63,256 bases of DNA. Origin: Candidatus Aminicenantes bacterium (GTDB taxonomy: Bacteria; Acidobacteriota; Aminicenantia; JAMOAD01). Shown here in pieces: positions 1 to 63,256 of this stretch (positions are counted from its first letter, which is position 1; each line of letters starts with the position of its first letter). The stretch is from the NCBI GenBank assembly GCA_027031485.1, contig JALVQI010000218.1, positions 1-63,256 of the forward strand. The letters are read 5' to 3'. The position numbers and the translations under genes were made by a program. Under the pieces are notes generated by a model. That model made no database searches. It worked only from the letters and a program-made list of their open reading frames with translations, and was not told where the DNA came from.

Positions 1-557
1 CATCCTGGGAAAAAGGGACGACATATAATATAACATGGACAAAGAGCGGTAATATGAATTCACGTGTAAAAATCAGGCTGTACCGGGGAAATACAAAGGT
101 TTTGAGGATAACAAATTCAACAGCAAATGATGGTTCGTACAGCTGGACAGTTCCGGCTTCACTTCAGAACGGTCAATACAAGATAAGAGTGAAAACCATA
201 GATAATCAGGTATATGATGACAGCGACTCATTCCAGATAACTGATAATTCAGGCCAGCCAAGTATAACGATAACCTCACCTTCTTCGGGGACATCCTGGG
301 AAAAAGGGACGACATATAATATAACATGGACAAAGAGCGGTAATATGAATTCACGTGTAAAAATCAGGTTGTACCGGGGAAATACAAAGGTTCTTGGAAT
401 AACAGATTCAACAGCAAATGATGGTTCGTACAGCTGGACAGTTCCGGCTTCACTTCAGAACGGTCAATACAAGATAAGAGTGAAAACCATAGATAATCAG
501 GTATATGATGACAGTGAGTCATTCCGGATAACTGAAGCATCCGGAACCGGGTTTTAG
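1..557 (+). CDS. Secreted Ig-like-repeat family protein (member 1). The 5' end lies outside the window; two ~97-aa repeats are followed by a stop.
   Basis: The frame is open from nt 3 (SWEKGTTYNITWTKSGNMNSRVKIRL...) to TAG at 555-557. It holds two copies of the family repeat W.KG.TY.ITWTKSG.MN..VKIRL...NDGSYSWTVP...G.Y.IRVKT.DN.VYDDS..F.I. Confidence 0.8.
   Translation, partial: SWEKGTTYNITWTKSGNMNSRVKIRLYRGNTKVLRITNSTANDGSYSWTVPASLQNGQYKIRVKTIDNQVYDDSDSFQITDNSGQPSITITSPSSGTSWEKGTTYNITWTKSGNMNSRVKIRLYRGNTKVLGITDSTANDGSYSWTVPASLQNGQYKIRVKTIDNQVYDDSESFRITEASGTGF
1..557 (+). repeat. Intragenic tandem repeat, 291-bp period, about 1.9 near-identical units
   Basis: catcctgggaaaaagggacgacatataatataacatgg... 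at nt 1 recurs at nt 292. Only a handful of substitutions separate the units. Confidence 0.9.
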
Positions 558-793
558 AAATTTTCCGCTGTTTATACATTTAAAGAATATCACGCTTATG
601 GTACTTATTTAATGAATTGATAGATTTTTTATATTTATATATACGGTAACCTTTGTAGTTACCACAAAGTTTGTCATAAAAATAAAAGAATAAAATAAAA
701 AGGAAATAAGTAAATTAAATATTTTAATCAAAATAATCTCAAAAAATAATATTCAAAAAAATTTAATAAATAATACTACTTTCATTAACATAT

Positions 794-814
794 TTGTCGA
801 AATCCTACAATTTT
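794..814 (+). promoter_or_regulatory. Upstream TGTCGAA...ACAATTTT element (reverse orientation of TTCGACAAAATTGT); candidate activator site for the 922 gene
   Basis: ttgtcgaaatcctacaatttt lies 78 bp upstream of the -24 element. The same motif family recurs upstream of most paralogues. Confidence 0.4.
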
Positions 815-871
815 GCCATACCGATAAGGCTGTAATAGTATTGAAATACAAAAAAACATATAAAATTTTAG

Positions 872-886
872 TGGAATGAAAATTGA
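872..886 (+). promoter_or_regulatory. Sigma-54 type -24/-12 promoter candidate (TGGAAT-N5-TTGA) for the 922 gene
   Basis: TGGAATgaaaaTTGA, with the -12 G 37 nt from the ATG. Caveat: an extended -10-like TGcTATAAT sits at 887-895, so sigma-70 initiation is not excluded. Confidence 0.5.
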
Positions 887-921
887 TGCTATAATTATCA
901 TGAATTTAAAAGGAGGGAAAA

Positions 922-2295
922 ATGAGGAAAAGAATCTTTTTTATTTTAATCATAACATTGTTTATCTCTGTTTTTGTTTATTCACAAAGCATCACAGTAA
1001 CAAGTCCCCACTCAGGAGATTTCTGGGAAAAAGGTAAAACCTATACAATCACCTGGACAAAGAGCGGCACTATGAATGCGAATGTTAAAATCAGATTGAT
1101 GCAGAATGGCTCAAGGGTACTCCCCATAACAGATTCAACTCCTAATAACGGAAGCTACAGCTGGGAAGTTCCTGTAGATCTTGCAAACGGTTCTTATTAC
1201 ATAAGAGTGAAGACAGTGGATAATCAGGTGTATGATGATGGTGAAGCTTTTACGATAGGAAATAGTTCTTCTGCAAGTATCACAGTAACAAACCCCCATT
1301 CGGGTCAGATATGGTGCAAAGGCAAGACCTATACAATCACCTGGACAAAGAGCGGAACCATGTATCCTAATGTCAAAATCAGATTGTTTCATGGGAGCAC
1401 AAAGATACCCATAACAGATTCTACACCTAATAACGGAAGCTACAGCTGGGAAGTTCCTGTAGATCTTGCAAACGGTTCTTATTACATAAGAGTGAAGACA
1501 GTGGATAATCAGGTGTATGATGATGGTGAAGCTTTTACAATTCAAAATTGTTTTGTTGGTATCGGTAATAACACTAATTATAGTAAATATGGTAGTGCCT
1601 ATAAACTTCAAAAATTACCGGATCTAACACCAGAAAAAGAAAATGTTGGATTTATAAATTGGGAATTAAAAATTGTTAGATTTAGAGTAGATATAAGAAA
1701 CAAAGGTGCCTCAGATGCCCATAATATTCCTGTTAAATTAGAAGTTTACAAAAGAGGAGCTCCTGCTCGTTTGCTAAAAACTTTTACTGACTCAATTGAT
1801 TTTCTTCCTCAAGAAGTATATGTGACCCGTGTTTTTGATTATAAATTACCGGAAATCGGAACGTATGATTTTATATTCAAGATAAATCCCGATCATACTG
1901 TAAGTGAATATAGGTATGACAATAATACCAGTGTAAGAAAATCAATTTCGAGAGAAAAATTACCCGACCTCATTGTTTGGCTTATGACTAAGAGGGTTGA
2001 TATTATTTCAAGATCAAAAATATGGATAGGTGTTCAAAATATAGGGCAAAAGACATCACCTCCCACTAAGTTGAAAGTATATATACAGACAAAAGGAACA
2101 AAATACCTTGATATTCCGGCAATAGAACCGGGGAAATTTTATACTGCCGAGAGAAAGGAGTGGTTTCACTCCTTAAAAGATGTATGGGTAGAGATGTGGA
2201 TTGACCCTTTCAACACTATTAGAGAGGACAGGGAAAAGAACAACCATGCCAAAACAAAGTTGGATGTCTGGAGTCATACTGTTTTTAGTAAATAG
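922..2295 (+). CDS. Secreted repeat-family protein (member 2): signal peptide + 2 Ig-like repeats + two CARDB-like tail domains (type A tail)
   Basis: An AGGAGGG Shine-Dalgarno precedes the start. The signal peptide is MRKRIFFILIITLFISVFVYS/QS. There are two PHSG..W.KGKTYTITWTKSG repeats. The tail has PDL...N.G... blocks ending EYRYDNNT and DPFNTIREDREKNN, a CARDB-type signature. Confidence 0.85.
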   Translation: MRKRIFFILIITLFISVFVYSQSITVTSPHSGDFWEKGKTYTITWTKSGTMNANVKIRLMQNGSRVLPITDSTPNNGSYSWEVPVDLANGSYYIRVKTVDNQVYDDGEAFTIGNSSSASITVTNPHSGQIWCKGKTYTITWTKSGTMYPNVKIRLFHGSTKIPITDSTPNNGSYSWEVPVDLANGSYYIRVKTVDNQVYDDGEAFTIQNCFVGIGNNTNYSKYGSAYKLQKLPDLTPEKENVGFINWELKIVRFRVDIRNKGASDAHNIPVKLEVYKRGAPARLLKTFTDSIDFLPQEVYVTRVFDYKLPEIGTYDFIFKINPDHTVSEYRYDNNTSVRKSISREKLPDLIVWLMTKRVDIISRSKIWIGVQNIGQKTSPPTKLKVYIQTKGTKYLDIPAIEPGKFYTAERKEWFHSLKDVWVEMWIDPFNTIREDREKNNHAKTKLDVWSHTVFSK

Positions 2296-2370
2296 CAAAC
2301 CCCATTCCTGTTTTTTGTAATATTTTCAGATTTTTAATAAAGAACTTACAAGTGAAAAGAAGGTAAAAAA

Positions 2371-3522
2371 GTGAAGAAAAAAAAGAAGGGAAGAATGCAA
2401 AGAAGACTTTTAGTGTTTTTTTAATTGCAATATTCATTGTTACTTTTGGTTTTTTCACAGAATATCAAAATAAAAAGTCCCCACTCTGGAGACACATGGT
2501 ATAAAGGACAAACTTATACAATCACCTGGACAAAAACAGGTACAATGAATTCAAATGTAAAGATAAGACTAATACAGAATGGGACAAAAATATTGGGAAT
2601 CACAGATTTAACTCCTAACAATGGAACCTTCAACTGGCCAATACCTGCAAATTTAGTCTCAGGTACTTACTATATAAGAGTAAAGACAATAGACAATGCT
2701 GTATATGATGATGGAGAGGAATTTACGATTACTAATGTAGTTAATCCTCCTGTTAATACTATTAGGATTACGAATCCCCACGGCGAAGTAACATGGGCAT
2801 TAAACTCAAGGAATATGATTCAATGGACATATGAAGGTAGTGGTAACATAGTGATACAATTGTATCAATCATGTTCACCTGTCGGAACAATATATGATGG
2901 ACCAAATACAGGAAGTTTTAATTGGATTATTGATAAATATTTGAACGGAAGTTCTATAACCAGAGGTAGCTATAAGTTAAGAGTAAGTTCAAAAGATACT
3001 CCTTCAGTCTATGATGAAGTTGATCTAACTGTTAAAGGTGAAAGTCATATTTCCTATAAGGATAGTTTCTTATCCTCATCATTAAAAGAAATTGATTTTA
3101 CAGTAGGTGAACATCAATATAACCCTTCAAGAAAACTTTTATTGTTTGAAGTTAAGTCTTCAGTACCTTATCAGGGAAAGATTAATTATGTTGTATTTAT
3201 GGAATCCACATTGGTTTCAAGAAGGCAAAACGCAAAAATCACGGGTGAAGTGAATTTTAACAATGAAACAAGAAAAACAGTTGAACTTAATATTTATAGA
3301 TATCTTCCAGCATCGCTCTATTGGTGTTATAAAGTAATCTTTATTGTTAATGATAAACAGGCTGGAGCTAATATAGTGCCAGAGAAAACACATTTTAATA
3401 ATTCTTCTGAAGGTTTTATATGTAATAGAAAAAAGGTGAGCTTTGAAGATTTAAAAATTAGGCTGATAAAGAATAGAGAGTACTATTGGAAACCCATTCC
3501 AAGAAAAACAGAAATTATTTAA
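2371..3522 (+). pseudogene. Repeat-family member 3, disrupted (type B tail): degraded start region, in-frame TAA inside the signal peptide, premature TAA at 3520
   Basis: Aligned with the intact 26571 start region: ATG has become GTG (2371), the SD AGGAGG has become AGAAGG, and a T8 run is now T7. That gives ...LLVFF-TAA (2422-2424). The frame is restored by an extra T in a second T run before SQNIKIKSPHSG. The expected TGGCAC-N5-TTG position reads TTTTGT-N5-TTTC (about 2313-2328). Confidence 0.75.
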
Positions 3523-3534
3523 ACTAATGAAGAA

Positions 3535-3852
3535 TTGAATGTAGATAACGAAGGAAATATTCAAATTTTCATTAAAGGTAATATAAAAAATTATACTCCT
3601 CGGGTTGTAATAAGAGAAGATTGTATTGTTTACGTATGGGGAGGAAGAGGTAATAATTTACGTGTTTTTCGGCTTAATCCTGACTATTTTAAAATTGAAC
3701 CGGCGAGATATAAAGGATTTACTGCTGATGCAAAAGGCAAATTTAATTCAGACGGAGAGATTAGAGTTAAAATTAGTTGTGCACGTGGACAAGGGATCGT
3801 ACGGATAGTAGACACAATGTGTGATTTATTACTTAGAAAATCGGAAGAGTAG
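3535..3852 (+). pseudogene. C-terminal piece of the same disrupted member, in the same frame and cut off by the TAA at 3520-3522
   Basis: Both pieces are in frame 1. ...YYWKPIPRKTEII*TNEELNVDNEGNIQIFIKGN... is colinear with the uninterrupted ...YYWKTVFSGTRGEVFEYKESDMDLAGNIPILIKGK...PARYKEFTANAKGKF of the 9720 gene. Confidence 0.75.
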
Positions 3853-3983
3853 AAATTTTTAAATTTTGAAGGCTTTACTTTTTTATTGGTAAGCAGTTTG
3901 AGAAAAAATTTTTTGGGAAAGATAGCGAAATTATTTAATTTTTTCAAAATTCCAATTAAGATTAAAAGTATCCTCAACAAAAA

Positions 3984-4008
3984 TGTCTAACTGTTCGACA
4001 AAAATGTT
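3984..4008 (+). promoter_or_regulatory. Upstream TGTC-N9-GACA / TTCGACA element; candidate activator site for the 4125 gene
   Basis: tgtctaactgttcgacaaaaatgtt. The TTCGACA core is 81 bp upstream of the -24 element. Confidence 0.45.
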
Positions 4009-4074
4009 GAATATAATGCTTTTGTATATTTTTTAAAAACTATAAAAATTCTTATATTTTAAAGGAATTGAGTT

Positions 4075-4089
4075 TGGCATAAAATTTGA
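4075..4089 (+). promoter_or_regulatory. Sigma-54 type -24/-12 promoter candidate for the 4125 gene
   Basis: TGGCATaaaatTTGA, with the -12 G 37 nt from the ATG. Confidence 0.6.
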
Positions 4090-4124
4090 AAAAGTGTTTA
4101 TCAATTTAATTCGGAGGTTAAGAA

Positions 4125-5483
4125 ATGACAAAAAAGATTAAGATTCTGTTCATTCTTTTATTTTTTATCTCAGCTCTTTCATTTGCTCAAACTATCACCG
4201 TAACAAGTCCCCATTCGGGAGATACCTGGAATAAGGGGAGAACTTACACAATCAGATGGACAAAGTCGGGTACTATGAATGCAAATGTAAAGATAAGGTT
4301 AATTCAGAATGGAACAAAAATCTTGGGGATAACGGATTCAACCCCCAATAATGGTAGCTATTCATGGACAATTCCTGCAAATATTCCTGATGGAACTTAT
4401 CAGATCAGGGTTAAAACTATAGATAATGCAGTGTCTGATGATAGCGATTCTTTTACGATAGGAGTAAATAATGCTTATCTTCAAATAACTTCTCCCTCTG
4501 CTGGTATAACATGGTATAAAAAAACCACATACAAAATCAAGTGGAATAAAACAGGGTCTATGTCTAATAGAGTAAAGATAAGACTTTATAGAAATGGAGT
4601 GAAAGTGTTAGGAATTACAGATTCTGCTCCCAATAATGGTATATTTGAATGGACTATTCCGGATACGGTTCAGGAAGCAAGTAATTATATTATAAGAGTG
4701 AAAACCGTTGATAATTTGGTATCCGATGATAGTGACTTGTTTTCTATAAAAAATTCAAATATAAATATTAATACGAATTTCAATAAAAAATTCACTCCTG
4801 TCGGTTTTCCCGAACTTGAGGTTTACGGAACTTCGCTCCGCTATACAGGAAATAAAGACGGTGAAATTAAAATTCATGTTGCAGTCAGGAACACAGGAAA
4901 AGTGGATGTTTCAAATGTACCTTATACTTTCATAATAGATGGACCATCGGGAAGATACGATTTTTATTCCTTACAGGGACATTTTGCCTCTATTCCCAGA
5001 GGAATGACAGTTGTTTTTGATAAAACCTATGTTCTTGAGGATGAAGGTAAGTATAAATTTTCTTTTGAGGTTAATCCGAATCACAGAGCCTTTGTTGAAT
5101 ATAGATATGATAACAATAAGTTTGAAAAAGAAATAAAATACATAGGTGCTCCTGATCTCGTTGTTAAGGTGATTGTCGGAATGCATTCAAGATTGGGATT
5201 TTCACATAAAGTATGGTTTGAGGTGAAAAACATAGGAACAAGGGCATCATCTGACTGTAAACTGAGAACTTATATAAAAGGAAAGGGAGTTAAATTTTTT
5301 AATGTGCCTCATCTTTATCCGGGAGAAAAAGCAACATTTATAAGAACGGTAAAATGGTTAACTCTTGGGTATAAAAAGATTGAAGCTATCGTTGATTATT
5401 ATAATATAATTCGGGAAAAGAATGAAAACAACAACAAAACAGATGTTAGAACAAAGGTTGTAACCGGTACAATTTTTGATTAA
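4125..5483 (+). CDS. Secreted repeat-family protein (member 4): signal peptide + 2 repeats + two CARDB-like domains (type A tail)
   Basis: A GGAGG SD precedes the start. The signal peptide is MTKKIKILFILLFFISALSFA/QT. The tail is colinear with the 922 tail (EVNPNHRAFVEYRYDNN ... VDYYNIIREKNENNN). Confidence 0.85.
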   Translation: MTKKIKILFILLFFISALSFAQTITVTSPHSGDTWNKGRTYTIRWTKSGTMNANVKIRLIQNGTKILGITDSTPNNGSYSWTIPANIPDGTYQIRVKTIDNAVSDDSDSFTIGVNNAYLQITSPSAGITWYKKTTYKIKWNKTGSMSNRVKIRLYRNGVKVLGITDSAPNNGIFEWTIPDTVQEASNYIIRVKTVDNLVSDDSDLFSIKNSNININTNFNKKFTPVGFPELEVYGTSLRYTGNKDGEIKIHVAVRNTGKVDVSNVPYTFIIDGPSGRYDFYSLQGHFASIPRGMTVVFDKTYVLEDEGKYKFSFEVNPNHRAFVEYRYDNNKFEKEIKYIGAPDLVVKVIVGMHSRLGFSHKVWFEVKNIGTRASSDCKLRTYIKGKGVKFFNVPHLYPGEKATFIRTVKWLTLGYKKIEAIVDYYNIIREKNENNNKTDVRTKVVTGTIFD

Positions 5484-5607
5484 AAGAATCCTGTGGGAAA
5501 TTTTTAAAGATAAATTCTGCTCTTTTCTCATAATAAAATAATAGTTATATGAATTAATTTCTTTGAGGTGTTAAAGGATTAAACTGTGTTCTCTCAATAA
5601 ACCAATT

Positions 5608-5622
5608 TGGCACAATATTTGA
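5608..5622 (+). promoter_or_regulatory. Sigma-54 type -24/-12 promoter candidate for the 5659 gene
   Basis: TGGCACaatatTTGA, with the -12 G 38 nt from the ATG. Confidence 0.6.
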
Positions 5623-5658
5623 ATAGATTTTTTATTGAAAAGATAAAGGAGGTTTAAA

Positions 5659-6975
5659 ATGAAAAAAGGAGCTTTGTTGTTTTTTTTAATTGCGCTATTT
5701 ATTGTTACAATAGGTTATTCTCAAAGCATCACAGTAACATCTCCCCATTCTGGAGAAACCTGGTATAAAGGAAGCTATTATCATTACACGATAAGATGGA
5801 CAAAGAGAGGTGATATGAATGCAAATGTTAAAATCAGATTGTATCAAGGTGATTCAAGGGTTTTATCCATAACAGATTCAACTCCTAATGATGGGGAGTA
5901 TGAATGGACAATCCCAGAAAGCGTTGATGAAGGAACATATAAGATTAGAGTAAAAACAATTGATAATGCGGTTTACGATGATAGTGAAGATTTTAGTATC
6001 GCAAATCCAACATCCTCATCTGCCACAATAACAGTAACTTCTCCCTATTCTGGAAATGTCTGGTATAAGGGGAAAGTCTATTATATCAGATGGACAAAGA
6101 GTGGAGATATGAATGCAAATGTTAAAATCAGATTGTATCAGGGTGATTCAAGGGTTTTATCTATAGCAAATTCAACACCTAATGATGGATTGTATGAGTG
6201 GAGAATTCCGGTAAGTATAAGTAAAGGAACATATAAGATCAGAGTAAGAACAATTGATAACCTTGTGTATGATGATGGAGAAGATTTTACAATAGAAGAA
6301 GCCTCTGCCATAGGACATGCATTTACCATAACAAGCCCGAAAGCCGGGGATGTTATACTTAGAAGCAGAATGCACAGGACTATAACCTGGGAAGATAATG
6401 GAAGTCATTGTGATGTTGTTTCTTTATATCTTATTAAATACAGGAGCATTGAAAATAGACCATTAACTCCTCCTTCTCTTATTAGGAATACAGGAGTGTA
6501 TAATTCATGGCGTATTTATCCAGGTGACGAAGGGGGAAAATATTTTATAAAAATAGTGTCTGGATGTGATGATGGAGTTTATGGAAAAAGTGGGATTTTT
6601 TCAATACTAAAAAAGAGTAAAATTCAGGTTACTAAAAGAAAAGATAAAGCAAGGGATTTTGCTTTGATTGCTTCCCCAATGTTTTTTAAAGATAATTTTT
6701 TGGTTGTAAGAATGAAGAATTATTACAATGATTTTGAAGGCAACTTAAAATTCAGAATTATAATTTACCAATCCGGAGCTTTTGTAGGGAAGAGAGATGT
6801 AGTTAAGCATATAAGCATTAAAGCTAATGAGACTAAAGAAATCAGATTTCGCTCAAATCCTTCAATTTGCGGAAAAGATGTGACTGTTATAATTGACCCT
6901 GATAATGAAGTGAAAGAAACAGACCGCCACAATAATAATCTTACGTCTCGTATTAGATGTGGAGAAAAAAGATAG
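5659..6975 (+). CDS. Secreted repeat-family protein (member 5): signal peptide + 2 repeats + 1 divergent repeat + type C CARDB-like tail
   Basis: An AGGAGG SD precedes the start. The signal peptide ends GYS/QS. The tail reads KNYYNDFEGNLKFR...IDPDNEVKETDRHNNN. Confidence 0.85.
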   Translation: MKKGALLFFLIALFIVTIGYSQSITVTSPHSGETWYKGSYYHYTIRWTKRGDMNANVKIRLYQGDSRVLSITDSTPNDGEYEWTIPESVDEGTYKIRVKTIDNAVYDDSEDFSIANPTSSSATITVTSPYSGNVWYKGKVYYIRWTKSGDMNANVKIRLYQGDSRVLSIANSTPNDGLYEWRIPVSISKGTYKIRVRTIDNLVYDDGEDFTIEEASAIGHAFTITSPKAGDVILRSRMHRTITWEDNGSHCDVVSLYLIKYRSIENRPLTPPSLIRNTGVYNSWRIYPGDEGGKYFIKIVSGCDDGVYGKSGIFSILKKSKIQVTKRKDKARDFALIASPMFFKDNFLVVRMKNYYNDFEGNLKFRIIIYQSGAFVGKRDVVKHISIKANETKEIRFRSNPSICGKDVTVIIDPDNEVKETDRHNNNLTSRIRCGEKR

Positions 6976-7050
6976 TTATAATTAGTTTTTTAGTTTTCAA
7001 ATAATTTTTCAAAACAAAATAAGCTGAAGGGAGACAAGATCACTTAGTGG

Positions 7051-7064
7051 TTCGACAAAATTGT
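7051..7064 (+). promoter_or_regulatory. TTCGACAAAATTGT element; candidate activator site for the 7183 gene
   Basis: This 14-mer is identical to the one at 9575-9588 and 16491-16504. It lies 81 bp upstream of the -24 element. Confidence 0.5.
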
Positions 7065-7131
7065 AGATATCTTAATAAGAATAATTTGAATAAATTATGG
7101 AAAAGAAACAATGTATTTTGATTGTTTATCT

Positions 7132-7146
7132 TGGCACAAAATTTGA
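7132..7146 (+). promoter_or_regulatory. Sigma-54 type -24/-12 promoter candidate for the 7183 gene
   Basis: TGGCACaaaatTTGA, with the -12 G 38 nt from the ATG. Confidence 0.6.
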
Positions 7147-7182
7147 AAGAGATTTTTACCAAATTTATTTTGGAGGGATAAA

Positions 7183-9252
7183 ATGAGGAGAAAAATTTTA
7201 ACCCTTTTAATACTGTTTTTTAGTAGTTTTTTGTTTGTATACTCTCAATCTATTAAAATTTTGTCTCCTCGTGCAGGAGCTATACTTTTCAAAGGTAATA
7301 CTTACACAATTACCTGGACAAAAACAGGTACAATGAATGCAAATGTAAAAATCAGATTAATGCAGAATGGGAAAAAAGTAATGGGTATTACAGATTCAAC
7401 CCCCAATGATGGCAGCCATCCATGGACAGTACCTACAAATTTAACCCCAGGGACCTATTATATCAGGGTAAAAACAATAGACAATGCTGTGTATGATGAT
7501 GGAGAGAAGTTTACAATCGCAGATGCACCGTCAAAGAAAGCAAGTATCACCGTAACAAGTCCTCATTCAGGCGACACATGGAGTAAAGGTAAAACTTACA
7601 TAATAAAATGGACAAAGAGCGGAAGTATGAATCCTAATGTTAAAATCAGGTTGATTCAGGGAGGAACAAAAATTTTAAGTATAACTAATTCTACTCCTAA
7701 CAATGGAAGCTATTCTTGGACTGTACCTGATGGTTTGCCAACCGGAAATTATCAGATAAGAGTGAAGACAGTTGATAATGCAGTATACAATGATAGTGAT
7801 AAATTTAAAATTGAAGAACCTTCAGCTGAACCAAAGCCTTATATAGAGAGGATATCGCCAGTAAATGTAAGAGTTGGAGATGAAATAGAAATTTTCGGGA
7901 AAAATTTCTATTCTCAGAATGATCATTATGTGGTCTGTGGAGATGGTCACTATAGTGTGACACTAAAAGATTTGGAATGGAAAAAGAATTACATCAAGAT
8001 AACCACGAAAAACACCGCCCTAAAAGCAGGTAATAAGTATGCATTGAAGATTAGAAAATTCAGAGGAGAAGATGCCCTTACTGAAAAAACCGACTCTAAT
8101 CGTGTATATTTCAAAGTTGTGGAACCGGAAGAAGAAAGTTGTATGTTGAAAATTGTAAGAGCGGGTTTATTTAAAAATAGAATTAAGGAAGGAGAAGAAG
8201 TAAAATATTTTATTGTAGTAAGGAATGAGTCTAACAAGGATTTTAAAGGAGATATATTCGGTAGAATATCTTTAACTTCCACCTCAAAAAAGTATCGTAA
8301 CGGACTTGAAATAAAACAAAATATTATACTTGAAGAAGGACAGGAAAAGCAAATAAATTTATCTTTTCGTAGTGATAGCATGAAAGATTTTACAGCTGGA
8401 GTGTATTTCGCCGAATTTTTTATTGTTTATAAGGTAGATTCTTCTTTGGAATGCAAGAATAAATATAAGGGCAAATCTCAATTAATAATTGAAGAAAAGA
8501 AAGAGGATTTTGATCTCACAGCTTACAATTGCGGATATAAAAAGGATGTTTTTACAAAAGGTGAAACAGGTGATTTTGTTGTTACTGTTACAAATAAAGG
8601 TCCATCAACCGTTAAAAAATATAAAATAATCGCCTGGAGTGTTAGAGGTAATGGGAAATCCCTTGTTTCTATTAGAGGAAATACAGGGCAAACTTTTCAA
8701 AGAGATAGAGAGTTAAAAGCCAATGAATCAATAATGGAAGGATTTAAGCTTAGGATAAAAGATTCTCCGGGTGATTATACTCTTTTTATAAAGGTTGAGT
8801 CTGTTGAACCCGAATCAAACAAAGAGAAAAATAAAACTAATAATACCTGTAAAATGAATTATAAAGTATTGTATAAAACAAATACCACTTCCATTAGTCG
8901 TCCGATTACACTGAATTTTCCGGATTTGACTTTTGATAGCAAAAGGACAAAAATAGGAGCAAATGGGATAGAAGCAGTGATAAAAAATCTGAATTACAAG
9001 AAGGCTAAACTACCTTTCCCTAAGACAAAAGAAATATTTGTAAAAATTGAGAATATAAGTTCTACAAAATTTCAAAGAAATATTCTTGAATTCCCTTTAC
9101 CAGTCAGTGTTATCACAGAATTAAATAAAACAGGTGAAACAGATTATATTTCAAGATTGGGAATAAGATTTCCCGCAGCAAGAATAACCATTGATTCAAA
9201 GAATTCTATATTAGAAACAAATGAAAACAATAATACAATAGCTGTGGAGTAA
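7183..9252 (+). CDS. Secreted repeat-family protein (member 6): signal peptide + 2 repeats + IPT/TIG-like domain + several CARDB-like domains
   Basis: The signal peptide ends VYS/QS. PYIERISPVNVRVGDEIEIFGKNF is IPT/TIG-like. The tail ends DSKNSILETNENNN. Confidence 0.85.
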   Translation: MRRKILTLLILFFSSFLFVYSQSIKILSPRAGAILFKGNTYTITWTKTGTMNANVKIRLMQNGKKVMGITDSTPNDGSHPWTVPTNLTPGTYYIRVKTIDNAVYDDGEKFTIADAPSKKASITVTSPHSGDTWSKGKTYIIKWTKSGSMNPNVKIRLIQGGTKILSITNSTPNNGSYSWTVPDGLPTGNYQIRVKTVDNAVYNDSDKFKIEEPSAEPKPYIERISPVNVRVGDEIEIFGKNFYSQNDHYVVCGDGHYSVTLKDLEWKKNYIKITTKNTALKAGNKYALKIRKFRGEDALTEKTDSNRVYFKVVEPEEESCMLKIVRAGLFKNRIKEGEEVKYFIVVRNESNKDFKGDIFGRISLTSTSKKYRNGLEIKQNIILEEGQEKQINLSFRSDSMKDFTAGVYFAEFFIVYKVDSSLECKNKYKGKSQLIIEEKKEDFDLTAYNCGYKKDVFTKGETGDFVVTVTNKGPSTVKKYKIIAWSVRGNGKSLVSIRGNTGQTFQRDRELKANESIMEGFKLRIKDSPGDYTLFIKVESVEPESNKEKNKTNNTCKMNYKVLYKTNTTSISRPITLNFPDLTFDSKRTKIGANGIEAVIKNLNYKKAKLPFPKTKEIFVKIENISSTKFQRNILEFPLPVSVITELNKTGETDYISRLGIRFPAARITIDSKNSILETNENNNTIAVE

Positions 9253-9564
9253 AAATCTGAAAGTGAATAATCTTTTTTAAGAGAAGTAGGGTAGTTATAA
9301 GTAAAAATTTTTTTCATATGTTTTTATAATTAAAACAATTATATTATAAAACAAAAACAATTGTTCATGATAAACTAATATTTATCTTAACACCTGTTAG
9401 ATTACAAAAAATAAGGATATGGACGAAAGGAATAATAAATACAAATTCTCAATTAGATTCAACTAATTGTTTTAAAAATAAAAATTTTTTATTATGGCTA
9501 AGAGGATTGTAGTAATAGGCGAATAATATGTATTAAATATCAAAGGCAAAAAACAGAACAAAAA

Positions 9565-9592
9565 TGTCTAACCATTCGACAAAATTGTTAGG
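9565..9592 (+). promoter_or_regulatory. TGTC-N9-GACA / TTCGACAAAATTGT element flanked by CTAAC...GTTAG; candidate activator site for the 9720 gene
   Basis: tgtctaaccattcgacaaaattgttagg. The core is 95 bp upstream of the -24 element. Confidence 0.5.
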
Positions 9593-9669
9593 TTTTATGC
9601 TCTTATATTTTTTTTTAACCTTAATTAAATAAAAATAATTACTTAATTATGTTTTGAAACTACTGTTTT

Positions 9670-9684
9670 TGGCACAAAATTTGA
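9670..9684 (+). promoter_or_regulatory. Sigma-54 type -24/-12 promoter candidate for the 9720 gene
   Basis: TGGCACaaaatTTGA, with the -12 G 37 nt from the ATG. Confidence 0.6.
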
Positions 9685-9719
9685 ATATCTGTTTATCTAT
9701 TTAATTAGGAGGTTAAAAA

Positions 9720-12359
9720 ATGAGAAAAAAAATTAAGATTCTATTCATTCTTTTATTTTTTGTCTCAGCTCTTTCATTTGCTCAGACTCTCACAGTGACA
9801 GATCCCCATTCCGGGGATACCTGGAATAAGGGAAACACTTATACCATCAGGTGGACAAAATCGGGTAGTATGAATGCAAATGTAAAAATCAGATTAATGC
9901 AAGGGGGGAGAAAGGTATTAGCCATAACAGATTCAACGGCAAACGATGGTTCGTACAGCTGGACAGTTCCTTCAAGTGTTGCAAACGGCTCTTACTATAT
10001 AAGGGTGAAAACAATAGACAATGCGGTTTATGATGATGGGGAAGTTTTTACTATATCAAACGCGGCCTCATCATCACCTAAAATAACAGTAACAGATCCC
10101 CATTCGGGAGATACCTGGAATAAGGGAAACACTTATACCATCAGGTGGACAAAATCGGGTAGTATGAATGCAAATGTAAAAATCAGGTTAATGCAGGGAG
10201 GAACAAAGGTATTAGCCATAACAGATTCAACGGCAAACGATGGTTCGTACAGCTGGACAGTTCCTTCAAGTGTTGCAAACGGCTCTTACTATATTAGAGT
10301 GAAAACAATAGACAATGCGGTTTATGATGATGGGGAAGTTTTTACTATATCAAACGCTTCTTCTTCAAAAAGCTTAACAGTTACATATCCCAATGGTGGA
10401 GAGAGAATAGCAGCCCCGGGTAATATTGAAATAAGATGGAGCTCTGCGGGAAGTATAAGTAATGTGAAAATTATCGGAGTGGGAAGTACGGGAAACATAA
10501 CTGTTGCGGATTCCGCCCCCAACACAGGCTCATACACTGTTTCAATTCCCGATAGTGTTAACAATGGAAATTATAAGATAAGAATTGAGGATGTTAGCGA
10601 TTCCTCGGTTTACGATGAATCAGACAGAACTTTTACTATTTACCATCCTGCCGGAGATCCCTTTATAAGAATAACAAATCCTTCTGGAGGAGGATCTCTT
10701 GAGTTGGGATCAAGAGAGGAAATAAGGTGGGAAAGTGGCAGGTTTGATGGTTTTGTAAAGATTGAGCTCTGGAAAGATGATGGTTTAAGTGAAAGAATGA
10801 TCGGAACAATTACAGACAGAGTTAAATCTTCTCCATTTGTTTGGAATGTGGGAGGTTTAATGGGTGGTTCAGCTTCTGCTGGTGATAATTACTATATTGT
10901 AATTTCATCTTTAAATGTTCCAGGTTTAAAAGCCGCTTCAGGGATGTTTTCAATAGTGTCTCCTCCTTCACCTTCACCTTCGGGAAGCATTACTATTACT
11001 GCCCCTTTTAGAGGGCTCAAATGGTATATCGGAAGCCCTTATGAGATTAGATGGAATAAAAGAGGAGATGTAGGGAGTAGAGTTGGAATTAAACTTATGC
11101 AGGGCGAGAGAAAAATATTAACAATAGTAAATATAACGGAGAATGATGGAGTATATTATTATACTCCTACATCAGATATAACACCGGGTATATATCATAT
11201 AAGAATAGAGAGTATTGATAGAAGTGTCTCAGCAAACAGTGAACTTTTTGAAATAAAAGAACCTGTTACAACATTTGAGGTAAGAAAGCCGACTTCGGGA
11301 GATAAATGGTATAAAAATCAAACCTATTCCATAGAATGGGTAAAGCACGGGCCAGCACGAATAGATAAAGTAAAGATTAAATTAATGCAGGGAAATACTC
11401 AAAAATATTTAATCACAAATAGCACAGAAAACGATGGGTTTTACAGATGGACAATACCTGATTCAATAAATGAAGGTACATACAGTATAAAAGTAGAATC
11501 CCTTGATAGGAGTGTGAGTGGCAAAAGTGAAAATTTTTCCATAAAAAGAACTTATTCCGGCGGAACTAACAATCGCTTTATGTCAAGAAGGGACAATTAT
11601 AATTCATCGTTAAAAAATCTGGATTTTTCAATAGGACATAGTTATCATCCAAGATGGGATCTTTTAATATATGAAATTAAATCTTCCGTACCTTATACGG
11701 GAAAGGTTAACTATGTTTTATTTATGGAGTCTACATGGATTTCAAGGAGGAAAACCGAAAAAATCACAGGTGAGGTGAATTTTAACAATGAATCCATGAA
11801 AAAAGTTGAATTAAATATCGGTAGATATCTTCCATTATCAGGTAATTGGTGTTATAAATTTATATTTATTGTTAATGACAAACAGGCTGGAACTAATTTA
11901 GTGTCAGAGAAAACAAAGTCTAATAATTCCTCTGAAAGTATTAAATGTGATCTAAATAGGGGAATCATAATAAATGATTTGAAAGTAAGAATGTATAAAA
12001 GCGGAGAATACTATTGGAAAACTGTCTTCAGCGGAACAAGAGGGGAAGTTTTTGAGTATAAAGAATCGGATATGGATCTTGCGGGGAATATTCCGATTTT
12101 AATTAAGGGAAAGATGTCAAATTTTAATGTTTATAATGGACAAATAACGAATTGTACAGTTGAAGTGAAAGGAGATTCCACTGCCACCTTTCCCCTTAAT
12201 CCTCAAAATTTTAATCTTGGGCCTGCAAGATATAAGGAATTTACTGCAAATGCGAAAGGTAAATTTGATTCATCAGGAAAGATAGGAGTTAAAATTTATT
12301 GTTCTTATCCCTCTGGAAGAAGAGCAGAATTTTTCAATCTTTATCTAAGGAAAAAATAA
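9720..12359 (+). CDS. Secreted repeat-family protein (member 7, the largest): signal peptide + 6 Ig-like repeats + intact type B tail
   Basis: 879 aa. Two repeats are near-identical and four are progressively divergent (LTVTYPNGGE..., IRITNPSGGG..., ITITAPFRGLKWY..., FEVRKPTSGDKWY...). The tail reads SSVPYTGKVNYVLFMEST...PARYKEFTANAKGKF. Confidence 0.85.
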   Translation: MRKKIKILFILLFFVSALSFAQTLTVTDPHSGDTWNKGNTYTIRWTKSGSMNANVKIRLMQGGRKVLAITDSTANDGSYSWTVPSSVANGSYYIRVKTIDNAVYDDGEVFTISNAASSSPKITVTDPHSGDTWNKGNTYTIRWTKSGSMNANVKIRLMQGGTKVLAITDSTANDGSYSWTVPSSVANGSYYIRVKTIDNAVYDDGEVFTISNASSSKSLTVTYPNGGERIAAPGNIEIRWSSAGSISNVKIIGVGSTGNITVADSAPNTGSYTVSIPDSVNNGNYKIRIEDVSDSSVYDESDRTFTIYHPAGDPFIRITNPSGGGSLELGSREEIRWESGRFDGFVKIELWKDDGLSERMIGTITDRVKSSPFVWNVGGLMGGSASAGDNYYIVISSLNVPGLKAASGMFSIVSPPSPSPSGSITITAPFRGLKWYIGSPYEIRWNKRGDVGSRVGIKLMQGERKILTIVNITENDGVYYYTPTSDITPGIYHIRIESIDRSVSANSELFEIKEPVTTFEVRKPTSGDKWYKNQTYSIEWVKHGPARIDKVKIKLMQGNTQKYLITNSTENDGFYRWTIPDSINEGTYSIKVESLDRSVSGKSENFSIKRTYSGGTNNRFMSRRDNYNSSLKNLDFSIGHSYHPRWDLLIYEIKSSVPYTGKVNYVLFMESTWISRRKTEKITGEVNFNNESMKKVELNIGRYLPLSGNWCYKFIFIVNDKQAGTNLVSEKTKSNNSSESIKCDLNRGIIINDLKVRMYKSGEYYWKTVFSGTRGEVFEYKESDMDLAGNIPILIKGKMSNFNVYNGQITNCTVEVKGDSTATFPLNPQNFNLGPARYKEFTANAKGKFDSSGKIGVKIYCSYPSGRRAEFFNLYLRKK
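9792..10360 (+). repeat. Intragenic tandem repeat, 294-bp period, 2 near-identical units
   Basis: acagtgacagatccccattccgggg... at 9792 recurs as acagtaacagatccccattcgggag... at 10086. Confidence 0.9.
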
Positions 12360-12564
12360 ATAGATTCCTAATTGAGTAATGTTGATTTTTTAGTGGGACA
12401 TATAATGTCCCCTATTGAGAAAATATTTAAGGAATTAATGAGGAAACCTCAACAAAGAAGAAATATGAACGGATAATATTGGAATTTTAAAGAGTTTCTT
12501 GTTTTTAAAATAAAGAAGTTTTTTTTGATAGACTTTGTGGAGATCAACACTTTTGTCTTTTTGC

Positions 12565-12578
12565 CGACAAACTTGTCG
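12565..12578 (+). promoter_or_regulatory. Perfect inverted repeat CGACAA-AC-TTGTCG; candidate activator site for the 12700 gene
   Basis: It lies 86 bp upstream of the -24 element and uses the same GACAA/TTGTC half-sites as the other upstream elements. Confidence 0.45.
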
Positions 12579-12650
12579 TTAACAATTATTAATCTGTTGA
12601 AAAGAATAAAGAAAAAACTGATAAAATAAAAGTGCCGGATAAAATTTTAG

Positions 12651-12665
12651 TGGAATGATTGTTGA
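12651..12665 (+). promoter_or_regulatory. Sigma-54 type -24/-12 promoter candidate (TGGAAT-N5-TTGA) for the 12700 gene
   Basis: TGGAATgattgTTGA, with the -12 G 36 nt from the ATG. A TATAAT at 12668-12673 is a caveat. Confidence 0.5.
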
Positions 12666-12699
12666 TGTATAATTATTAGAACTTGGAAGGAGGCAAAGA

Positions 12700-14043
12700 A
12701 TGATGAAAAGACTGTCTGTGTTTTTTTTTATTATAGGGCTTATTGCCGCTTTTGGTTTTTCTCAAAGTATCATTGTAACAAACCCACATTCAGGACAGAC
12801 CTGGAATAAGGGAAACACTTATACTATCACCTGGACAAAGAGCGGAACTATGAATGCAAATGTTAAAATCAGGTTAATGCAGGGCAGTACAAAGATTTTA
12901 AGCATAACAGATTCAACGGAAAATGACGGTTCGTATAGCTGGACGGTTCCTGCAAGTATTGCAAACGGATTTTACTATGTAAGAGTAAAGACCATTGACA
13001 ATACAGTCTATGATGATGGTGAAGTTTTTACAATAGGAAATAGTTCTGCCGCAAGGATCACTGTAACAAGTCCTCACTCGGGCCAAACCTGGAATAAGGG
13101 AAATACCTGTGCAATAACCTGGACAAAAACCGGCACTATGAATTCAAATGTAAAAATCAGGTTAATGCGGGGAGGAACAAAGGTATTAGCCATAACAAAT
13201 TCAACTGCAAATGATGGTTCATACAGCTGGACAATTCCTTCAAGTCTTGCGAACGGCTCTTATTATATAAGGGTAAAAACAACAGATAATGCAGTCTATG
13301 ATGATAGCAATGAATTTAACATAACTGATACCACCGCGCCTGCATCTATTGGAACCATGCTGTATGAACTTAAACCGCACAAGATTAAAGTATTATCAAT
13401 TCCATATTGGATGTCATTTCCGATTAACTCAACGATAAGAATAAGATGGGAAGCTGAAAATTTAACGCATCCGATAAGAATATTACTTATGAGGCATAGT
13501 GATGGGATTTTACACAGCTGGGTGATTAAAGACAATTTAAATCCAGATATAGGTTACTATGACTGGAAGCCAAAAGAGATGAAGGGAATTCTTCCTTTTC
13601 CGAATTATTATATTAAAATCGAGGAGATTGGTACAGGTATACATGCTGTTAGCGGAGGACTTTTTGAATTAAAACCCGAGGTCCATGTTGATTTGAGTAT
13701 TCGTCTTACAAATGAAAGAGTTCCCTATTTAGAAACGGAGCATGGGACAGCGATTGTTCTTTCTTTTAGAGTCAGAGATAATGATCCGAGGCACGGAATT
13801 CTAAGAAATGTTCCTGTAAGAGTTACAGTGGGGGAACAGACACAAACAAAAACCATTCATAGAATCCAATTCGGACGTTATCATTATGAATATACGGTTG
13901 ACTTTACTTTTCATTTGTACGACAGACACAGAAGTCATACTGTTAATAATACCTTTCATGTAACAGCAACCGTTGATCCGCAAGATTTTTATCATGATTA
14001 TGACAGGTCAAACAATACCATTAACTTTGATATTGTTTTTTAA
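12700..14043 (+). CDS. Secreted repeat-family protein (member 8): signal peptide + 2 repeats + divergent repeat + unique His-rich CARDB-like tail
   Basis: An AGGAGG SD precedes the start. The signal peptide ends GFS/QS. The tail ends VDPQDFYHDYDRSNNT. Confidence 0.85.
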   Translation: MMKRLSVFFFIIGLIAAFGFSQSIIVTNPHSGQTWNKGNTYTITWTKSGTMNANVKIRLMQGSTKILSITDSTENDGSYSWTVPASIANGFYYVRVKTIDNTVYDDGEVFTIGNSSAARITVTSPHSGQTWNKGNTCAITWTKTGTMNSNVKIRLMRGGTKVLAITNSTANDGSYSWTIPSSLANGSYYIRVKTTDNAVYDDSNEFNITDTTAPASIGTMLYELKPHKIKVLSIPYWMSFPINSTIRIRWEAENLTHPIRILLMRHSDGILHSWVIKDNLNPDIGYYDWKPKEMKGILPFPNYYIKIEEIGTGIHAVSGGLFELKPEVHVDLSIRLTNERVPYLETEHGTAIVLSFRVRDNDPRHGILRNVPVRVTVGEQTQTKTIHRIQFGRYHYEYTVDFTFHLYDRHRSHTVNNTFHVTATVDPQDFYHDYDRSNNTINFDIVF

Positions 14044-14269
14044 ATAAAAATTAGAAAGTATGTAAATATTTTTCGGCTTATCTATTAATCAATAATCAAA
14101 CATTCTTACTCTTTTTATCAATTTTTTTCTTTGAGTGAGAGTAATTATGTTTTAAAAGATTACATTTTTGTCAGGTTATTTACAAAAATGTCGTTCTCGG
14201 AGCAGTTCTTTTTGTTAATAATACATGAAGAATTCTTGTTTGTCTTAAAAAATTGTAAATTTAAATTTG

Positions 14270-14284
14270 TGGCATGAAAATTGT
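14270..14284 (+). promoter_or_regulatory. Sigma-54 type -24/-12 promoter candidate for the 14323 gene
   Basis: TGGCATgaaaaTTGT, with the -12 G 40 nt from the ATG. A TATAAT follows at 14286-14291 (caveat). Confidence 0.5.
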
Positions 14285-14322
14285 TTATAATGTTTATTGA
14301 ATAAATTAAAGGAGGTTAAGAG

Positions 14323-15741
14323 ATGAAAAGAAAAGTTTTTGTGTTTTTCCTGATTGCAATATTCATTGTTGCAATAGGTTATTCTCAAAGTATCACAGTA
14401 ACAAATCCCCATTCGGGAGATACGTGGTATAAGGGTGGTTCTCATCATTATACGATAAGATGGACAAAAAGTGGCAGTATGAATGCAAATGTTAAGATCA
14501 GGCTGTATCAAGGTGATTCAAGGGTTTTAGCCATAACGGATTCAACGCCTAATGATGGAGAGTATGAGTGGTCAATTCCTGAGAGTGTAGACGAAGGTAC
14601 ATATAAAATCAGAGTAAAAACAATTGATAATGCTGTTTTTGATGATAGTGAGGAGTTCTATATTGCAAACCCTCCATCTTCATTCCCTGCGATAACAGTA
14701 ACAAATCCCCATTCGGGAGATATCTGGTATAAGGGTGGTTCTCATCATTATACGATAAGATGGACAAAAAGTGGTAGCATGAATGCAAATGTTAAGATCA
14801 GGCTGTATCAAGGTGATTCAAGGGTTTTAGCCATAACGGATTCAACGCCTAATGATGGAGAGTATGAGTGGTCAATTCCTGAGAGTGTAGATGAGGGGAC
14901 ATATAAAATCAGAGTAAAAACAATTGATAATGCTGTATCTGATGACGGAGAGAATTTTGAAATCAGAGAAGAATCGGGCACAATGCCAGGCACTATTTAT
15001 CCCCCTTTCTCAAGAGCCCGGGATTTTGAGATCAAGCATATTAGCTATTTAGTCAGGAGAGGAACTTATTTAGTCGTACATCTGAAAAATTATCATAATT
15101 CCTATGACGGCGATTTAAAGTTTCGTGTAAATGTGGTTGACAATAAATCTCACACGGGAAGTACACGCTATTTTACAAAACATGTAAGAATAAATGCAGG
15201 TGAAGAAAAGGAAATTTATCTTAATATGTCTTTAGGTGTTTTCTCTCTGTGTGGGAAAGAGGTTACTGTTACAGTTGATCCTGATAATACAATACCAGAG
15301 ACAAAAGAGGATAATAACACCTTGATGAGGGTTATATATACAAAAAAACCTGTTTTTCGTATAAGTATTACCGACAAACAAATTAAAAAAGTTAGTCATA
15401 GAATAACATATAGATGGAGAGTAAAATTTAAGATTAAGGTAAAAGCTGAAGGACGCGGTTACTATTCTTTATCTAACATTTATGTGGATTGGAAGATTGA
15501 GCCAAAGGATGGCCCTCCTCTTTTTAGATTTAATGGTTCTACCTTCGGGCCTTTTTCAATTCGTTTAAATGAGGAAAAAACATTTAATGTAGATAGAAAA
15601 TTCGGACATCCTGATTTATCTCATTCAGTACACGCAAGATTAAAAGAAGGAGATTATTATATTACGGTAAAGGTAAGAACAGGAGAGAGTTGTGCCACTG
15701 CGCCTTATAGTCAGTATAGATTTTTAGTCCATCTTCGTTAA
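14323..15741 (+). CDS. Secreted repeat-family protein (member 9): signal peptide + 2 near-identical repeats + extended type C tail
   Basis: The signal peptide ends GYS/QS. The tail reads KNYHNSYDGDLKFR...VDPDNTIPETKEDNNT, then RWRVKFKIKVKAEG...FGHPDLSHS. This is shared with the 16635 gene. Confidence 0.85.
   Translation: MKRKVFVFFLIAIFIVAIGYSQSITVTNPHSGDTWYKGGSHHYTIRWTKSGSMNANVKIRLYQGDSRVLAITDSTPNDGEYEWSIPESVDEGTYKIRVKTIDNAVFDDSEEFYIANPPSSFPAITVTNPHSGDIWYKGGSHHYTIRWTKSGSMNANVKIRLYQGDSRVLAITDSTPNDGEYEWSIPESVDEGTYKIRVKTIDNAVSDDGENFEIREESGTMPGTIYPPFSRARDFEIKHISYLVRRGTYLVVHLKNYHNSYDGDLKFRVNVVDNKSHTGSTRYFTKHVRINAGEEKEIYLNMSLGVFSLCGKEVTVTVDPDNTIPETKEDNNTLMRVIYTKKPVFRISITDKQIKKVSHRITYRWRVKFKIKVKAEGRGYYSLSNIYVDWKIEPKDGPPLFRFNGSTFGPFSIRLNEEKTFNVDRKFGHPDLSHSVHARLKEGDYYITVKVRTGESCATAPYSQYRFLVHLR
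14392..14945 (+). repeat. Intragenic tandem repeat, 300-bp period, 2 near-identical units
   Basis: atcacagtaacaaatccccattcgggagatacgtgg at 14392 recurs as ataacagtaacaaatccccattcgggagatatctgg at 14692. Long identical runs follow. Confidence 0.9.
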
Positions 15742-15765
15742 TATTATTAATAATTAAAAACAATG

Positions 15766-15796
15766 AGGAAGGAGGTTTTCCTCCTTCCTTTTTTTA
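15766..15796 (+). terminator. Rho-independent terminator after the 14323 gene
   Basis: A perfect 10-bp stem AGGAAGGAGG-tttt-CCTCCTTCCT is followed by TTTTTT. The same hairpin occurs at 18100-18123. Confidence 0.8.
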
Positions 15797-15945
15797 TATA
15801 AATTATTATTTTCATCAGAATAAATTAGAATAAGTTTTTCATGTAGAAAGTTGATTTCAAATGCAATGATAATAGTTATAATAAAAACCCTTCTATACAC
15901 ACAGAACTTATTCAGCGGAAGGTTATTGAGTATTTGTGAAATTAT
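15790..15945 (+). pseudogene. Decayed relic of the 5' end of the 18141-type lipoprotein gene
   Basis: aataagtttttcatgtagaaagttgatttcaaatgcaatgataat...cacagaacttattcagcggaaggttattgagtatttg aligns with aatgagtttttcatgtaagaatattgattctaatgagaacgataat...cactgagcttgtccagcctcaggacattgaatatctg at 18181-18296. The start codon is lost and stops are present. Confidence 0.65.
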
Positions 15946-16148
15946 CCATTTATGATAAATTCATATATTAAAAAATCTTCAAACTAAGGTATACCCATTA
16001 TTCTTAGAGGTTAATATTATTCTGGATTTTATGGTTTGATCCGCAATTCCGGAAATAGCTATTAGCAGAAGAGAGAGAAAGAGGATTGGGACGAGAATAT
16101 GATACAAATATTATACTATACTATGTTAAATTTTATATGCGTCAATAA

Positions 16149-16301
16149 AGGACTACGTATTATAAGAGATCTTCCTTAAATATTGGTGATTTTGTGGATA
16201 TTACAGGGAAGAAATGGTCTTTTGACACAAAAGATGTTTGGGTTGATCTATGAGTTGACGGTGATAATTTTATCAGAGGAGATCATGAGATTATTCATTG
16301 A
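16149..16301 (+). pseudogene. Decayed relic of a type A (CARDB-like) tail from a lost family member
   Basis: It translates as ..TTYYKRSSLNIGDFVDITGKKWSFDTKDVWVDL*VDGDNFIRGDHEIIH*. The 922 gene reads YIQTKGTKYLDIPAIEPGKFYTAERKEWFHSLKDVWVEMWIDPFNTIREDREKNNH. Confidence 0.6.
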
Positions 16302-16480
16302 AAGTAGAGTTAGATATAAAAAGGCCAGCAGGTTTTTAAAGAAAGAATATTAAAAAACATAGAGGGTAAATCGGGAAGACCATAAATTTATTGAGCTTAA
16401 TGTTCATAACAAAATTTCTGATGCTAAATTTTAAAAATAATATTTATTAATTATCTTACTGTGAAACATCAGAACAAAAA

Positions 16481-16508
16481 TGTCTAACCATTCGACAAAA
16501 TTGTTAGG
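16481..16508 (+). promoter_or_regulatory. TGTC-N9-GACA / TTCGACAAAATTGT element; candidate activator site for the 16635 gene
   Basis: Identical to 9565-9592. The core is 94 bp upstream of the -24 element. Confidence 0.5.
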
Positions 16509-16584
16509 TTTTATGCTCTTATATTTTTTTTAACCTTAATTAAATAAAAATAATTACTTAATTATGTTTTGAAACTACTGTTTT

Positions 16585-16599
16585 TGGCACAAAATTTGA
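16585..16599 (+). promoter_or_regulatory. Sigma-54 type -24/-12 promoter candidate for the 16635 gene
   Basis: TGGCACaaaatTTGA, with the -12 G 37 nt from the ATG. Confidence 0.6.
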
Positions 16600-16634
16600 A
16601 TATCTGTTTATCAATTTAATTAGGAGGTTAAAAA

Positions 16635-18071
16635 ATGAGAAAAAAAATTAAGATTCTATTCATTCTTTTATTTTTTGTCTCAGCTCTTTCATTTGCTCAG
16701 ACTATCACAGTGACAGATCCCCATTCCGGGGATACCTGGAATAAGGGAAACACTTATACAATCAGATGGACAAAATCGGGTAGTATGAATGCAAATGTAA
16801 AAATCAGATTAATGCAAGGGGGGAGAAAGGTATTAGCCATAACAGATTCAACGGCAAACGATGGTTCGTACAGCTGGACAGTTCCTTCAAGTGTTGCAAA
16901 CGGCTCTTACTATATAAGGGTGAAGACAATAGACAATGCGGTTTATGATGATGGGGAAGTTTTTACAATTTCAGATCAACCAGCTGCGAATATAACCGTG
17001 ACAGATCCCCATTCGGGAGATACCTGGAATAAGGGAAACACTTATACAATCAGGTGGACAAAATCGGGTAGTATGAATGCAAATGTAAAAATCAGATTAA
17101 TGCAAGGGGGGAGGAAGGTATTAGCAATAACAGATTCAACTACAAACAGCGGAAGCTACAGCTGGACAGTTCCTTCAAGTGTTGCAAACGGCTCTTACTA
17201 TATAAGGGTAAAGACAATAGATAATGCGGTCTATGATGATGGAGATGAGTTCAATATTAAAGAAAAATCGGGAAGTACGACTGTGGCAAGAATTGTGAGA
17301 CAATACGGCAATGTACGTGCATTTAATGATTTTGAGATTAAAGATATTTTTTATTCTTATAACATCCAAGTTTATAATCATGGTGGTTGGGTAGCCGTAA
17401 AAATAAAAAATTATGTTAATAATTTTGATGGAAATCTGAAATTCAGAGTTTTCTTCCCCGACACAGATACATCATTAACTCATCCGCTAAACTATACGAA
17501 ACATTTGAACATGAGAGTTGGCGAGGAGAAAACAATATATCTTGTTCCAATTGCATTGGTAGGTGAAGTTCCTTTATGTGGAAAAAGAGTTAGAGTTATG
17601 ATAGATCCTGATAATGAGATTGTTGAAACAAAGGAAAATAATAATTCTATTGAAAAAAAGATTTACACAAAGAGAGCTGACTTTAACATTACTATAAGTG
17701 ATTTAAAGCTCCTAAAAACTTATTTAATCTCAACACATAAGTGGAGGGTAAAGTTCAAAATTCATGTAAGAGCTGGCGGAAGTGGTTATACTTCTCTGTC
17801 AAATGTTTATACTTATTGGGATATTGCTCCAAGAGGAGAAGAAGGTGTCTTATTTTCCGAAATCCCTGTTCCTTCTTTTACAATAAATCTTAATGAGGAG
17901 AAAGTTGTAAGTGTGGATAAAAAATTCGGCCATCCTGATTTGGATCACTCAATAAGACCAAGATTAAAAGCTGGTTATTATGTTATAACTGTCAAAGTGA
18001 TGATATTCCCAAGAAACTGTGAAAATGCAATGACACTTGGAACTCGGAGATTTTCAATTCATCTTCATTAA
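16635..18071 (+). CDS. Secreted repeat-family protein (member 10): signal peptide + 2 repeats + extended type C tail
   Basis: The N-terminal ~110 aa are almost identical to the 9720 product, but the tail is type C (KNYVNNFDGNLKFR...IDPDNEIVETKENNNS...KWRVKFKIHVRAGG...FGHPDLDHS). Confidence 0.85.
   Translation: MRKKIKILFILLFFVSALSFAQTITVTDPHSGDTWNKGNTYTIRWTKSGSMNANVKIRLMQGGRKVLAITDSTANDGSYSWTVPSSVANGSYYIRVKTIDNAVYDDGEVFTISDQPAANITVTDPHSGDTWNKGNTYTIRWTKSGSMNANVKIRLMQGGRKVLAITDSTTNSGSYSWTVPSSVANGSYYIRVKTIDNAVYDDGDEFNIKEKSGSTTVARIVRQYGNVRAFNDFEIKDIFYSYNIQVYNHGGWVAVKIKNYVNNFDGNLKFRVFFPDTDTSLTHPLNYTKHLNMRVGEEKTIYLVPIALVGEVPLCGKRVRVMIDPDNEIVETKENNNSIEKKIYTKRADFNITISDLKLLKTYLISTHKWRVKFKIHVRAGGSGYTSLSNVYTYWDIAPRGEEGVLFSEIPVPSFTINLNEEKVVSVDKKFGHPDLDHSIRPRLKAGYYVITVKVMIFPRNCENAMTLGTRRFSIHLH
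16704..17240 (+). repeat. Intragenic tandem repeat, 288-bp period, 2 units
   Basis: atcacagtgacagatccccattccgggg at 16704 recurs as ataaccgtgacagatccccattcgggag at 16992. Confidence 0.85.
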
Positions 18072-18099
18072 AAACATGAGTAAATAAAAGATAGTGTAA

Positions 18100-18133
18100 A
18101 GGAAGGAGGTTTTCCTCCTTCCTCTTTGCTTTT
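18100..18133 (+). terminator. Rho-independent terminator after the 16635 gene
   Basis: AGGAAGGAGG-tttt-CCTCCTTCCT followed by ctttgctttt. The T-tract is interrupted, so it may be leaky. Confidence 0.7.
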
Positions 18134-18140
18134 ATATAAA

Positions 18141-19394
18141 ATGAAAAAACATTTTTATTTTATAATTTTTATTTTAATTTTAATGAGTTTTTCATGTAAG
18201 AATATTGATTCTAATGAGAACGATAATAATAAAGAAAATTCTCCTATCCCCACTGAGCTTGTCCAGCCTCAGGACATTGAATATCTGGGAGCTTTCAGAT
18301 TACCTGTTGAAGAGGAAGGGACCGTAAACAGCTGGGAGTGGGGAGGATTTGCATTAACTTACTATCCCAAAGGAGATAAAGACGGAGAGGATGACGGATT
18401 CCCGGGTTCGCTGTTTGGGACAGGTCACGCATGGGAGTACAGATTTTCGGAGATAAACATCCCGAAACCTGTTATATCCAGGAACAAGAAAATATCAGAA
18501 CTAAACAGAGCGAAAACCCTTCAAGGTTTTAGGGATATTTTAAATATTTCAGATTATGAAATATTAAGAGTGGGGATTCAGTATCTCCCGGCTCAGGGTG
18601 GTCAAAGCAAGGGAAAACTTTATTTTTGTTTCGGCCAGCATTTTCAGGAGCCCCAGGATTTGACCCACGGCTGGTGTGAGCTTGATTTGAAAAATCCCAA
18701 AAAGAGAGGTTACTGGTATATTGATACATCTCATCACGAGTATAATACCAATGATTATATGTTTGAGATTCCCAAAAATTGGGCTGATAAATACGCTGAA
18801 GGTTATTATCTTGCCACCGGAAGATTCAGAGACGGAGGTTGGTCGGGACAGGGTCCCTCTCTATTTGCAATAGCCCCCTGGAAACAAGGGAATCCACCCC
18901 CGAACGGAACAAAGCTCAAATATAAAACCCTTCTGAAATACACATCCACAGAGGACTATGATCAACCCCAGCATACAATGAATGATTATCAAAATTCTGA
19001 CGAATGGCAGGGCGGAGTATGGCTTACAAAAGGAAACAAAGCAGCGGTTATTTTTGTAGGCACTAAAGGGAAAGGAGAGTGCTGGTATGGCAATGAAAAT
19101 GGTCCCTGCCTTAATTGTGATAACAGGGGATGGTGGTCAACTAAGTTTGAAGGGCAGATAATATTTTACGATCCTTCTGATTTTGTTAAAGTCTTAAAGG
19201 GGGAATTAAAAGAGTATGAACCTCAGCCATATGCTAAATTAAATATAGATAAATATCTGTATCATATTCATTCGGAGCAACAGAAGGATCATCTTGGAGC
19301 TGTGGCATTTGACAGAGAAAGGGGATATCTCTATATTATGGAACCATATGTTGACAATGATAGACCTATTGTTCATGTATTTAAAATAAAGTGA
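18141..19394 (+). CDS. Hypothetical secreted protein and candidate lipoprotein. It is not a repeat-family member.
   Basis: The first ATG is at 18141 (MKKHFYFIIFILILMSFSC/KNIDSNEN, a relaxed lipobox). I recognise no family. The protein is W/G/Y-rich and globular-looking. There is no SD or promoter of its own, and it starts 8 nt after the terminator tail. Confidence 0.6.
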   Translation: MKKHFYFIIFILILMSFSCKNIDSNENDNNKENSPIPTELVQPQDIEYLGAFRLPVEEEGTVNSWEWGGFALTYYPKGDKDGEDDGFPGSLFGTGHAWEYRFSEINIPKPVISRNKKISELNRAKTLQGFRDILNISDYEILRVGIQYLPAQGGQSKGKLYFCFGQHFQEPQDLTHGWCELDLKNPKKRGYWYIDTSHHEYNTNDYMFEIPKNWADKYAEGYYLATGRFRDGGWSGQGPSLFAIAPWKQGNPPPNGTKLKYKTLLKYTSTEDYDQPQHTMNDYQNSDEWQGGVWLTKGNKAAVIFVGTKGKGECWYGNENGPCLNCDNRGWWSTKFEGQIIFYDPSDFVKVLKGELKEYEPQPYAKLNIDKYLYHIHSEQQKDHLGAVAFDRERGYLYIMEPYVDNDRPIVHVFKIK

Positions 19395-19447
19395 CATTTC
19401 AGTAATTTTCCCGTTTATCATAAGAAATTTGATAAAAGGGAAAAAGT

Positions 19448-19462
19448 TGGCATAAAAACTGA
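19448..19462 (+). promoter_or_regulatory. Weaker sigma-54 type promoter candidate for the 19509 gene
   Basis: TGGCATaaaaaCTGA, with the -12 G 48 nt from the ATG. Confidence 0.4.
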
Positions 19463-19508
19463 TAGCCATATATTTATTAAAATTTTAATTTAATAAAGGA
19501 GAAAAAGA

Positions 19509-20825
19509 ATGAAGAAAAAAGTTTTTTTGTTGTTTTTTGTTTTTATTTTTCTAACTACTCTTGTTTTTTCCGCAACAATTACTGTAACAAATCCTCACAG
19601 CGGACAGGTCTGGTATAAAGGCAAAACTTATACCATTACATGGGTAAAATCAGGAAGTATGAAAGAGATTGTTAAGCTCAGATTATTTAAAAAGGATGAT
19701 CAAGGGTTTAAATTAAGGATCACGGATTCAACGGAAAACGACGGAAGTTTTGAATGGACAGTACCTGCAACCGTTGCGGATGGTTCTTACTATATAAGGG
19801 TAAAGACAATAGACAATGCGGTCTATGATGATGGGGATCTATTTGAAATAAAAGATAAAAAATTTGATAACAATTCAGGAATAAATGGAAGCACTAATAA
19901 TATTGGTCTAAGAAGACCTCACTATTCAGTTTTAATGAAAATATCTATAATTAGTCCTTCAAAATCATCGGAATGGAAAGAAGGAAATACTATGAAAATT
20001 AGTTGGGATGATAAATATACAAAAGGGAAAAAGGTTAACATAGAATTATATGATTATACGGGGAAGAGATTAATTAAAACAATACAAAAAAATTGGCGGT
20101 TAGGGAATGCTTTCAAATGGACAATTCCTAAATTGGAAGATACTTCCACTCTGAACAGACAATTCAGAATTAAAATCACCACATCAGATAAAAGTGCGGA
20201 AGGAATGAGTGATAATTTTCATATATCCAGGAATATAGTTAAAAAAACTATTATAATTCCTTATGATGATATACAACCCAAGTGGAAAGGATTCAGACAG
20301 TTTAATATTCTTTGTAATCCCTCAAGATCGGATTATGTTTCATGGAAAGGTATAAAAGGTACTGCAATTGTAGGATATGAAAATTCTTATAGGGAATGGG
20401 GAGTAAGCTGCTTTTTCAAACAGCATGAATCGCTAAGATCATACATTCATTTTAATCTAAATCAATTGCCAAAAAACATAATGATAATTTCTGCTGTTTT
20501 AAATCTTGAAGTTGTAAAAGATGTTTATCTTGCTCCCGGCGAGGTTGCCCACCGCCCTACGGAGACAAGTTTGGGAAGAATAGTTGCCTTAACATCTCCT
20601 TTGACCAATGCCTTTTCTTTAAATGGAAATGATATTTATACGACAGATTATGATAATTTAAAAATAATTAAGGTTCCCATCACTAAAACTGTAATTAACT
20701 GGAGAAAAGGGAAAAACTATGGTCTTGTGCTTATTAGCAGAGATGAAGCTTTTCATAAAACAAAGGAGATAAACATTTTTTATTTCAAACCTTCGCTTAA
20801 AGTTGTTTATTTTGAGAGTGAATGA
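19509..20825 (+). CDS. Secreted repeat-family protein (member 11): signal peptide + 1 canonical and 1 divergent repeat + unique tail, possibly DNRLRE-like
   Basis: The signal peptide ends VFS/AT. The tail reads GYENSYREWG...SYIHFNLNQLPKNIMIISAVLNLEV...NWRKGKNYGLVLISRDE. This resembles DNRLRE-type secreted domains. That assignment is tentative. Confidence 0.75.
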   Translation: MKKKVFLLFFVFIFLTTLVFSATITVTNPHSGQVWYKGKTYTITWVKSGSMKEIVKLRLFKKDDQGFKLRITDSTENDGSFEWTVPATVADGSYYIRVKTIDNAVYDDGDLFEIKDKKFDNNSGINGSTNNIGLRRPHYSVLMKISIISPSKSSEWKEGNTMKISWDDKYTKGKKVNIELYDYTGKRLIKTIQKNWRLGNAFKWTIPKLEDTSTLNRQFRIKITTSDKSAEGMSDNFHISRNIVKKTIIIPYDDIQPKWKGFRQFNILCNPSRSDYVSWKGIKGTAIVGYENSYREWGVSCFFKQHESLRSYIHFNLNQLPKNIMIISAVLNLEVVKDVYLAPGEVAHRPTETSLGRIVALTSPLTNAFSLNGNDIYTTDYDNLKIIKVPITKTVINWRKGKNYGLVLISRDEAFHKTKEINIFYFKPSLKVVYFESE

Positions 20826-20922
20826 GCAAAATTTTATATTGAGTTTGAAATATTAATTATTTTAGAAAAGCTAAAATATGAATTTATATTTTCCTATTAT
20901 AATAGTTTAACTGTCCAATTCA

Positions 20923-20950
20923 ACAATTTTGTATGATGTTTCGACAAAAA
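20923..20950 (+). promoter_or_regulatory. ACAATTTTGT + TTCGACAAAAA elements; candidate activator site for the 21087 gene
   Basis: acaattttgtatgatgtttcgacaaaaa. The TTCGACA core is 79 bp upstream of the -24 element. Confidence 0.4.
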
Positions 20951-21017
20951 AGACGAAGCAACTGTCTTTTTTTTAACTCCATATAGGAAAATTCTTTTTT
21001 TTAAATAAAATCTATTC

Positions 21018-21032
21018 TGGTATAAAAATTGA
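21018..21032 (+). promoter_or_regulatory. Weaker sigma-54 type promoter candidate for the 21087 gene
   Basis: TGGTATaaaaaTTGA, with the -12 G 56 nt from the ATG. Confidence 0.4.
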
Positions 21033-21086
21033 AAGAATTTTTTACAATTGAAATTCAAGAAGTATGATTTAAAAGTGAGGTGTTAA

Positions 21087-23054
21087 ATGAAAAAAGGAAT
21101 TATGCTCTTTTTATTAATCTTTTTCGGATTAATTATTCTCTTATCAGCAGGAAATATTGGATTGATTGAACCTCATCAGAATGCTGTTTGGTGCAAAGGG
21201 CAAACTTATGAGATAGTGTGGATGGTTTTGGGAGATGTCTATCCTGTGAGTAAACTAAGACTTTACAATGCTTCAAACACTGTGAAAATTTTAAATATAA
21301 TCAACAAAGTTCCAACTCCTCAGGGTGTATTTCCATGGAAGGTTCCCTTTTCAATACCCGATGGTAAATATGTAATTAGAATAAAAACAATTAATAATAA
21401 AACATATGCGGTATCAAAGGTTTTTACAATTAAAAATTGTTCTGCCCCCGCTCCTTCACCCTCCCTATCCGGAAATATAAAAATAATTTCACCTGCCCCC
21501 AATGTGGAATGGACAAAAGGCAATACTTACAAAATCAGGTGGCAGTATAATATCAAGAAAGGCATTCCAATTAAAATCAGACTTCTTGATTCTATCACTA
21601 TGACAAAGGTGTTAGGTATTGTAGATTCGTACCCTGGAAATACAGGAAGTTTTGATTGGAAAATTCCCGATAACATTAAGGAAGGAATTTATAGAATCAG
21701 AGTTAAAACTATAGATAATAAGATTTGGGATGATTCTCAGGTGTTTAAAATCAAAAATGGTGTTGTAATTGCAGAATACAAACCGATAAAACTTGAAAAG
21801 CCTTACATCTTTTATTCCCCTAAAAGCACTGACACATGGAGACCGCTTCATAGTTATGAAGTGCATTTGGAATTTTATAGAAATAAGGTGGCATCATTAG
21901 GATGGGGAATAATGTCCGTTTACTCCAAATTAAGATTTAAAATTGTTTCTGTTGATAACCCTAAAGTCAAGCCCCTTATAATTGCTGAACAAAATTATAA
22001 TTCCCCCTACAAACAAGTTCAGAATATTGCTCCTCCGGGAGAGCGTGAAAAAATGAAACATATTTATCATTTTGTATGGTATTTTAAAGGCTCATATAAT
22101 CTTCCCACAGGAAAATATAAAGTAGTTTTTCAATCTTTGGAAAAACCTTCCCTGACAATGGAGAGTGATGTCTTTCACATTGTAAACAATCTTCCTTCAG
22201 GAGGTGGATATTTGGATATTCCCGGGGTCGGAGATGTTAAAATAAATGGTATGTATTTTGATAATGCTACAAAAAATGTATATGTTAGTATAACAAACAA
22301 CAATTATCCTCTATCAGATTTCTACCTTAATTACGTATTGTGTACTACTGAGGGGGGAACAAAATCTCAATCTTTTAAGTGCGAGAATAGAAGCAAATCA
22401 GGGTTTGTTAAGAATATAAAAGTACCACAGTATCAAACTGTTAAAGTCCCTGTAATAAAGAATTTTCAATGTTTTAATAATAAACCACCCGCTTCATGTG
22501 TTAATCCATCCCCTTTTCCAAGACCTATTTGGTTTTCAGCTTCACTTATGTCAAACAAAACAAATGAAGAAGCTGCTTCCATAAGTGGGTTTCTGTGTAA
22601 AACCCTAAAACCTGACATACGGGTTAGGGATGTTCTCTTCTTAGAAAAGAAGAACGGAGGTTCCTTCTGGCTTAAATACAATACTTACAACGAAGTTCCT
22701 AAATATTTGTTCAAAAATACATCCGCCTACATAGAAGCTCCTATACAGGTGGACATTGAAAATTGGGGTTGTACTAAGAGAACTTTCTATATAGATCTTT
22801 ATGTTGAGGATGGTCCTTATTTGAATGAGAAAAAGGGTATCAGATTGGGCTCTATGACCTTAGGACCTGGAGAAACCGGTTATTTTAAATCTTCTCCTGT
22901 TAAAATATCAATTCCAATGGATGGAAAGTTTCATAAATTGGTTTTAATCGCTGATCAGGAAGAAGCCGGAAATGAAGGCTATATGCAATCCTATCTGAAT
23001 AACATTATAGTAACCTTTGTCAAAATTGTCCCTGAAAATAACAGATTATGGTAA
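21087..23054 (+). CDS. Secreted repeat-family protein (member 12, the most divergent): signal peptide + 2 divergent repeats + long unique tail
   Basis: The repeats read IEPHQNAVWCKGQTYEIVW...GKYVIRIKTINNKTY and ISPAPNVEWTKGNTYKIRW...GIYRIRVKTIDNKIWDDS. The remaining ~430 aa match nothing I recognise. Confidence 0.8.
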   Translation: MKKGIMLFLLIFFGLIILLSAGNIGLIEPHQNAVWCKGQTYEIVWMVLGDVYPVSKLRLYNASNTVKILNIINKVPTPQGVFPWKVPFSIPDGKYVIRIKTINNKTYAVSKVFTIKNCSAPAPSPSLSGNIKIISPAPNVEWTKGNTYKIRWQYNIKKGIPIKIRLLDSITMTKVLGIVDSYPGNTGSFDWKIPDNIKEGIYRIRVKTIDNKIWDDSQVFKIKNGVVIAEYKPIKLEKPYIFYSPKSTDTWRPLHSYEVHLEFYRNKVASLGWGIMSVYSKLRFKIVSVDNPKVKPLIIAEQNYNSPYKQVQNIAPPGEREKMKHIYHFVWYFKGSYNLPTGKYKVVFQSLEKPSLTMESDVFHIVNNLPSGGGYLDIPGVGDVKINGMYFDNATKNVYVSITNNNYPLSDFYLNYVLCTTEGGTKSQSFKCENRSKSGFVKNIKVPQYQTVKVPVIKNFQCFNNKPPASCVNPSPFPRPIWFSASLMSNKTNEEAASISGFLCKTLKPDIRVRDVLFLEKKNGGSFWLKYNTYNEVPKYLFKNTSAYIEAPIQVDIENWGCTKRTFYIDLYVEDGPYLNEKKGIRLGSMTLGPGETGYFKSSPVKISIPMDGKFHKLVLIADQEEAGNEGYMQSYLNNIIVTFVKIVPENNRLW

Positions 23055-23242
23055 ATTTCCGTTAAACAGATATAAACATTTCCTTAACTATATAAGCTTA
23101 TTTCAAAATAAGAAGAGAGAATTAATAAATAAGTTCAGAACTTTCACTCTTTAATGTAAAGGAAGGACACTAAATTCTTTTTAAATTTTATTAAATAACT
23201 TATATTTAAAAACCTATTTAAAAATTGAAAATTATCTTAATT

Positions 23243-23276
23243 TTGACAATTTCGTAGGGTATTGCAACAATTTTGT
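23243..23276 (+). promoter_or_regulatory. TTGACAATTTCG...ACAATTTTGT elements; candidate activator site for the 23388 gene
   Basis: ttgacaatttcgtagggtattgcaacaattttgtt, 60-90 bp upstream of the -24 element. Confidence 0.35.
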
Positions 23277-23333
23277 TATATGTTTTTAAAGGTATAACCT
23301 AAAGATAAGTTTATTCTTTTTGATGTATGAAAA

Positions 23334-23348
23334 TGGCACGATTTTTGA
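23334..23348 (+). promoter_or_regulatory. Sigma-54 type -24/-12 promoter candidate for the 23388 gene
   Basis: TGGCACgatttTTGA, with the -12 G 41 nt from the ATG. Confidence 0.6.
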
Positions 23349-23387
23349 TGGGTAATAATGCTGAAAAATTTTTAAGGAGGTTAAAAG

Positions 23388-24884
23388 ATGAAGAAAGTTT
23401 TAATGGTTTTTTTAATCGCAATGTTCATTGTTGCTTTTGCTTATTCACAAAGTATCACAGTCACGAATCCTCACTCCGGACAGACATGGTATAAGGGGAA
23501 TACTTATACAATCACCTGGACAAAGTCAGGTTCTATGAATGCAAATGTAAAAATCAGATTGTACCAGGGGGGAGTAAAAATTCTTAGTATCACAAATTCT
23601 ACACCTAACAATGGAAGTTACTCCTGGCCAGTTCCTAACAGTTTGCCATCCGGAACTTATAAGATAAGGGTGAAAACAATAGATAATGCAGTCTATGATG
23701 ATAGTGAAGTTTTTGAAATAGCAAATCCTCTTCCTTCTGGCGGTTCAATTTCTATAACCCATCCTGCTGCGGGTGAATGCTGGGAAAAAGGTTCAACTCA
23801 TACAATCACCTGGACAAAATCAGGTTCTATGAATGCAAATGTAAAAATCAGATTGTTTCAAAGTAGCACAAAAGTTCTTAATATTACAAATTCTACACCT
23901 AACAATGGAAGTTACCCCTGGACAGTTCCCACAACTTTATCCGATGGAACCTACTATATTAGGGTGAAGACAATTGATAATGCTGTGTTTGATAATGGTG
24001 GTTATTTTTATATCAAAAGCAGCTGTGATGAAGGGAGCGGTCCTTCTTTTGACCTGGGAAGATTTACTGCTGCTTTAGATCCTGTTGAACTGGCTATATT
24101 AATGCATGGCCCCGGCCCTATTTCCATAGGGGGAATTGGCAGTATGAAAGAGGTTCTTGAAAAACAAGGTGTTAAAATCCCTATAAGAGTAACACTTATG
24201 AGAGGCAGGGAAGTTGTTCAGGATTTCGGAGTTTTTAAACCTGTATTAAAAAGAGGAAGAGTCTTTTTTAATTCTATGCCGGCAACATTCAGTTTAAAAC
24301 TTACTCCGAAAATGAAAGAGATTATTGGTACACATCCGGAAGAGTTCAGGCTTGTTATAATGTCAAAAGGTGAGGTTTTAGCAGAGAAACCTCTTAAACT
24401 TCAGGAAAGAAGGAGAACCATTGACTCAAGACTGACCACTATTAATCCCAAAATAATAAAAAATATCAGGGTTGTCGGATGCCCTGATCCTGCCGTTGTA
24501 GATATTAAATTTTCCATTGTGCAAAGATATTCACAGTTTAGAGGTAAAGTTAGGATAACAGGAGTGGTAAAGAATGTAGGAAAAGCTGATTATATAAGTA
24601 AGCCCGGTCGTCAATCAATTGTTTTGGATGCGGGCGATGCCGCTCATCCTCTAAAAACAATACCGTTTACGAACTTAAAAAGCGGGCAATCCATAACTAT
24701 TTCTTATGAGCTTAATTGGGATTCTGCCTCTCCGAATGAAGGAGAATTTCCCCCCACTTATAGAGTTTATATTGTCTATGATCCTGATATTACAATGGAT
24801 TCAATAAAAACAAACGATGATTGCAATGTTAATAATAACAGTATGACAAAAAGCGGAAAAGCTATTAACGATATGCTGAAATAG
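23388..24884 (+). CDS. Secreted repeat-family protein (member 13): signal peptide + 2 repeats + type D middle module + CARDB-like end
   Basis: The signal peptide ends AYS/QS. The middle module reads LAILMHGPGP...GVFKPVLKRGRVFFN. The end reads DPDITMDSIKTNDDCNVNNN. Confidence 0.85.
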   Translation: MKKVLMVFLIAMFIVAFAYSQSITVTNPHSGQTWYKGNTYTITWTKSGSMNANVKIRLYQGGVKILSITNSTPNNGSYSWPVPNSLPSGTYKIRVKTIDNAVYDDSEVFEIANPLPSGGSISITHPAAGECWEKGSTHTITWTKSGSMNANVKIRLFQSSTKVLNITNSTPNNGSYPWTVPTTLSDGTYYIRVKTIDNAVFDNGGYFYIKSSCDEGSGPSFDLGRFTAALDPVELAILMHGPGPISIGGIGSMKEVLEKQGVKIPIRVTLMRGREVVQDFGVFKPVLKRGRVFFNSMPATFSLKLTPKMKEIIGTHPEEFRLVIMSKGEVLAEKPLKLQERRRTIDSRLTTINPKIIKNIRVVGCPDPAVVDIKFSIVQRYSQFRGKVRITGVVKNVGKADYISKPGRQSIVLDAGDAAHPLKTIPFTNLKSGQSITISYELNWDSASPNEGEFPPTYRVYIVYDPDITMDSIKTNDDCNVNNNSMTKSGKAINDMLK

Positions 24885-24909
24885 CACAAATCTTTCCTCA
24901 TAATCGTGG

Positions 24910-24946
24910 AAGCCGCCTCTTTTTTAAAGAGGCGGCTTTTTTATTT
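24910..24946 (+). terminator. Rho-independent terminator after the 23388 gene
   Basis: AAGCCGCCTCTTT-ttt-AAAGAGGCGGCTT followed by TTTTATTTT. Confidence 0.85.
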
Positions 24947-24976
24947 TAATTGTATAAATTTTTACAGGTATGTAAT

Positions 24977-24997
24977 TTTCGTCGACGAAATTGTCAG
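24977..24997 (+). promoter_or_regulatory. 14-bp perfect palindrome TTTCGTCGACGAAA + TTGTCAG; candidate activator site for the 25123 gene
   Basis: It lies 94 bp upstream of the -24 element. Confidence 0.45.
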
Positions 24998-25070
24998 TAA
25001 TTTTAGGTATAAAGAAAATTATTTCAGCTCTTTAATAAAAAATATCAAATCTCTTAGAAAAAAATAAGTT

Positions 25071-25085
25071 TGGCACGTTTTTTGA
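25071..25085 (+). promoter_or_regulatory. Sigma-54 type -24/-12 promoter candidate for the 25123 gene
   Basis: TGGCACgttttTTGA, with the -12 G 39 nt from the ATG. Confidence 0.6.
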
Positions 25086-25122
25086 TAAATAAGAATATTG
25101 AAAATTTTTAGGAGGTTAAAAG

Positions 25123-26373
25123 ATGAAAAAAATCTTTATGTTTTTATTATTTGCAATGTTTATTGTTGCGATAGGTTATTCGCAAAGTATCACAATAACA
25201 AGTCCCCATTCGGGAAATTGCTGGGAAAAAGGTAAAACTTACACAATCACCTGGACAAAGAGCGGAACTATGAATGCGAATGTAAAAATCAGGTTATATC
25301 AGGGAGGTACGAAGATATTATCCATAACTGATTCAACACCTAACAATGGAAGTTACGGCTGGACAGTACCTGCAACTGTTGCGGATGGTTCTTACTATAT
25401 AAGGGTGAAAACAACAGATAATGCAGTCTATGATGATAGTGACACTTTTCAAATTAAAACCTCATGCTCTTCGGGTAGTAGCTATCCTTTCTTAAATCTG
25501 AAGAAATATCTTGCAGGAATGAATCTGGGGGAACTTGCGGTTTATATGCATGGTCCGGGTCCTCGGATAAGAAATTTTGATAAAATAAAGAATCTTTTTG
25601 AAAAAGCAAATTTCAAAGAGCCTGTTACTATAAAGCTTTTTAAAGGAAGGACAGAAATTACCAATCTCGGAACATTTAGGCCGGAGATAAGAAATGGAAG
25701 AGTGAATTTTAATACGGTGCCCTCTATCTTAAATGTGAATCTTAATTCAAAACAGAAAGAGATGATGATTGAAAATCCAGAAAATTGTTTTCTTGTTTTC
25801 TTTTCTAAAAGTAAGATTATCGGCAGGACAAGAGTGAAAGTAAAACTTGACAATGGTAGACTTAGTAAAATTCCAAAATTTTCCCCTAAAACTTTTACTC
25901 GTTCTTCGGATCTTGCTGCGGTTAAATTAAGTTTAACAATATATCGTAGTTATCGAACAATAAATTCTAAAACTTATATAAGAATGGAAGCTCAGGCGAT
26001 AATTCAAAATATTGGAAAGAATAATTTTAGAGATTATACAGGGAAATCCTGGATCTATCTGAATTTGGCTACTATGAATGATTCTTACCCTCTGGAGAAT
26101 TTTAAGATTACTTCTTTAAGTGTAAAAGAGAAAAAAGTTGTTACTAAAAAATTTTGGTATCCCGTTGATGGTTATGGTTTTTTTTATCAGGAAGAAATAG
26201 ATAGCGGTGACGCCACTGAAGTTGATAACTATGAAGGAGTTGAGGTTATTATAAGTTCTCCCTTTGATACAAATAGAAACAATAACACTAAATTCATTAA
26301 TAACCTTAAAGTCATGAATTTAATTAAAGATTTTCTAAAAACTTCTAACTTTTCAAAAACAATAACAGAATAA
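25123..26373 (+). CDS. Secreted repeat-family protein (member 14): signal peptide + 1 repeat + type D middle module + CARDB-like end
   Basis: The middle module reads LAVYMHGPGP...GTFRPEIRNGRVNFN. The end reads DLAAVKLSLTIYR...IQNIGKNNF...WYPVDG...DTNRNNNT and is shared with the 26571 gene. Confidence 0.85.
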   Translation: MKKIFMFLLFAMFIVAIGYSQSITITSPHSGNCWEKGKTYTITWTKSGTMNANVKIRLYQGGTKILSITDSTPNNGSYGWTVPATVADGSYYIRVKTTDNAVYDDSDTFQIKTSCSSGSSYPFLNLKKYLAGMNLGELAVYMHGPGPRIRNFDKIKNLFEKANFKEPVTIKLFKGRTEITNLGTFRPEIRNGRVNFNTVPSILNVNLNSKQKEMMIENPENCFLVFFSKSKIIGRTRVKVKLDNGRLSKIPKFSPKTFTRSSDLAAVKLSLTIYRSYRTINSKTYIRMEAQAIIQNIGKNNFRDYTGKSWIYLNLATMNDSYPLENFKITSLSVKEKKVVTKKFWYPVDGYGFFYQEEIDSGDATEVDNYEGVEVIISSPFDTNRNNNTKFINNLKVMNLIKDFLKTSNFSKTITE

Positions 26374-26524
26374 GTTTGATATGAATTTTGTAAATTATTG
26401 TAAAGAAATGAAAGATCGTTTTAGGAAGAGGAAAAGAATGATTTAGTTTACCAATTAAGAAAAAAGAGAAGAAGATGTTTTTTCTCTTTTTTTTTGTTTT
26501 GCCTATAAAAAATATTCGACAGAA

Positions 26525-26539
26525 TGGAACGAAATTTGC
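26525..26539 (+). promoter_or_regulatory. Sigma-54 type -24/-12 promoter candidate (closest to consensus) for the 26571 gene
   Basis: TGGAACgaaatTTGCA, with the -12 G 33 nt from the ATG. A TTCGACAG sits immediately upstream at 26515-26522. Confidence 0.6.
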
Positions 26540-26570
26540 AGGTTCTTTTAATAAGAAAAGGAGGTAAAAA

Positions 26571-27419
26571 ATGAAGAAAAGACTTTTAATGTTTTTTTTA
26601 ATCGCAATATTTATTATTACTTTGGGTTATTCGCAGAGCATCACGGTAACGAATCCTCATTCGGGAGATACCTGGTATAAGGGAAAAACTTACGAGATAA
26701 GATGGACAAAAAGCGGAAACATGAATGCAAATGTTAAAATCAGATTAATGCGGGGTGGCACGAAGATACTCGCTATAACAGATTCAACGGCAAATAATGG
26801 AACCTATAAGTGGACAATTCCAATTTCGCTTCCGAACGGTCAATACAGGATAAGAGTGAAAACTATAGATAATGCAGTTTTTGCGGAAAGCGAAGTTTTT
26901 ACCATTAAAGTTAGGTTTGAAATGGCTAAAAGGAATATTTCTTCACAGCTCACCTTATTAAAAACTCCTCTCCGGATTAAATCTCCGGATCTTGCTATAG
27001 TAAAAACAAGCCTTACTATTTATCGTGATTTTAAGTGGTCGCACAATATAAGATATATAAGAATAGAATTTAAGGGGCTCATTCAGAATGTTGGGACAAA
27101 AAATTATGTGGATAACTCAGGAAAACCTTGTATATTTCTATACTTGTCAACAATGTGGATGGATTATCCGGAAGAGGAGTTTAGGCTTCCTTCTTTAAAA
27201 GTGCATGAAAGGAGAATTTTTTCTCACACAATTTGGTATCCAGTAGATGGATTTATGATTGGAGGAGAATATTTTTACAAGGGTGTTCTCTTTCGTATAG
27301 AAACTGATAAAGAGATAAACAAAACAAATAATTACAAAGAATTTTATGTTAATGAAGTTAAAACTTTTATAGAGGATTTTCTAAATTCAAGTGCAAATGT
27401 AAGAACAATAAATAAATAG
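26571..27419 (+). CDS. Secreted repeat-family protein (member 15, short): signal peptide + 1 repeat + CARDB-like end
   Basis: The signal peptide ends GYS/QS. The tail reads PDLAIVKTSLTIYR...IQNVGTKNY...WYPVDG...ETDKEINKTNN. Confidence 0.85.
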   Translation: MKKRLLMFFLIAIFIITLGYSQSITVTNPHSGDTWYKGKTYEIRWTKSGNMNANVKIRLMRGGTKILAITDSTANNGTYKWTIPISLPNGQYRIRVKTIDNAVFAESEVFTIKVRFEMAKRNISSQLTLLKTPLRIKSPDLAIVKTSLTIYRDFKWSHNIRYIRIEFKGLIQNVGTKNYVDNSGKPCIFLYLSTMWMDYPEEEFRLPSLKVHERRIFSHTIWYPVDGFMIGGEYFYKGVLFRIETDKEINKTNNYKEFYVNEVKTFIEDFLNSSANVRTINK

Positions 27420-27514
27420 GCCCTTTTACATAATTATTGATGGGTGTATTCTTTTAGTTAAATTTTATTGTTTCTTTTCTCAAATGCATTAATTCATACA
27501 TAAGTCATGAGGTA

Positions 27515-27760
27515 TGATCCAGGGGATTGACGATTTAAAAGAGCTTCTTGAAAAAAGCTTTAAATGTCTATAAGAATAAGGTTAGTGGAGAAAAAGCTCA
27601 TTTTAAATTTCAGGGAACTTATCAAAATAGAGCTGAGCATACTGGATAAAAATTATTTTGATTGTTATAAAACCTGTAACATTAAAAAGATTGCATAAAC
27701 CTGATATTTATTGTGCCTGTGAAAAAGTCAGGAATGAGTGACTCTTTTATAAATAAATCT
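27515..27760 (+). pseudogene. Probable decayed relic of a type D middle module
   Basis: Across shifted frames it reads MIQGIDDLKELLEKSFK...KVSGEKAHFKFQGTYQNRAEH...KNYFD. The intact modules read GGIGSMKEVLEKQGVK...GREVVQDFGVFKPVLKRGRVFFN and FEKANFKEP...GRTEITNLGTFRPEIRNGRVNFN. There are multiple stops. Confidence 0.4.
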
Positions 27761-27822
27761 GTTTTAAATATTAAAAAGAAAGTCCTTTCTTCTGATTGAA
27801 AATGATACAAGTTTCGTAAAAA

Positions 27823-27842
27823 TGTCGACATAAATGTCGATC
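27823..27842 (+). promoter_or_regulatory. TGTCGACA palindrome + a second TGTCGA; candidate activator site for the 27965 gene
   Basis: tgtcgacataaatgtcgatc, 92 bp upstream of the -24 element. Confidence 0.45.
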
Positions 27843-27914
27843 TCATTAGTATAAAAAATAGGATTGCTTTTTTATGGATTAAAAAATAATAGGATTTTAA
27901 AGGTTTTTCATAAT

Positions 27915-27929
27915 TGGCATGAAAATTGA
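27915..27929 (+). promoter_or_regulatory. Sigma-54 type -24/-12 promoter candidate for the 27965 gene
   Basis: TGGCATgaaaaTTGA, with the -12 G 37 nt from the GTG start. Confidence 0.6.
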
Positions 27930-27964
27930 AATTTAATTTATTGAAAAATTTAAGGAGGTTTTAA

Positions 27965-29068
27965 GTGAGAAAAAGAGTTTTTTTGTTATTTTTAATTTTG
28001 ATGTTTGTTAGTGTAATTGGCTTTTCACAGAGTATCACAGTAACAAGTCCTCACTCGGGAGGTTGCTGGGAAAAAGGTAAAACTTACACAATCACCTGGA
28101 CAAAGAGCGGTAGTATGAATGCGAATGTAAAAATCAGGTTATATCAGGGAGGTACGAAGATATTGGCTATAACAGATTCAACACCTAACAATGGAAGTTA
28201 CAGCTGGACAGTACCTGCAACCGTTGCGGATGGTTCTTACTATATAAGGGTAAAGACAATAGACAATGCGGTCTATGATGATAGTGACACTTTTCAGATT
28301 AAGGTGTCCTGCTCTTTAGGTGGAGGAACAATTACGATAACTTCTCCCCATTCGGGAGATTGCTGGAAACAAGGTTCGACCCATACAATCACCTGGACAA
28401 AGAGTGGAACTATGAATGCGAATGTAAAAATCAGGTTAATGCAAAGTGGTGCAAAGATATTGGCTATAACAGATTCAACACCTAACAATGGAAGCTACAG
28501 CTGGACAGTACCCGCGACTGTAACAGATGGCTATTACCAGATAAGAGTGAAGACAATAGATAATGCGGTCTATGATGATAGTGACACTTTTCAGATTAAG
28601 GCTTCATGTTCTTCAGGTGGAAGCGGTGGACCTCATATAGATCCATGGATTATTGAAAAAATCAGATTGGCAAAACCTATATGGGGATGGGGTCCGTGGG
28701 GTCCTATAGGCCCGGACGGTCCTGGACCTCTTTGCCCTCAGTGTCTTAGATTGGATATTAGCAGAATAAAAGAAATAGCTACTCCTCCTGTTACCATTTT
28801 AAAGAGAGGAGAAAAAACAGTCCCTGTTCAGATATTTCTATTTCAAGGAGAGGAGCCCTTAACTGAGGTCGGAGAAATCACTCCGGAGGGGAAATTAAAT
28901 CTTAATGGTAGATTTTCAAGACATAATAGAAATATGTTAACTATTAATGTAGGGAAAGAGTTAAACTTAAATAAAGGAGAGCTAAAGCTGGTATTTAAAA
29001 ATGCTGAAACCGGGAAAATTATAAACTCCGTTCCTGTAAGTATTCGTAACAGGAAAATGGTAAGATAG
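27965..29068 (+). CDS. Secreted repeat-family protein (member 16): signal peptide + 2 Cys-containing repeats + W/G/P-rich type D-like tail
   Basis: The GTG start follows an AAGGAGG SD. The signal peptide ends GFS/QS. The tail reads WGWGPWGPIGPDGPGPLCPQC... Confidence 0.8.
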   Translation: MRKRVFLLFLILMFVSVIGFSQSITVTSPHSGGCWEKGKTYTITWTKSGSMNANVKIRLYQGGTKILAITDSTPNNGSYSWTVPATVADGSYYIRVKTIDNAVYDDSDTFQIKVSCSLGGGTITITSPHSGDCWKQGSTHTITWTKSGTMNANVKIRLMQSGAKILAITDSTPNNGSYSWTVPATVTDGYYQIRVKTIDNAVYDDSDTFQIKASCSSGGSGGPHIDPWIIEKIRLAKPIWGWGPWGPIGPDGPGPLCPQCLRLDISRIKEIATPPVTILKRGEKTVPVQIFLFQGEEPLTEVGEITPEGKLNLNGRFSRHNRNMLTINVGKELNLNKGELKLVFKNAETGKIINSVPVSIRNRKMVR

Positions 29069-29088
29069 GTAAAAATATCCGAGCCGAC

Positions 29089-29125
29089 AAGCCCTTCTGC
29101 CGACAGCAGAAGGGCTTACTTATTT
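29089..29125 (+). terminator. Rho-independent terminator closing the paralogue array
   Basis: A 12-bp stem AAGCCCTTCTGC-cgaca-GCAGAAGGGCTT followed by acTTaTTT (a weak U-tract). Confidence 0.7.
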
Positions 29126-29175
29126 AAAAGGAAAAATTTAGTAATAAATATTTGGTTCTTTGAGAAAAATGATTG

Positions 29176-29204
29176 TTGAGTGTTAATGTCATAGTTGGTA
29201 TAAT
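29176..29204 (+). promoter_or_regulatory. Sigma-70 type promoter candidate for the glycan operon (-35 TTGAGT, 17-bp spacer, extended -10 TGgTATAAT)
   Basis: TTGAGT at 29176-29181 and TGgTATAAT at 29196-29204. It sits between the array terminator and the first glycan gene. Confidence 0.55.
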
Positions 29205-29251
29205 TAAAAGAGAATGGAATATTATTTAGTATTGGAGAGAAAATCATTAAT

Positions 29252-29263
29252 GGCGGTAGCCTG
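29252..29263 (+). promoter_or_regulatory. ops-like element GGCGGTAGCCTG in the operon leader (candidate NusG-paralogue/RfaH-type antitermination site)
   Basis: It matches GGCGGTAG-nn-TG exactly on the non-template strand. It is about 40 nt downstream of the predicted start site and 27 nt upstream of the ATG at 29290. It is a GC-rich 12-mer in very AT-rich DNA. Confidence 0.5.
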
Positions 29264-29289
29264 TCAAATTTCATTAATAAGGAGATATA

Positions 29290-30303
29290 ATGAAAATTTT
29301 AGTAACAGGGACAGCGGGCTTTATAGGGTTTCACCTTGTAAAAAGACTTGTTCAGAATAATTTTCATGTTATCGGTCTTGATAATATAAATGATTATTAT
29401 GATGTTAGGTTAAAATACGGAAGGCTTAAAGAAACCGGTATTGAAAAAGAACAAATAAATTACGGAGAATTAACTCAATCATCAAAATATGAAAATTATC
29501 GTTTTATAAAATTAAATCTTGAAGATAAAGAGAAGCTGGATAAACTTTTTGAAGAGGAAAAATTTGATATTGTTTGCAACCTTGCGGCTCAGGCAGGGGT
29601 AAGGTACAGCCTGACACACCCTTATTCCTACATAAATAGTAATATTTTGGGCTTTATAAATATTCTTGAAGCAAGTAAAAACAATGAGATAGAACATCTT
29701 TTTTATGCAAGTTCATCTTCGGTTTACGGAGCTAACAAAGAGATTCCATTTAAAGAGAGTGATAAAGTGGACCAACCTGTTTCCCTTTATGCGGCTACTA
29801 AAAAAGCTGATGAGCTTTTTGCTCATACCTACTCTCACCTTTATAATTTGAAGACAACAGGTTTGAGATTTTTTACGGTTTACGGTCCTTGGGGAAGACC
29901 GGATATGGCTCTTTTTAAATTTGTTAAAGCCATGTTAAATAATCAACCGATTGATGTTTACAATTTCGGAGATATGAAAAGAGATTTTACCTATATAGAT
30001 GATATTATTGAGGGGGTTTATAAAATCATAGTTTTAAATAAGGATAGAAAAGAGGCATATAAAATTTACAATATTGGAAACAGCAAGCCTGTAAATCTTA
30101 TGGACTTTATAAAAGCCATAGAAAAAGCTTTAGGAAAGAAAGCGAAAAAGAATTTCCTTCCGATGCAACCCGGAGATGTACCCTCAACCTATGCCGATGT
30201 TTCAGAACTAATAAAAGATTTTAACTATAAACCTTCCACCTCTGTTGAGGAGGGGGTAAGAAAGTTTGTTGAATGGTATAAGGAGAATTATAAAAAAGAG
30301 TAA
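29290..30303 (+). CDS. NAD-dependent epimerase, UDP-glucuronate 4-epimerase-like (CapI/LpsL type)
   Basis: GTAGFIGFHL Rossmann motif, YAATKKADE (YxxxK), FFTVYGPWGRPDMA, and a YYD..LK..R N-terminal pattern typical of this subfamily. Confidence 0.75.
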   Translation: MKILVTGTAGFIGFHLVKRLVQNNFHVIGLDNINDYYDVRLKYGRLKETGIEKEQINYGELTQSSKYENYRFIKLNLEDKEKLDKLFEEEKFDIVCNLAAQAGVRYSLTHPYSYINSNILGFINILEASKNNEIEHLFYASSSSVYGANKEIPFKESDKVDQPVSLYAATKKADELFAHTYSHLYNLKTTGLRFFTVYGPWGRPDMALFKFVKAMLNNQPIDVYNFGDMKRDFTYIDDIIEGVYKIIVLNKDRKEAYKIYNIGNSKPVNLMDFIKAIEKALGKKAKKNFLPMQPGDVPSTYADVSELIKDFNYKPSTSVEEGVRKFVEWYKENYKKE

Positions 30304-30601
30304 ACTTAATTTTTAAAAGAATTATAAATGAAGAAGTTGAGTTAGCGAATAGTTTTAAATTTTATGAAAAGGAAAATAGTATTATAATGGGGATGCTTGT
30401 TTTAGTCCCATTTATTTTGAGTTTTTATGAGGGAAAAATATTAAAAATATAATTTTTATAATTTTAGATCTTAAAATAATCCCTATTTTAGAAAATTGAG
30501 AAATTAAAAAAGGAGAATTGATAAATATTCGATTTTTATAAAAATAATGAAAGTTATAAAAATAATTAAAGAAAAAAGATCTTTAAAAAATATAATTTCA
30601 T

Positions 30602-32101
30602 ATGAAAGACAACCTATCTAAAAAGGTAATAAAAGGTGTAAAGTGGTCGTATTTAACCTCCTTTGTTAAATTTTTGTTAAACTTAGCTACTGTTTCCGTG
30701 CTTGCGCATCTTTTAAAGCCTGAAGACTTCGGAGTTATAGCGTTGAGTATAAGTCTTATTAATGTATTGTCAGCAATATCAAGTTTAGGAGTTGGCCCCA
30801 CAATAATTTATAATGAAAATATAAACGATAAGTTTATAAAAACATCTTTTGCATTAACTTTGTTTCTTGGTATATTTTTTTTTGTCATTCTCTATTTTAA
30901 TGCATCATTTTTTGCTTCTTTTTTCAAATTATATGATTTTGCAGATGTTATAAAAGTAATGAGTATATCTCTTATATTTATTAATATAAACAAAGTATCT
31001 TATTCGCTATTGAGAAAAAATTTAAAGTTTAAAAGTATAATGATTTCGCGTAATCTCTCCTATTTTGTTTCTTATACAATCATCGGAGTTGTATTTGCTT
31101 TGTTAGGATTCGGACTATGGGCATTGGTTTTTGCTTACATTATGGAAAAAATACTGTTTCTTTTGATTAATTATTATAATTTTAAATATCCGATTATTCC
31201 CATCATTTATAAAAAAGAATTAAAATTATTCTATAAATATGGTGGATGGATATCTGTTGACAGAATGCTCTCTGTTATTGCTAATGAAGGAGATTATTTT
31301 ATTGTCAGTAGAATATTCGGAGATAAAGTTCTTGGATTTTACGAACGTTCATTTAAATTGTCTAATATGATCCCCAACAATTTGCTTAATTCATTAGATA
31401 GAGTATTGTTTCCGACATTATCTATTATAAAAGATAAGTTAGAAAAATTAAAAACAACTTTTATCCACAGCTCAAATTTAATTATTATGATAGGATTACC
31501 AATATCAATTTTTACACTACTTACTTCTCCTGAAATTATTATTTTTCTGTTGGGCAACAAATGGAGTCCTGCTATTCCGATTTTCAGAATATTCTCAATA
31601 TTTATTTCTCTTAAAATGTTGATCCTTTTAATCAATTCATTGATAAAAGCTACAGGGTATGTTATCAAGAAAACAATATATACGGCATATTATGCACTCA
31701 TGGTTTTAACTTTCTCCTTAATCGGAAGCCATTGGGGAATAGAAGGAGCTTCTTTAGGCGTACTTTTAGCCATTTTCATTTATCTGGGATTTTTACTATA
31801 CCAGAGTCTTGAAATACTTGATATGACTTTTTTATCTTATTTAAAAGAAATATTTAATTCTATTTTATTTTCTCTGTTTTATTTGCTCACATTCATTACT
31901 ATGCTTTTTTTTATAAGACAATTGTTCCAAGTGTTATGGATGAGATTTGTTATACTTTTTTTAGTAGCTGTAGTCTTATATCCATTTTGTTTATATGTAT
32001 TTTTAAAAAAAATGGAGTTAAAGAGTTTTAAATGGATTTTGTTGAAATTAGATATAGAATTAATTTCTAAATTTAGCAAAATCTTTTTTAAGGTTGATTA
32101 A
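30602..32101 (+). CDS. Polysaccharide flippase, Wzx-like (MOP superfamily)
   Basis: A 499-aa polytopic membrane protein. The N-terminus KGVKWSYLTSFVKFLLNLATVSVLAHLLKPEDFGVIAL is typical of Polysacc_synt proteins. Confidence 0.75.
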   Translation: MKDNLSKKVIKGVKWSYLTSFVKFLLNLATVSVLAHLLKPEDFGVIALSISLINVLSAISSLGVGPTIIYNENINDKFIKTSFALTLFLGIFFFVILYFNASFFASFFKLYDFADVIKVMSISLIFININKVSYSLLRKNLKFKSIMISRNLSYFVSYTIIGVVFALLGFGLWALVFAYIMEKILFLLINYYNFKYPIIPIIYKKELKLFYKYGGWISVDRMLSVIANEGDYFIVSRIFGDKVLGFYERSFKLSNMIPNNLLNSLDRVLFPTLSIIKDKLEKLKTTFIHSSNLIIMIGLPISIFTLLTSPEIIIFLLGNKWSPAIPIFRIFSIFISLKMLILLINSLIKATGYVIKKTIYTAYYALMVLTFSLIGSHWGIEGASLGVLLAIFIYLGFLLYQSLEILDMTFLSYLKEIFNSILFSLFYLLTFITMLFFIRQLFQVLWMRFVILFLVAVVLYPFCLYVFLKKMELKSFKWILLKLDIELISKFSKIFFKVD

Positions 32102-32934
32102 TGTTACCGAATTATATAATTGCCGGGGCTCAAAAAGCTGGAACGACTACTGTTTTTAAGGTTATAAAGCAGCATCATGATGTTTTCGTTCCTAAAATTA
32201 AGGAAATTCATTTTTTTGATAGGACGGAAAATTTTAGAAGAGGTAAAAAATATTATCTAAAGTATTTTTTGGGTGGCAAAAACCAAAAGATTGTAATGGA
32301 TATAACTCCTAATTATATGTATGTAAAAGAAGTTCCAAAAAGGATTAAAGAAATATTGCCAGAGGTTAAATTAATATTTTTTTTAAGGGATCCTATTAAA
32401 AGAGCATATTCAAACTACTGGCATAATGTAAGATACCAAGCTGAAAAGTTAAGCTTTTCTGAAGCTATCAAAGTAAAAGGGAATCCATACATTATGAAAA
32501 GTATGTACTTTAAACATTTGGAAAGATTTTTGAAGTATTTTGATAAACAAGATATACTTATTTTTATTAGTGAGAGGATGTTTAATGATCCTTTGAGTTT
32601 TTATAAAAAATTTTTTTATTCTATTGGTATAAATTATTTAGATACAATAAATTACAATATAAAAGAAAATAGTGCGAGGGTCCCGAAATTTGTATTTCTT
32701 GAAAAAATTTTTTTCTCTGAAAAAATAGTTATTAGAAATGTTAGAAAGATGGTTCCAAGAAAAATAAAAGATATAATTAGAAAGTTGGATGAAAAGATTA
32801 ATATGAAACAGATAGATCTTCCCTCTTTGGGAAAAGAAATAAAAGAATTTTTAGTTGAGAAATTTAAACAAGATGTTTATAATTTAAAAAAAGAATTTTC
32901 CCTTGATTTAACAGATTGGAGAGATTTTAATTAA
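32101..32934 (+). CDS. Sulfotransferase (PAPS-dependent, Sulfotransfer_1-like)
   Basis: 5'-PSB motif IIAGAQKAGTTT and 3'-PB motif FLRDPIKRAYSNYWH. The start overlaps the wzx stop (TAATG). Confidence 0.75.
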   Translation: MLPNYIIAGAQKAGTTTVFKVIKQHHDVFVPKIKEIHFFDRTENFRRGKKYYLKYFLGGKNQKIVMDITPNYMYVKEVPKRIKEILPEVKLIFFLRDPIKRAYSNYWHNVRYQAEKLSFSEAIKVKGNPYIMKSMYFKHLERFLKYFDKQDILIFISERMFNDPLSFYKKFFYSIGINYLDTINYNIKENSARVPKFVFLEKIFFSEKIVIRNVRKMVPRKIKDIIRKLDEKINMKQIDLPSLGKEIKEFLVEKFKQDVYNLKKEFSLDLTDWRDFN

Positions 32935-33127
32935 TTATAGAAACAAATAAAAATGTTGTTTGAAACCAGAATTAAATAAAAAACCTTTATTCAAATATTA
33001 AAAATGGTTTAATTTTGCTAAGAAATATTTTTTTAAAGAGAGCCAGAGAAATTTATTGCTAAACAAATTCATTTAAATATTTAAATTTTAAGAAATCTGG
33101 CTTGAATTTATTATATGGAGAAAAGAA

Positions 33128-33943
33128 TTGAAACTATTAAAAGTATTTAAATTCATATTAAATGAAAAGTCAAACAAAGGAGAAAAAACAAAAAGATTGA
33201 TCTATGCGATTCTCTGGCAATTGTGGAAACGGATTGTGAGAAAACCAGTTGTTATAAAACTGGATAATGAAGCAAAATATATCTCTTTCCCGGATACTCC
33301 CATGGGCTCTTTTCCTATTTATGCAAAAATATATGATAGTGAAAAGATAATATTTTTAAGAAAATTCTTAAAAGAAAAAGGAATAATAATAGATATTGGT
33401 TCTAATATGGGAATATATGCTCTACTTTTAAAAGAGAAATATGAAAAAGTTATTCTTTTTGAACCTATAGATGAAACAGCGGATATCTGTGAAGCTAATA
33501 TGAAATTGAACGGAATAAATTATGAGATGTATAGAATTGCTCTTGGGAATAAAGTTGAAGAAGTTAATTTTGAATTTAAAGGGAACTTTGACACAACAGC
33601 GAAAGTGAAAAATGAAGGAGGAAATTATAAAGTTAAAATGGATAAATTGGATAATCTTATAAAAAAAGAAGATTATGGTAATTTGAAATTTATAAAAATT
33701 GATGTTGAAGGCTATGAGCTTGAGGTATTAAAAGGTGCGGGAAAAGTCATAAAAGAATCAGCTGTTAAACTTATCCAATTTGAAAGATTAAGAACCACTC
33801 CTATCGAACCTCTTTTAAAATTTTTCCAAGAAATTAATTGGTCAATATTTGCTCTTAATAATGGTAAAATTTCTTATAACAAGGAAGACATATATGAGGC
33901 TCATGATCTTTTTGCTGTTAAAAAAGATATTTTTAAAAAATAG
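33128..33943 (+). CDS. FkbM-family SAM-dependent methyltransferase
   Basis: IIDIGSNMGIYAL...LFEP...IKIDVEGYELEVLKGA. The TTG start follows a GGAG. Confidence 0.7.
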   Translation: MKLLKVFKFILNEKSNKGEKTKRLIYAILWQLWKRIVRKPVVIKLDNEAKYISFPDTPMGSFPIYAKIYDSEKIIFLRKFLKEKGIIIDIGSNMGIYALLLKEKYEKVILFEPIDETADICEANMKLNGINYEMYRIALGNKVEEVNFEFKGNFDTTAKVKNEGGNYKVKMDKLDNLIKKEDYGNLKFIKIDVEGYELEVLKGAGKVIKESAVKLIQFERLRTTPIEPLLKFFQEINWSIFALNNGKISYNKEDIYEAHDLFAVKKDIFKK

Positions 33944-34118
33944 ATAAATTAATATTTGTGAAACAGGAGAAAAGTTATTAATTAAAATGAGTTATAAAAG
34001 GTACAATAACCGGTGGGAGATGAAGAAAATATTGAAAAATCATAGCGTGAAAAAATGTAAACGATCTTGGTTGTTTTAAAATGAGTGTTGAAAAAATTTT
34101 AAAAAGCAGTATTTTATA

Positions 34119-35252
34119 ATGAATAAGCTCCTGATATTTCATGTAAACTCAAATTCTTATTATAAAAATATTGTTTTTAATTCACTTAAGGAAAAATATG
34201 GTAGCTTTAAAGTAATTTTTCTTTCTGAATCAAGAAAAAGTAGAAAGTGGAAACTTAATCACAAAGATTTGAAATTTCCCTTTAAAACACTGTTTAAAGG
34301 TGATCTTGAAGATGTTAATAAAGTTTCATTGATAAAAAGAGTTCTTAAAACATTAAGGGAAGAAAACCCTGATGTCCTCTATTTGGGAGGATATTCTCAA
34401 ATTGCTTATTGGAGCGCTTTGATATGGAGTAAGATAAAGAGAAAAAAAGTTATTCTTGAAATGGATTCAAATATATATAATCTCGGGAAGAAAACTTTTT
34501 ACAAAGAGTTTTTTAAAAAATTCTTTGTGAAAATGTGCGACTATGGAATAACATACGGAGAGTTAAGCAAAGAATATTTTATCAAACTTGGTATGCCTGA
34601 GGAAAAGATTGTAATTAAACCGAATGTAACGGACAATGAATTCTGGGAAAAGGAAACAGAAAAATATTCAAGAAAAAGGGATGAGATTATAAGAAAAGAG
34701 GGTTTTAAAAACAAAAATTTTATTTATGTCGGGAGATTTGCTCCGGAAAAGAATTTATTTTTTTTGTTGGATGCTTTTAAAGAAATTAAAAAAAGTAAAG
34801 AGGCTGAAGGGTGGGGACTTATTATGGTGGGAGATGGAAGTCAAAGAGAGGAGCTAATGAAATATGTTGAAAAAGAAAAAATTAAGGATGTATTTTTTAT
34901 TCCTTTCAAACAAAAGGAGGAACTGCCAAAATATTATGCAATAAGTGATGTTTTACTCTTGCCATCTTTAAGTGAAACATGGGGGATTGTGGTAAATGAG
35001 GCTATGGCATCGGGGTTAATCCCCCTTGTGTCAAAAAGATGCGGGGCAATTGATCTGCTGAAGCCTTGTAGAGAAGAATTTGTTTTTGATCCACTTAATC
35101 TCAATGATTTTATTGAAAAGATAAAAAGAGTTATGAATTTTCTTGAAAGAGATTTTCACAAAAATAAAATCGTAAAAAACATACATGAGTATACTACAGA
35201 TTATGCATCTAATAAGATGTTAGAATTGATAAGGAAAGTAAAAGCTAATTAA
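34119..35252 (+). CDS. Glycosyltransferase, GT4 (GT-B fold)
   Basis: FIYVGRFAPEKN and the SETWGIVVNEAMASGLIPLVS (E-x7-E) motifs. Confidence 0.8.
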   Translation: MNKLLIFHVNSNSYYKNIVFNSLKEKYGSFKVIFLSESRKSRKWKLNHKDLKFPFKTLFKGDLEDVNKVSLIKRVLKTLREENPDVLYLGGYSQIAYWSALIWSKIKRKKVILEMDSNIYNLGKKTFYKEFFKKFFVKMCDYGITYGELSKEYFIKLGMPEEKIVIKPNVTDNEFWEKETEKYSRKRDEIIRKEGFKNKNFIYVGRFAPEKNLFFLLDAFKEIKKSKEAEGWGLIMVGDGSQREELMKYVEKEKIKDVFFIPFKQKEELPKYYAISDVLLLPSLSETWGIVVNEAMASGLIPLVSKRCGAIDLLKPCREEFVFDPLNLNDFIEKIKRVMNFLERDFHKNKIVKNIHEYTTDYASNKMLELIRKVKAN

Positions 35253-35348
35253 AATATCTCGTGTTGAATATGCAAAATTATCTTAAGAATAGTGTTAAAT
35301 ATGAAATTGAAAAATTAATATAAACTTTTATTTGAGATTTTTTTCACA

Positions 35349-36860
35349 ATGAAATCAAACCTTAAATTAATTGTTAAAAACGCAGGATATAGTTTAAGTG
35401 GACAAGTGGGTGGAACATTGATTCGAACCGTGTATCATCTGCTAATTGCAAATCTCCTTGGAGCTACTTCTTACGGGCTATATAGCCTTGGGCTGAGTGT
35501 TTTAAATATTTTGGTTATAATATCTTTGTTTGGCCTTAATATGACAGTTGTGAAATTTATTCCTGAGTATAATACCAGGAAAGATTATGAAGGTGTAAGA
35601 GGGGTTGTAAGGTTTTCTCTGTTTTTTGTAAGCTGTTTAAGTCTTTTTCTTGGTATTTTGATGTTTATCTTTTCAAAAGATCTTGCAGTCCTTGTTTTTA
35701 AAAAACAGGACTTAACAATAATATTTAAGATATTTTCTGTTTCTCTTACTCTTAAATCATTGTTAATTCTTTTAACTTCCATATTCAGAGCATTCAAACG
35801 ATTAAAGTATTCAGCTTTAATCTCCGATATTGTTCAGCCTTTGAGTGCTTTTATTATTTTTCTTATTTTGTTTTATTTTAAATTTGGAATTTATGCAGCT
35901 GTTTATTCCTTTCTTTTTTCTCTTGGGATTGCTTTTGCCGTAGGGCTGCTTTTATTAAATTCAAAAATTGATGTTAAAGTTTTTAATTCTAAAGCAAGAA
36001 ATGAAGGTTTAAAGCTTTTAAAGTTTTCCATCCCAATAGTTTTTTTATATTTTACGATTAGACTTTTAAATAGAACTGATATTTTAATAATAGGATATTT
36101 TATGCAAACTAAATCAGTAGGTATTTATGCTTTTTGTTACAGAATTTCTTATTTGCTCTTCTTGTTTTGGTTTTCCTTTAATGCAATTTTTTCTCCTGTT
36201 CTGTCTTCTCTTTTTACGAAAAATAAAATAAAGGAGATTGACATAATGTTTAAAACCGTATCACGATGGGTTTTTACTTTAACTCTCCCCTTTGCTATCT
36301 TCCTGATAATAAACGCAGATTTAATATTAGGATTATTCAAAAGAGAGTATGAAGAAGGTGTTGGTGTATTAATAATATTTTCAATTATGTGGCTTCTATT
36401 ATCTTTTTTAGGCTCAATAGGGAATGTTTTAGTAATGGCAGGGAAAAGAGAAAAAGAGTTATATTTTTCAATTCCCATTGTTGTTGTAAATGTCATCTTG
36501 AATCTCTTGTTAATTCCGGTTTACGGTTTAAAAGGAGCAGCTTTTGCCACTATGATTTCAATAGTAGGTTTTAATTTCTTGAAAATGATTTATATTAAAA
36601 AGAAATTTGGGATTTATCCGATTGATAATAAATATAAAACGCCCATTATGGCATCTTTTATTCCAATTATTTTTTTAATATTTTTTAGAGAAATTTTCCA
36701 TAATACAAAAGGAACTCTATTGCTTGTTTTTTTTAATATTATTATAGAATTATTATTATTTGTATTATCTTTATTTTTATTAAAGTTGCCTGAAGAAGAT
36801 TCATATATTTTTTCAGAAATAAAGTCAAAATTAATTAAGGGAAGAAGCAATTGGGGATAA
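35349..36860 (+). CDS. Second Wzx-like flippase / polysaccharide biosynthesis protein (MOP superfamily)
   Basis: A 503-aa polytopic protein. The N-terminus NAGYSLSGQVGGTLIRTVYHLLIANLLGATSYGLYSLGLSV is typical of the family. Confidence 0.7.
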   Translation: MKSNLKLIVKNAGYSLSGQVGGTLIRTVYHLLIANLLGATSYGLYSLGLSVLNILVIISLFGLNMTVVKFIPEYNTRKDYEGVRGVVRFSLFFVSCLSLFLGILMFIFSKDLAVLVFKKQDLTIIFKIFSVSLTLKSLLILLTSIFRAFKRLKYSALISDIVQPLSAFIIFLILFYFKFGIYAAVYSFLFSLGIAFAVGLLLLNSKIDVKVFNSKARNEGLKLLKFSIPIVFLYFTIRLLNRTDILIIGYFMQTKSVGIYAFCYRISYLLFLFWFSFNAIFSPVLSSLFTKNKIKEIDIMFKTVSRWVFTLTLPFAIFLIINADLILGLFKREYEEGVGVLIIFSIMWLLLSFLGSIGNVLVMAGKREKELYFSIPIVVVNVILNLLLIPVYGLKGAAFATMISIVGFNFLKMIYIKKKFGIYPIDNKYKTPIMASFIPIIFLIFFREIFHNTKGTLLLVFFNIIIELLLFVLSLFLLKLPEEDSYIFSEIKSKLIKGRSNWG

Positions 36861-36952
36861 TTTCTGTCTTATTACAAAAGGAATTTTATTAATGAGGAAT
36901 TTTTTATTAAACAAAATTACGATAATTTATATTGGGATTGGGTAGTGATGAA

Positions 36953-37708
36953 ATGAAAAATCTTACAGACAAAAAATTCTGGGATAAATTTTATTCAAAA
37001 AGAAATAATGAGAAGAAGCTTGGAGAACAATGGGGAGGTATAACGCAAGCTCATTTAAAAACTATATTCGATAAATATTTGTCCCGTGGTAACCTGGATT
37101 ACCTGGAAATGGGTTGCGGAAATTCAAGTTGGTTAATTTATTTTGCAAAATATTATAACTACAATGTTACAGGAGTTGATTATTCTCACAAAGGAATTGA
37201 ATATTTAAAACAAAGATTAAAACTTGAGGGTTTAAAAGCGGATCTGTATGAAGAAGATTTTTTTGAATTAAAAGATAAGTTGAAAAAAAAATTTGATATT
37301 GTTTCCTCTTTTGGAGTTATTGAGCATTTTGAAAAACCGTGTGAACCATTAAAACTTTTCTCTTTATTTCTAAAAAAAGATGGAATATTAGTAACAGGGA
37401 TTCCAAAATTAATAGGGATGCAGGGTTTTTTTCAGAAAATTTTGGATAAAGAAATATATTTAAAGCATAAACCCATGAGCTTAGAAGATATTATAGAAAA
37501 ACATAAAAAAGCGGGTTTGACTATCGTTGATAGTTTTGAAATAGGTTTTGGAACAATCGGTTTAAATCTGACTAATAGAAAGATACTTAAAAAGTTTTAT
37601 ATAATATACAGTAGCCTTTTAAATAAAGTTTTACGACGAATAAATTTCAAACTTATAGATAAATTAAAAATAGGGTCATATTATTTAATTCTTTCAAGGA
37701 TAGATTAA
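36953..37708 (+). CDS. Class I SAM-dependent methyltransferase
   Basis: YLEMGCGNSSW (motif I) and ...FDIVSSFGVIEHF. The first ATG in the ORF is at 36953, and the ORF opens at TTG 36932. Confidence 0.7.
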   Translation: MKNLTDKKFWDKFYSKRNNEKKLGEQWGGITQAHLKTIFDKYLSRGNLDYLEMGCGNSSWLIYFAKYYNYNVTGVDYSHKGIEYLKQRLKLEGLKADLYEEDFFELKDKLKKKFDIVSSFGVIEHFEKPCEPLKLFSLFLKKDGILVTGIPKLIGMQGFFQKILDKEIYLKHKPMSLEDIIEKHKKAGLTIVDSFEIGFGTIGLNLTNRKILKKFYIIYSSLLNKVLRRINFKLIDKLKIGSYYLILSRID

Positions 37709-37711
37709 AAT

Positions 37712-39601
37712 ATGTGCGGAATTTTTGGGATTATTTCAAAGGAAGTGGATAAACAATTATTAATTTCAATGGGACAAACTTTGTCTCACAGAGGCCCCGA
37801 TGCAGAAGGATATTATATTGAAAGAGCGGGAAGTAAAATTATTGGATTAGGACATAAAAGATTGAGTATTATTGATCTATCTCCTTCTGCAAACCAACCG
37901 ATGAAAGATGGTGATGTTGTGATTGTATTCAACGGAGAAATTTATAATTTCCCTGATCTTAAGAAGATACTTTTAGAAAAAGGTTATAAATTTTTTTCAA
38001 AATCGGATACTGAAGTCATTATAAAATCGTATATGGAATGGGGAATTGATTTTATAAGTAAATTAAACGGGATGTTTGCAATCGGGCTATTGGACAAAAA
38101 GAAAAAAACACTGTATTTAATTAGAGACAGAATAGGAATAAAACCACTATACTATTATTACAAACATGGAGACTTTGCTTTTGCTTCTGAACTCAAGGCT
38201 TTTTATAAAATTGAGAATTTTGATAAGGATATTGATCTCATAAGTCTAAATGATTATTTTTCTCTAGGTTATATTCCCTATCCTAAAACTATTTTTAAAA
38301 ATTCATATAAGTTAAATCCCGGATCATATCTAAAATATGATTTAAAATCCGGAGAACTAAAAAAAGAGAGATATTGGGAGATCGATTGCCTAAACGGTAG
38401 AAAATTAAATAATATCGGTGAAATAAAAGAAAAGCTTATGTTCTTGATAGAAGATTCCGTAAGAAAAAGAATGATTTCCGATGTTCCATTAGGTGCATTT
38501 TTATCTGGTGGTATAGATTCTTCAATTATTGTGGCTAATATGGCAAAATTATCCAATAAACCTGTAAAAACTTTTACAATAGGCTTTGAAGGCGAAGAAG
38601 ATGAAAGAGAATATGCAAGATTAACTTCAAAAAAATATGGAACAGAACACACTGAAGAAATCTTATCCTTTGAATCAATTGTAAATCTGATTCCGAATTT
38701 AATTTATCAAATGGATGAACCTTTTTTTGACCATTCTATTTTTCCTACATATTTGGTTTCTAAATTAGCAAGGCAAGAAGTAATTGTTGCACTTTCAGGT
38801 GACGGAGGAGATGAAAATTTTGGAGGTTATGTAAGACCTTATATGTTTTCAAAATATTTTGAAAAATATTTACTTATTCCTGAGTTTATTAGAAATATTG
38901 TTGAAAAAAAGATTGTTTTACCCTTTATTAATTGTCTTTCTTTTATTTCGCCCCATAAAAGAAAGTTATTTAAAATCATTGAGATACTTTCTTCTAAAGG
39001 GGATGAACAAATAATTTCCCATATGTTTTTAATGACAGGAAAAATGAAAGGTTTATTATATAGCGATTTTTTTAAAAGTGAGTTAGAAAAGAAATATTCT
39101 CCTTCTATTTTTTCCGGAACACTTGAACTTAATAAAGGATTATCTCTTCCTCAATGGAATATGTGTCATGATTTAAAAAATTATATGGTAAATGACATTC
39201 TTACAAAAGTTGACAGAATGAGTATGCTAAACTCTTTGGAAGTAAGAGTGCCTTTCCTCGATCATAGAGTTGTTGAATTCGCTTTAAGAATACCTTCTAA
39301 TTATAAACTAAGAGGTAAAATCACAAAATGGATATTAAAAGAAACTTTTAAAGAAGATATTCCCAAAAGATTAATAAATCTCTCCAAAAAAGGTTTCGGA
39401 ATACCTCTAAAAAAATGGGTTGAGACTTTTGTTAAAAAGGAAATATGGTCATACATAAAAAATAACAAATTGACTTTTAATTTTTATTTTAGAGAAAGAG
39501 AGGTTTTAAAATTATTAGAAAATAAAAAAGAAAATTTCAGCATAGAATTGTGGTTAATCTTTGTCTTTTTAAAATGGATGGAAAACCTTTTAAACAAGTG
39601 A
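37712..39601 (+). CDS. asnB: Asparagine synthase (glutamine-hydrolysing) family amidotransferase
   Basis: MCGIFGI with the Ntn nucleophile Cys2, the PP-loop FLSGGIDSS, and a C-terminal LEVRVPFLD. Confidence 0.85.
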   Translation: MCGIFGIISKEVDKQLLISMGQTLSHRGPDAEGYYIERAGSKIIGLGHKRLSIIDLSPSANQPMKDGDVVIVFNGEIYNFPDLKKILLEKGYKFFSKSDTEVIIKSYMEWGIDFISKLNGMFAIGLLDKKKKTLYLIRDRIGIKPLYYYYKHGDFAFASELKAFYKIENFDKDIDLISLNDYFSLGYIPYPKTIFKNSYKLNPGSYLKYDLKSGELKKERYWEIDCLNGRKLNNIGEIKEKLMFLIEDSVRKRMISDVPLGAFLSGGIDSSIIVANMAKLSNKPVKTFTIGFEGEEDEREYARLTSKKYGTEHTEEILSFESIVNLIPNLIYQMDEPFFDHSIFPTYLVSKLARQEVIVALSGDGGDENFGGYVRPYMFSKYFEKYLLIPEFIRNIVEKKIVLPFINCLSFISPHKRKLFKIIEILSSKGDEQIISHMFLMTGKMKGLLYSDFFKSELEKKYSPSIFSGTLELNKGLSLPQWNMCHDLKNYMVNDILTKVDRMSMLNSLEVRVPFLDHRVVEFALRIPSNYKLRGKITKWILKETFKEDIPKRLINLSKKGFGIPLKKWVETFVKKEIWSYIKNNKLTFNFYFREREVLKLLENKKENFSIELWLIFVFLKWMENLLNK

Positions 39602-39649
39602 AAATTTAATAAAAAATGGAAATACATAAAAAGTGGTTGGTTTTTTGAA

Positions 39650-40930
39650 ATGAATTTAAAAGTTACTAAAGTTATTGATTTGATATTTATAATATTTTTT
39701 GTCTTTATATCTTTCTATTATAAAAATGATTTTAATATAGATTTATTTGTTTTGTCTTCATGGACATTTACATATTTAATTTTACTTCTTTTAAACTACA
39801 AAAGAGCATTATTAAATATTATTTTTTTGATCGCTTTTCAATATAAATCCTATGAAGTAAAAGGGATATTAATTTCTATAACAGATGTTTCTATTGCTCT
39901 AATAATATTATTTTTTGTCCTGAGAAAAATATTATTGAAAGAATCTATTTTTTTCCAAAAGAGGTTTTATCTCCTTTATTTTTTTATACTCATTATATTT
40001 ATGGGTTTTATACCAAGCTTAAATACAAACCAAATAAATTATTTTATTAGATTTCTTGAAACATTAACTCTTTTTCTAATATTATATTCTGAAATTAGGA
40101 CTAAAGAAGATCAAATTCTTTTTATTAGAAATTCAACATTAGTTATTTTATTAATATCTCTTTACAATATTATTGAGTTTGTATTTATCAATCACAGATA
40201 TAAATATTTAAGAGCAAAAAAATTTAATTTAGCGAGAGTGGTAAGTATTTTTAATCAACCTAACAATTGTGGTATTTTTTTAGTATTGTTATTAATCTCC
40301 ATTTTTATTCTATATATGTATAAGAAAATAGGTAAAAAAACATTCTATGTTTCACTTTTTTTTGTCCTTATAGGGATACTTTTAACCTTTTCAAGAGCAG
40401 CTATACTGGGAATGATAGTGTTTGTTCTTTTAAGTAATATAAAAAAATATTACAAATATTTTATTATCGTTTTTTTGTTGATTACTGTTTTATTTTATCC
40501 TAAAATAGTAAATAGTAGAGAAAAATCTGTAGAAAACAGAGCTTTTCGTTACAAACTTTTACCAAAGATGCTATTAAAATCTCCTTTTATAGGAACTGGT
40601 TTGAAAACAGATAATGAAGAATATAAAAGATTAGCACCGCCGGATAAAGCAAGGCACCCTTCCTCTCACAGTTTGTATCTTCAGCTTTTAGTGGAAACAG
40701 GGATTTTCGGAAGCTTTTTTTTCTTTTTATTTATATTCTCAATTTTGTTAGATATAATTTATGTTAAAAGGAAAAATTATCTTGCTTATAAAATACTTTT
40801 TTCTAATTTTTCAGGATTTTTAATTATAGAGTTTTTTATAGGGAATTTGGTTTCTCTTTATTTCTGGATTTATTTACTAATTGTCATAAAAACCTGTAAA
40901 TACGTGAACTTTGAATATGAAGAAAATTAA
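39650..40930 (+). CDS. O-antigen polymerase/ligase family membrane protein (Wzy_C domain)
   Basis: Polytopic membrane protein. LLTFSRAAILGMIVF and HPSSHSLYLQLLVETGIFG are motifs typical of the Wzy / WaaL / PglL family. Confidence 0.7.
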   Translation: MNLKVTKVIDLIFIIFFVFISFYYKNDFNIDLFVLSSWTFTYLILLLLNYKRALLNIIFLIAFQYKSYEVKGILISITDVSIALIILFFVLRKILLKESIFFQKRFYLLYFFILIIFMGFIPSLNTNQINYFIRFLETLTLFLILYSEIRTKEDQILFIRNSTLVILLISLYNIIEFVFINHRYKYLRAKKFNLARVVSIFNQPNNCGIFLVLLLISIFILYMYKKIGKKTFYVSLFFVLIGILLTFSRAAILGMIVFVLLSNIKKYYKYFIIVFLLITVLFYPKIVNSREKSVENRAFRYKLLPKMLLKSPFIGTGLKTDNEEYKRLAPPDKARHPSSHSLYLQLLVETGIFGSFFFFLFIFSILLDIIYVKRKNYLAYKILFSNFSGFLIIEFFIGNLVSLYFWIYLLIVIKTCKYVNFEYEEN

Positions 40931-42032
40931 TATACTTTATATTATCCCCACTCTTGATGCCGGAGGAGCAGAGAGACAACTATCCTATATTATTAAAGGT
41001 CTAAAAAGGGAAAAATTCAGGGTATTTCTTTTTATCTTAAATGATTCTAAGCTTTTTCTTAAAAAAGAGATACCAGGAGATATAAATGTTTTTTTTAATA
41101 AAAACCATAAAAATATGCTTCAAATATTTAAGAAAGTCACAAAAATCATAAAAGATAATAATATTTTATTGATTCATTCTTTTCTTCCATTGGCTAATTT
41201 TTACGGAGCAATGGTGAAACTTATTTATTTTAGAAAAATTAAGTTAATTACATCTCAAAGAGGGTTACATAGAAAAATTTTTAACAGATGGACAATTTTC
41301 AATCTTTTTGCCCATAGAATCTCAGATGTAATTACTGTCAACTCGTACGCGGTTAAAGTAAATTGTATTAAATTTTTAAAAGTAAAACCAGGAAAGATAA
41401 GAGTAATTTATAATGGATTTAATGATATTTATAAAGAGCAGAATGGCTTTGATAAACTTAGTTTTAAAAAGGAGTTAGGATTGAAAGAATCTTTTCCCAT
41501 TATTCTAAGTGTAGGAAGATTTGACAAATTAAAAGGTCATCAGACTCTTTTAAAGATAGCTGAAAAAGTATTGGAGAAAAGAGAAGTATACTTTTTTTTC
41601 ATTGGTGAAGGCCTATTAAAAAGAAATTTACAAGAGTATGTAATAAGCAAAGGATTAGATAAATATATAAAATTTTTAGGAGAAAGAAATGATATAAGTA
41701 AGTTTTATTCAATTTCTGATATATTTGTATTACATACTTATTCCGAAGGTTTTTCGAATGTAATTTCAGAAGCTATGTTGTTTTCAAAACCTGTAATAAC
41801 AACAAATATAAGTGCCAATCAGGAAATAATTGATAATAATGTTAATGGTTTTTTAGTTGAAAAAGATGAAATAGACGAATTTGTTTTAAAAATATTTTCT
41901 CTTTTGGAGAATGATGATAAAAGAAAACAAATCGGTAAACTTGCCAGAGAAAAAATAATACAAAATTTTTCAATTGAAAAAATGATAAAATCTTATGAAA
42001 CTTTATATAAGGAGATAATAAAAAATGAATAA
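40917..42032 (+). CDS. Glycosyltransferase, GT4
   Basis: YIIPTLDAGGAERQ, ILSVGRFDKLKGH and SEGFSNVISEAMLFSKPVITT. It overlaps the upstream gene. Confidence 0.8.
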   Translation: MKKINILYIIPTLDAGGAERQLSYIIKGLKREKFRVFLFILNDSKLFLKKEIPGDINVFFNKNHKNMLQIFKKVTKIIKDNNILLIHSFLPLANFYGAMVKLIYFRKIKLITSQRGLHRKIFNRWTIFNLFAHRISDVITVNSYAVKVNCIKFLKVKPGKIRVIYNGFNDIYKEQNGFDKLSFKKELGLKESFPIILSVGRFDKLKGHQTLLKIAEKVLEKREVYFFFIGEGLLKRNLQEYVISKGLDKYIKFLGERNDISKFYSISDIFVLHTYSEGFSNVISEAMLFSKPVITTNISANQEIIDNNVNGFLVEKDEIDEFVLKIFSLLENDDKRKQIGKLAREKIIQNFSIEKMIKSYETLYKEIIKNE

Positions 42033-42825
42033 AATTTCATCTAAATTGAATTCTCTATTAAGATATGCCATGGTTTACGGATTATCAGGGTTTATCCCTT
42101 ACTATATTGTCACTGAATATCCTCGTTCCGGAGGTTCATGGCTTTCTAATATGATAGCTGATTATTTAGAAATTCCTTTTCCTGCAAGTAAATTTCCCCA
42201 TTTAAAGAAATCAGTTATTCACGGACATTATCTTTATAAAAAATCCATGAAAAATGTTATTTGTCTTGTTCGGGATGTAAGAGATGTCATTGTTTCGTAT
42301 TATTTTTTCTCTTTTTTTTATGCAAAAGAGAAAAATATTTCATTATATAATAAGATGAAGTCTTATATGAAATTTCAAGATTATGAAAGTATCGAAGACA
42401 ACCTTCCTTCATTTATTGAAAAATTGTTTCTTCTTAAAATTTATCCTCGCTTCAACTGGCAAGAATTTATCATCAGTTTTTACGGGAAAAAAAATATACT
42501 ATGGATTAAATACGAAGATTTATTGAGTAATACTTTTGACTCCATGTATAGTTTGTTAGGAAAATTGGATAAAAACGAGGTTGATAAAGATAAATTAATG
42601 AAAATAATTGAGAAATATACTTTTAAAAGGATGGTAAAAAATTATCAAACAGATGATCCTAAAAGTAGTTTCCTGAGAAAAGGAATAGCCGGGGATTGGA
42701 AAAATTATTTTAACAGAACAAGTGCTGAGATGATTGATTTTTATGCCGGAGAGGGCTTAAAACTAATGGGTTATGAAGAAAACAGAAACTGGATAGAGAA
42801 ATTTATAAAGGAGAAAGGAAAATGA
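42025..42825 (+). CDS. Sulfotransferase (cytosolic-SULT-like Sulfotransfer_1)
   Basis: EYPRSGGSWLSNMI (5'-PSB), LVRDVRDVIVSYYFF (3'-PB) and FLRKGIAGDWKNYF (the RKG..GDWKN hallmark). Confidence 0.8.
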   Translation: MNKISSKLNSLLRYAMVYGLSGFIPYYIVTEYPRSGGSWLSNMIADYLEIPFPASKFPHLKKSVIHGHYLYKKSMKNVICLVRDVRDVIVSYYFFSFFYAKEKNISLYNKMKSYMKFQDYESIEDNLPSFIEKLFLLKIYPRFNWQEFIISFYGKKNILWIKYEDLLSNTFDSMYSLLGKLDKNEVDKDKLMKIIEKYTFKRMVKNYQTDDPKSSFLRKGIAGDWKNYFNRTSAEMIDFYAGEGLKLMGYEENRNWIEKFIKEKGK

Positions 42826-42950
42826 TAATACTTGGAATATCCGTATGTAGTGTAGTTTACTCAGCTATAATCGTAAAAGACGGGAAATTGATTTCAACGG
42901 TTGAAGAGGAAAATTTACAAGAGGCAAACACTATGATGGCTTTTCCGTAA
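42822..42950 (+). pseudogene. 42-codon remnant resembling the N-terminus of a NodU/CmcH-type carbamoyltransferase
   Basis: MIILGISVCSVVYSAIIVKDGKLISTVEEENLQEANTMMAFP* compared with the family N-terminus M.ILGIS...HDS.A.L..DG.....A.EER..R.KH...FP. The catalytic HDS is lost and the ORF is truncated. Confidence 0.4.
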
Positions 42951-43013
42951 ATCCAATTAAATATTATTTAAAAAGAAAAAGAGTATCAGGAATGTTTTAA
43001 AAAGGAGATTAAG

Positions 43014-44144
43014 ATGAAAATTATTAACATAGTTCTCGACGGAAGAATTGCAGGCCCTCAGCTTAGAATTGCTGATGTTGCCAGAAGGTTAAAAGGGGAT
43101 GGGATTGAAACAATAGTCGTCTTTCCCGAAAGAGAATCTGATAAATTCAGAAAACTTTTGGATAGTTATCAAATAGAATATAAAACTTTGAATTTAAATA
43201 AATTATCAAAAAACCCTTTCGGGTTAATCAAATGGTTTATTTCATTTATCCCACAAACAATAAAATTGATTAAATTATTTAATAAGATAAATCCAGATAT
43301 TGTTCACTGCAATGCCTCATGGCAGTGGAAAGGGGTTATTGCGGCGAAACTCGCCGGTAAAAAAATTGTGTGGCACTTAAATGATTCTAAAATGTCATTT
43401 TTAGTTTTGCTTGGCTTTAAATTTTTAAACAAATTTGCGGAGGGTTTTATTTTTGCCGGTAAAAGGGTTAAAAAGTATTACTTAAATTATATTAAAGAAA
43501 AAAAAATAGGAAAGATAATCCACGCACCGGTTGATACAACACAATATGATCCTGAAAAAGATATTAGTCCTTCTTTTTTGAAAGATGAAAAAGGAGTAAA
43601 AATTATTACAGTTGCTAATGTAAATCCTCTTAAAGGTATTGAGTATTTTGTTGAATCAGCATCTTTTTTAAGCAACAAATATGATAATTTACGATTTTAT
43701 GTTTTTGGAGGCTTATTTAAATCTCAAAATAAGTATATTAAGTATATTAAAAAACTAATTGAAAAATATAAGCTTGATAATTTTTTTCTGTATGGGTTTT
43801 GTGAAAACATTGCTTCAGTGTTAAAGGATTCAGATATATATGTTTGCTCTTCGATAACTGAGGCTGCTCCCATGTCTGTATGGGAAGCTATGGCAATGGA
43901 AAAACCGATTGTTTCAACAGATGTAGGTTCGGTCTCTGATTTCATACAAAACGGAGAAAACGGTTTTATAGTTCCTGTAAAAGCTCCCGAGAAATTGGCT
44001 GAAAAAATTGAGCTGCTAATAAAAGACAAAGAACTCAGAAAGAAATTTTCTAAAAGAGTTAGAGAAGTTGCTGTTGAAAAGCTTGATATTAAAATTTGTG
44101 CAGAAAAGCATAAAGAATTTTACAATTTGATGAAAGGAAGATGA
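43014..44144 (+). CDS. Glycosyltransferase, GT4
   Basis: TVANVNPLKGIEY and SITEAAPMSVWEAMAMEKPIVSTDVGS. Confidence 0.8.
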   Translation: MKIINIVLDGRIAGPQLRIADVARRLKGDGIETIVVFPERESDKFRKLLDSYQIEYKTLNLNKLSKNPFGLIKWFISFIPQTIKLIKLFNKINPDIVHCNASWQWKGVIAAKLAGKKIVWHLNDSKMSFLVLLGFKFLNKFAEGFIFAGKRVKKYYLNYIKEKKIGKIIHAPVDTTQYDPEKDISPSFLKDEKGVKIITVANVNPLKGIEYFVESASFLSNKYDNLRFYVFGGLFKSQNKYIKYIKKLIEKYKLDNFFLYGFCENIASVLKDSDIYVCSSITEAAPMSVWEAMAMEKPIVSTDVGSVSDFIQNGENGFIVPVKAPEKLAEKIELLIKDKELRKKFSKRVREVAVEKLDIKICAEKHKEFYNLMKGR

Positions 44145-44905
44145 AAATTAGCATTATCACTGTTGTTTATAATGATGTAAATTATATTAAAGAAACAATT
44201 TTAAGTGTTTTAAATCAAAGCTATAAAAATGTGGAATATCTTATAATAGACGGGGGTTCAACTGATGGCACTCTGAAAGAGATAAATAAATATAAAAAGA
44301 AAATTTTTAAAATTATTTCTGAAAAGGATAATGGGATATATGATGCTATGAACAAGGGAATAAAATTATCAACAGGAGATATAATAGGCTTTTTGAATAG
44401 CGGGGATTTGTATTTTGATTCCTATGTTCTGGGAAAAGTGGTAAGAGAATTCAAGAAGAGAAATGTTGATAGTGTTTATGGGGATTTAGTATATGTAAAA
44501 GAAAAGAATGTTAATAAAATTATAAGGTACTGGAAAGCAGGGAATTATGAATGGGGATTATTTAAGAAGGGGTGGCATCCTCCGCATCCGGCTTTTTTTG
44601 TCAGAAAAGATATTTATAAGAAATGTGGATATTTTGATCTGGAATTTAAAATATCCGCTGATTTTGAAATAATGCTGAGATTTTTGGAAAAATGTAAAAT
44701 ATCAACATCTTATATACCGGAGGTGTTGGTAAAAATGAGATACGGGGGAGTAAGTAATAACAGTTTATTAAATATCTTAAAAGCTAATTATGAATGTTAT
44801 AGAGCATGGAGAAAAAATGGATTCAAAATTAATTTTATCACTGTTTTAAGAAAACCGATAAGGAAGATTGTACAATTTGCAATAAAAAAAAGGAACTCTT
44901 ATTGA
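44141..44905 (+). CDS. Glycosyltransferase, GT2
   Basis: ISIITVVYNDVNYIKETILSVLNQSY.NVEYLIIDGGSTDGT. There is an ATGA overlap with the upstream gene. Confidence 0.8.
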   Translation: MKISIITVVYNDVNYIKETILSVLNQSYKNVEYLIIDGGSTDGTLKEINKYKKKIFKIISEKDNGIYDAMNKGIKLSTGDIIGFLNSGDLYFDSYVLGKVVREFKKRNVDSVYGDLVYVKEKNVNKIIRYWKAGNYEWGLFKKGWHPPHPAFFVRKDIYKKCGYFDLEFKISADFEIMLRFLEKCKISTSYIPEVLVKMRYGGVSNNSLLNILKANYECYRAWRKNGFKINFITVLRKPIRKIVQFAIKKRNSY

Positions 44906-44975
44906 TACAAGGGTTATTCATTTGAAAAAATAGTTGAAAGGTGTATAATTAAAATATAAAAATGAGAGGGGAAAG

Positions 44976-46079
44976 TTGATTGTTTATTTATGCCTTAGTT
45001 TTTTAATTGCTTTTCTGATTTCATATTATTTCCAGGGTAAAATAATTTCTTTCTTAAATCAAAGAAATATTGTTGATAGAGTTGATGAGAGAAAATTAAG
45101 GAAACCTCCTAAACCACGAATGGGAGGAATCGGACTTTTCTTAGGTTTTGTTATCGGAGTTTATGTTACACTCTTTATTTTTGCAAATATATATATAAAA
45201 CCGAATTTTATTAATTTTAATTTTGAATCTTTAAATTTATTTTTCCTATCGGTTTTTATAGTTTTTTTGATAGGTCTTATCGATGATGTAATAGGATTAA
45301 ATGCTTTTCAAAAACTTCCTTTTGAGATTCTTGCCGGAACAATTATGTATTTCAACGGATGGTTAATAAAATTTATTTCTCTTCCTTTTCCTCCCTATAA
45401 TTTGGTTTTAAATGATTTTATCTCATACTTGGTAACTGTCTTATGGATAGTGGGGATAACAAATGCATTAAATTTAATTGACGGGATAGATGGTCTTGCA
45501 GGTGGAATAACCTTTTTTTCCTTAATCTCTTTTGCTACAATAGAAATAATATTAGGAAAACCTGAATATCTTATACTAATTATTCCTATGGTTGGAGCAG
45601 TGTTGGGTTTTCTGAAATATAATCTTTTCCCCGCGAAAATTTATCTCGGGGATTCCGGAAGTTTAACAATAGGTTTTTTTCTTTCAATATTATCATTAAA
45701 AATTTCAATAAAAGCTTCATTTGGTATATCTTTTTTAATACCAATAGTAATCTTGTTTATTCCTATTTTTGATACTACTTTAGCTTTTTTCAGAAGATTA
45801 ATTAAGGGTAAAAACCCTTTTTCAGCTGACAATGAGCATATACATCATAAATTACTAAAAAAAGGATATAGTGAAAAAAAAGTATTTATTATTTTAATGA
45901 TTTTGGACTTTATCTTTTCTGCGTTGGGAGTGTTATCTATATTTGTAAAAAAACAATTTAGAATATCCTTTTTACTTATACTATTAGTTATCTCTTTTTT
46001 TATGATAGTTTATCTTAAATATGTAGATCTTAATTTTATTAAAAGAGGTCTGTCTAAGAATAGGAAAACTTATGATTAA
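44976..46079 (+). CDS. Polyprenyl-phosphate HexNAc-1-phosphate transferase (WecA/MraY family initiating enzyme)
   Basis: Motifs LIGLIDDV, NALNLIDGIDGLAGG and YLGDSGSL. Polytopic membrane protein. Confidence 0.8.
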   Translation: MIVYLCLSFLIAFLISYYFQGKIISFLNQRNIVDRVDERKLRKPPKPRMGGIGLFLGFVIGVYVTLFIFANIYIKPNFINFNFESLNLFFLSVFIVFLIGLIDDVIGLNAFQKLPFEILAGTIMYFNGWLIKFISLPFPPYNLVLNDFISYLVTVLWIVGITNALNLIDGIDGLAGGITFFSLISFATIEIILGKPEYLILIIPMVGAVLGFLKYNLFPAKIYLGDSGSLTIGFFLSILSLKISIKASFGISFLIPIVILFIPIFDTTLAFFRRLIKGKNPFSADNEHIHHKLLKKGYSEKKVFIILMILDFIFSALGVLSIFVKKQFRISFLLILLVISFFMIVYLKYVDLNFIKRGLSKNRKTYD

Positions 46080-46118
46080 TTACCTTAAATAGATATTTTA
46101 AGAGTTAAAAAAGTTATT

Positions 46119-46805
46119 ATGAAGTTATTTAAAAACCAAAAAGGTTACTTTGATTATTATTTTAATTATTTGAAAAAAATAGATAAAAAGAAAAATAAAA
46201 TCTTACACATAGGTTCAGGTTGGGATAAAAGAAAAATTAATGAAAAGATAAAAAATGCTAAAATTTTTAGCCTTGACATTGATTTTGAAGCTACTAAGAA
46301 AAATAATAATATTTTAAAAATCAATGCCAATGCGGAAAAAATGCCTTTCAAAGCAAGAACATTTGATTTCATTATTTGTGAAGAATTGATGGAACATGTT
46401 AAGTATCCTGATAAATTATTGAATGAAGTGTTTTATATTTTAAAGGAAAAAGGAGAGTTTATCGTAGTGACCCCTAATGGCTGGTCATACATAGCAATAC
46501 TTTCCAAATTGACTCCCTTGTGGTTTCACAAATATTATAACAAGTTACGAGGAATTGAGATTACTGATGTATATAAAACATACTATAAATTCAATTCTAT
46601 TTATAGAATAAAAAAATATTCAGAGAAGTTTAATTATACGCTAAAGGAATTAAAAATAGTAACAGGAACCGCTTCATATTTTAGTTTTATTAAACCTATT
46701 TACTATTTTGTATCCTTTTTACATTTTATATTATCAAAAGTAGGTTTTTTAAATAGACTTTTTGGAATTAATTTTTTTTTGTGCTTAAAAAAATTGACAA
46801 AATAA
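46119..46805 (+). CDS. Class I SAM-dependent methyltransferase
   Basis: ILHIGSGWD...NAEKMPF...FDFIICEELMEHV. Confidence 0.65.
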   Translation: MKLFKNQKGYFDYYFNYLKKIDKKKNKILHIGSGWDKRKINEKIKNAKIFSLDIDFEATKKNNNILKINANAEKMPFKARTFDFIICEELMEHVKYPDKLLNEVFYILKEKGEFIVVTPNGWSYIAILSKLTPLWFHKYYNKLRGIEITDVYKTYYKFNSIYRIKKYSEKFNYTLKELKIVTGTASYFSFIKPIYYFVSFLHFILSKVGFLNRLFGINFFLCLKKLTK

Positions 46806-46898
46806 GGGATATAAATATATAAATAAAAAAAGTGTATATTTATATTAATTTCTTATTATGATAAAATAAACTTAATCCTAAAATAGGAGTAATTATAT

Positions 46899-48365
46899 AT
46901 GACAGAGCATAATGCAAATAACACCTGCTGGAATTGCCCGCTGTTTGAATTTAAGGGTGGTGTTGATTTCAGAGCCTGCGGACAGAGCGCGGGGGAAGTT
47001 GAAGAGGGTTTTAATTTAGGTTCATGTAAGAGAAGACCTGAACTTGGTTTTTTTGACCCTTCATCAATAACTTTTGAAGAATGTCCTGAATGGGAAAAAT
47101 CCGAGTATGGTTATAAGTTAAAAAAGATGAAAGTTATGATCCTCGGTATAGACGGATACCTCGGATGGAGTCTTGCTCTTTGGCTTGGCAGTCTTGGATA
47201 CGAAATAAGCGGAATAGATAATTATAGCAGAAGAAATTGGGTTAAAGAAAAGGGCTCACACACTATAGTGCCTATTGCTCGTATGACACAGAGATTAAAA
47301 AAAGCAAAAAATATACTTGGAATTCATATAAATTTCAGGGAGATAGATCTTTTAGACAGAAACAAGTTCAGAGAGTTTCTTGAAGAGGTTAAACCCGATG
47401 CTATTGTTCACTATGCTGAAAATCCTTCCGCCCCATACAGTATGGTAGATGATGACCATGCTGTTTTTGTTCAGACTAACAATGTGATGGGGACTTTGAG
47501 ATTATTGTTTGCGATGAGAGATATAGTTCCCAATGCTTCTTTAATTAAATTAGGGACAATGGGAGAATACGGGACTCCACTTACCGGCAGGCCTATTTTT
47601 GAAGGGCTTTTTCCTGCGGATGCTGTTTTAAAATGGGGTGAAAGGGAGTGGAGTCTGGGAGGTGAGCTTACTCCGAGAGATCCTGTAAGCTTTTATCATG
47701 TATCAAAGGTTCAGGACACCTTTAATGTTTATGAGGCATGTAAATACTGGTGGCTAAGATCTTACGATATAATGCAGGGTGTTATATACGGAGTTCATAT
47801 CCCTGCCTTTGATGAAGATGATAATTTGAGAACAAGGTTTGATGTTGATGAATGGTTCGGAACAGCAATAAACAGATTTGTTGCTCAAGCAGTCGTAGGT
47901 ATCCCTTTGACTATCTATGGCTCGGGACATCAAAAGAGAGGATTTTTGGCGCTTTCGGATGCAATGCAGTGCATGACAAGACTTATAAATAATCCTCCAC
48001 CACCGGGAGTATATGATGTTGTAAATCAGTTATCCGGAGTTTATTCTTTAATGGATCTTGCAAAAACTGTTGCAAGAATCGGAAGAGATGAGTTTGGTCT
48101 TGATACAAAAATACAGAGGCTTGAAAATCCGAGAGTGGAAGCTGATGAGCATCCTTATGAGGTTATATACAAAAACTTACCTGATAGGTTCGGCTTTAAA
48201 CCCAGAGTTACCCTTGAAGAGGAAATATACAGAATGTTTAAACTTTTGACAAAACCTCATATTAAATCAAGAATTGAAGAAAAAAAACATGTTATTTTAC
48301 CTAAAACACACTGGTCGGGAGAAAAGAGAGAAGCAAAGGTAATAGAAGTTATTGATAAATTTTAA
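46899..48365 (+). CDS. UDP-sulfoquinovose synthase homologue (SQD1/SqdB/Agl3 family SDR) with a 76-aa Cys-rich N-terminal extension
   Basis: From M77 it is colinear with SQD1: ILGIDGYLGW, ENPSAPYSM, KLGTMGEYGTP, FYHVSKV, FGTAINRF, NPRVEADEH. An AGGAG SD lies 9 nt before the ATG at 46899, and there is none before the internal ATG at 47127. Confidence 0.8.
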   Translation: MTEHNANNTCWNCPLFEFKGGVDFRACGQSAGEVEEGFNLGSCKRRPELGFFDPSSITFEECPEWEKSEYGYKLKKMKVMILGIDGYLGWSLALWLGSLGYEISGIDNYSRRNWVKEKGSHTIVPIARMTQRLKKAKNILGIHINFREIDLLDRNKFREFLEEVKPDAIVHYAENPSAPYSMVDDDHAVFVQTNNVMGTLRLLFAMRDIVPNASLIKLGTMGEYGTPLTGRPIFEGLFPADAVLKWGEREWSLGGELTPRDPVSFYHVSKVQDTFNVYEACKYWWLRSYDIMQGVIYGVHIPAFDEDDNLRTRFDVDEWFGTAINRFVAQAVVGIPLTIYGSGHQKRGFLALSDAMQCMTRLINNPPPPGVYDVVNQLSGVYSLMDLAKTVARIGRDEFGLDTKIQRLENPRVEADEHPYEVIYKNLPDRFGFKPRVTLEEEIYRMFKLLTKPHIKSRIEEKKHVILPKTHWSGEKREAKVIEVIDKF

Positions 48366-48380
48366 TTATAAAGTATAAAA

Positions 48381-48731
48381 ATGTGGGATTTAAAAGCTGT
48401 TGATGAAAAAGAGTTTTATGAGAAAGTGTTAAATTGCAAAAAGCCTGTTTTCATAGATTTCTGGGCTGTTTGGTGTCCTCCGTGCAGGATGATGGAGCCT
48501 CTTTTAAATGACATTATGAATATGTATAAAGATAGAGTTGAATTTATTAAGGTCAATGTTGACATAAATAAGAAGATTGCAAAAGATTATGATATTCAGG
48601 GAGTTCCCTCCTATATGATAATAAAAGGAAAGAAAAAAATTAAAGAGATTATCGGAGCTTCATCAAAAAAACAGCTTGCTGACCTGATTGAAGAGGCAAT
48701 TGAGATAATTAATAATGATAGGGAAGAATAA
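48381..48731 (+). CDS. Thioredoxin (CPPC active site)
   Basis: FWAVWCPPCRMMEP...GVPSYMI thioredoxin fold signature. Confidence 0.8.
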   Translation: MWDLKAVDEKEFYEKVLNCKKPVFIDFWAVWCPPCRMMEPLLNDIMNMYKDRVEFIKVNVDINKKIAKDYDIQGVPSYMIIKGKKKIKEIIGASSKKQLADLIEEAIEIINNDREE

Positions 48732-49347
48732 AGTAACAGCTCTTATTCCCGCTTACAATGAAGAAAAGAGAATAGAAAGAGTAATCTCCGAAGTTAAAAA
48801 ATATGTTGACGAAATTGTGGTCATTGATGATGCAAGTAAAGACAATACCGCGGAAATAGCAGAAAAGTCAGGAGCAAAAGTGTTTGTCAACAAAACAAAT
48901 CTGGGTTATCTTAAGAATATTATAAAGGGAATAAAATTAATAAATTCTGATATTATTGTGACAATTGATGCTGACGGAGAACATCCGGCTGAAAGAATTC
49001 CTGATCTTGTAAAACCAATTGAAAGTGGAAATGCAGATCTCGTTTTGGGTAAAAGGAGGAGAATACCGAGATTTTCAGAAAGAGTTATATCATTTATGAC
49101 AAGGTTGAAGACAGGGGTTTATGATGCCGGAACAGGCTTCAGGGCTTTTAAAAAGTCTTACACACAAGGAATAGAACGGATAAAAGGTTATTGCACCTGC
49201 GGAGTATTTGTTCTCTTTTTTTATAAAAAGGGAGCTAAAATTAAGGAAGTTGAAATTGAGGAAATCCCGATTGAAAAGCCGAGAGGAATTGCATGGAGGC
49301 ACTTTCCTCAATTTTTTGTTGTTTTATTTGAACTTTTAAAAAAATGA
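48715..49347 (+). CDS. Glycosyltransferase, GT2 (polyprenyl-phosphate sugar synthase-like)
   Basis: ALIPAYNEEKRIERVI...VVIDDASKDNT...IDADGEH. Confidence 0.75.
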   Translation: MIGKNKVTALIPAYNEEKRIERVISEVKKYVDEIVVIDDASKDNTAEIAEKSGAKVFVNKTNLGYLKNIIKGIKLINSDIIVTIDADGEHPAERIPDLVKPIESGNADLVLGKRRRIPRFSERVISFMTRLKTGVYDAGTGFRAFKKSYTQGIERIKGYCTCGVFVLFFYKKGAKIKEVEIEEIPIEKPRGIAWRHFPQFFVVLFELLKK

Positions 49348-50321
49348 AAAAAACTGTTTTAATAACAGGTGGGGCGGGGTTCATAGGACTTAATTTAGTG
49401 GATTATATTTTGAAGAAGAAAAACTATAAAATAATAGTCCTGGATAATCTTTCTTCCGGAAATTCCGGTTTGTTGAAAAAAAAAGTTGAAGATAATGGTC
49501 TTATCTTTAATAAAAAATTTTCCCCTGATAAAGATTTTTCATTTGTTAAAGCTGATATAAGGGATAAAAATCTTGATAATATTTTTGAGAAAACAGATTA
49601 TATCGTTCATCTTGCAGCTCAAACAGGAGTGATTCCATCCATTGAAGATCCTTTTAAGGATGCTGAAACTAATATTATGGGGACATTAAATCTCTTGAAT
49701 TTATCAGTAAAGCATAATATTAAAAAATTTATCTTTTCCTCTTCTGCCGCACCTCTTGGAGAGCAGATTCCACCTCTTGATGAAAGAAAAATTCCTTCTC
49801 CTCTCTCCCCTTACGGAGCTTCTAAATTAGCCGCTGAGGGTTATTGTAAAGCATTTTACGGAAGTTTCGGACTTGAGACAGTTGTATTCAGGTTTTCAAA
49901 TGTTTACGGGATATTCTCCTATCATAAAGGGAGTGTGATTGCAGAATTTTATAAAAGAATAATAAGGAGAAAACCGATTTATGTATATGGAGACGGAAAT
50001 CAAACAAGGGATTTTATATTTGCGGAAGATCTTGCGGAGATTATTGTAAGAGCTTTTGAAAAGGATAATATCGGGGGAGAAATATATCAATTGGGAACAG
50101 GAGTGGAAACATCTGTAAATCAGCTTATTTCTTATATTAAAGAAATAGTGAATTATAACTTTGAAATTGAATATAAGCCTGAAAGAAAGGGAGAAATCAG
50201 AAGAAACTTTGCATCAATTGAGAAAGCAAAAAAGATTTTAGGATTTAATCCCAAATATGATTTGAAAAAAGGTTTGAAATTAACTTATAATTGGTTTTTG
50301 GAAAACATAGATAAAAGTTGA
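49344..50321 (+). CDS. NAD-dependent sugar epimerase/dehydratase (GalE-like SDR)
   Basis: ITGGAGFIGLNL and YGASKLAAE (YxxxK). Confidence 0.75.
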   Translation: MKKTVLITGGAGFIGLNLVDYILKKKNYKIIVLDNLSSGNSGLLKKKVEDNGLIFNKKFSPDKDFSFVKADIRDKNLDNIFEKTDYIVHLAAQTGVIPSIEDPFKDAETNIMGTLNLLNLSVKHNIKKFIFSSSAAPLGEQIPPLDERKIPSPLSPYGASKLAAEGYCKAFYGSFGLETVVFRFSNVYGIFSYHKGSVIAEFYKRIIRRKPIYVYGDGNQTRDFIFAEDLAEIIVRAFEKDNIGGEIYQLGTGVETSVNQLISYIKEIVNYNFEIEYKPERKGEIRRNFASIEKAKKILGFNPKYDLKKGLKLTYNWFLENIDKS

Positions 50322-50328
50322 GGCTAAA

Positions 50329-51612
50329 GTGATTTTTAAGAGAAGAAAAAGGTTTATGGTAATCGGAATTGACGGGGTTCCCTATGAACTGATAAAGGAT
50401 TTTTCGGAAAAAGGGATAATGCCTAATTTTAGAAAATTAATTGAAAAATATAAGTATGTAAAAACTCAGGTCCCTCTTCCTGAAATCTCATCTGTTTCAT
50501 GGACATCCTTTATGACAGGAATGAATCCGGGAGAGCATGGGATTTATGGTTTTATGGAAATTAACAATAGAAACTATTCCTATAGATTCCCTTCATTTCC
50601 TCTTTTACCTGTAAAGACAATATGGGAGAGGATCGGGGAAAGAGGAAAAAAATCTGTAATCATAAATTTGCCGAATACCTACCCTGTTAGAAAGATAAAT
50701 GGTTATTTAATATCAGGTTTTGTTGCTCTTGACATTGAAAATGCGGTTTATCCCCGCAGCCTTTTAAGTTTTCTGAAAGAGATAGATTATAAAGTGGATG
50801 TTGATACTGCCCTTGGGAGAAAGGATAAAAAATTTTTTATGAAGGAGCTTTATGAAACCCTTGATAAAAGATTACTATTGTATGAAAAACTAAAAAAAGA
50901 AAAGTGGGATCTTTTCTTTTTCATAATTACGGGGACTGACAGGCTTCATCATTTTCTCTTCAAAGCCAAAGATGATATAAATCATCCCAATCACAATGAT
51001 TTTATTGAATATTATAAAAATGTAGATGAGGTAATAGGTAAAATTACCGAAGAAATGGAGAAAGATGATATTCCGTTCATAATATTATCAGACCACGGAT
51101 TTACCTCTTTAAAATATGAGGTATATATCTCTCAGTATTTAAAAGAATGGGGTTTTCTTGAATTCGAAGATAAAAGCCCGAAAAATTTAAAATCAATGAA
51201 AGAATCTTCAAAAGCCTTTGCCCTTGACCCTTCAAGGGTTTACATCCATTTAAAGGATAAATATGGGAGAGGAAGTGTTGATAAAGGGGATTATGACAGG
51301 ATTAGAGATGAATTAAAAGAGCTATTTCTATCAATTGATATTGAAAATAAAAAGGTTATAAAAAATGTGTTTTTCAAAGAGGAAATTTATTCCGGCAAAT
51401 ATTTTGATAATGCTCCAGATCTTGTTCTTCTTTCCAATTATGGATTTGATTTAAAAGCGGGAATTACCAAAAAAGAGAAATATGCAATATCATTTTTTGA
51501 GGGAATGCACTCTCAGGATAATGCTTTGTTACTTGACTCTTATGGATTTGAGCTTAAAGAGTATCCATTTATAAATGATATAGGACAAAGTCTTGAAAAA
51601 TACTTTTATTAA
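50329..51612 (+). CDS. Alkaline-phosphatase superfamily protein (type I phosphodiesterase/nucleotide pyrophosphatase-like)
   Basis: VIGIDGVPYELI, EISSVSWTSFMTGMNPGEHGIYGF, GTDRLHH and ILSDHGF. Confidence 0.65.
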   Translation: MIFKRRKRFMVIGIDGVPYELIKDFSEKGIMPNFRKLIEKYKYVKTQVPLPEISSVSWTSFMTGMNPGEHGIYGFMEINNRNYSYRFPSFPLLPVKTIWERIGERGKKSVIINLPNTYPVRKINGYLISGFVALDIENAVYPRSLLSFLKEIDYKVDVDTALGRKDKKFFMKELYETLDKRLLLYEKLKKEKWDLFFFIITGTDRLHHFLFKAKDDINHPNHNDFIEYYKNVDEVIGKITEEMEKDDIPFIILSDHGFTSLKYEVYISQYLKEWGFLEFEDKSPKNLKSMKESSKAFALDPSRVYIHLKDKYGRGSVDKGDYDRIRDELKELFLSIDIENKKVIKNVFFKEEIYSGKYFDNAPDLVLLSNYGFDLKAGITKKEKYAISFFEGMHSQDNALLLDSYGFELKEYPFINDIGQSLEKYFY

Positions 51613-51652
51613 TTATTTCTATTGTTTATTATTATTTATAAGGGAGTAAAAA

Positions 51653-52714
51653 ATGAAAAAAGATTCAAAAATCTATGTTGCAGGGCATAGAGGACTTGTC
51701 GGATCTTCAATAGTGAGGGAGCTTAAAAGAAGAGGATACAATAATCTGATTTTAAAAACTCACTCCGAGCTTGATCTTGAAAGGCAGGAAGAAGTGGAAA
51801 ATTTCTTTAAAAGAGAAAGACCTGAATATGTATTCCTCGCTGCTGCTAAAGTAGGGGGTATAATGTCAAATAAAACGTATCCTGCTGAGTTTATCTATAA
51901 TAATCTTGCCATTCAGGTAAATGTAATACACTCGGCTTACAAATTCGGAGTTAAAAAACTTCTGTTTTTGGGTAGCTCCTGTATTTATCCGAAACATGCA
52001 CCTCAACCGATGAAAGAGGAGTATCTTTTAACCTCTCCTCTTGAACCTACGAATGAAGCCTATGCGATAGCCAAAATTGCAGGCTTAAAGATGTGCAGAT
52101 ATTATAATGATCAATACGGAACAAATTTTATTTCCGTGCAACCTACAAATCTTTATGGTCCAAACGATAGATACGATCTCTTTAATTCACATGTTTTGCC
52201 TGCTCTTATAAGAAAGTTTCATCTTGCCAAACTTTATATGACAGATGGTTATAAATCAATAAAGGATGATTTTATTAAAAGACCGATGAAAGAGTTTCCG
52301 GAAAACGGTTCAAATGAGGATATTGATAAATTTTTGAATAATTTCGGAATTATTAAAAAAGAAGACGGAGAAACTGTTGTAAATCTATGGGGAACAGGGA
52401 ACCCCAAAAGGGAATTTTTGTATGTTGATGACCTTGCGGAGGCTGTCGTTTTCTTAATGGAGAAGTATAGTTATAGGGAGATAGGAGAACTCATTAACAT
52501 AGGAACAGGAGAGGACATCACAATTAAAGAGCTTGCAGAGACAGTAAAAGATGTAGTGGGCTTTGGGGGGAAAATAGAGTGGGACAGCTCAAAACCTGAC
52601 GGAACTCCGAGAAAACTTCTTGATGTTTCCAGAATAAACGAATTGGGCTGGAAAGCTAAAACTCCTTTGAGTGAGGGGATTAAACTAACTTATGAAGATT
52701 ATTTGGGAAAGTAG
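51653..52714 (+). CDS. fcl: GDP-L-fucose synthase
   Basis: [39 protein letters not shown] and [10 protein letters not shown]. It carries an insertion of about 35 aa before [15 protein letters not shown]. Confidence 0.85.
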
Positions 52715-52766
52715 TACTATTTATTCTCCGGGTGCTTTGATTATGTAAAATATTGTTTGAAAAACT

Positions 52767-54458
52767 ATGTACCTGAAAAAAATCAAACAAATCCTGAAAA
52801 AACAGGAAATTATTTTTATGATTTTTATCTCAATTTACAATTTTATTAATTGGATTTTGTTTGTTAATATTGAAAAATTGGCCTCCCCTGATTTTTATAA
52901 GTATTATTTTGAGTTTAGGAATCTGATTTCCGGGAAGCTTTTTTTTAAAAATTCTCCTCCCTTATTTGTCCTTTTAATGGGTCTGGGAGGAAAGTTTTTG
53001 AATCTTTTTGTGAAAAGCAAAGATTTTTATATTTTGTCAGGTAGAATGATCTCTTTGGTGGCAATGACCGGTTTTATTATATTTTTTTATAAATTTATGA
53101 AAAAAATTACAAAAGATTATTCTATAATTTTTACCATTTTTTTAATGCTAACACCATTTTATTTGAAGTTTTTGGCTCTGCCTTTGACTGACCCTTTGTA
53201 TATTTTGTTTGTTATGTCAGGTTTTTATTTTTTTTATGAAAGAAAAATAAGGGAAAGTATTATTTCAGTTGTATCGGGAATACTTACAAGATTTGAAGGT
53301 ATTTTATTGTTCATATCAGCCATTGTAAATTATTTGAAATTTGAAAAGAAGTATTTAAAGAAATATCTGGTTTATTTAATGCTTTCAATCCCGTTTTTAA
53401 TTCTTTTTTATGTGAAATTTTCAAATAGATTGTATGATAAGATCAAACTATTGGTAAGTTCAAACTATATGTTTCTTTTTATTAATAACCCTAACATAAT
53501 TTTGCATTTATATTATGATAATCTATTGTTTTTCATTCCCTACAAATATCCTTCCAATATCATGTGGTTTTTATTATACCTGCTGATAATAATGTTTTTT
53601 GTGGGTCTTTATAGATTATATCTTATTAATAAAATGTTTAGTGTTTCTTTATTTCTGTACTATCTTCTTTTTACATTCTCCAAGGGGTACATAGTTTCGA
53701 GGGGTAGCATCTCTATGTTGCGTTCACAAACACAATTCAGAAGAATGTTTTCATCGATATTGGTGTTTTATGTCTTTGTAGTTATAGGGTTTTATTTTTC
53801 TTCGAAATATCTCTACAAATTAATCAAAAATAAAAAGATAATAGAAATATTGATGTTTAGTCTAACTTTGATATTTCTTTTCACATTGAAAGATTATGGT
53901 ATTAATAAAACAATAGTAGTGGTTTTAATTGTATTGATGGTTCCCTTTATTTACCTTGTTAAAGAAATAAAAAAGCCCAGAATTGTAAAATTAACATTGC
54001 TTTTAATTTTCGTACTTTTAATAAACAATTTTTATATAAAGTCATTTAAAATATCATATAGATATTATGATTCCATAGCGAATAAAGGAGCTTATCTGAT
54101 TGCAAAGTGGATAAATCGTAATATGAAAAATGGGGAAAAGATTTTAATTTATTCTTCAAAACCGGCGATTGAGTTTTACCTTGAGAAAAGTATTAGACTA
54201 CAATACTTTGTATTCAGAGATAAAGCTGTATATACAAGTGGGGAAAAACTTATCAAAAGATTAATGAAAAAGATTAAGGAGGAAAAAATCAGGTACATAG
54301 GTATTGATAATTATTATAATACACTTGACAGGCCTGGGGAGACAGCAATTAAGAATCTATTACATTTTTTAAAAGAGAGAGAAAATAGTTATTTTAAAAC
54401 GGTCTATACTTTAATCTATAAAGGTAAATATGTGGGAAGTATTTTAAAGGTGAAATAG
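52767..54458 (+). CDS. Large polytopic membrane protein, possible GT-C-fold glycosyltransferase (function uncertain)
   Basis: 563 aa with at least 10 hydrophobic segments, followed by a soluble C-terminal domain of about 140 aa. The location in a glycan operon fits. I recognised no diagnostic motif. Confidence 0.45.
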   Translation: MYLKKIKQILKKQEIIFMIFISIYNFINWILFVNIEKLASPDFYKYYFEFRNLISGKLFFKNSPPLFVLLMGLGGKFLNLFVKSKDFYILSGRMISLVAMTGFIIFFYKFMKKITKDYSIIFTIFLMLTPFYLKFLALPLTDPLYILFVMSGFYFFYERKIRESIISVVSGILTRFEGILLFISAIVNYLKFEKKYLKKYLVYLMLSIPFLILFYVKFSNRLYDKIKLLVSSNYMFLFINNPNIILHLYYDNLLFFIPYKYPSNIMWFLLYLLIIMFFVGLYRLYLINKMFSVSLFLYYLLFTFSKGYIVSRGSISMLRSQTQFRRMFSSILVFYVFVVIGFYFSSKYLYKLIKNKKIIEILMFSLTLIFLFTLKDYGINKTIVVVLIVLMVPFIYLVKEIKKPRIVKLTLLLIFVLLINNFYIKSFKISYRYYDSIANKGAYLIAKWINRNMKNGEKILIYSSKPAIEFYLEKSIRLQYFVFRDKAVYTSGEKLIKRLMKKIKEEKIRYIGIDNYYNTLDRPGETAIKNLLHFLKERENSYFKTVYTLIYKGKYVGSILKVK

Positions 54459-54611
54459 CTTTTGAAAGTGACTGTTATTAGTTGTTTTTTAAACAGTTGT
54501 ATGAAATTTATGATTGTAAAAAAATTTTTGACGCAGAGAGGGGGCTTTACAAAAGAAAATAAATTAATTACAATTTTTTACAAAGCAAGATAAAATTTAA
54601 AGGAGCAAGAA

Positions 54612-55769
54612 ATGGGCGATGAAAAATTTTTTAAGAATGAAATTGATTTGATTGATGTTTTCAGGGGCTTATGGAAGAGAAAGTTTTTTATTATAGGTGG
54701 AACTTTGCTTATTATTCTCATTAGCTTCGTAGGCTTTGAATTTTCTCCGAGAAATTTCAGAAGTAAAGGTTTTTTGAGATTATCTTCAGAGGATAATAAA
54801 ATGTTAATCCCCGATTATAAAAATTATTCTATTTTTTTTACAAACAAAAACAATTTTATCAAATATATTTCTGATACTTCCGGAGATAAAGACATAATAT
54901 CTTTTTTAGAATATAGATTTGATGGAAAATTTAATCTAAATGAAATAATAAGACCTGTCTATGCTTATTCACCGGAGGAAGTCAGAAATTTCAGGGTAAA
55001 CGAGAGGTTTAATTTTGTAAAGGGAGTTGATATTTCCTTAAAATCCGAGAATCCTGAAAAAAGTAAAAAAATTATCACTTATATTTCTGATTTTATAAAA
55101 AATTCCATTATTAAACAAATGATAGATGATCATATAGCACAGAATATATCAACTGTAGAAAAAAATATTGTTATCTATTCCAATAGAATATTACAGACAA
55201 AGTATAAAATAAATTCATTAAAAGAGAAAAAGAATAAACTTTTGCTTTTAGCTAAGAAGTTTCCCTCTTCTTTCCAATCAAACATTGTTGTGTCTGTGGA
55301 TAAAGGGGGTTATAACTATCTTCCGCCAAAGATTCAGGTTCTTGGTATTGAATCTCAGATTGTTGATTTGAAGCAGAGTTTAATTGTTTTAACTGACAGT
55401 AAAGAAGTAGAGGAGAAAAAGCTCTCCTTTTTCCGAAAAATGAAAAGCAGAATTGAAAAGGAAAAGCTGACCGATGATATCCTTAAAAATATTGTGTCAG
55501 AACTTAAAAGCTTTATTGACCCGGATCAATCCGAAAGTTATATAAAAAGACGGGTTTATTATTCTATATCAGAGGATATTGAGGATTTAAAGAGAATGTA
55601 CTATTCGGACATGAAGCTGATTTCAATAAACACAAATCCAGTGGGACTTGACATAAAAAGAGTTTTGTTTTTGGTTGCTCTTTTATCCTTTTTACTCTTA
55701 TCTTTTATAGCTGTGTTTCTTGAAAGTCATAGAGAAAATAAAAAGATTGGCGGGAGTTTTAAAAAGTGA
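54612..55769 (+). CDS. Polysaccharide chain-length determinant (Wzz/PCP-like, no kinase domain)
   Basis: The N-terminus IDLIDVFRGLWKRKFFIIGGTLLIILISFV (Wzz motif plus TM1), a long coiled periplasmic region, and the C-terminal TM VLFLVALLSFLLLSFIAVFL. Confidence 0.7.
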   Translation: MGDEKFFKNEIDLIDVFRGLWKRKFFIIGGTLLIILISFVGFEFSPRNFRSKGFLRLSSEDNKMLIPDYKNYSIFFTNKNNFIKYISDTSGDKDIISFLEYRFDGKFNLNEIIRPVYAYSPEEVRNFRVNERFNFVKGVDISLKSENPEKSKKIITYISDFIKNSIIKQMIDDHIAQNISTVEKNIVIYSNRILQTKYKINSLKEKKNKLLLLAKKFPSSFQSNIVVSVDKGGYNYLPPKIQVLGIESQIVDLKQSLIVLTDSKEVEEKKLSFFRKMKSRIEKEKLTDDILKNIVSELKSFIDPDQSESYIKRRVYYSISEDIEDLKRMYYSDMKLISINTNPVGLDIKRVLFLVALLSFLLLSFIAVFLESHRENKKIGGSFKK

Positions 55770-56066
55770 AAAGAGAATAAATATATGTTCGTGAAATTTA
55801 TGAAAGGGCTTTTATTTTTAGTATCTTTATTATAATGAGTGATATTTTATTCCTGATTATTATAACTCTTGAAAGCTGTGTTTCTTGTAAATTTTCTTGA
55901 AAGTTAAAAATTCCATAAGAGAATTTAGAATATCCCTCTCACTTTTTTAGTCCCAAAAGTAATGGAAAGATTTTAAATATGTGTATTAATCAATTTTGAA
56001 GAAAAATTTAATTATGGAGATTTCTCTTTTACTTGATTTTTATTTTATAATCTGTTAAAAAAATCT

Positions 56067-56900
56067 ATGCGAAAATATAAGCTTATAGTTTTCCTGATTT
56101 TTTTCTTTTCCCTTTCTTTTTTATTATTCTCACAAAATACAAAAACCGCGAATGTGAAAAAGAGCGATAAAGAGAAGTTTTCCAAAGAAAAGAAATCCGA
56201 AGAGACCAAATCTGAAGATGGAAAAGAGAGTGAAAAAAAGAAAAACTGGAAATCTTCTCTTTTTCTATCCTATACGATGAGTAAAGGCAATAGTGCGGGA
56301 GCTGCTTATTCGGGACAGGCTCAGTTTAACTATAATATTAGCGGTTTTACATTTTCCGGTTCCTATGAGCAGTATTACGGGAAAAATAAGGAGATTGTTA
56401 ACCTTAACAAGGGAAAAGCTTTTTTTACCTTTAACCGTCAAATAAAAGACGGGTTTAATATGAGTTCATCCGCAACATATGAGTATGATAGAATAGCCCA
56501 ATTGGATTATAGATTTAATTATGGAATAGGATTTAGCTATCTTAAGGGAGAGAAAACTTCAAAAAATTTTTCTTTCACCACAAATGTTGTATATGAAATT
56601 GATAATTATAGTGTTCCTGAGAAGGAGGACAGAAAGAATTTCAGATTGCAAATGTTTGCTCAAACAAATATAAACTTTCTTCAGTATTCATATTTTCAAG
56701 CATCGTTTTTATATACTCCTAACATAATAGAGTTCAGCAAAGATTATAGAATAGAAATCAAAACATCCATAAAATTTTTAATGACTTCCCCAATCTGGTT
56801 TAAATTCTCTATGCTGAACCAATTTAACAACACCCCCCCTTCGGATAAGATAAAAAAGAATGATCTTACCATGGTTACCGGTATAGAATTAACTATATGA
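56067..56900 (+). CDS. Putative outer-membrane beta-barrel protein (DUF481/YdiY-like)
   Basis: A signal peptide, then a K/E-rich linker, then alternating beta-strand patterning including WKSSLFLSYTMSKGNS. Confidence 0.45.
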   Translation: MRKYKLIVFLIFFFSLSFLLFSQNTKTANVKKSDKEKFSKEKKSEETKSEDGKESEKKKNWKSSLFLSYTMSKGNSAGAAYSGQAQFNYNISGFTFSGSYEQYYGKNKEIVNLNKGKAFFTFNRQIKDGFNMSSSATYEYDRIAQLDYRFNYGIGFSYLKGEKTSKNFSFTTNVVYEIDNYSVPEKEDRKNFRLQMFAQTNINFLQYSYFQASFLYTPNIIEFSKDYRIEIKTSIKFLMTSPIWFKFSMLNQFNNTPPSDKIKKNDLTMVTGIELTI

Positions 56901-56946
56901 TAACAAATTCTTTTATTCTACGTATTAAATAGTAAAAGGAGGAGTG

Positions 56947-58653
56947 ATGAGTAGAAAGACAGCTATTATAATAATTTTAGCTCTTTTTTTGATTTTTATT
57001 GTTGCAGTGGTTTTTGTTGCAAATAACATGGGGGCGGGGAAAATTTCCATTAAAAATAATACATATCTTGTAATTCCCCTTTACGGAAATATTCCTGATT
57101 ATTCAGTAAAACAGGGAATTTTTCCCGGGAAGGAGGAATTGACAATCTGGAATTTATACAGAGCAATTGAATTTGCTAAAAAAGATCCAAAAATTAAAGG
57201 GATTATTATAAAAATTTACAATCCTGCCATTGGAATGGGTAAAATAGAGGAAATTCTTGCTCTCTTTGATAATTTTAAAAAATCCGGCAAAAAAGTCTAT
57301 TCATTTATTGAATATGCCGGGATGAGAGATTATATGCTGGCATCTTTAAGTGATAAAATTTATATGATTCCAACGGGCACTCTTGTATTAAAGGGATTTT
57401 CTTTTGAAGTAATGTTTTATAAAGGGCTTCTTGAAAAATTGGGAATTAAAGCTGAGCTTTTACATATTGGTAAGTATAAAACAGCTTCAAATCTCTTTAC
57501 TGAAGACAGATTAACTCCTGCCCATAAAGAGGAAATGGAATATCTGTTAGATGAATTTTCAAACTATTTTCTTAATGTAGTCTCAAAAAACAGAAAAGTG
57601 AAAAAGGAAGATATTCAAAGAGTCTTTACTACCCCTTTTCTGTCACCTGAAAGAGCTAAAGAATTAAAATTTGTAGATTCCATCGCCTATTATGATCAGA
57701 TGATAGATGATATTTCAAAGTTTCATAGTAAACTCAAACCTTTTAAAAAAATAAAAAGAATCAGCTTTTCCTCTTTTCTTTACGGAAGAGTTTTACCTAT
57801 AAGAAGTAGAAACATAGCCATAATTTTTGCTTACGGTCAGATTGGAAGCGGAAAGAGTGGTTACAATCCTCTCTATGGAGATATGTTGGGTTCTGATACA
57901 CTAATAGCTGCAATTAGAAAAGCAAAGAAAGATTGCTCGGTTAAAGCAATTGTTTTGAGGGTGGATTCTCCGGGAGGTTCCGGAATGGCATCCGATGAAA
58001 TTCTAAGAGAATTAAAGTTAGCCGCTCAAAAAAAACCTGTTGTTGTTTCAATGGGAGATCTTGCTGCTTCAGGAGGTTATTGGATTTCAATGGCAGCAAA
58101 TGAAATAATAGCTCACAATATGACGTTGACAGGTTCAATAGGGGTGATAGCAGGAAAATTTTCTCTTAAGGGTTTTTATAGAAAACTTGGACTGAATGTG
58201 GAAAGGGTTGAAAAAGAAAAGTATGCCCATATCTTCAGCTCTGCGGAAGAATTCTCAAAGGAAGAGAGGGATCTTCTTTATAAGAACATAGAGAATTTCT
58301 ATGATAAGTTTCTTGAAGTTGTCTCTTCTAACAGAAAATTGGAGAAAAAAGAGGTTGATTCTGTTGGGAGAGGCAGGGTATGGACAGGTAAAAGCGCTCT
58401 GAAAATAAAATTGGTTGATAGGATAGGAGGATTACAGGATGCGATATCGGAAGCGGTCAGACTCTCAAAGATAGGTAAATATTATGGCATTAAAACTTTT
58501 CCTGAAAAAAGATCTTTCATTGAAACACTTTTGGAGGAGAGCCCTTTTCTTTCTGAGTTTAAAATAAAAAACATTAATAAGAATCTTTTACCTTACAAAA
58601 GTTTTGAAGCCATTGCCATAATGAACTATATTCCAACCCTTAAGGACAAATGA
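56947..58653 (+). CDS. sppA: Signal peptide peptidase SppA (two-domain 67K type)
   Basis: An N-terminal TM and duplicated ClpP/crotonase-like halves. GDLAASGGYWISMAANEIIA holds the Ser nucleophile motif. Confidence 0.85.
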   Translation: MSRKTAIIIILALFLIFIVAVVFVANNMGAGKISIKNNTYLVIPLYGNIPDYSVKQGIFPGKEELTIWNLYRAIEFAKKDPKIKGIIIKIYNPAIGMGKIEEILALFDNFKKSGKKVYSFIEYAGMRDYMLASLSDKIYMIPTGTLVLKGFSFEVMFYKGLLEKLGIKAELLHIGKYKTASNLFTEDRLTPAHKEEMEYLLDEFSNYFLNVVSKNRKVKKEDIQRVFTTPFLSPERAKELKFVDSIAYYDQMIDDISKFHSKLKPFKKIKRISFSSFLYGRVLPIRSRNIAIIFAYGQIGSGKSGYNPLYGDMLGSDTLIAAIRKAKKDCSVKAIVLRVDSPGGSGMASDEILRELKLAAQKKPVVVSMGDLAASGGYWISMAANEIIAHNMTLTGSIGVIAGKFSLKGFYRKLGLNVERVEKEKYAHIFSSAEEFSKEERDLLYKNIENFYDKFLEVVSSNRKLEKKEVDSVGRGRVWTGKSALKIKLVDRIGGLQDAISEAVRLSKIGKYYGIKTFPEKRSFIETLLEESPFLSEFKIKNINKNLLPYKSFEAIAIMNYIPTLKDK

Positions 58654-59255
58654 TATATATAGACAAACTTATAAATAGCGGACTTGGAGTTAATACCTAC
58701 ATGTTATTTTCCGGTAATTCATGCATTATTATTGATCCCGGAAGAGACTCTCTTGAACTTGTAAGAAAGATTCGTTCTATGCACTTAAACCCCATGATGA
58801 TTTTATTAACCCATGGCCATTTTGATCATATTGAAGGAATAGAAATCTTAAAGAGGGAATTTAATATTCCTTTTTTTATTCACAAGAATGATGAGGAGCT
58901 TTATTACAATCCTCTGAATGGGGGCGATTTTAGTTTCAGAAAACCTCCTATCGACGGATTTTTAAGGGAGGGAGATGAAATAAAATTAAACGACAATAAA
59001 ATAGATGTTATACATACTCCCGGCCACACAAAAGGCAGTGTCTCATTTTTCTTTTATCCGTATCTTGTTACCGGTGATACATTATTTTACGGAACAATAG
59101 GGAGAACAGATTTGCCAGGGGGAAGCTTTGAAGAACTCGTACACTCAATTAAAGAAAAGATATTAATTCTGCCTGAAGAAGTTGTTATATTACCGGGTCA
59201 TGGAGATGAGACAACTGTTGGATTTGAGAAGGAAGAGAATCCTTATTTGCAGTGA
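58650..59255 (+). CDS. MBL-fold metallo-hydrolase (glyoxalase II-like)
   Basis: LLTHGHFDHIEG (HxHxDH), HTPGHTKGS and LPGHG. Confidence 0.8.
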   Translation: MIYIDKLINSGLGVNTYMLFSGNSCIIIDPGRDSLELVRKIRSMHLNPMMILLTHGHFDHIEGIEILKREFNIPFFIHKNDEELYYNPLNGGDFSFRKPPIDGFLREGDEIKLNDNKIDVIHTPGHTKGSVSFFFYPYLVTGDTLFYGTIGRTDLPGGSFEELVHSIKEKILILPEEVVILPGHGDETTVGFEKEENPYLQ

Positions 59256-60133
59256 AAAGGGAAGAGATAATAAAGGAATATCTGACTTATTTGAAATTTG
59301 AAAAGGGTTTGGCTTCAAATACAGTAGAATCTTACAGAAGGGATGTTGAAAAATTTTTTCTTATTATAAATAAGAACTATGACAAGGTGGCGGAAAAGGA
59401 TATCTCGGAATATATCGTTAAACTGATTGCCGATGGGATAAGCCACCGTTCGGTTGCGAGAAATATTTCCGCATTAAAGTCCTTTTTCAAGTATTTACAG
59501 TATACTGAAAGGTTAAAGATAAATCCTCTCTCATTTATTTCTCAACCGAAACTATGGAAAAACCTTCCGGAGTACTTAAGCGTGGAAGAGGTGGAAAAAC
59601 TTTTAAACTTGCCCGATATTTCAAAAAGGGGAGGACTAAGGGATAAATCAATAATAGAACTTATGTATTCAACCGGAATAAGGGTTTCCGAACTTGTTAA
59701 TTTAAAACTTGATAAGATTAATCTTGATATGGGTTTTATTACGGTTTTTGGGAAGGGGAACAAGGAAAGGATTATTCCTTTTGGAGATGAAGCAAAGAAT
59801 TGGCTCTTGAAATATTTAAAAGAAGGGAGGAAAAAATTTCTTAAAGGTAAAGATTCTCCATACCTTTACTTAAATGCGAGAGGGGGGAAACTTTCCCGTC
59901 AGTATATATGGAAGATGTTAAAAAAGTATGGCCGAATGATAGGTATTGAAGATAAGATAAAACCACATATTCTGAGGCATTCATTCGCAACACATCTGCT
60001 CGAAAAGGGAGCTAACTTAAGATTGGTCCAAATACTATTGGGACATTCTCAAATATCAACAACGGAGATTTATACCTTTATTTCAAGAAAAAGGATAAAA
60101 GAAATTTATAAAAAGTTTCATCCGAGAGCTTAG
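59252..60133 (+). CDS. Tyrosine site-specific recombinase, XerC/XerD type
   Basis: An N-terminal SAM-like domain (YLKFEKGLASNTVESYRRDVEKF) and the catalytic LRHSFATHLLEKGANLRLVQILLGHSQISTTEIYT. Confidence 0.8.
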   Translation: MKREEIIKEYLTYLKFEKGLASNTVESYRRDVEKFFLIINKNYDKVAEKDISEYIVKLIADGISHRSVARNISALKSFFKYLQYTERLKINPLSFISQPKLWKNLPEYLSVEEVEKLLNLPDISKRGGLRDKSIIELMYSTGIRVSELVNLKLDKINLDMGFITVFGKGNKERIIPFGDEAKNWLLKYLKEGRKKFLKGKDSPYLYLNARGGKLSRQYIWKMLKKYGRMIGIEDKIKPHILRHSFATHLLEKGANLRLVQILLGHSQISTTEIYTFISRKRIKEIYKKFHPRA

Positions 60134-60135
60134 TT

Positions 60136-60734
60136 TCAAAAGATGAAAGAGGTTCCCCACGAGAAATAAAATCCGTTCTCAAAGCCACCTTCGATTTCAA
60201 TTTCAAGATTATCATTTGGTCTTATTGAAATCCCCATTGGTAATTTTATTACAGGGATTAAAGCTTGATATTTGTAGCTTTCATTATGATCCTGCCAATG
60301 GTCTATATAATATCTATAACCTTCAAACTTTGCAACTCCCACTCCTATCCCAATACCTATGTAGGGAGTGACAACAAAGGATGGGAGAATATTTAAGATA
60401 GCGGAATAGGTAAAGTTAATCTGGTTTAACTTAAAATAGGCCTGGGTCGGATAGTCATTTTTTTTCTGTTTCCAGATACCTCCACCTCTTAAATCAAAAA
60501 ATCTAAGTGAGTAAACGGAATAAAAGGTGCTCCTTATTCCATCTTTCTTAAATCTTTTGACCTTAATGCCTACCCCGTTTCCATTTATTGGCTGATATTG
60601 ATATAGGAATGAACTCTCAAAACTTTCGGTTATGAAAAATTTTCCAAAGTTAAGGTTCACTGCTGTTGTGTTATCAGCAAAGGAAAAACTAAGTAATAAA
60701 ACAAAAATAATTATAAAAATTAATATCCTTTTCA

Positions 60735-60735
<1 letters not shown>
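60136..60735 (-). CDS. Small outer-membrane beta-barrel protein
   Basis: The signal peptide is MKRILIFIIIFVLLLSFSFA/DN. There is an alternating strand pattern and a C-terminal ...SWGTSFIF with a terminal Phe. The start overlaps the guaB stop (TAATG). Confidence 0.6.
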
Positions 60736-62210
<1,475 letters not shown>

Positions 62211-63256
62211 CTATCTTCTCTTTTTTTTCTTTTTCCTGGAGGAAGGTAATTTACCCTTAATTTTATATTTCTGTTTTTGAGCTCTTTCAATTTCCTCCTC
62301 CGGAGCAGGTGTAAAATAAAATACATCTCTTAAAGCTTCCTCTTCAATTGTTCTCATGGTTTGTTCAAACATTATAAAACCTTCTCTTTTGTACTCAACA
62401 AGAGGGTCTCTCTGTCCGTATCCTCTGAGCCCTATTCCTTCTCTGAGATGGTCCATTGCCAGAAGATGCTCTTTCCACCTTGTATCTATTGTTTGAAGAA
62501 GAATGACCCTTTCAAACTCCCTCATCCTCTCTTTACCTACAAACTCTTCTTTGGCATTGTAAAATTCTCTTAGTTTCTCAAGCAAACTCTCAGTATATTC
62601 TGCTCCATCCATTTCATCCTTATTTATTCCTATTTCTTCAGGGTCTATTCCGAATTGAGATTTTACGGCTGTTCTAAAACTATCCCAGTCCCAATCTATG
62701 GAATAAACCTTTTCTTTTAGATTTGATTTTTCCGCTATTGAAAAAAGTATATCCTCCATAAGCTCCATAAAGTATTCTTTCTGGTCTTTTCCTTCCAGTA
62801 TCTCCCTTCTCATGCTATAAATTACTTCCCTTTGCTTGTTCATAACATCATCATAGTCAAGAAGATGTTTTCTAATGGAAAAGTTTTGTGCTTCTATTTG
62901 CTTCTGGGCTCTTTCAATAGCACTTGTTACCATTCTGTGTCTGATTGGTTCTCCCTCCTGAAGACCACTCAATCTCATAATATTCTTAAGTCTGTCTGCT
63001 CCCCAAATTCTCATAAGATCATCTTCAAGAGAGAGGAAAAACTTTGATGCCCCCGGATCTCCCTGTCTTCCGCATCTTCCTCTGAGCTGATTATCTATTC
63101 TTCTCGCCTCGTGTCTTTCTGTACCTATAACATAAAGACCACCTAACTCTATCACCTTATCGTGTTCCTCTCTGGTCTTTTTTTTAAAATCCTCTAAAAC
63201 CTTTTCCCATTCCTCTTTTTTTACCTCATTTAGTTTCTTACCTTTTTTTCTGAAAT
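62211..63256 (-). CDS. secA: Preprotein translocase ATPase SecA, C-terminal part (N-terminus beyond the window edge)
   Basis: GGLYVIGTERHEARRIDNQLRGRCGRQGDPG and ...DPLVEYKREGF. The frame stays open to nt 63256. The basic tail KKKKKRR has no Zn-finger Cys motif. Confidence 0.9.
   Translation of the reverse strand, partial: FRKKGKKLNEVKKEEWEKVLEDFKKKTREEHDKVIELGGLYVIGTERHEARRIDNQLRGRCGRQGDPGASKFFLSLEDDLMRIWGADRLKNIMRLSGLQEGEPIRHRMVTSAIERAQKQIEAQNFSIRKHLLDYDDVMNKQREVIYSMRREILEGKDQKEYFMELMEDILFSIAEKSNLKEKVYSIDWDWDSFRTAVKSQFGIDPEEIGINKDEMDGAEYTESLLEKLREFYNAKEEFVGKERMREFERVILLQTIDTRWKEHLLAMDHLREGIGLRGYGQRDPLVEYKREGFIMFEQTMRTIEEEALRDVFYFTPAPEEEIERAQKQKYKIKGKLPSSRKKKKKRR

Follow-up and report, generated by a model that had tools for sequence, protein, structure and literature searches.

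A head-to-tail array of Kre9_KNH-module paralogs with sigma-54-type promoter motifs and a putatively recombining 5' cassette in Aminicenantes

The window, the whole stretch of 63,256 nucleotides analysed from a Candidatus Aminicenantes contig, contains 16 family paralogs arranged head-to-tail on the + strand. The reading favoured here, held with moderate confidence, is that they form a sigma-54-controlled, lineage-specific repertoire of exported, non-enzymatic, all-beta binding or surface proteins with a recombining 5' cassette. The 16 genes listed in an earlier note on this DNA are all matched by + strand open reading frames (Table 1). The number is a lower bound because the contig begins inside a repeat and because an alternative assembly holds an extra unit of a g25123-like gene plus g26571, giving at least 16 genes; the copy number of the array is uncertain. 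The genetic code is standard, with 22 TAA, 12 TGA and 11 TAG stop codons.

Table 1. Features of the array and its surroundings; all are on the + strand. SP, signal peptide.
Feature	Position	Description
g0001	3..557	partial, 3' end of family gene cut by contig start; two modules (94% identical), no tail
-24/-12 motif, g0922	872..886	TGGAATGAAAATTGA; 50 nt before ATG
g0922	922..2295	SP, 2 modules, class A tail (2 x CARDB)
g2371	2371..3852	pseudogene, class B tail; ORF starts 2371/2425
-24/-12 motif, g4125	4075..4089	
g4125	4125..5483	SP, 2 modules, class A tail (2 x CARDB)
-24/-12 motif, g5659	5608..5622	
g5659	5659..6975	SP, 3 modules, short class C tail (CARDB)
-24/-12 motif, g7183	7132..7146	
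g7183	7183..9252	SP, 2 modules, 477-aa tail (CARDB/DUF11-like); orthologs in L002, L007
TCGACA element	9576..9581	candidate enhancer; others at 795, 3995, 7052, 16492, 20941, 26516, 27823-27840
-24/-12 motif, g9720	9670..9684	
g9720	9720..12359	SP, 6 modules, class B tail
-24/-12 motif, g12700	12651..12665	
g12700	12700..14043	SP, 3 modules, CARDB-like tail
-24/-12 motif, g14323	14270..14284	
g14323	14323..15741	SP, 2 modules, class C tail
Terminator-like hairpin	15765..15790	3' of g14323; sequence repeated at 18100-18123 after g16635
Weak CARDB tail remnant	16125..16289	in 893-nt gap before g16635; tblastn E 1e-5, 35% over 55 aa
-24/-12 motif, g16635	16585..16599	
g16635	16635..18071	SP, 2 modules, class C tail
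g18126	18141..19394	unrelated embedded gene; predicted lipoprotein, beta-propeller fold
-24/-12 motif, g19509	19448..19462	
g19509	19509..20825	SP, 2 modules, singleton tail (weak DNRLRE similarity, below cut-off)
-24/-12 motif, g21087	21018..21032	
g21087	21087..23054	SP, 2 divergent modules, 431-aa singleton tail
-24/-12 motif, g23388	23334..23348	
g23388	23388..24884	SP, 2 modules, class D tail; JAMOUT ortholog tail 62-64% identical
Terminator-like hairpin	24908..24940	3' of g23388
-24/-12 motif, g25123	25071..25085	
g25123 + g26571 unit	25096..27938	2,843 bp; twice in tandem in ENA scaffold_291
g25123	25123..26373	SP, 1 module, class D tail
-24/-12 motif, g26571	26525..26539	TGGAACGAAATTTGC
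g26571	26571..27419	SP, 1 module, short class D tail
-24/-12 motif, g27965	27915..27929	
g27965	27965..29068	SP, 2 modules, own tail class; ortholog is last JAMOUT array gene
Terminator-like hairpin	29089..29117	3' of last array gene
Polysaccharide-biosynthesis locus	29290..51612	adjoins array; context, outside family

An HMM built from the repeats found 36 modules of about 92-100 amino acids, with 1-6 per gene as had been counted before. The canonical modules are 60-98% identical among themselves and the distal ones 20-45%. The relation to Kre9/KNH domains that had been suggested is borne out by the Pfam HMM check, in which PF10342 (Kre9_KNH) is above the gathering cut-off in 16/16 genes, and the proposed Ig-like fold by the predicted structure of a single module, an Ig/Fn3-like sandwich (pLDDT 98). 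This type of module is very common. It occurs in 20,265 representative proteins, some of them giant proteins in which up to 57 stretches match, and in protease-bearing relatives it is also found C-terminally. The C-terminal placement and the giant repeat proteins therefore indicate a module without a fixed role as an N-terminal address.

At the N-terminus the proteins begin with a K/R-rich stretch, continue with a hydrophobic core and usually have [FY]SQ or SA directly before the first module. The Sec signal peptide claimed for each gene is present in the complete genes; in g0001 the 5' end that would encode it is cut off by the contig end. Domain searches of the family proteins found no catalytic domain and, in agreement with the earlier note, no LPXTG, PEP-CTERM or T9SS domain. 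Neither a C-terminal hydrophobic or transmembrane anchor nor an outer-membrane export or anchoring signal was found in these proteins. Aminicenantes are placed with the Acidobacteriota and so are presumably diderm; a Sec signal alone would leave the family proteins in the periplasm.

A sigma-54-type -24/-12 motif is located about 50 nt from the ATG in 14 of the 15 complete family genes, a promoter layer that is absent from the earlier note. The pattern TGGHAY-N5-YTGH has 18 matches, against 3.7 +/- 1.8 expected, of which 14 are on the + strand, 46-69 nt upstream of array ATGs. When one mismatch to TGGCAC-N5-TTGC is allowed, seven of the eight matches in the window are array -24/-12 sites. At -12 most sites read TTGA and not the canonical TTGC; TTGA and TTGT are both among the -12 variants known from validated sigma-54 promoters (PMC3844500). 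The motif is kept at the equivalent place in related arrays, where some copies are exactly TGGCACG-N4-TTGC. Enhancers of sigma-54 promoters are usually found 70-150 bp upstream (PMC3844500). The TCGACA elements, with the exception of that at 26516, are 77-94 nt upstream of a -24 motif, and 10 of the 11 occurrences in the window are in intergenic regions of the array. Across genomes the element is found at 17 of 40 promoters, at -68 to -99, against a background frequency of 0.02 per 100 nt. The window contains neither rpoN nor an activator gene. Sigma54_activat genes adjoin family genes in two other loci (L012 and L025), each such family gene having the -24/-12 motif, and in L012 a Reg_prop/Y_Y_Y histidine kinase is on the opposite side of the family gene. 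Five distant arrays (L011, L023, L026, L029 and L033) lack the motif and have a different upstream motif; sigma-54 control is therefore not family-wide.

The tails were assigned to classes with BLASTP and HHalign, which gave class A (g0922 and g4125), class B (g2371 and g9720), class C (g14323, g16635 and the short tail of g5659) and class D (g23388, g25123 and g26571). These are the four classes proposed before except that g27965, previously in class D, is not supported as a member of it (HHalign probability 2-8%) and has its own ortholog in another genome. CARDB (PF07705), as had been recognized, is above the cut-off in the A tails, g5659, g7183 and g14323, and profile comparison found CARDB-like domains in the C tails, the D tails and g12700. 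The statement that most tails end in the motif D..N...E..E.NN was generous: the strict form is found in 7 of 16 proteins, terminal in five but internal in g14323 and g16635, and a looser form in three further proteins. The call of g2371 as a pseudogene holds. Frameshifts around A8/T7 runs disrupt the part encoding its signal peptide, there is an in-frame TAA at 3520-3522, and the split gene calls recur identically in a second assembly.

The comparison of paralogs and orthologs places the exchange in the 5' part of the genes. The tails have orthologs in other MAGs that are closer than any paralog within the window, and form old orthologous classes common to several genomes. The earlier picture of swappable tails on a constant stalk needs adjusting: the part exchanged within a genome is the 5' cassette. 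DNA homology between paralogs extends from -50 to -200 through about +610-650, ending at the stalk/tail junction. The 5' cassettes of g9720 (-198 to +616) and g16635, for example, are 92.8% identical over 818 nt while the tails are different. The modules group by genome of origin: for those of the window and those of JAMOUT, the closest module in another gene belongs to the same genome (65-98% identity), whereas modules of the window and JAMOUT are at most 67% identical to each other. Stalks are 58-59% identical between orthologs and 65-92% between paralogs within a genome. Because 5' cassettes from one genome resemble each other more than those of orthologs do, the pattern indicates gene conversion or unequal crossover, with within-genome exchange and homogenisation acting on promoter, signal peptide and first modules. 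Stalk similarity is also kept by purifying selection. The median dN/dS of the modules is 0.19 and the median dS 1.3; since most module pairs have a dS of about 1.3, homogenisation is episodic and much of the stalk similarity is due to purifying selection.

Recombinant variants of the array are found in other assemblies. In ENA scaffold_291, which belongs to a different assembly of this population, the array is longer by a 2,845-bp unit, and the gene at the junction is chimeric. The g27965 cassette supplies its first ~160 nt to the start of the second copy of the unit, so that the junction gene is the 5' end of g27965 fused to the body of g25123, with the crossover in or just before the longest common exact stretch (51 nt). 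An indel of 2,077 bp, with a 273-nt overlap the length of one module, distinguishes L002 from L003. The extra unit and the indel could be differences in assembly path and not real alleles, since the assemblies that show them are of short reads and at least one probably derives from the sample that gave the window.

The array recurs in related Aminicenantes MAGs, where a survey for the same architecture found 7-13 genes, and the same epimerase and polysaccharide locus follows its end in four of the genomes. In the window this locus encodes epimerases, two Wzx-type flippases, a Wzy_C-domain protein, GT1/GT2/GT4 glycosyltransferases, two sulfotransferases, AsnB and methyltransferases. When the window is compared with the syntenic JAMOUT MAG, the tails are 38-64% and the stalks 58-59% identical, against 74-80% for embedded and flanking genes, in line with the fast-evolving secreted repertoire that had been postulated. 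A 17th gene inside the array, g18126, is missing from the earlier list; it has no Pfam/NCBIfam match, and its ortholog in the JAMOUT array has the same position and is 74-75% identical.

In the proposed mechanism each family gene would be its own transcription unit, with a TCGACA-type element followed after ~80-95 nt by a putative sigma-54-type promoter (TGGCAY-N5-TTGA/C), ~25 nt downstream a strong Shine-Dalgarno sequence, then the signal peptide, 1-2 canonical Kre9_KNH Ig-like modules as a stalk, sometimes further divergent modules, and a tail mostly of CARDB-like beta-sandwiches. An enhancer-binding activator may turn on the whole set via sigma-54, and the exported products would work outside the cytoplasm as a binding, adhesion or coat repertoire. 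The differing but individually conserved tails may confer differing specificities, and the common stalk may serve all members as spacer or attachment. The family evolves, as the cassette comparisons show, by recombination in the common 5' cassette. Gene conversion and unequal crossover homogenise the stalks of a genome and give duplications, deletions and new stalk-tail combinations; the tail classes persist across species as orthologs. From domains and context the family is inferred to consist of exported binding or surface proteins. It is a real, uncharacterised and unnamed family specific to the Aminicenantes lineage; the domains that make it up are known, and its general kind is familiar.

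The 16 plus-strand paralogs reported in the earlier note, named here by their start positions, are borne out by the ORF list. Searching these genes with a profile made from the repeats gave 36 modules of about 92-100 amino acids, one to six in each. An alignment of 27 modules, the canonical ones and three that are more divergent, has 16 invariant and 19 nearly invariant columns. The identity among canonical modules is 60-98%; the distal modules (g9720 m3-m6, g5659 m3, g12700 m3, g19509 m2 and g2371 m2) are 20-45% identical. The tails, i.e. the C-terminal parts beyond the stalk of first modules, were compared with BLASTP, and the classes A (g0922 and g4125), B (g2371 and g9720), C (g14323, g16635 and the short g5659) and D (g23388, g25123 and g26571) were recovered. 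The tail of g27965 had been counted in class D; it has no useful similarity to the others and was rejected as a member. The gene g0001 consists of modules alone and is cut by the contig end. The end motif ascribed to most tails is found in its strict CARDB form in seven proteins and in a looser form in three more.

The gene g2371 is a pseudogene as proposed, with frameshifts at A8/T7 runs in the signal-peptide region and an in-frame TAA. An alternative genetic code was considered for its in-frame stops and rejected: all three stop codons are in normal use, and the stops are therefore not a recoding artefact. Together with a weak CARDB remnant at 16125-16289, the pseudogene shows gene death. 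The two long class C genes are followed by an identical hairpin, so the duplication that gave rise to this pair took in the terminator. Neither tRNA genes nor Rfam families were found in the window. The coordinates of the array, of neighbouring features and of the larger related arrays are collected in the table.

Features of the window and the largest related arrays in other metagenome-assembled genomes (MAGs)
Feature	Position	Strand	Description
Array of 16 paralogs	1-29068	+	g0001 to g27965
GC-rich 24-nt hairpin	15765-15790 and 18100-18123		AGGAAGGAGG-TTTT-CCTCCTTCCT; after g14323 and g16635, both long class C genes
g18126	18141-19394	+	Predicted lipoprotein, MSFSC lipobox-like; predicted beta-propeller (structure model, pLDDT 88)
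Polysaccharide locus	29290-51612	+	Two Wzx-type flippases, Wzy_C-domain protein, several GT1/GT2/GT4, AsnB, methyltransferases, two sulfotransferases
XerC/D-type recombinase gene	59252-60133
Related array	JAMOVU010000161 (L002, L003, L005, L014)		At least 13 genes
Related array	CAZWJH010000045 (L007)		10 genes
Related array	MFD MAG, assembly includes a 1.28-Mb contig (L023)		9 genes
Related array	L029		8 genes
Related array	JAMOUT010000075 (L004, L010)		7 genes + propeller gene

The two domains that the earlier note had named are both present. Kre9_KNH (PF10342) scores 45.6-176.5 bits in the 16 proteins, in every one above the Pfam gathering cut-off (24.6 bits). CARDB (PF07705, cut-off 22.7) is above the cut-off in the tails of g0922 (77.2 bits), g4125 (82.8), g5659 (31.5), g7183 (28.6) and g14323 (26.7) and below it in g16635 (18.3) and g12700 (17.7); the B and D tails, g19509, g21087 and g27965 have no CARDB match in Pfam. 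The A tails consist of two CARDB domains. Profile comparison suggests CARDB-like domains in the C and D tails, g7183 and g12700, with HHalign probabilities against the A tails of 80-95% for C, D (g23388 and g25123), g7183 and g12700; the B, g19509, g21087 and g27965 tails gave 10% or less in the comparisons run. The DNRLRE model (NF033679) does not reach its cut-off of 34 bits, its single match being the g19509 tail (24 bits, E 3.3e-5). Choice-of-anchor X (NF041940, cut-off 25) scores 39.6 bits in g9720 as a sum over modules, with no single stretch passing, 17.2 bits in g16635 and 16.9 bits in g7183.

An AlphaFold2 model of a single repeat is a nine-strand Ig-like sandwich (pLDDT 98.3). The Foldseek matches in the PDB are Fn3-like, MG and Ig domains (TM about 0.5-0.6), the best being the Fn3-like modules of CbhA and an MG domain of alpha2-macroglobulin (TM about 0.55). 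Sequence and fold searches of the PDB gave no close solved relative of the module, and the sequence search with the module profile gave only marginal matches to MG-domain and AA9 proteins (E >= 0.03). No catalytic domain was found in the array proteins with Pfam or NCBIfam. Judged by domain content, the array proteins are thus strings of beta-sandwich domains, a make-up that would suit adhesins, coat proteins or binding proteins.

By inspection, 14 intact N-termini follow the Sec/SPase I pattern, with MKK or MRK at the start, 12-15 hydrophobic residues and usually [FY]SQ or SA directly before the first module. The Sec signal peptide claimed for each gene is thereby likely in all but two, g0001 being truncated and g2371 frameshifted. 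These N-termini look like Sec signal peptides, and a lipobox is absent. About half of the relatives end the signal peptide in SAG, GG or SA rather than [FY]SQ. The [FY]SQ ending is also seen in an unrelated DUF481 protein of the window (56067-56900), and the terminal Q, which recalls the Q-rule of Bacteroidetes, may be a general trait of the exported proteins of this organism. The absence of sorting signals noted previously was confirmed. LPXTG and PEP-CTERM were not detected by regular expressions and a hydrophobic-run check of all C-termini, nor by Pfam or NCBIfam, and Por_Secre_tail (PF18962) or type A/B sorting domains of T9SS are absent from the window proteins at E <= 0.01; weak PF18962 matches occur in some distant relatives. 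No transmembrane anchor was found in the array proteins with Pfam, NCBIfam and the C-terminus check, and CWB2 (PF04122) and SLH (PF00395) repeats have no Pfam match in them.

That the array is an artefact, made up of chimeric or collapsed repeats from several genomes or loci, is extremely improbable. The ENA assembly ERZ23491057 (named after SAMN10217873) contains the same locus with identical gene order on two scaffolds; scaffold_10339 corresponds to window 460-10357 with 99.7% identity and scaffold_291 to window 10303-32039 and further with 99.6-100% identity. A third record, GCA_027034795.1, holds g14323. The tails are unique sequence that joins neighbouring genes unambiguously, and similar arrays with syntenic ends are found in several other MAGs, one of them from the assembly with the 1.28-Mb contig. 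The window contig does begin within a repeat, the ENA assembly is interrupted within module 2 of g9720 and resolves one more unit of 2.85 kb, and the assemblies differ at 68 positions. All of these differences are in the near-identical modules of g9720, g16635 and g14323, where the two assemblies disagree in the placement of paralogous variants, except for two intergenic sites and one alignment-boundary effect. The doubt is confined to copy number and to the SNP-level sequence of near-identical modules, which is uncertain for four of them; the array as such is no artefact, with a copy number of 16 or 18.

The two extra genes are those of a tandem 2,845-bp unit (g25123 and g26571) on scaffold_291 (L036 11709-17396, compared with window 25096-27938). 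The first copy is 100% identical to window 25096-27938. The second opens with the first approximately 160 nt of the g27965 cassette and continues with g25123, so that the junction gene of the duplication is a g27965/g25123 chimera; the point of change is within, or immediately ahead of, the longest stretch of exact identity between the two cassettes (51 nt). The extra unit bears the signature of an unequal crossover; it could also be an alternative path through the assembly graph, and the window assembly may have collapsed one copy of the unit. A comparable variant separates L002 (11722-11994) from L003 (11722-14071), a 2,077-bp indel with flanks of 99.7% identity. Its ends overlap by 273 nt, corresponding to one module, and the indel makes a chimeric gene of 562 amino acids. 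The array is a marker of strain-level structural variation that is poorly resolved by short-read assemblies.

The comparison of paralogs and orthologs shows that the two parts of the genes have different histories. At the DNA level, paralogs become similar 50-200 nt before the ATG and remain so across the signal peptide and first modules; the similarity ends where the stalk meets the tail, at about +610 to +650. For example, g9720 with a B tail and g16635 with a C tail are 92.8% identical across 818 nt. Tail-to-tail DNA similarity is restricted to the g2371/g9720 pair. The tails have orthologs in other genomes to which they are far closer than to any paralog of the window; the g23388 tail is 62-64% identical to its ortholog in the syntenic MAG JAMOUT010000075 (JAMOUT) versus 29% to g25123, and g4125 is 56-59% identical to its L007 and L002 orthologs versus 32% to g0922. 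The corresponding identities are 44-48% for g7183 (L002 and L007) and 42-47% for g27965 (last JAMOUT gene). The modules give the opposite pattern, window modules having their nearest neighbours in the window and JAMOUT modules theirs in JAMOUT (up to 98%), with a maximum of 67% between the two. Stalk identity is 58-59% for orthologs and reaches 65-92% for paralogs of the same genome. Because the tails are closer between genomes and the stalks closer within them, the 5' cassette of promoter, signal peptide and stalk must have been exchanged within genomes after the species split, with vertical inheritance of the tails. The locus is a clear case of concerted evolution of such a cassette within a genome, next to tails that behave as ordinary orthologs. 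Most module pairs have a dS of about 1.3 and a few recent pairs 0.1-0.35; the exchange is episodic. The modules are under purifying selection (median dN/dS 0.19), and the embedded and flanking genes, at 74% and 80% identity, evolve more slowly than either stalk or tail.

The exchanged cassette includes a conserved promoter-like sequence. Alignment of the upstream regions gave the motif TGGCAY-N5-TTGA/C, and the pattern TGGHAY-N5-YTGH has 18 matches in the window versus 3.7 +/- 1.8 in shuffled sequences. Of these matches, 14 are on the plus strand and 46-69 nt (mostly 50) upstream of an ATG. The -24/-12 motif is present at 14 of the 15 complete array genes and absent from the pseudogene g2371, the propeller gene and the epimerase gene. 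When the canonical sigma-54 core TGGCAC-N5-TTGC was searched with at most one mismatch, seven of the eight matches in the window were array sites of this motif. The C of the -12 GC is replaced by A in most window copies (mostly TTGA); Salmonella sigma-54 promoters with experimental support include TTGA and TTGT at -12 (PMC3844500). The position of the motif is kept in related arrays, where some L007 copies are exactly TGGCACG-N4-TTGC.

A hexamer, TCGACA/TGTCGA, is found 77-94 nt upstream of the -24 element, often within an imperfect inverted repeat such as TGTCTAA-N3-TTCGACA. The total count of TCGACA in the window is not above chance (11 versus 10) and its placement alone is non-random, 10 of the 11 copies being in intergenic regions of the array. 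Across genomes it occurs at 17 of 40 promoters, at -68 to -99, the background being about 0.02 per 100 nt. Enhancers of sigma-54 promoters typically lie 70-150 bp upstream, and the position of the hexamer, a candidate enhancer, fits this geometry (PMC3844500). No rpoN or activator gene was found in the window. A Sigma54_activat gene adjoins a family gene with the -24/-12 motif in two MAG loci. In one (L012, 6306-13322), an NtrC-type response regulator is on one side of the family gene and a periplasmic Reg_prop/Y_Y_Y histidine kinase on the other; the activator of the second (L025) is a protein of 1,114 amino acids. In a third locus (L022, 6514-10774) the family gene is beside a periplasmic Reg_prop/Y_Y_Y sensor fused to a GGDEF diguanylate cyclase. 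From the motifs, the hexamer and the neighbouring activators it is therefore proposed that the array genes are individual sigma-54-dependent units. Going by motifs and gene neighbourhood, an enhancer-binding activator would switch the whole set on together. A scan for sigma-70 promoters in 1-20 kb was not above shuffled sequences and is thus uninformative. Five distant arrays (L011, L023, L026, L029 and L033) are without the -24/-12 motif and instead have a TGAGATATT motif with a TATATAAT-like sequence about 17-20 nt further on, a hint that other Aminicenantes lineages control the family through a different promoter or regulator. The promoter motif and TCGACA are handles by which the regulon and its activator can be searched for in MAGs.

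A seventeenth gene within the array, g18126, is unrelated to the family. It has no sequence match in Pfam, NCBIfam or PDB, and its predicted fold matches generic propellers only (TM <= 0.41). Its own family has at least 2,510 members with 50-60% identity in MAGs labelled Aminicenantes, Deltaproteobacteria, Chlorobi and Parcubacteria, some of them with T9SS tails, and the JAMOUT array has an ortholog (74-75% identical) in the corresponding position. The product of g18126 appears to be a highly conserved extracellular protein, either an enzyme or a binding protein, for which there is no family model. Downstream of the array, G+C falls from 0.29-0.37 to 0.25-0.30 in the polysaccharide locus. The two sulfotransferases encoded there imply that the envelope glycan may be sulfated. 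Past the last epimerase gene of this region, two ORFs of 563 and 385 amino acids occupy 52767-55769; both have hydrophobic N-terminal segments and neither has a Pfam match at E <= 1e-5. Up to 60.1 kb every gene is on the plus strand and the GC skew is positive, and beyond this point the genes are on the minus strand and the skew is negative. The switch and the XerC/D-type recombinase gene at 59252-60133 would fit a replication terminus region, with only 3 kb on its far side.

In a scan of related genomes, a step that the earlier note had proposed, with one genome per species, 29 loci with family genes were found, all from MAGs labelled Candidatus Aminicenantes or generically as uncultured, and head-to-tail arrays are common among them. 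A shared epimerase gene (78-80% identical), with polysaccharide genes after it, marks the end of the array in the window, JAMOUT, JAMOVU (L006) and CAZWJH. The protein g0922 has 176 relatives in the protein database, all metagenomic and nearly all without a name, and one homolog bears the NCBI name 'Ser-Thr-rich GPI-anchored membrane family protein'. The module itself is far more widespread. With its profile, 20,265 representative proteins are matched at E <= 1e-3 (2,498 of them at E <= 1e-30); some are 5-7 thousand residues long and are matched in 40-57 stretches. In relatives it is joined to proteases, CAP and other extracellular domains, and in the protease-bearing ones the modules are at the C-terminus.

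Taken together, the array probably encodes a repertoire of exported binding or surface proteins under common regulation. Each tail would confer a distinct, conserved specificity and the 5' cassette common regulation, export and a stalk; the cassette may double as the recombination substrate behind copy-number change and concerted evolution. The other readings overlap with this one in part, and the likelihoods attached to them are not meant to sum to one. One that can be entertained tentatively is that the stalk binds the envelope polysaccharide of the adjacent locus, possibly sulfated, non-covalently and displays the tails on the surface, modelled on CWB2 or SLH anchoring of paralogous cell-wall proteins. 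Attachment of this kind is attractive because the position beside a glycan locus is conserved, the stalk is genome-specific and exposed basic residues are conserved: four genomes have the same epimerase and polysaccharide cluster at the end of the array, a flippase is upstream in L002, the stalks and not the tails are homogenised within a genome, and K34, R36, R73 and K75 are invariant or nearly so in the module alignment. Co-evolution with the glycan would explain stalks that are alike within and unlike between genomes. The sulfotransferases of the neighbouring locus also agree with it, as does the joining of the module to protease, CAP and other extracellular domains, which is expected of a portable attachment module. 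The adjacency may however be mere inherited synteny in four close relatives, the searches showed no likeness of the stalk to a known carbohydrate-binding module, its fold matches being generic (Ig/Fn3/MG, TM about 0.55), up to 57 matched stretches in giant proteins are typical of spacer domains, and the basic patch on one face is assumed from generic Ig topology. If the modules are stable spacers only, the proteins would be soluble, secreted or periplasmic binding or matrix proteins without attachment. This is rather doubtful, although it differs from the repertoire reading in localisation only and nothing specific argues against it. The lack of any anchor or sorting signal of known type agrees with it, modules of this type are frequent repeats in very large repetitive proteins, and the Reg_prop/Y_Y_Y-GGDEF protein (L022) and the Reg_prop sensor kinase (L012) fit regulation of lifestyle or biofilm type; the conserved place beside the envelope-glycan locus slightly favours cell association.

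Phase or antigenic variation, with few genes switched on at a time by homopolymer slippage or recombination and directed against phage or grazers, is very unlikely. Ten of the 16 genes do have A7-8 or T7-9 runs within the part that encodes the signal peptide or immediately before it, the sole pseudogene is broken exactly at such runs, gene turnover and chimeric variants separate near-identical populations, and the tails evolve faster than the flanking genes. Such runs are however expected from Lys and Phe codons at 30-35% GC, and the state of the reading frames is the same in both assemblies with no variation in run length. Promoter, Shine-Dalgarno sequence and signal peptide are complete in every gene, silent cassettes are absent, the tails are kept as orthologs across species and the sole recombinase gene is XerC/D-like and 30 kb away. 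Invertible promoters were rejected as a candidate, since the promoters are without convincing flanking inverted repeats and those found are only imperfect and AT-rich; a diversity-generating retroelement was rejected as well, as no reverse transcriptase was seen in those window ORFs that had been scanned with Pfam. Exchange of the C-terminus of a secreted Ig protein with downstream cassettes, as in polymorphic toxins or the VARTIG modules of Thermococcales, to which there is a conceptual likeness (PMC8416519), has hardly any probability. Recombination within the family is common to both, but toxin, immunity and orphan cassettes lacking the 5' part are all absent, the genes are all complete, each having a promoter and signal peptide of its own, the tails are conserved orthologs rather than hypervariable, and sequence searches of Pfam, NCBIfam and PDB led to Ig-type domains only.

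A bolder, rather improbable extension of the repertoire reading makes the array the core of an undescribed envelope-display system of Aminicenantes. In such a system periplasmic propeller-type sensors would feed a circuit of sigma-54 and an enhancer-binding activator that turns on a battery of surface proteins. The shared Kre9_KNH stalk would dock on the lineage-specific (sulfated) polysaccharide made next door, and each conserved tail class would recognise a different partner, surface or polymer. Recombination from promoter to stalk would keep the docking module matched to the glycan and reshuffle copy number.

Aminicenantes are widespread, uncultured anaerobes, and to our knowledge almost nothing is known of their cell surface. 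The locus gives a concrete and testable picture of it, in the form of a large, proposedly co-regulated exported Ig-like family beside an envelope-glycan locus. No description of the family was found in publications on Aminicenantes with PF10342 or on bacterial Kre9/CARDB arrays. Relative to the literature searched, the family of Kre9_KNH stalks and CARDB-type tails, its large arrays and its restriction to Aminicenantes are not described; neither are the predicted sigma-54-type promoter cassette of each gene and the homogenised 5' cassette joined to orthologous tails. The domains are known, tandem exported Ig-like families that evolve by gene conversion are of a familiar kind, and a new class of mechanism is not opened by the array.

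With proteins containing PF10342 or PF07705 the array shares domains, but these are domain families and not systems; a tandem array that combines such a stalk with CARDB tails and predicted sigma-54 promoters is not described in the literature searched. Fungal Kre9/Knh1 have a role in beta-1,6-glucan assembly, which says nothing about the bacterial protein. A likeness in organisation only is to the CWP family of Clostridioides difficile, with three CWB2 repeats and paralogs clustered by a surface-polysaccharide locus, and to SLH families. These also have many paralogs with a conserved repeat region and a variable 'functional' region, in clustered genes that adjoin a locus for surface-polysaccharide synthesis. 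In contrast to them the array is without CWB2 or SLH, its stalk consists of one or two canonical modules and its host is presumably diderm. LigA and LigB of Leptospira are exported proteins with tandem bacterial Ig-like domains, a near-identical N-terminal part and a divergent C-terminus, and recombination between paralogs is implied as in the array; they are however two lipoprotein genes with Big_2 repeats, compared with at least 16 Kre9_KNH/CARDB genes with a predicted sigma-54 cassette. Giant repetitive surface proteins have the same type of module, which the array spreads, one to six at a time, over many small genes with distinct tails. The array resembles sigma-54 regulons in the GG-N10-TG(C/A) element at a fixed distance from the start codon, the conserved element 77-94 nt upstream and the activator genes that adjoin family genes in two loci, with a geometry as published (PMC3844500). 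It differs in a -12 element that is mostly TTGA and in having no rpoN or activator gene in the window. VARTIG proteins of Thermococcales are secreted, CARDB-like Ig proteins with C-terminal Ig domains that vary by recombination in fast-evolving loci (PMC8416519). The array shares the secretion, the CARDB-like Ig domains, the recombination and the quick evolution of the locus. The archaeal system consists of one large gene with variable small downstream genes in a polymorphic-toxin-like organisation (PMC8416519, Makarova et al. 2021), whereas the array consists of 16 complete paralogs with their own predicted promoters and conserved tail classes.

Follow-up and report, generated by a model that had tools for sequence, protein, structure and literature searches.

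How is a tandem array of secreted-protein genes in an uncultured Aminicenantes bacterium controlled, and are its members expressed together or one at a time? The window, which is the whole 63,256-nucleotide stretch of DNA that was analysed, carries 14 neighbouring intact genes of one secreted-protein family on the forward strand. The first (922-2295) encodes a signal peptide, two Kre9_KNH Ig-like domains and two CARDB domains. The other 13 lie within 4125-29068 (4125-5483, 5659-6975, 7183-9252, 9720-12359, 12700-14043, 14323-15741, 16635-18071, 19509-20825, 21087-23054, 23388-24884, 25123-26373, 26571-27419 and 27965-29068). All 13 encode a Sec-type signal peptide and N-terminal Kre9_KNH repeats, and their C-terminal halves are variable, with frequent CARDB domains. 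A further forward-strand member (2371-3852) is disrupted by a stop within its signal peptide and a second break near 3522. Gene 23388-24884 is followed by a strong intrinsic-terminator hairpin (24908-24940, forward strand), and similar hairpins at 15765-15790, 18100-18123 and 29089-29117 also support separate transcription units. No invertible promoter segment or long slippage-prone tract was noticed in the array on general inspection. A large glycan-biosynthesis operon adjoins the array. Between the terminator at 29089-29117 and this operon stands TTGAGT-17-TATAAT with a TG before it (29176-29204), the sigma-70-like promoter that an initial annotation of this DNA had proposed. The housekeeping promoter type is thus ordinary in this organism.

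Every intact family gene (14/14) is preceded at fixed geometry by TGG[C/A/T]A[C/T]-N5-[T/C]TG[A/C/T]. The core can be summarised as TGGCAY-N5-TTGM, with GG at -25/-24 and TG at -14/-13. In gene order, the forward-strand copies are TGGAATGAAAATTGA (872-886, followed directly by a TATAAT in TGCTATAAT, 884-892), TGGCATAAAATTTGA (4075-4089), TGGCACAATATTTGA (5608-5622), TGGCACAAAATTTGA (both 7132-7146 and 9670-9684), TGGAATGATTGTTGA (12651-12665, TATAAT directly after), TGGCATGAAAATTGT (14270-14284, TATAAT after), TGGCACAAAATTTGA again (16585-16599), TGGCATAAAAACTGA (19448-19462, with an upstream spacer of only 53 nt), TGGTATAAAAATTGA (21018-21032), TGGCACGATTTTTGA (23334-23348), TGGCACGTTTTTTGA (25071-25085), TGGAACGAAATTTGC (26525-26539) and TGGCATGAAAATTGA (27915-27929). 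All 14 copies agree at motif positions T0, G1, G2, A4, T12 and G13; 10/14 have C at position 3 and 13/14 have T at position 11. The distance from the -12 G to the start codon is 33-41 nt in 12 genes, whereas the remaining two have 48 and 56 nt. Transcription would start about 12 nt downstream of the -12 position, so that the predicted 5'UTR, with a GGAGG Shine-Dalgarno sequence inside, measures about 20-28 nt in most genes and 35 and 43 nt in these two. The upstream regions of genes 9720 and 16635 are near-identical over more than 120 nt and represent recent duplicates; the 14 sites therefore count as about 13 independent ones.

The motif is well above chance. The strict pattern matched 12 times against 2.0 expected, and none of 100 shuffles reached 12. 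A relaxed pattern applied to both strands of the window gave 18 matches, 14 of them the promoter sites and the others intragenic (e.g. 22247). When a Gibbs sampler was run blind on the 14 upstream regions, the -24/-12 motif ranked first (21.6 bits), with an upstream box second at 17.3 bits and the Shine-Dalgarno sequence third at 16.2 bits; eight shuffled sets yielded top motifs of 12.5-13.4 bits. The initial annotation had listed the 14 sites and the start-codon spacings and had asked for motif discovery against shuffled controls; all 14 sites were recovered with the same positions and sequences, the re-measured spacings agree, and the sampler bears the motif out (21.6 bits against at most 13.4). 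The disrupted gene 2371-3852 indeed has no such element upstream. The description of the motif as a footprint in diverged DNA is correct for the flanking columns, whose information content is about 0.05-0.5 bits as compared with 1.3-2.5 bits for motif columns. It has to be amended further out, where the flanks contain a second conserved element, about 65-112 nt upstream.

The published sigma-54 consensus is mrNrYTGGCACG-N4-TTGCWNNw (PMC2725144), against which 49 non-redundant sites from the window and its relatives were scored. The GG-N10-G spacing is exact in all 49. A pyrimidine precedes TGG in 31/49 and CA[C/T] follows it; motif position 6, where the consensus has G next to TGGCAC, is a purine in 47/49, and 45/49 have W after the -12 base. 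Overall, the element agrees with the consensus in spacing and in 13-14 of 16 positions, secondary ones included. It departs at the conserved GC doublet, whose C at -12 is replaced by A in 12/14 window promoters (motif position 14); the promoter at 26525 is the sole window site with the canonical C. Of the 49 sites, 30 have A here, 12 have C, 6 have T and 1 has G; a single gene family thus uses both TTGA and canonical TTGC. The two also interchange at the same position before homologous genes of other Aminicenantes metagenome-assembled genomes (MAGs). Such a preference for A is unusual among sigma-54-type promoters. In related loci (L083/L084, L085/L086, L088, L089, L091, L092, L094, L096, L105 and L114) the element stands 25-42 nt before the start codons of family genes, and it is kept before family genes of only 40-60% identity in other genomes.

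The second element, which the initial annotation did not contain, consists of two 14-bp boxes resembling TTCGACAAAATTGT, found 65-112 nt upstream of the -24 element in 11/14 promoters. Each box has a palindromic core, ACA-N4-TGT, and may face either way; the two are spaced 20-21 bp, or two helical turns, apart. Before gene 922-2295 they are ACATATTTGTCGAA and ACAATTTTGCCATA (788-820), 84 and 65 nt upstream of the -24 T. Composite two-box sites, 88-112 nt upstream of the -24 T, include ACAAAAATGTC-N9-GACAAAAATGT (3977-4007, gene 4125-5483), ACAAAAATGTCTAACCATTCGACAAAATTGT (9558-9588, gene 9720-12359) and the identical boxes at 16474-16504 (gene 16635-18071), ACACTTTTGTC-N8-GACAAACTTGT (12547-12576, gene 12700-14043), ACATTTTTGTC-N9-ACAAAAATGT (14162-14191, gene 14323-15741), ACAATTTTGTA-N9-GACAAAAAAGA (20923-20953, gene 21087-23054), ACAATTTCGT-N11-ACAATTTTGT (23246-23276, gene 23388-24884), ACAGGTATGTA-N9-GACGAAATTGT (24964-24994, gene 25123-26373) and ACAAGTTTCGT-N9-GACATAAATGT (27807-27837, gene 27965-29068). 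Gene 7183-9252 has one perfect unit, TTCGACAAAATTGT (7051-7064), with a degenerate upstream partner. No recognisable boxes were found upstream of the promoters at 5608, 19448 and 26525 (none clear at the last). Blind sampling located the box in 11 genes, 131-147 nt ahead of the start codon. The 14 promoter zones between -125 and -50 cover 1.7% of the window and contain 16 of its 26 ACA-N4-TGT sites. Family genes in L083, L088, L089, L092, L105 and L114 are preceded by such boxes as well. Judged from sequence, they sit at the position expected of a sigma-54 enhancer (UAS). No IHF-like site was found between boxes and promoter.

What might read these boxes is suggested by an operon in four loci, L183 (GCA_964634755.1), L185, L189 and L311. 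All four have one gene order, a small ORF followed by a histidine kinase and a bacterial enhancer-binding protein (bEBP), divergent from an operon for PKD-domain secreted proteins. Between the two divergent operons lie two TTGTCGAA boxes, spaced by 21 bp and located 85 nt upstream of a TGGCAY-N5-TTGA promoter; the boxes at 788-820 of the window match those beside the bEBP operon in L311 and L183 in arrangement and distance. Regulator and family occur in the same organisms or samples: L183 shares a MAG with the family array L089, and P0131 (L187) shares one with family gene L086; L311 was obtained from the same JGI sample as the family array L084, and L189, a contig of the metagenome to which the window belongs, from the same ENA assembly (ERZ23491057) as L081, the window's twin contig. 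Tetranucleotide correlation with the window is 0.96 for L189 and 0.975 for L081, against 0.86-0.94 for other Aminicenantes loci. The bEBP contains REC, Sigma54_activat and HTH_8 domains with a GAYTGA or GSFTGA loop, both of which are present in natural enhancer-binding proteins (PMC4676750). Close homologues carry the database name 'sigma-54 dependent transcriptional regulator [Candidatus Aminicenantes bacterium]'. In the more distant relative L102, a sensor kinase, a family gene with TGGCAT-N5-TTGC and a bEBP follow one another in that order. By co-occurrence with the boxes, the histidine kinase/NtrC-type bEBP operon is the prime candidate regulator of the family.

The conservation of the motif, its fit to the consensus, the boxes, their association with the bEBP operon and the gene order in L102 support the sigma-54 reading, as they do the proposal in the initial annotation that these -24/-12 promoters are gated by enhancer-binding ATPases. 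Quite likely, the intact family genes form separate transcription units, each with an enhancer-dependent sigma-54-type promoter. No Aminicenantes rpoN was found in the DNA examined, to which the window's own genome contributed the window alone. With no rpoN match in that DNA, the -12 C missing from most window sites and some weak conservation in a T-rich stretch that lies 8-13 nt past the motif (columns 22-27), a lineage-specific factor has to be considered. An alternative sigma factor of the sigma-70 or ECF type, or a core-promoter DNA-binding regulator, would then read TGGCAY-N5-TTGA, the boxes would be sites for a conventional activator or repressor, and the likeness to the sigma-54 consensus would be due to chance. 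We regard this as improbable, given the agreement with the consensus in spacing and most positions and the TTGC/TTGA alternation before orthologous genes; moreover, a 5-nt gap fits no ECF-type -35/-10 spacing, and the same promoter and boxes adjoin a gene encoding a sigma-54-interaction AAA+ domain.

Ordinary sigma-70 promoters are a still weaker contender and very unlikely. Here TTGA(A/T)N would be a -35 hexamer, to which TTGAAA and TTGATG are indeed similar, with a -10 box about 17 nt downstream; one scan match of this kind exists (TTGAAA-17-TATTTT, 7143-7171). In three genes the good -10 boxes directly downstream of the 872, 12651 and 14270 motifs could serve the sigma-70 holoenzyme as extended -10 elements. 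A -10 box 17 nt past TTGA would, however, overlap the Shine-Dalgarno sequence and put the start at or after it, though this sequence is the third-strongest conserved motif. The columns at the expected -10 position hold only 0.3-0.7 bits, a sigma-70 promoter has no use for the invariant TGG located 9 nt upstream of TTG, and the region shows no enrichment of sigma-70-like matches, with 96 present where 88.3 +/- 10.5 are expected. That the motif is a functionless passenger of recent duplication or gene conversion among paralogue 5' ends, as the 9720/16635 pair and the 53-70% identity of paralogue signal peptides and first domains might suggest, is hardly credible when six columns are invariant beside columns almost without information and the motif persists both in distant family members of other genomes and before the unrelated PKD-protein operon.

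Under sigma-54 control, the partner histidine kinase would phosphorylate the NtrC-family response regulator (REC, AAA+ sigma-54-interaction domain and Fis-type HTH). The phosphorylated regulator would bind the boxes, acting as the enhancer of the family promoters, as dimers and form an ATPase ring. It would then loop across the AT-rich spacer and remodel the closed Esigma54 complex into an open one. With no signal the promoters would be silent; upon a signal the whole array would be turned on, together with the PKD-domain protein operon beside the regulator genes. Since most promoters have a common enhancer motif, one two-component switch probably turns on the whole family together. This argues for coordinated induction of the repertoire, and against the selective expression of single members that the initial annotation had envisaged.

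Several known systems bear comparison. The glnAp2-type promoters controlled by NtrB/NtrC in enteric bacteria have a -24/-12 core and two dimer sites (TGCACC-N5-GGTGCA) about 100-140 bp upstream of the start. NtrC is a REC-AAA+-HTH response regulator with a partner histidine kinase, and its targets are nitrogen assimilation genes. The array promoters likewise have the core, two upstream boxes and a candidate kinase with an NtrC-type bEBP, and the general enhancer-looping, ATP-driven opening mechanism of sigma-54 promoters (PMC5095919) would be expected. They differ in host, an uncultured Aminicenantes bacterium, and in targets, tandem secreted Ig-like/CARDB proteins, as well as in the box sequence, the usual A at -12 and the lack of a visible IHF-like site. 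PilS/PilR and sigma-54 control the pilin gene pilA, for an abundant exported subunit of a surface structure, in Pseudomonas and Geobacter (cited in PMC2725144). The array would share a two-component NtrC-family bEBP with sigma-54, an exported product and a short-leader promoter; its products are not pilins, and instead of one structural gene there are at least 14 paralogues, each with its own promoter and most (11/14) with their own enhancer copy.

Sigma-54 control was initially thought unusual for surface proteins, a view that the literature does not bear out. Francke et al. (2011) tied sigma-54 to the cell exterior and envelope as a general theme, covering transport and biosynthesis of exopolysaccharide, flagella, lipopolysaccharide, lipoprotein and peptidoglycan precursors across sequenced phyla (PMC3162934; restated in PMC4551910). 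The predicted sigma-54 promoters and bEBPs that adjoin exported or surface genes here follow this theme, as does the position of the array beside a glycan operon, whereas Aminicenantes and a multi-copy secreted-protein family with one promoter per gene are not described there (PMC3162934). A literature search found no paper linking Aminicenantes with sigma-54/rpoN regulation, the sole co-mention being a Desulfobacteraceae study. To an established role in cell-exterior genes, the array would add a secreted-protein family with a -12 A preference. Phase- or antigen-variable surface families, such as Bacteroides capsule loci and Mycoplasma lipoprotein families, also have a promoter for each member. 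Like them, the array consists of tandem paralogous genes for surface or secreted proteins, each with its own promoter. Unlike them, its promoters have a common enhancer motif, which points to co-induction and not to expression of one member at a time.

The window has a G+C content of about 32% and begins with a tandem array (1-29 kb) of secreted-protein genes on one strand. The products of this family all have a Sec-type signal peptide, and their Kre9_KNH Ig-like repeats number from one to five; the C-terminal halves are variable, and CARDB domains are frequent there. A glycan-biosynthesis operon (29-55 kb) lies 3' of the array, and beyond it are the housekeeping genes for SppA, XerD, GuaB and SecA as well as a gene for a DUF481 protein. 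An exact search of the genome collection with 38 bases of the window had no match, and the nearest GuaB there shares only 64% identity. The same GuaB is encoded on scaffold_291, a twin of the window's contig, in the ENA assembly ERZ23491057. Hairpin terminators are found between several array genes, which fits with separate transcription units. A search against Rfam found no RNA families in 1-30 kb.

Several other features of this region were observed. The paralogues 14323-15741 and 16635-18071 share a GC-rich hairpin, AGGAAGGAGGTTTTCCTCCTTCCT, on their 3' sides (at 15765-15790 and 18100-18123, respectively). The second copy stops 2 nt short of the listed start of a lipoprotein gene (18126-19394) that lies within the array and is not a family member, has no Pfam match and carries no -24/-12 element. 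This lipoprotein shares 75% identity with the product of 8436-9692 in L088, at the equivalent place in the array of another metagenome-assembled genome (MAG), so its gene is conserved far better than the surrounding family genes and may be a fixed partner of the array. The 893-nt spacer preceding gene 16635 holds a decayed fragment of a CARDB-type C-terminus (16125-16289; 35% identity to residues 384-438 of the 922 protein, E = 1e-5). The upstream regions 9600-9720 and 16515-16635 are near-identical over >120 nt, which indicates a recent duplication. In the glycan operon, two sulfotransferases and a UDP-sulfoquinovose-synthase-like enzyme (32101-32934, 42025-42825 and 46899-48365) suggest that the surface glycan is sulfated or sulfonated.

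The initial annotation proposed that every intact family gene has its own promoter of the sigma-54 (-24/-12) type. All 14 elements are present as it described them. In 12 genes the distance from the -12 G to the start codon downstream is 33-41 nt, and in the two others it is 48 and 56 nt. When the sites are aligned on the motif, six columns (T0, G1, G2, A4, T12 and G13) are invariant and the adjoining columns hold near-zero information. TGG and TG, with exactly 10 nt between GG and G, are found in 14/14 sites; the -12 base is A in 12 of them, T in one and C in one. A start of transcription predicted from this geometry leaves the Shine-Dalgarno sequence inside a leader of 20-28 nt. Motif discovery had been suggested as a check, and a Gibbs sampler run on the 14 upstream regions returned the -24/-12 element as its best motif (21.6 bits, vs 12.5-13.4 bits for the best motif in eight sets of shuffled controls). 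The Shine-Dalgarno sequence was its third motif. A strict form of the pattern was observed 12 times where 2.0 were expected, and a relaxed form gave 18 matches on both strands, comprising the 14 promoter sites and an intragenic remainder. The disrupted gene 2371-3852 does belong to the family and, as had been noted, lacks the motif. Upstream of the glycan operon lie a terminator and then an extended sigma-70-type promoter (29176-29204), again in agreement with the earlier reading. Ordinary promoters thus look ordinary in this organism, and the TGGCAY element is a separate class.

The element was also followed across genomes, on contigs encoding homologues of the family, where a site was taken as an element followed by a Shine-Dalgarno sequence and a long ORF. 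This gave 49 non-redundant sites, including the 14 of the window; the ORFs nearly always encode a signal peptide and almost all are family members. The relatives' proteins share only about 40-60% identity with the window's family, and the DNA on either side of the sites is unrelated. In 49/49 sites TGG and TG do not vary and the GG-N10-G spacing is exact. The published sigma-54 consensus is mrNrYTGGCACG-N4-TTGCWNNw (PMC2725144), and the sites match its secondary positions as well: Y before TGG (31/49), C at motif position 3, directly after TGG (37/49), A at position 4 followed by C or T (49/49 for each), R at position 6, where the consensus has G after TGGCAC (47/49), and A or T after the -12 base (45/49). 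The sole systematic departure is the -12 base itself (A, C, T and G in 30, 12, 6 and 1 sites, respectively), so that the C of the GC doublet is not the rule. TTGC and TTGA alternate before homologous genes, and most likely the same factor reads both. Natural sets of sigma-54 promoters that differ at -12 alone have been described (PMC3162934).

In the genome collection, most contigs with the family bear the title Candidatus Aminicenantes, and a few have other titles. L089, L091, L096, L104, L105, L110-L114 and L122, all with family and promoter, are named as Clostridia, Dojkabacteria, Persephonella or Eubacteriales and are probably contigs of Aminicenantes that were mis-binned or mislabelled. 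Elements were also seen before secreted proteins outside the family. In L085 (5104-5151), TGGAATAGTTTTTGA and a Shine-Dalgarno sequence precede the gene for a 768-aa secreted DUF6600 protein, and a canonical TGGCACGCATTTTGC precedes that for another secreted protein in L121 and L122. The regulon may therefore reach beyond the family.

Other readings of the TGGCAY-N5-TTGA element were considered. A different factor could conceivably read it, but the site of such a factor would need to resemble that of sigma-54 at 13-14 of the 16 consensus positions, and would do so beside a sigma-54 activator gene. A reading in which TTGA serves as the -35 box of a sigma-70 promoter draws on the three promoters in which TATAAT directly follows the motif on its 3' side, and these three could be used by sigma-70 as well. 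As a general account it fails. It would make the -10 box overlap with the ribosome-binding site and leave the invariant TGG without a function, 11/14 promoters lack a conserved -10 box where one could be used, and sigma-70-like matches are not enriched in the region; a -35/-10 pair of hexamers 16-18 nt apart with the Shine-Dalgarno sequence transcribed is not what the sites present. That the motif is a pure hitchhiker of the gene duplications is contradicted by the cross-genome sites and the uninformative flanks. A promoter of the Bacteroidetes -33/-7 type was also rejected. The 3' half of the element resembles TAnnTTTG, yet on reading the sequences its first T is missing from all of them; the invariant TGG is just 3 nt upstream, where about 20 would be expected, and the family genes use strong Shine-Dalgarno sequences.

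The full intergenic regions contain a recurring sequence, such as ACAAAAATGTCTAACCATTCGACAAAATTGT, that was absent from the initial annotation. Each composite pairs two 14-bp units that read TTCGACAAAATTGT or the reverse complement, are 20-21 bp apart and share a core ACA-N4-TGT palindrome. In 11/14 promoters the distance from boxes to the -24 T downstream is 65-112 nt (88-112 nt for the composite two-box sites); boxes were not found at the promoters 5608, 19448 and 26525. The box was the second motif of the Gibbs sampler (17.3 bits), which placed it 131-147 nt ahead of the start codon in 11 genes. Within the window, 16 of the 26 ACA-N4-TGT sites fall inside the zones spanning -125 to -50 at the 14 promoters, which together make up 1.7% of the sequence; the palindrome is about 94-fold denser there than elsewhere. 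The boxes recur before family genes of other genomes with the distance unchanged. In position, pairing and two-turn spacing they match what would be expected of the enhancer of a sigma-54 promoter, and they are a putative upstream activator sequence, an element expected roughly 70-150 bp upstream of the core promoter. No IHF-like sites were observed between boxes and promoter (0.33 expected). In the near-identical upstream regions 9600-9720 and 16515-16635, the spacers between boxes and promoter differ by a single T (a T9 vs a T8 tract), so that the box-to-promoter distance is 95 nt in one duplicate and 94 nt in the other.

Neither rpoN nor a gene for an enhancer-binding protein is found within the 63-kb window. 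An RpoN-box search over the retrieved loci matched Anaerolineales genes only and no Aminicenantes rpoN. A scan of genome contigs with an AT-rich, degenerate RpoN box included no Aminicenantes record among the 120 matches listed, and none of these has a tetranucleotide profile like that of the window (the best correlation among them is 0.82). The literature searched held nothing relevant on Aminicenantes with sigma-54 or rpoN regulation. Intact enhancer-binding proteins suggest that sigma-54 is present. The GAFTGA signature was searched for in the DNA of the window and of the retrieved related loci, and a single match, in L102, adjoins a family gene. There, a large sensor kinase (propeller, Y_Y_Y and HisKA domains) is followed by the family gene, which is preceded by TGGCATATTTTTTGC, and then by an NtrC-type activator with REC, Sigma54_activat and HTH_8 domains (Pfam). 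The kinase (L102/L127, CBDUZW010000005.1) is 1118 aa long with two-component regulator propeller repeats and Y_Y_Y, and we take its sensor part to be of the type seen in Bacteroides hybrid two-component systems.

The closest homologues of the L102 activator include proteins named by their sources as sigma-54-dependent regulators of Candidatus Aminicenantes and Candidatus Saccharicenans. A tight group of proteins (P0125-P0131) is 54-56% identical to the L102 activator. Their genes lie in a conserved locus, where the activator gene comes after a small ORF and a histidine kinase gene and this operon diverges from one for secreted PKD-domain proteins. The REC, Sigma54_activat and HTH_8 architecture with an adjacent histidine kinase is present both in L102, by Pfam, and in P0127-P0131, by precomputed domains and neighbours. 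The activator loops read GAYTGA or GSFTGA, both of which occur in natural enhancer-binding proteins (PMC4676750). In four loci, the divergent control region that both operons share has a pair of TTGTCGAA boxes, spaced 21 bp apart, at 85 nt upstream of a TGGCAY-N5-TTGA promoter facing the PKD operon. The box, its distance and the promoter variant are the same as at 788-886 of the window.

The operon and the family also occur in the same genomes and samples. P0127 (L183) is in the same MAG as the family array L089, P0131 (L187) is in the same MAG as the family gene L086, and P0129 (L311) comes from the same sample as the array L084. P0130 is encoded on scaffold_4840 (L189) of ERZ23491057, the assembly that holds the window's twin contig. 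The tetranucleotide correlation of L189 with the window is 0.96, vs 0.86-0.94 for other Aminicenantes loci. The P0130 activator may belong to the window's own genome. Enhancer-binding protein genes, which the initial annotation had proposed to look for elsewhere in the genome, were thus found outside the window, in MAGs of relatives and in the window's own metagenome assembly. Given that the boxes occur beside its operon in four loci, the activator is a candidate binder of the TTCGACAAAATTGT boxes.

The activator operon has features of its own. It is preceded by a conserved TGGTAYGAAAATTTAA in L183 (~8380-8410), L185 (~8320-8352) and L189 (~4465-4495), and on the corresponding strand of L311 (~4305-4336) TGGTATGAAAATTTAA can be read ahead of it. 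This element is -24/-12-like and lacks the -12 G. With its spacing, the predicted +1 coincides exactly with the A of the ATG that opens the first ORF, and a Shine-Dalgarno sequence is lacking; the transcript may be leaderless and autoregulated. A gene for a NusG paralogue (157-167 aa) and feoAB always lie directly downstream of the activator gene on the opposite strand (L183, L185, L187, L189 and L311).

A mechanism can be proposed from these elements. At each promoter, sigma-54 holoenzyme would form a closed complex unable to open by itself, and the -12 region is known to be central to the lock of this complex (PMC5095919). The kinase would sense a signal and the activator would become phosphorylated, bind the paired boxes, assemble and loop over the AT-rich spacer; its hydrolysis of ATP would then open the complex. 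The same boxes are present at most promoters, so joint induction of the family and the PKD operon would be expected. This speaks against the selective expression of single members that had been envisaged. The full proposal is a tentative one that we consider possible and rather doubtful as a whole: that one pair of histidine kinase and NtrC-type activator switches a single enhancer-dependent regulon, made up of the whole secreted Ig-like/CARDB tandem repertoire and the PKD-protein operon, that the sigma-54 of this lineage has its -12 preference shifted to A over C, and that every paralogue has kept a private core promoter and a private two-box enhancer through duplication and divergence. If true, the shifted preference could alter how tightly the promoters stay closed without the activator.

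The Aminicenantes (OP8) are widespread and uncultured bacteria of sediments and the subsurface. They would gain a concrete, testable circuit in which promoter type, enhancer sequence and candidate sensor-regulator pair are all named, and which would govern a set of proteins that probably makes up much of the secreted or surface proteome. The roughly 50 related promoters with A and C alternating at -12 offer a natural set for studying the tuning of the sigma-54 locked state by the -12 element. For annotation, the combination of both motifs can be used to delimit the regulon in any MAG of Aminicenantes. The control of cell-exterior functions by sigma-54 is a recognised theme (PMC3162934; PMC4551910), and the kind of system is therefore already known. 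New here are a proposed regulon in a candidate phylum for which no regulatory literature was found, a large paralogous array with one promoter and one putative enhancer copy per gene, and a lineage preference for A at -12.

Follow-up and report, generated by a model that had tools for sequence, protein, structure and literature searches.

What does a bacterial glycan locus make when it carries both a UDP-sulfoquinovose synthase homologue and sulfotransferases, and where would its sulfur come from? The question is raised by a window of 63,256 nucleotides (the whole stretch of DNA analysed) from the MAG of an uncultured sediment bacterium, Candidatus Aminicenantes. The first-pass annotation proposed that positions 32101-48731 direct the synthesis of a glycan bearing both sulfonate groups and O-sulfate esters. 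Our own reading, to which we give a probability of about 0.45 as a whole, is that a conserved gene cassette makes sulfoquinovose from activated sulfate and that the glycan of this strain carries sulfonate as well as sulfate groups.

A surface-polysaccharide locus with a constant core

The region 29290-55769, with all genes on the + strand, is a Wzx/Wzy-dependent surface-polysaccharide locus. Its left flank is an SDR epimerase/dehydratase (29290..30303; Pfam Epimerase, 186.9 bits) that occupies the same position in two Aminicenantes relatives, G044 and G046, with 78–80 % identity. Wzx-type flippase 1 (30602..32101; Polysacc_synt_3, 211.9 bits) lies in the variable region. Besides two sulfotransferases, discussed below, the genes between this flippase and the synthase encode an FkbM-family methyltransferase (33128..33943; Methyltransf_21, 47.6 bits), three GT4 glycosyltransferases (34119..35252, 40911..42032 and 43014..44144; Glycos_transf_1, 115.5, 127 and 129 bits), a second Wzx-type flippase (35349..36860; Polysacc_synt, 86.9 bits), two SAM-dependent methyltransferases (36932..37708, Methyltransf_31, 59.1 bits; 46119..46805, Methyltransf_11, 45.5 bits), an AsnB-like glutamine amidotransferase of the EPS type (37712..39601; Asn_synthase, 296 bits; TIGR03108, 544.6 bits, below its cut-off), a polytopic polymerase of the Wzy/O-antigen-ligase family (39650..40930; Wzy_C, 49.5 bits), a GT2 glycosyltransferase (44141..44905; Glycos_transf_2, 99.8 bits) and a WecA/MraY-family initiating phosphoglycosyl transferase with about 10 TM helices (44976..46079; Glycos_transf_4, 129.9 bits; TIGR02380, 127 bits, below its cut-off). 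The locus closes with a Wzz/PCP-like chain-length regulator that has one TM helix at either terminus (54612..55769; Wzz, 26 bits, cut-off 25.5). The tally of neighbours is two Wzx, a Wzy_C protein, a WecA-like GT4, three GT4, two GT2 and a weak Wzz-type protein. These are the neighbours named in the first-pass annotation and, as it also stated, no SqdX/SqdD-like gene lies within the locus.

The constant core of the locus, a cassette of five closely spaced genes (46899-51612), encodes, in this order, a long-form SQD1-like synthase, a thioredoxin, a DPM1/ArnC-like GT2, a GalE-like epimerase and an AlkP-superfamily enzyme of the NPP/PhnA branch, with intergenic spacings of +15, -17, -4 and +7 nt. 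It is 72–94 % identical to the cassettes of the two relatives. To its right, a GDP-L-fucose synthase (Fcl) homologue (51653..52714; NF047922, 467 bits, below the 500-bit cut-off) shares 78–83 % identity with theirs, and a polytopic membrane protein, ORF563 (52767..54458), shares 36–38 % with the counterpart at the same place. The latter has about 10–12 TM helices and a soluble C-terminal domain, found no match in a Pfam search and is a candidate GT-C-type transferase. Every feature of the first-pass annotation lies where it was placed, but the functional unit extends beyond the proposed end at 48731: it reaches at least 51612, the end of the AlkP gene, and probably 54458. Three cassette partners, namely the AlkP, GT2 and epimerase genes, had been missed.

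The arrangement AlkP-synthase-thioredoxin(-GT2-SDR) was found again in 19 long-form loci, from Chloroflexota, Thermodesulfobacteriota, Fibrobacterota, Planctomycetota and Omnitrophota among the bacteria to Asgard, Thermoplasmata, Bathyarchaeia and Woesearchaeota among the archaea. The AlkP gene adjoins that of the synthase in 16 of the 19 and the thioredoxin gene in 15. The GT2 directly follows the thioredoxin in 6/19 loci and lies near the synthase in two more (47–58 % identity), and an epimerase orthologue is found near the cassette in 4/19 (40–50 % identity). No published description of the cassette was found in the literature.

A cysteine-rich variant of the SQD1 family

The synthase (46899..48365; 488 aa) had been identified as a UDP-sulfoquinovose synthase homologue, and it is indeed a full-length homologue of SQD1. 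Residues 77-473 align with this enzyme (E 7e-82; PDB 1I24/1QRR), the hallmark motifs SAPYSM (177-182), KLGTMGEYGTP (217-227) and NPRVEADEH (410-418) are present, and SQD1 is the best fold match of the model (Foldseek TM 0.87 against 1QRR). In the phylogeny that the annotation had called for, the long forms make up a single clade (SH-aLRT 100), nested among SQD1/SqdB-like proteins and well apart from other SDRs. Of ten residues that mutagenesis has probed in Agl3 (PMC4388408), nine are kept (T220, M221, E223, Y224, S264, Y266, S269, K270 and H171). The tenth, the essential R101, is replaced by Pro176, and it is likewise Pro rather than Arg in 56 of 60 short-form relatives. Several features set the clade apart, and the earlier description did not capture them. 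The score against the NCBIfam UDP-sulfoquinovose synthase model NF041015 is 434 bits, below the equivalog cut-off of 575; the stem branch of the clade is long (1.07 changes per column); H272Q, T289Y and Y419P are fixed near the active site; and the lid over the active site (228-262) has been remodelled, with an insertion. Since the lid is modelled at low confidence as well, a nucleophile other than sulfite is conceivable. The score, Pro176 and the lid were counted against our reading. Judged by its sequence, the synthase belongs to a distinct long-form clade, neither ordinary SqdB nor ordinary Agl3, and most likely converts UDP-glucose to UDP-sulfoquinovose.

The annotation also made no mention of the first 76 residues (46899..47126), which form a separate conserved Cys-rich domain and make this protein an undescribed variant of a sulfo-sugar enzyme. 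An AGGAG Shine-Dalgarno sequence sits 8 nt upstream of the ATG. All five cysteines (C10, C13, C27, C43 and C62) are invariant across 121 homologues; the domain has no Pfam match, and a search of 1.84 billion cluster representatives gave only 37 hits. It is modelled with a pLDDT of 87–97, except for the C27 loop. The remaining four cysteines follow a CxxC...C...C pattern that is retained where C27 is missing. In L019, the C27 loop is absent, no thioredoxin adjoins the synthase and no AlkP homologue is detectable in the genome.

Partner genes and the source of sulfur

The cassette thioredoxin (48381..48731; TIGR01068, 100.1 bits, cut-off 96.8) has a WCPPC active site, as first noted, and across the cassettes this site is never WCGPC. 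The earlier suggestion that it serves sulfite or PAPS metabolism gains support from its adjacency to the synthase and from a facultative cassette partner that is new here, a small PAPS-binding protein of sulfotransferase fold with the P-loop GLPRSGTS. Its gene lies beside the cassette in 4/19 long-form loci vs 0/61 short-form loci, and strong orthologues occur in 11/19 long-form genomes vs 1/20 short-form genomes. In L023, this protein and the cassette thioredoxin form a single fused chain, and such fusions make up more than 110 protein clusters; they are present in 47 Planctomycetota species genomes, 43 of which have a long-form synthase within 8 kb. This fusion links the thioredoxin to PAPS. 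In L013, the gene order AlkP-synthase-Trx-GT2-Sat-DHH-CysC brings genes of sulfate activation into the cassette.

The MAG is 97.8 % complete with 5.8 % contamination on 245 contigs, so that the absence of a gene is not proof. The PAPS supply that the annotation had asked about is there (Sat, two CysC and a Sat-linked DHH gene), as is TrxR. CysH was not found in the genome (no hit to NF002537); the PF01507 matches are TtuA and TilS and were rejected. Neither AprA nor a sulfite reductase (NIR_SIR domain) was found. No canonical sulfite source was found in this genome, at its completeness of 97.8 %. CysH scores above the cut-off in 4/20 long-form genomes vs 12/22 short-form genomes, and the cassette is thus not strictly a CysH replacement.

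Because APS and PAPS can be made while CysH, AprA and sulfite reductase were not found, and because the thioredoxin is tied both to the Cys domain and to a PAPS-binding fusion partner, activated sulfate is the proposed sulfur source, used without the usual reductase. By the chemistry of SQD1 and Agl3, the synthase would oxidise C4 in an NAD-dependent step, dehydrate across C5 and C6 and add sulfur at the sulfite level to C6. The sulfo group may be carried thiol-bound on the Cys domain, C27 on its flexible loop being the best candidate, and be freed reductively by the thioredoxin as sulfite at the active site. Cys domain and thioredoxin together would then act as a modular stand-in for PAPS reductase. 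The AlkP enzyme (50329..51612; PF01663, 148 bits) is harder to place. D15, S54, D204, H208, D255, H256 and H394 are invariant, and the model (pLDDT 92.9) matches 1EI6, NPP1 and Xac NPP at a TM of about 0.6. NPP-type chemistry attacks phosphorus and would yield sulfate, not sulfite, from APS.

A rival explanation is an ordinary sulfite-dependent UDP-sulfoquinovose synthase, supplied from the anoxic environment or by an unrecognised reaction. The Cys domain would then bind zinc as a structural knuckle or work as a redox switch, and the thioredoxin would just keep it reduced or regulate activity; the AlkP would serve some separate step of glycan metabolism, for instance the processing of a phosphodiester or pyrophosphate. 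In favour of this explanation, the synthase shares its catalytic residues with SQD1 and Agl3, the four-cysteine pattern survives loss of C27 as a structural metal site would, CysH is found in some long-form genomes and the AlkP fold resembles that of phosphorus-attacking NPP and PhnA enzymes. We nevertheless regard this explanation as unlikely, at roughly one chance in four, since it does not account for thioredoxin and AlkP staying beside the synthase in both bacteria and archaea, for the fusion of thioredoxin with a PAPS-binding domain in 43 or more genomes that carry the cassette or for Sat-DHH-CysC joining the cassette in L013, and no recognisable sulfite source was found here.

Less probable again is that C6 receives another group (thiol, persulfide or thiosulfonate), or that another sugar nucleotide is used. 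The product would then be a sulfur sugar different from sulfoquinovose, and the thioredoxin would act to resolve an intermediate disulfide or persulfide. The divergent features of the clade would fit, and the need for a thioredoxin implies net redox chemistry that plain sulfite addition does not require. However, the residues for UDP-glucose binding and catalysis are preserved, ties to PAPS-binding proteins and Sat/CysC indicate oxidised rather than reduced sulfur, and no sulfide-transfer genes (rhodanese, ThiS/MoaD-like) were seen in the cassette.

Sulfotransferases and the fate of the sugar

Under the preferred reading, the small GT2 (48715..49347; Glycos_transf_2, 106 bits), a putative polyprenyl-phosphate sulfoquinovose synthase, probably loads the sugar onto polyprenyl phosphate. 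Its structural relatives are 5MLZ (E 5e-14) and ArnC (E 3e-10), and no TM helix is predicted. ORF563 would move sulfoquinovose from this carrier to the glycan. The next cassette gene encodes a GalE-type UDP-hexose 4-epimerase (49344..50321; 4ZRM, E 1e-65).

Both proteins annotated as PAPS-type sulfotransferases match Sulfotransfer_1, have intact PAPS motifs and are encoded among glycosyltransferase genes. SULT1 (32101..32934; 49.5 bits, cut-off 22) carries the 5'-PSB GAQKAGTT and the 3'-PB RDPIKRAYS; its nearest solved structures are 3RNL (E 2.7e-24) and heparan-sulfate 3-O-sulfotransferases such as 3BD9 (E 1.1e-21). SULT2 (42025..42825; 67.2 bits), with YPRSGGSW, RDVRDVIVSYY and RKGIAGDWKNYF, is closest to cytosolic SULTs (1Q1Z, E 1.5e-9). 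Neither has a predicted TM helix and both are cytoplasmic. They belong to the hypervariable part of the locus: orthologues are missing from the loci of G044 and G046, which keep the cassette, and in that of G044 no sulfotransferase was recognised. Their combination with the cassette is thus strain-specific. This lack of conservation was counted against our reading, as were the CysH genes of 4/20 genomes, the AlkP chemistry and the missing small partner: none accompanies the cassette at 46899-51612, and the single relative in the genome, on contig C229, is also present in cassette-less family members.

The SULTs, or one of them, might instead pass PAPS-derived sulfur to the cassette in place of that partner, or sulfate another acceptor, leaving a glycan that is sulfonated and not sulfated; the Arg-type P-loop of SULT2 does resemble that of the partner, but we think this improbable, at about one in ten, since neither shows more than a shared fold with the partner family (phmmer 10 and 2 bits), G044 has the cassette with no recognised sulfotransferase, SULT1 resembles carbohydrate O-sulfotransferases and both genes sit amid glycosyltransferase genes, an arrangement also seen in the synechan xss cluster (PMC8205485).

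A sulfonated and O-sulfated glycan is still the most economical reading, as first proposed, with the qualifications that the sulfonate product is putative, that no canonical sulfite source accompanies it and that the combination with sulfotransferases is specific to the strain. SULT1 and SULT2 would place O-sulfate esters on a repeat unit that the cassette supplies with sulfoquinovose and, if this is correct, the surface glycan of this bacterium would be both sulfonated and sulfated.

The synthase and its cysteine domain

The 488-residue protein encoded at 46899-48365, whose ATG is preceded by a good Shine-Dalgarno sequence, aligns to SQD1 over residues 77-473 (E 7e-82) and contains the motifs for which the first-pass annotation had called it a UDP-sulfoquinovose synthase homologue. 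SQD1 (1QRR) is also its best structural match in Foldseek (E 3e-36, TM 0.87), and the extended-SDR fold is accompanied by an NAD site of the GxxGxxG type, GIDGYLG, at residues 83-89. The catalytic signature [ST]MG...Yx3K is represented in SQD1 by T145, Y182 and K186 (PMC8987622). Its counterparts, T220-M221-G222 and Y266-x3-K270, are kept in all 20 long forms (those with the cysteine domain described below) and all 60 short forms (SqdB-like relatives without it), except that M221 is Leu in two long forms. In Agl3, alanine replacement of H95, R101, M145, E147, Y148, S180, Y182, T185 or K186 inactivates or impairs the enzyme (PMC4388408). Eight of these nine residues are kept in the synthase, as H171, M221, E223, Y224, S264, Y266, S269 (Thr in Agl3) and K270, while the essential Arg101 is Pro176, as in most prokaryotic relatives sampled. 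This proline was considered as a possible marker of long-form enzymes and rejected, since 56 of the 60 short forms have it as well and the position does not discriminate. In sum, fold, full-length alignment, GxxGxxG, TMGEYG, YxxxK and His171 are shared with SQD1, SqdB and Agl3.

The features that set the protein apart from all three are an additional 76-residue five-cysteine domain, a remodelled active-site lid (228-262) and its position in a clade of its own on a long stem. In the Cys-rich domain (residues 1-76), the cysteines C10, C13, C27, C43 and C62 show no variation across 121 homologues, whose full-length identity is 67-90%. Neither Pfam nor NCBIfam contains a match for it, and a search of 1.84 billion cluster representatives with the domain retrieved no more than 37 proteins, mostly fragments of the same family together with a few stand-alone proteins of about 80 residues. 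In a single case (locus L019) the segment bearing C27 is absent while the other four cysteines are kept; this locus has no adjacent thioredoxin, and no AlkP homologue is detectable in its genome. In the AlphaFold model of the synthase (pTM 0.85), the core and most of the cysteine domain are confidently predicted; the C27 loop and the lid are not. One long-form synthase of 845 residues, P0130, has an intein-like insertion of about 350 residues placed exactly between KLG and TMGE (...LIKLG|C...HN|TMGEFG...).

A quick maximum-likelihood tree was built from uncharacterised sequences, the 20 long and 60 short forms plus outgroups; two of the short forms (L035 and L046) come from unpublished genomes (G027 and G037), and no conclusion rests on them. 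The synthase nests inside the SqdB-like family and stands apart from other SDRs, the GalE/RmlB-like outgroups lying 7.2 changes per column away. All long forms fall into one clade (SH-aLRT 100, stem 1.07 changes per column), within which bacteria and archaea are intermixed. The changes fixed on this stem cluster in the lid, which also carries insertions, and include H272Q, T289Y, L361R and Y419P elsewhere. Among genome representatives, identity to the window's synthase is 61-69% for long forms and at most 51% for short forms. Hosts of the long form include Chloroflexota, Thermodesulfobacteriota, Fibrobacterota, Planctomycetota, Omnitrophota, Asgard archaea, Thermoplasmata, Bathyarchaeia and Woesearchaeota. 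Judged by its sequence, the protein is a putative UDP-sulfoquinovose synthase (EC 3.13.1.1) and a distinct variant of the SQD1/SqdB/Agl3 kind.

A constant cassette in a variable glycan locus

In the window the synthase is followed by a thioredoxin (48381-48731), a small GT2 (48715-49347), a GalE-like SDR (49344-50321) and an AlkP-superfamily enzyme (50329-51612), with gaps of +15, -17, -4 and +7 nt. A scan of 46000-52800 for promoters and terminators was uninformative in this AT-rich DNA (40 matches against 27 expected). An orthologue of the AlkP enzyme flanks the synthase in 16 of 19 long-form loci and a thioredoxin in 15; loci missing either flank lie mostly at contig ends, and the small GT2 and the SDR often come next in the cassette. 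No characterised member of the SQD1/SqdB/Agl3 family is linked to such a pair.

The thioredoxin scores 100.1 bits against TIGR01068 (cut-off 96.8) and has, around the CPPC reported in the first-pass annotation, the site WCPPC, not the canonical WCGPC. None of the cassette thioredoxins has WCGPC, there being no Gly at that position, and one has no resolving cysteine: in a Dehalococcoidaceae MAG (L009:2721-3068) the site reads WCVPS, and the protein would be monothiol. Other thioredoxins and a thioredoxin reductase are encoded elsewhere in the window's genome. The AlkP enzyme belongs to the type I phosphodiesterase/NPP family (PF01663, 148 bits, cut-off 23). Its D15, S54, D204, H208, D255, H256 and H394, which correspond to the two-metal ligands and the Ser54 nucleophile, are invariant in 13 orthologues, and the model (pLDDT 92.9) has the ligands, nucleophile and core fold of the NPP/PhnA branch of the superfamily. 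The nearest folds in Foldseek are phosphonoacetate hydrolase (1EI6), ENPP1 and Xac NPP (TM 0.57-0.67, 13-15% identity); a PDB sequence search gave no match, and the protein atlas labels the enzyme only as "AlkP superfamily phosphohydrolase or phosphomutase".

The closest solved relatives of the small GT2 are the Pyrococcus dolichol-P-mannose synthase and ArnC, whose catalytic domains it resembles. A polytopic protein with a soluble C-terminal domain, ORF563 (52767-54458), is kept beside the cassette in relatives. This arrangement recalls the DPMS/AglD, ArnC-ArnT and GtrB-GtrC systems. Unlike DPMS and ArnC, the GT2 has no transmembrane helix, and ORF563 has no match in Pfam, GT-C families included, or in NCBIfam. 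A GT-C-like role for ORF563 is a guess, and by analogy we infer that the two proteins might form a polyprenyl-phosphate sugar decoration system.

The glycan region as a whole is a single co-directional gene array. Searches of Pfam, NCBIfam and the PDB bore out the neighbours listed in the first-pass annotation: two Wzx, a Wzy_C protein, a WecA-like transferase, glycosyltransferases (five in the locus) and, weakly, a Wzz-type protein. Three methyltransferases and an AsnB-like amidotransferase are also present. The two predicted PAPS-type sulfotransferases were likewise found as described. SULT1 (32101-32934; PF00685, 49.5 bits, gathering cut-off 22) is a Sulfotransfer_1 protein with intact 5'-PSB (GAQKAGTT) and 3'-PB (RDPIKRAYS) motifs and likeness to heparan-sulfate 3-O-sulfotransferases. 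SULT2 (42025-42825; 67.2 bits) resembles cytosolic SULTs and carries YPRSGGSW, RDVRDVIVSYY and RKGIAGDWKNYF; its PAPS-site motifs, RKGIAGDWKN included, provide the P-loop and 3'-PB of a PAPS-dependent sulfotransferase. Neither protein has a transmembrane helix.

The RpoB of the window's genome shows 100% identity to the RpoB of a Candidatus Aminicenantes MAG. Among 60 relatives of the same class, the cysteine domain occurs in three of the five other genomes of the window's family and in none of the 55 elsewhere. Two of these relatives, G044 and G046, have a syntenic locus in which the flanks and the block from synthase through thioredoxin, GT2, SDR and AlkP to Fcl (51653-52714) are 72-94% identical. 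The central Wzx/glycosyltransferase/methyltransferase region differs and contains no orthologue of SULT1 or SULT2. In its place, the variable region of G046 has a Sulfotransfer_3 protein and a sulfatase-family protein (PF00884; L127:9953-11446, 497 residues), and that of G044 a sulfatase-family protein (PF00884; L125:5566-6975, 469 residues) for which, as for the other, the window has no counterpart. In the window, 30602-35252 (Wzx1-SULT1-FkbM-GT4a) is best matched by contig C107 of G044 and 35349-42032 (Wzx2-MT-AsnB-Wzy-GT4b) by contig C75 of G046. The variable middle (30602-42032) thus looks like a mosaic, and such an origin would explain the two Wzx genes.

This division bears on the proposal of a glycan that is both sulfonated and O-sulfated. 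Sulfoquinovose from the fixed cassette plus O-sulfate from the two locus sulfotransferases is still the most economical reading of the genes. The sulfotransferases are strain-variable, and the surface glycan would carry sulfoquinovose and, in this strain, O-sulfate esters.

Upstream, at least 13 tandem paralogous genes (922-29068, + strand) encode proteins of 365-880 residues that begin with Kre9_KNH/Big_7 Ig-like domains and often also contain CARDB; ten were tested and had no NCBIfam match. Paralogues also border the glycan locus in G044 and G046; such proteins may be located at the surface and might serve as targets of glycosylation. At the other end, the long + strand array closes with a XerC/D-type tyrosine recombinase (59252-60133), and at about 60 kb (59252-60133 / 60136-63256) both gene orientation and GC skew switch sign.

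Activated sulfate, thioredoxin and a proposed source of sulfite

The window's genome (97.8% complete, 5.8% contamination) encodes Sat (514 bits) and CysC (306 and 161 bits), in line with the PAPS requirement of the predicted sulfotransferases. It has no CysH: NF002537 finds no match, and TtuA and TilS account for the PF01507 matches (29 and 24 bits). Neither a NIR_SIR domain nor AprA is found in it either. PAPS can therefore be made, while nothing recognisable as a canonical source of sulfite is present. A gene of the DHH family overlaps Sat (L004:482-1474 on contig C90), with a weak Pfam score of 24.8 bits, below cut-off, and another directly follows Sat in a Thermoplasmata locus (L013:8814-9812; weak, 33 bits), a pairing that points to a pAp phosphatase acting in the turnover of PAPS.

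The long form is found mostly in anaerobes without CysH. That long-form genomes lack CysH as a rule was nevertheless rejected in favour of a trend: CysH scores above cut-off in 4/20 long-form against 12/22 short-form genomes (10/20 without the unpublished G027 and G037), and the completeness figure covers the window's genome. In four long-form Thermoplasmata genomes (G005, G006, G008, G016) there are open frames of 590-616 residues in which part of a PAPS-reductase-like domain is recognised at 62-78 bits, short of the cut-off; these could encode a sulfate-reduction or PP-loop enzyme of divergent type alongside the cassette.

A link between the cassette and PAPS comes from its facultative partner, a small protein of sulfotransferase fold. 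The Thermoplasmata locus L013 has the order AlkP, synthase, thioredoxin, GT2, Sat, DHH and CysC, followed by a convergent gene for a 191-residue sulfotransferase-fold protein whose orthologues carry GLPRSGTS, DNPxGYYExE and VIFMxR. An AbiEii/AbiEi toxin-antitoxin pair (L013:1837-3476) lies directly upstream of this cassette. A tblastn search of related loci with the window's sulfotransferases gave no match; phmmer with more queries placed a small sulfotransferase beside the cassette in 4/19 long-form loci versus 0/61 short-form loci (962 kb covered). Strong orthologues occur in 11/19 long-form genomes versus 1/20 short-form genomes. In the window's genome there is no cassette-linked small sulfotransferase. 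The sole relative, a 227-residue ORF on contig C229, was rejected as a cassette partner because each of the six family genomes has it, the two without the cassette included.

In locus L023 the small sulfotransferase and the cassette thioredoxin are fused into a single 343-residue protein. Both domains occur together in more than 110 clusters, with identities down to 52%, and all those named are from Planctomycetota. Among 47 species genomes with the fusion, a long-form synthase lies within 8 kb in 43, a detectable cysteine domain in 39 and an AlkP gene in 38; near stand-alone small sulfotransferases, a synthase was found in none of 33 loci. All fusion-bearing genomes found are MAGs, and the cultured Planctomycetes sampled have only the stand-alone form. 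In 13 of the 33 loci without a synthase (L184, L189 and 11 others, from Pirellulales and other groups), a distant AlkP-family homologue (23-27% identity to the window's AlkP enzyme) lies within a few kb, which hints that AlkP and the small sulfotransferase may be associated independently of the synthase.

The suggestion that the thioredoxin serves sulfite or PAPS metabolism gains support from its conservation beside the synthase and from the fusion, which ties it to PAPS. It would then be not incidental but part of the synthase's sulfur supply. In CysH chemistry activated sulfate is bound, a cysteine thiol takes the sulfo group, and thioredoxin gives two electrons with release of sulfite. We tentatively propose, at a probability of roughly 0.3, that the long-form cassette leads from activated sulfate to carbon-bound sulfonate independently of CysH, by similar chemistry spread over separate modules. 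Activated sulfate (PAPS or APS) would be bound by the small sulfotransferase-fold protein and/or the AlkP enzyme, the sulfo group would be put on a cysteine of the synthase's N-terminal domain, with C27 as the best candidate, and the dedicated thioredoxin would free sulfite right inside the active site, keeping toxic free sulfite from ever arising. The scheme does not account for the chemistry of the AlkP enzyme, since an NPP-type attack on APS would yield sulfate.

A plain sulfite-dependent synthase with a regulatory thioredoxin is a rather doubtful reading, though one to be taken seriously; set against it are the lack of a recognisable sulfite source and the thioredoxin-sulfotransferase fusion. 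That the sulfur product is something other than sulfoquinovose is unlikely: in its favour are a synthase score of 434.1 bits with NF041015, under the equivalog cut-off of 575, and the remodelled lid; against it is the conservation of the catalytic residues. That SULT1 and SULT2 serve the cassette and not the glycan is very unlikely, the same cassette being kept in G044, where no sulfotransferase was recognised in the locus.

Known systems and biological meaning

The likeness of the proposed relay to CysH with thioredoxin would be one of analogous chemistry, not of membership. A PAPS-binding module (in many lineages), a cysteine module and a dedicated thioredoxin are present; unlike CysH, the cassette has no PP-loop (PF01507) domain, its nucleotide-binding parts are of the sulfotransferase and/or AlkP fold, and sulfite would be used in place by the sugar synthase instead of being released for assimilation. 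In its glycan context the synthase resembles Agl3, whereas SQD1 and SqdB belong to a lipid context. The synechan (xss) locus of Synechocystis PCC 6803 is likewise of the Wzx/Wzy type, with PAPS sulfotransferase genes among the glycosyltransferases; the paper that describes it (PMC8205485) terms sulfated exopolysaccharides unique to cyanobacteria among bacteria. The window differs in its non-cyanobacterial anaerobic host, its two unrelated sulfotransferase types and the added sulfoquinovose-type cassette, and suggests that polysaccharides with this double sulfur modification and a strong negative charge also occur beyond the cyanobacteria.

Literature searches turned up no account of the long form or of its partners. 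To our knowledge, the sulfotransferase context of the window, the constant cassette beside variable sulfotransferases, the statistics of the thioredoxin-sulfotransferase fusion and the negative control provided by the C229 gene are new.

Sulfoquinovose is among the most abundant organosulfur compounds. The only routes to it known so far, through SQD1/SqdB for sulfolipid and Agl3 for the Sulfolobus N-glycan, require free sulfite. The locus is a member of a widespread, uncharacterised variant of its synthase that brings a cysteine domain, a thioredoxin and a metalloenzyme of its own, and the planctomycetal fusion offers a compact, testable system. If the proposed relay is true, it would answer where sulfite for sulfonate synthesis comes from in organisms without assimilatory sulfate reduction, and it would be the first S-sulfation by a protein of sulfotransferase or AlkP fold. 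Sulfoquinovose-bearing glycans would then extend to many uncultured bacterial and archaeal phyla, the sediment sulfur cycle would have a further source of sulfonate and sulfate-ester carbon, and sulfur would have a new entry point into the glycans of anaerobic bacteria and archaea, Asgard included.
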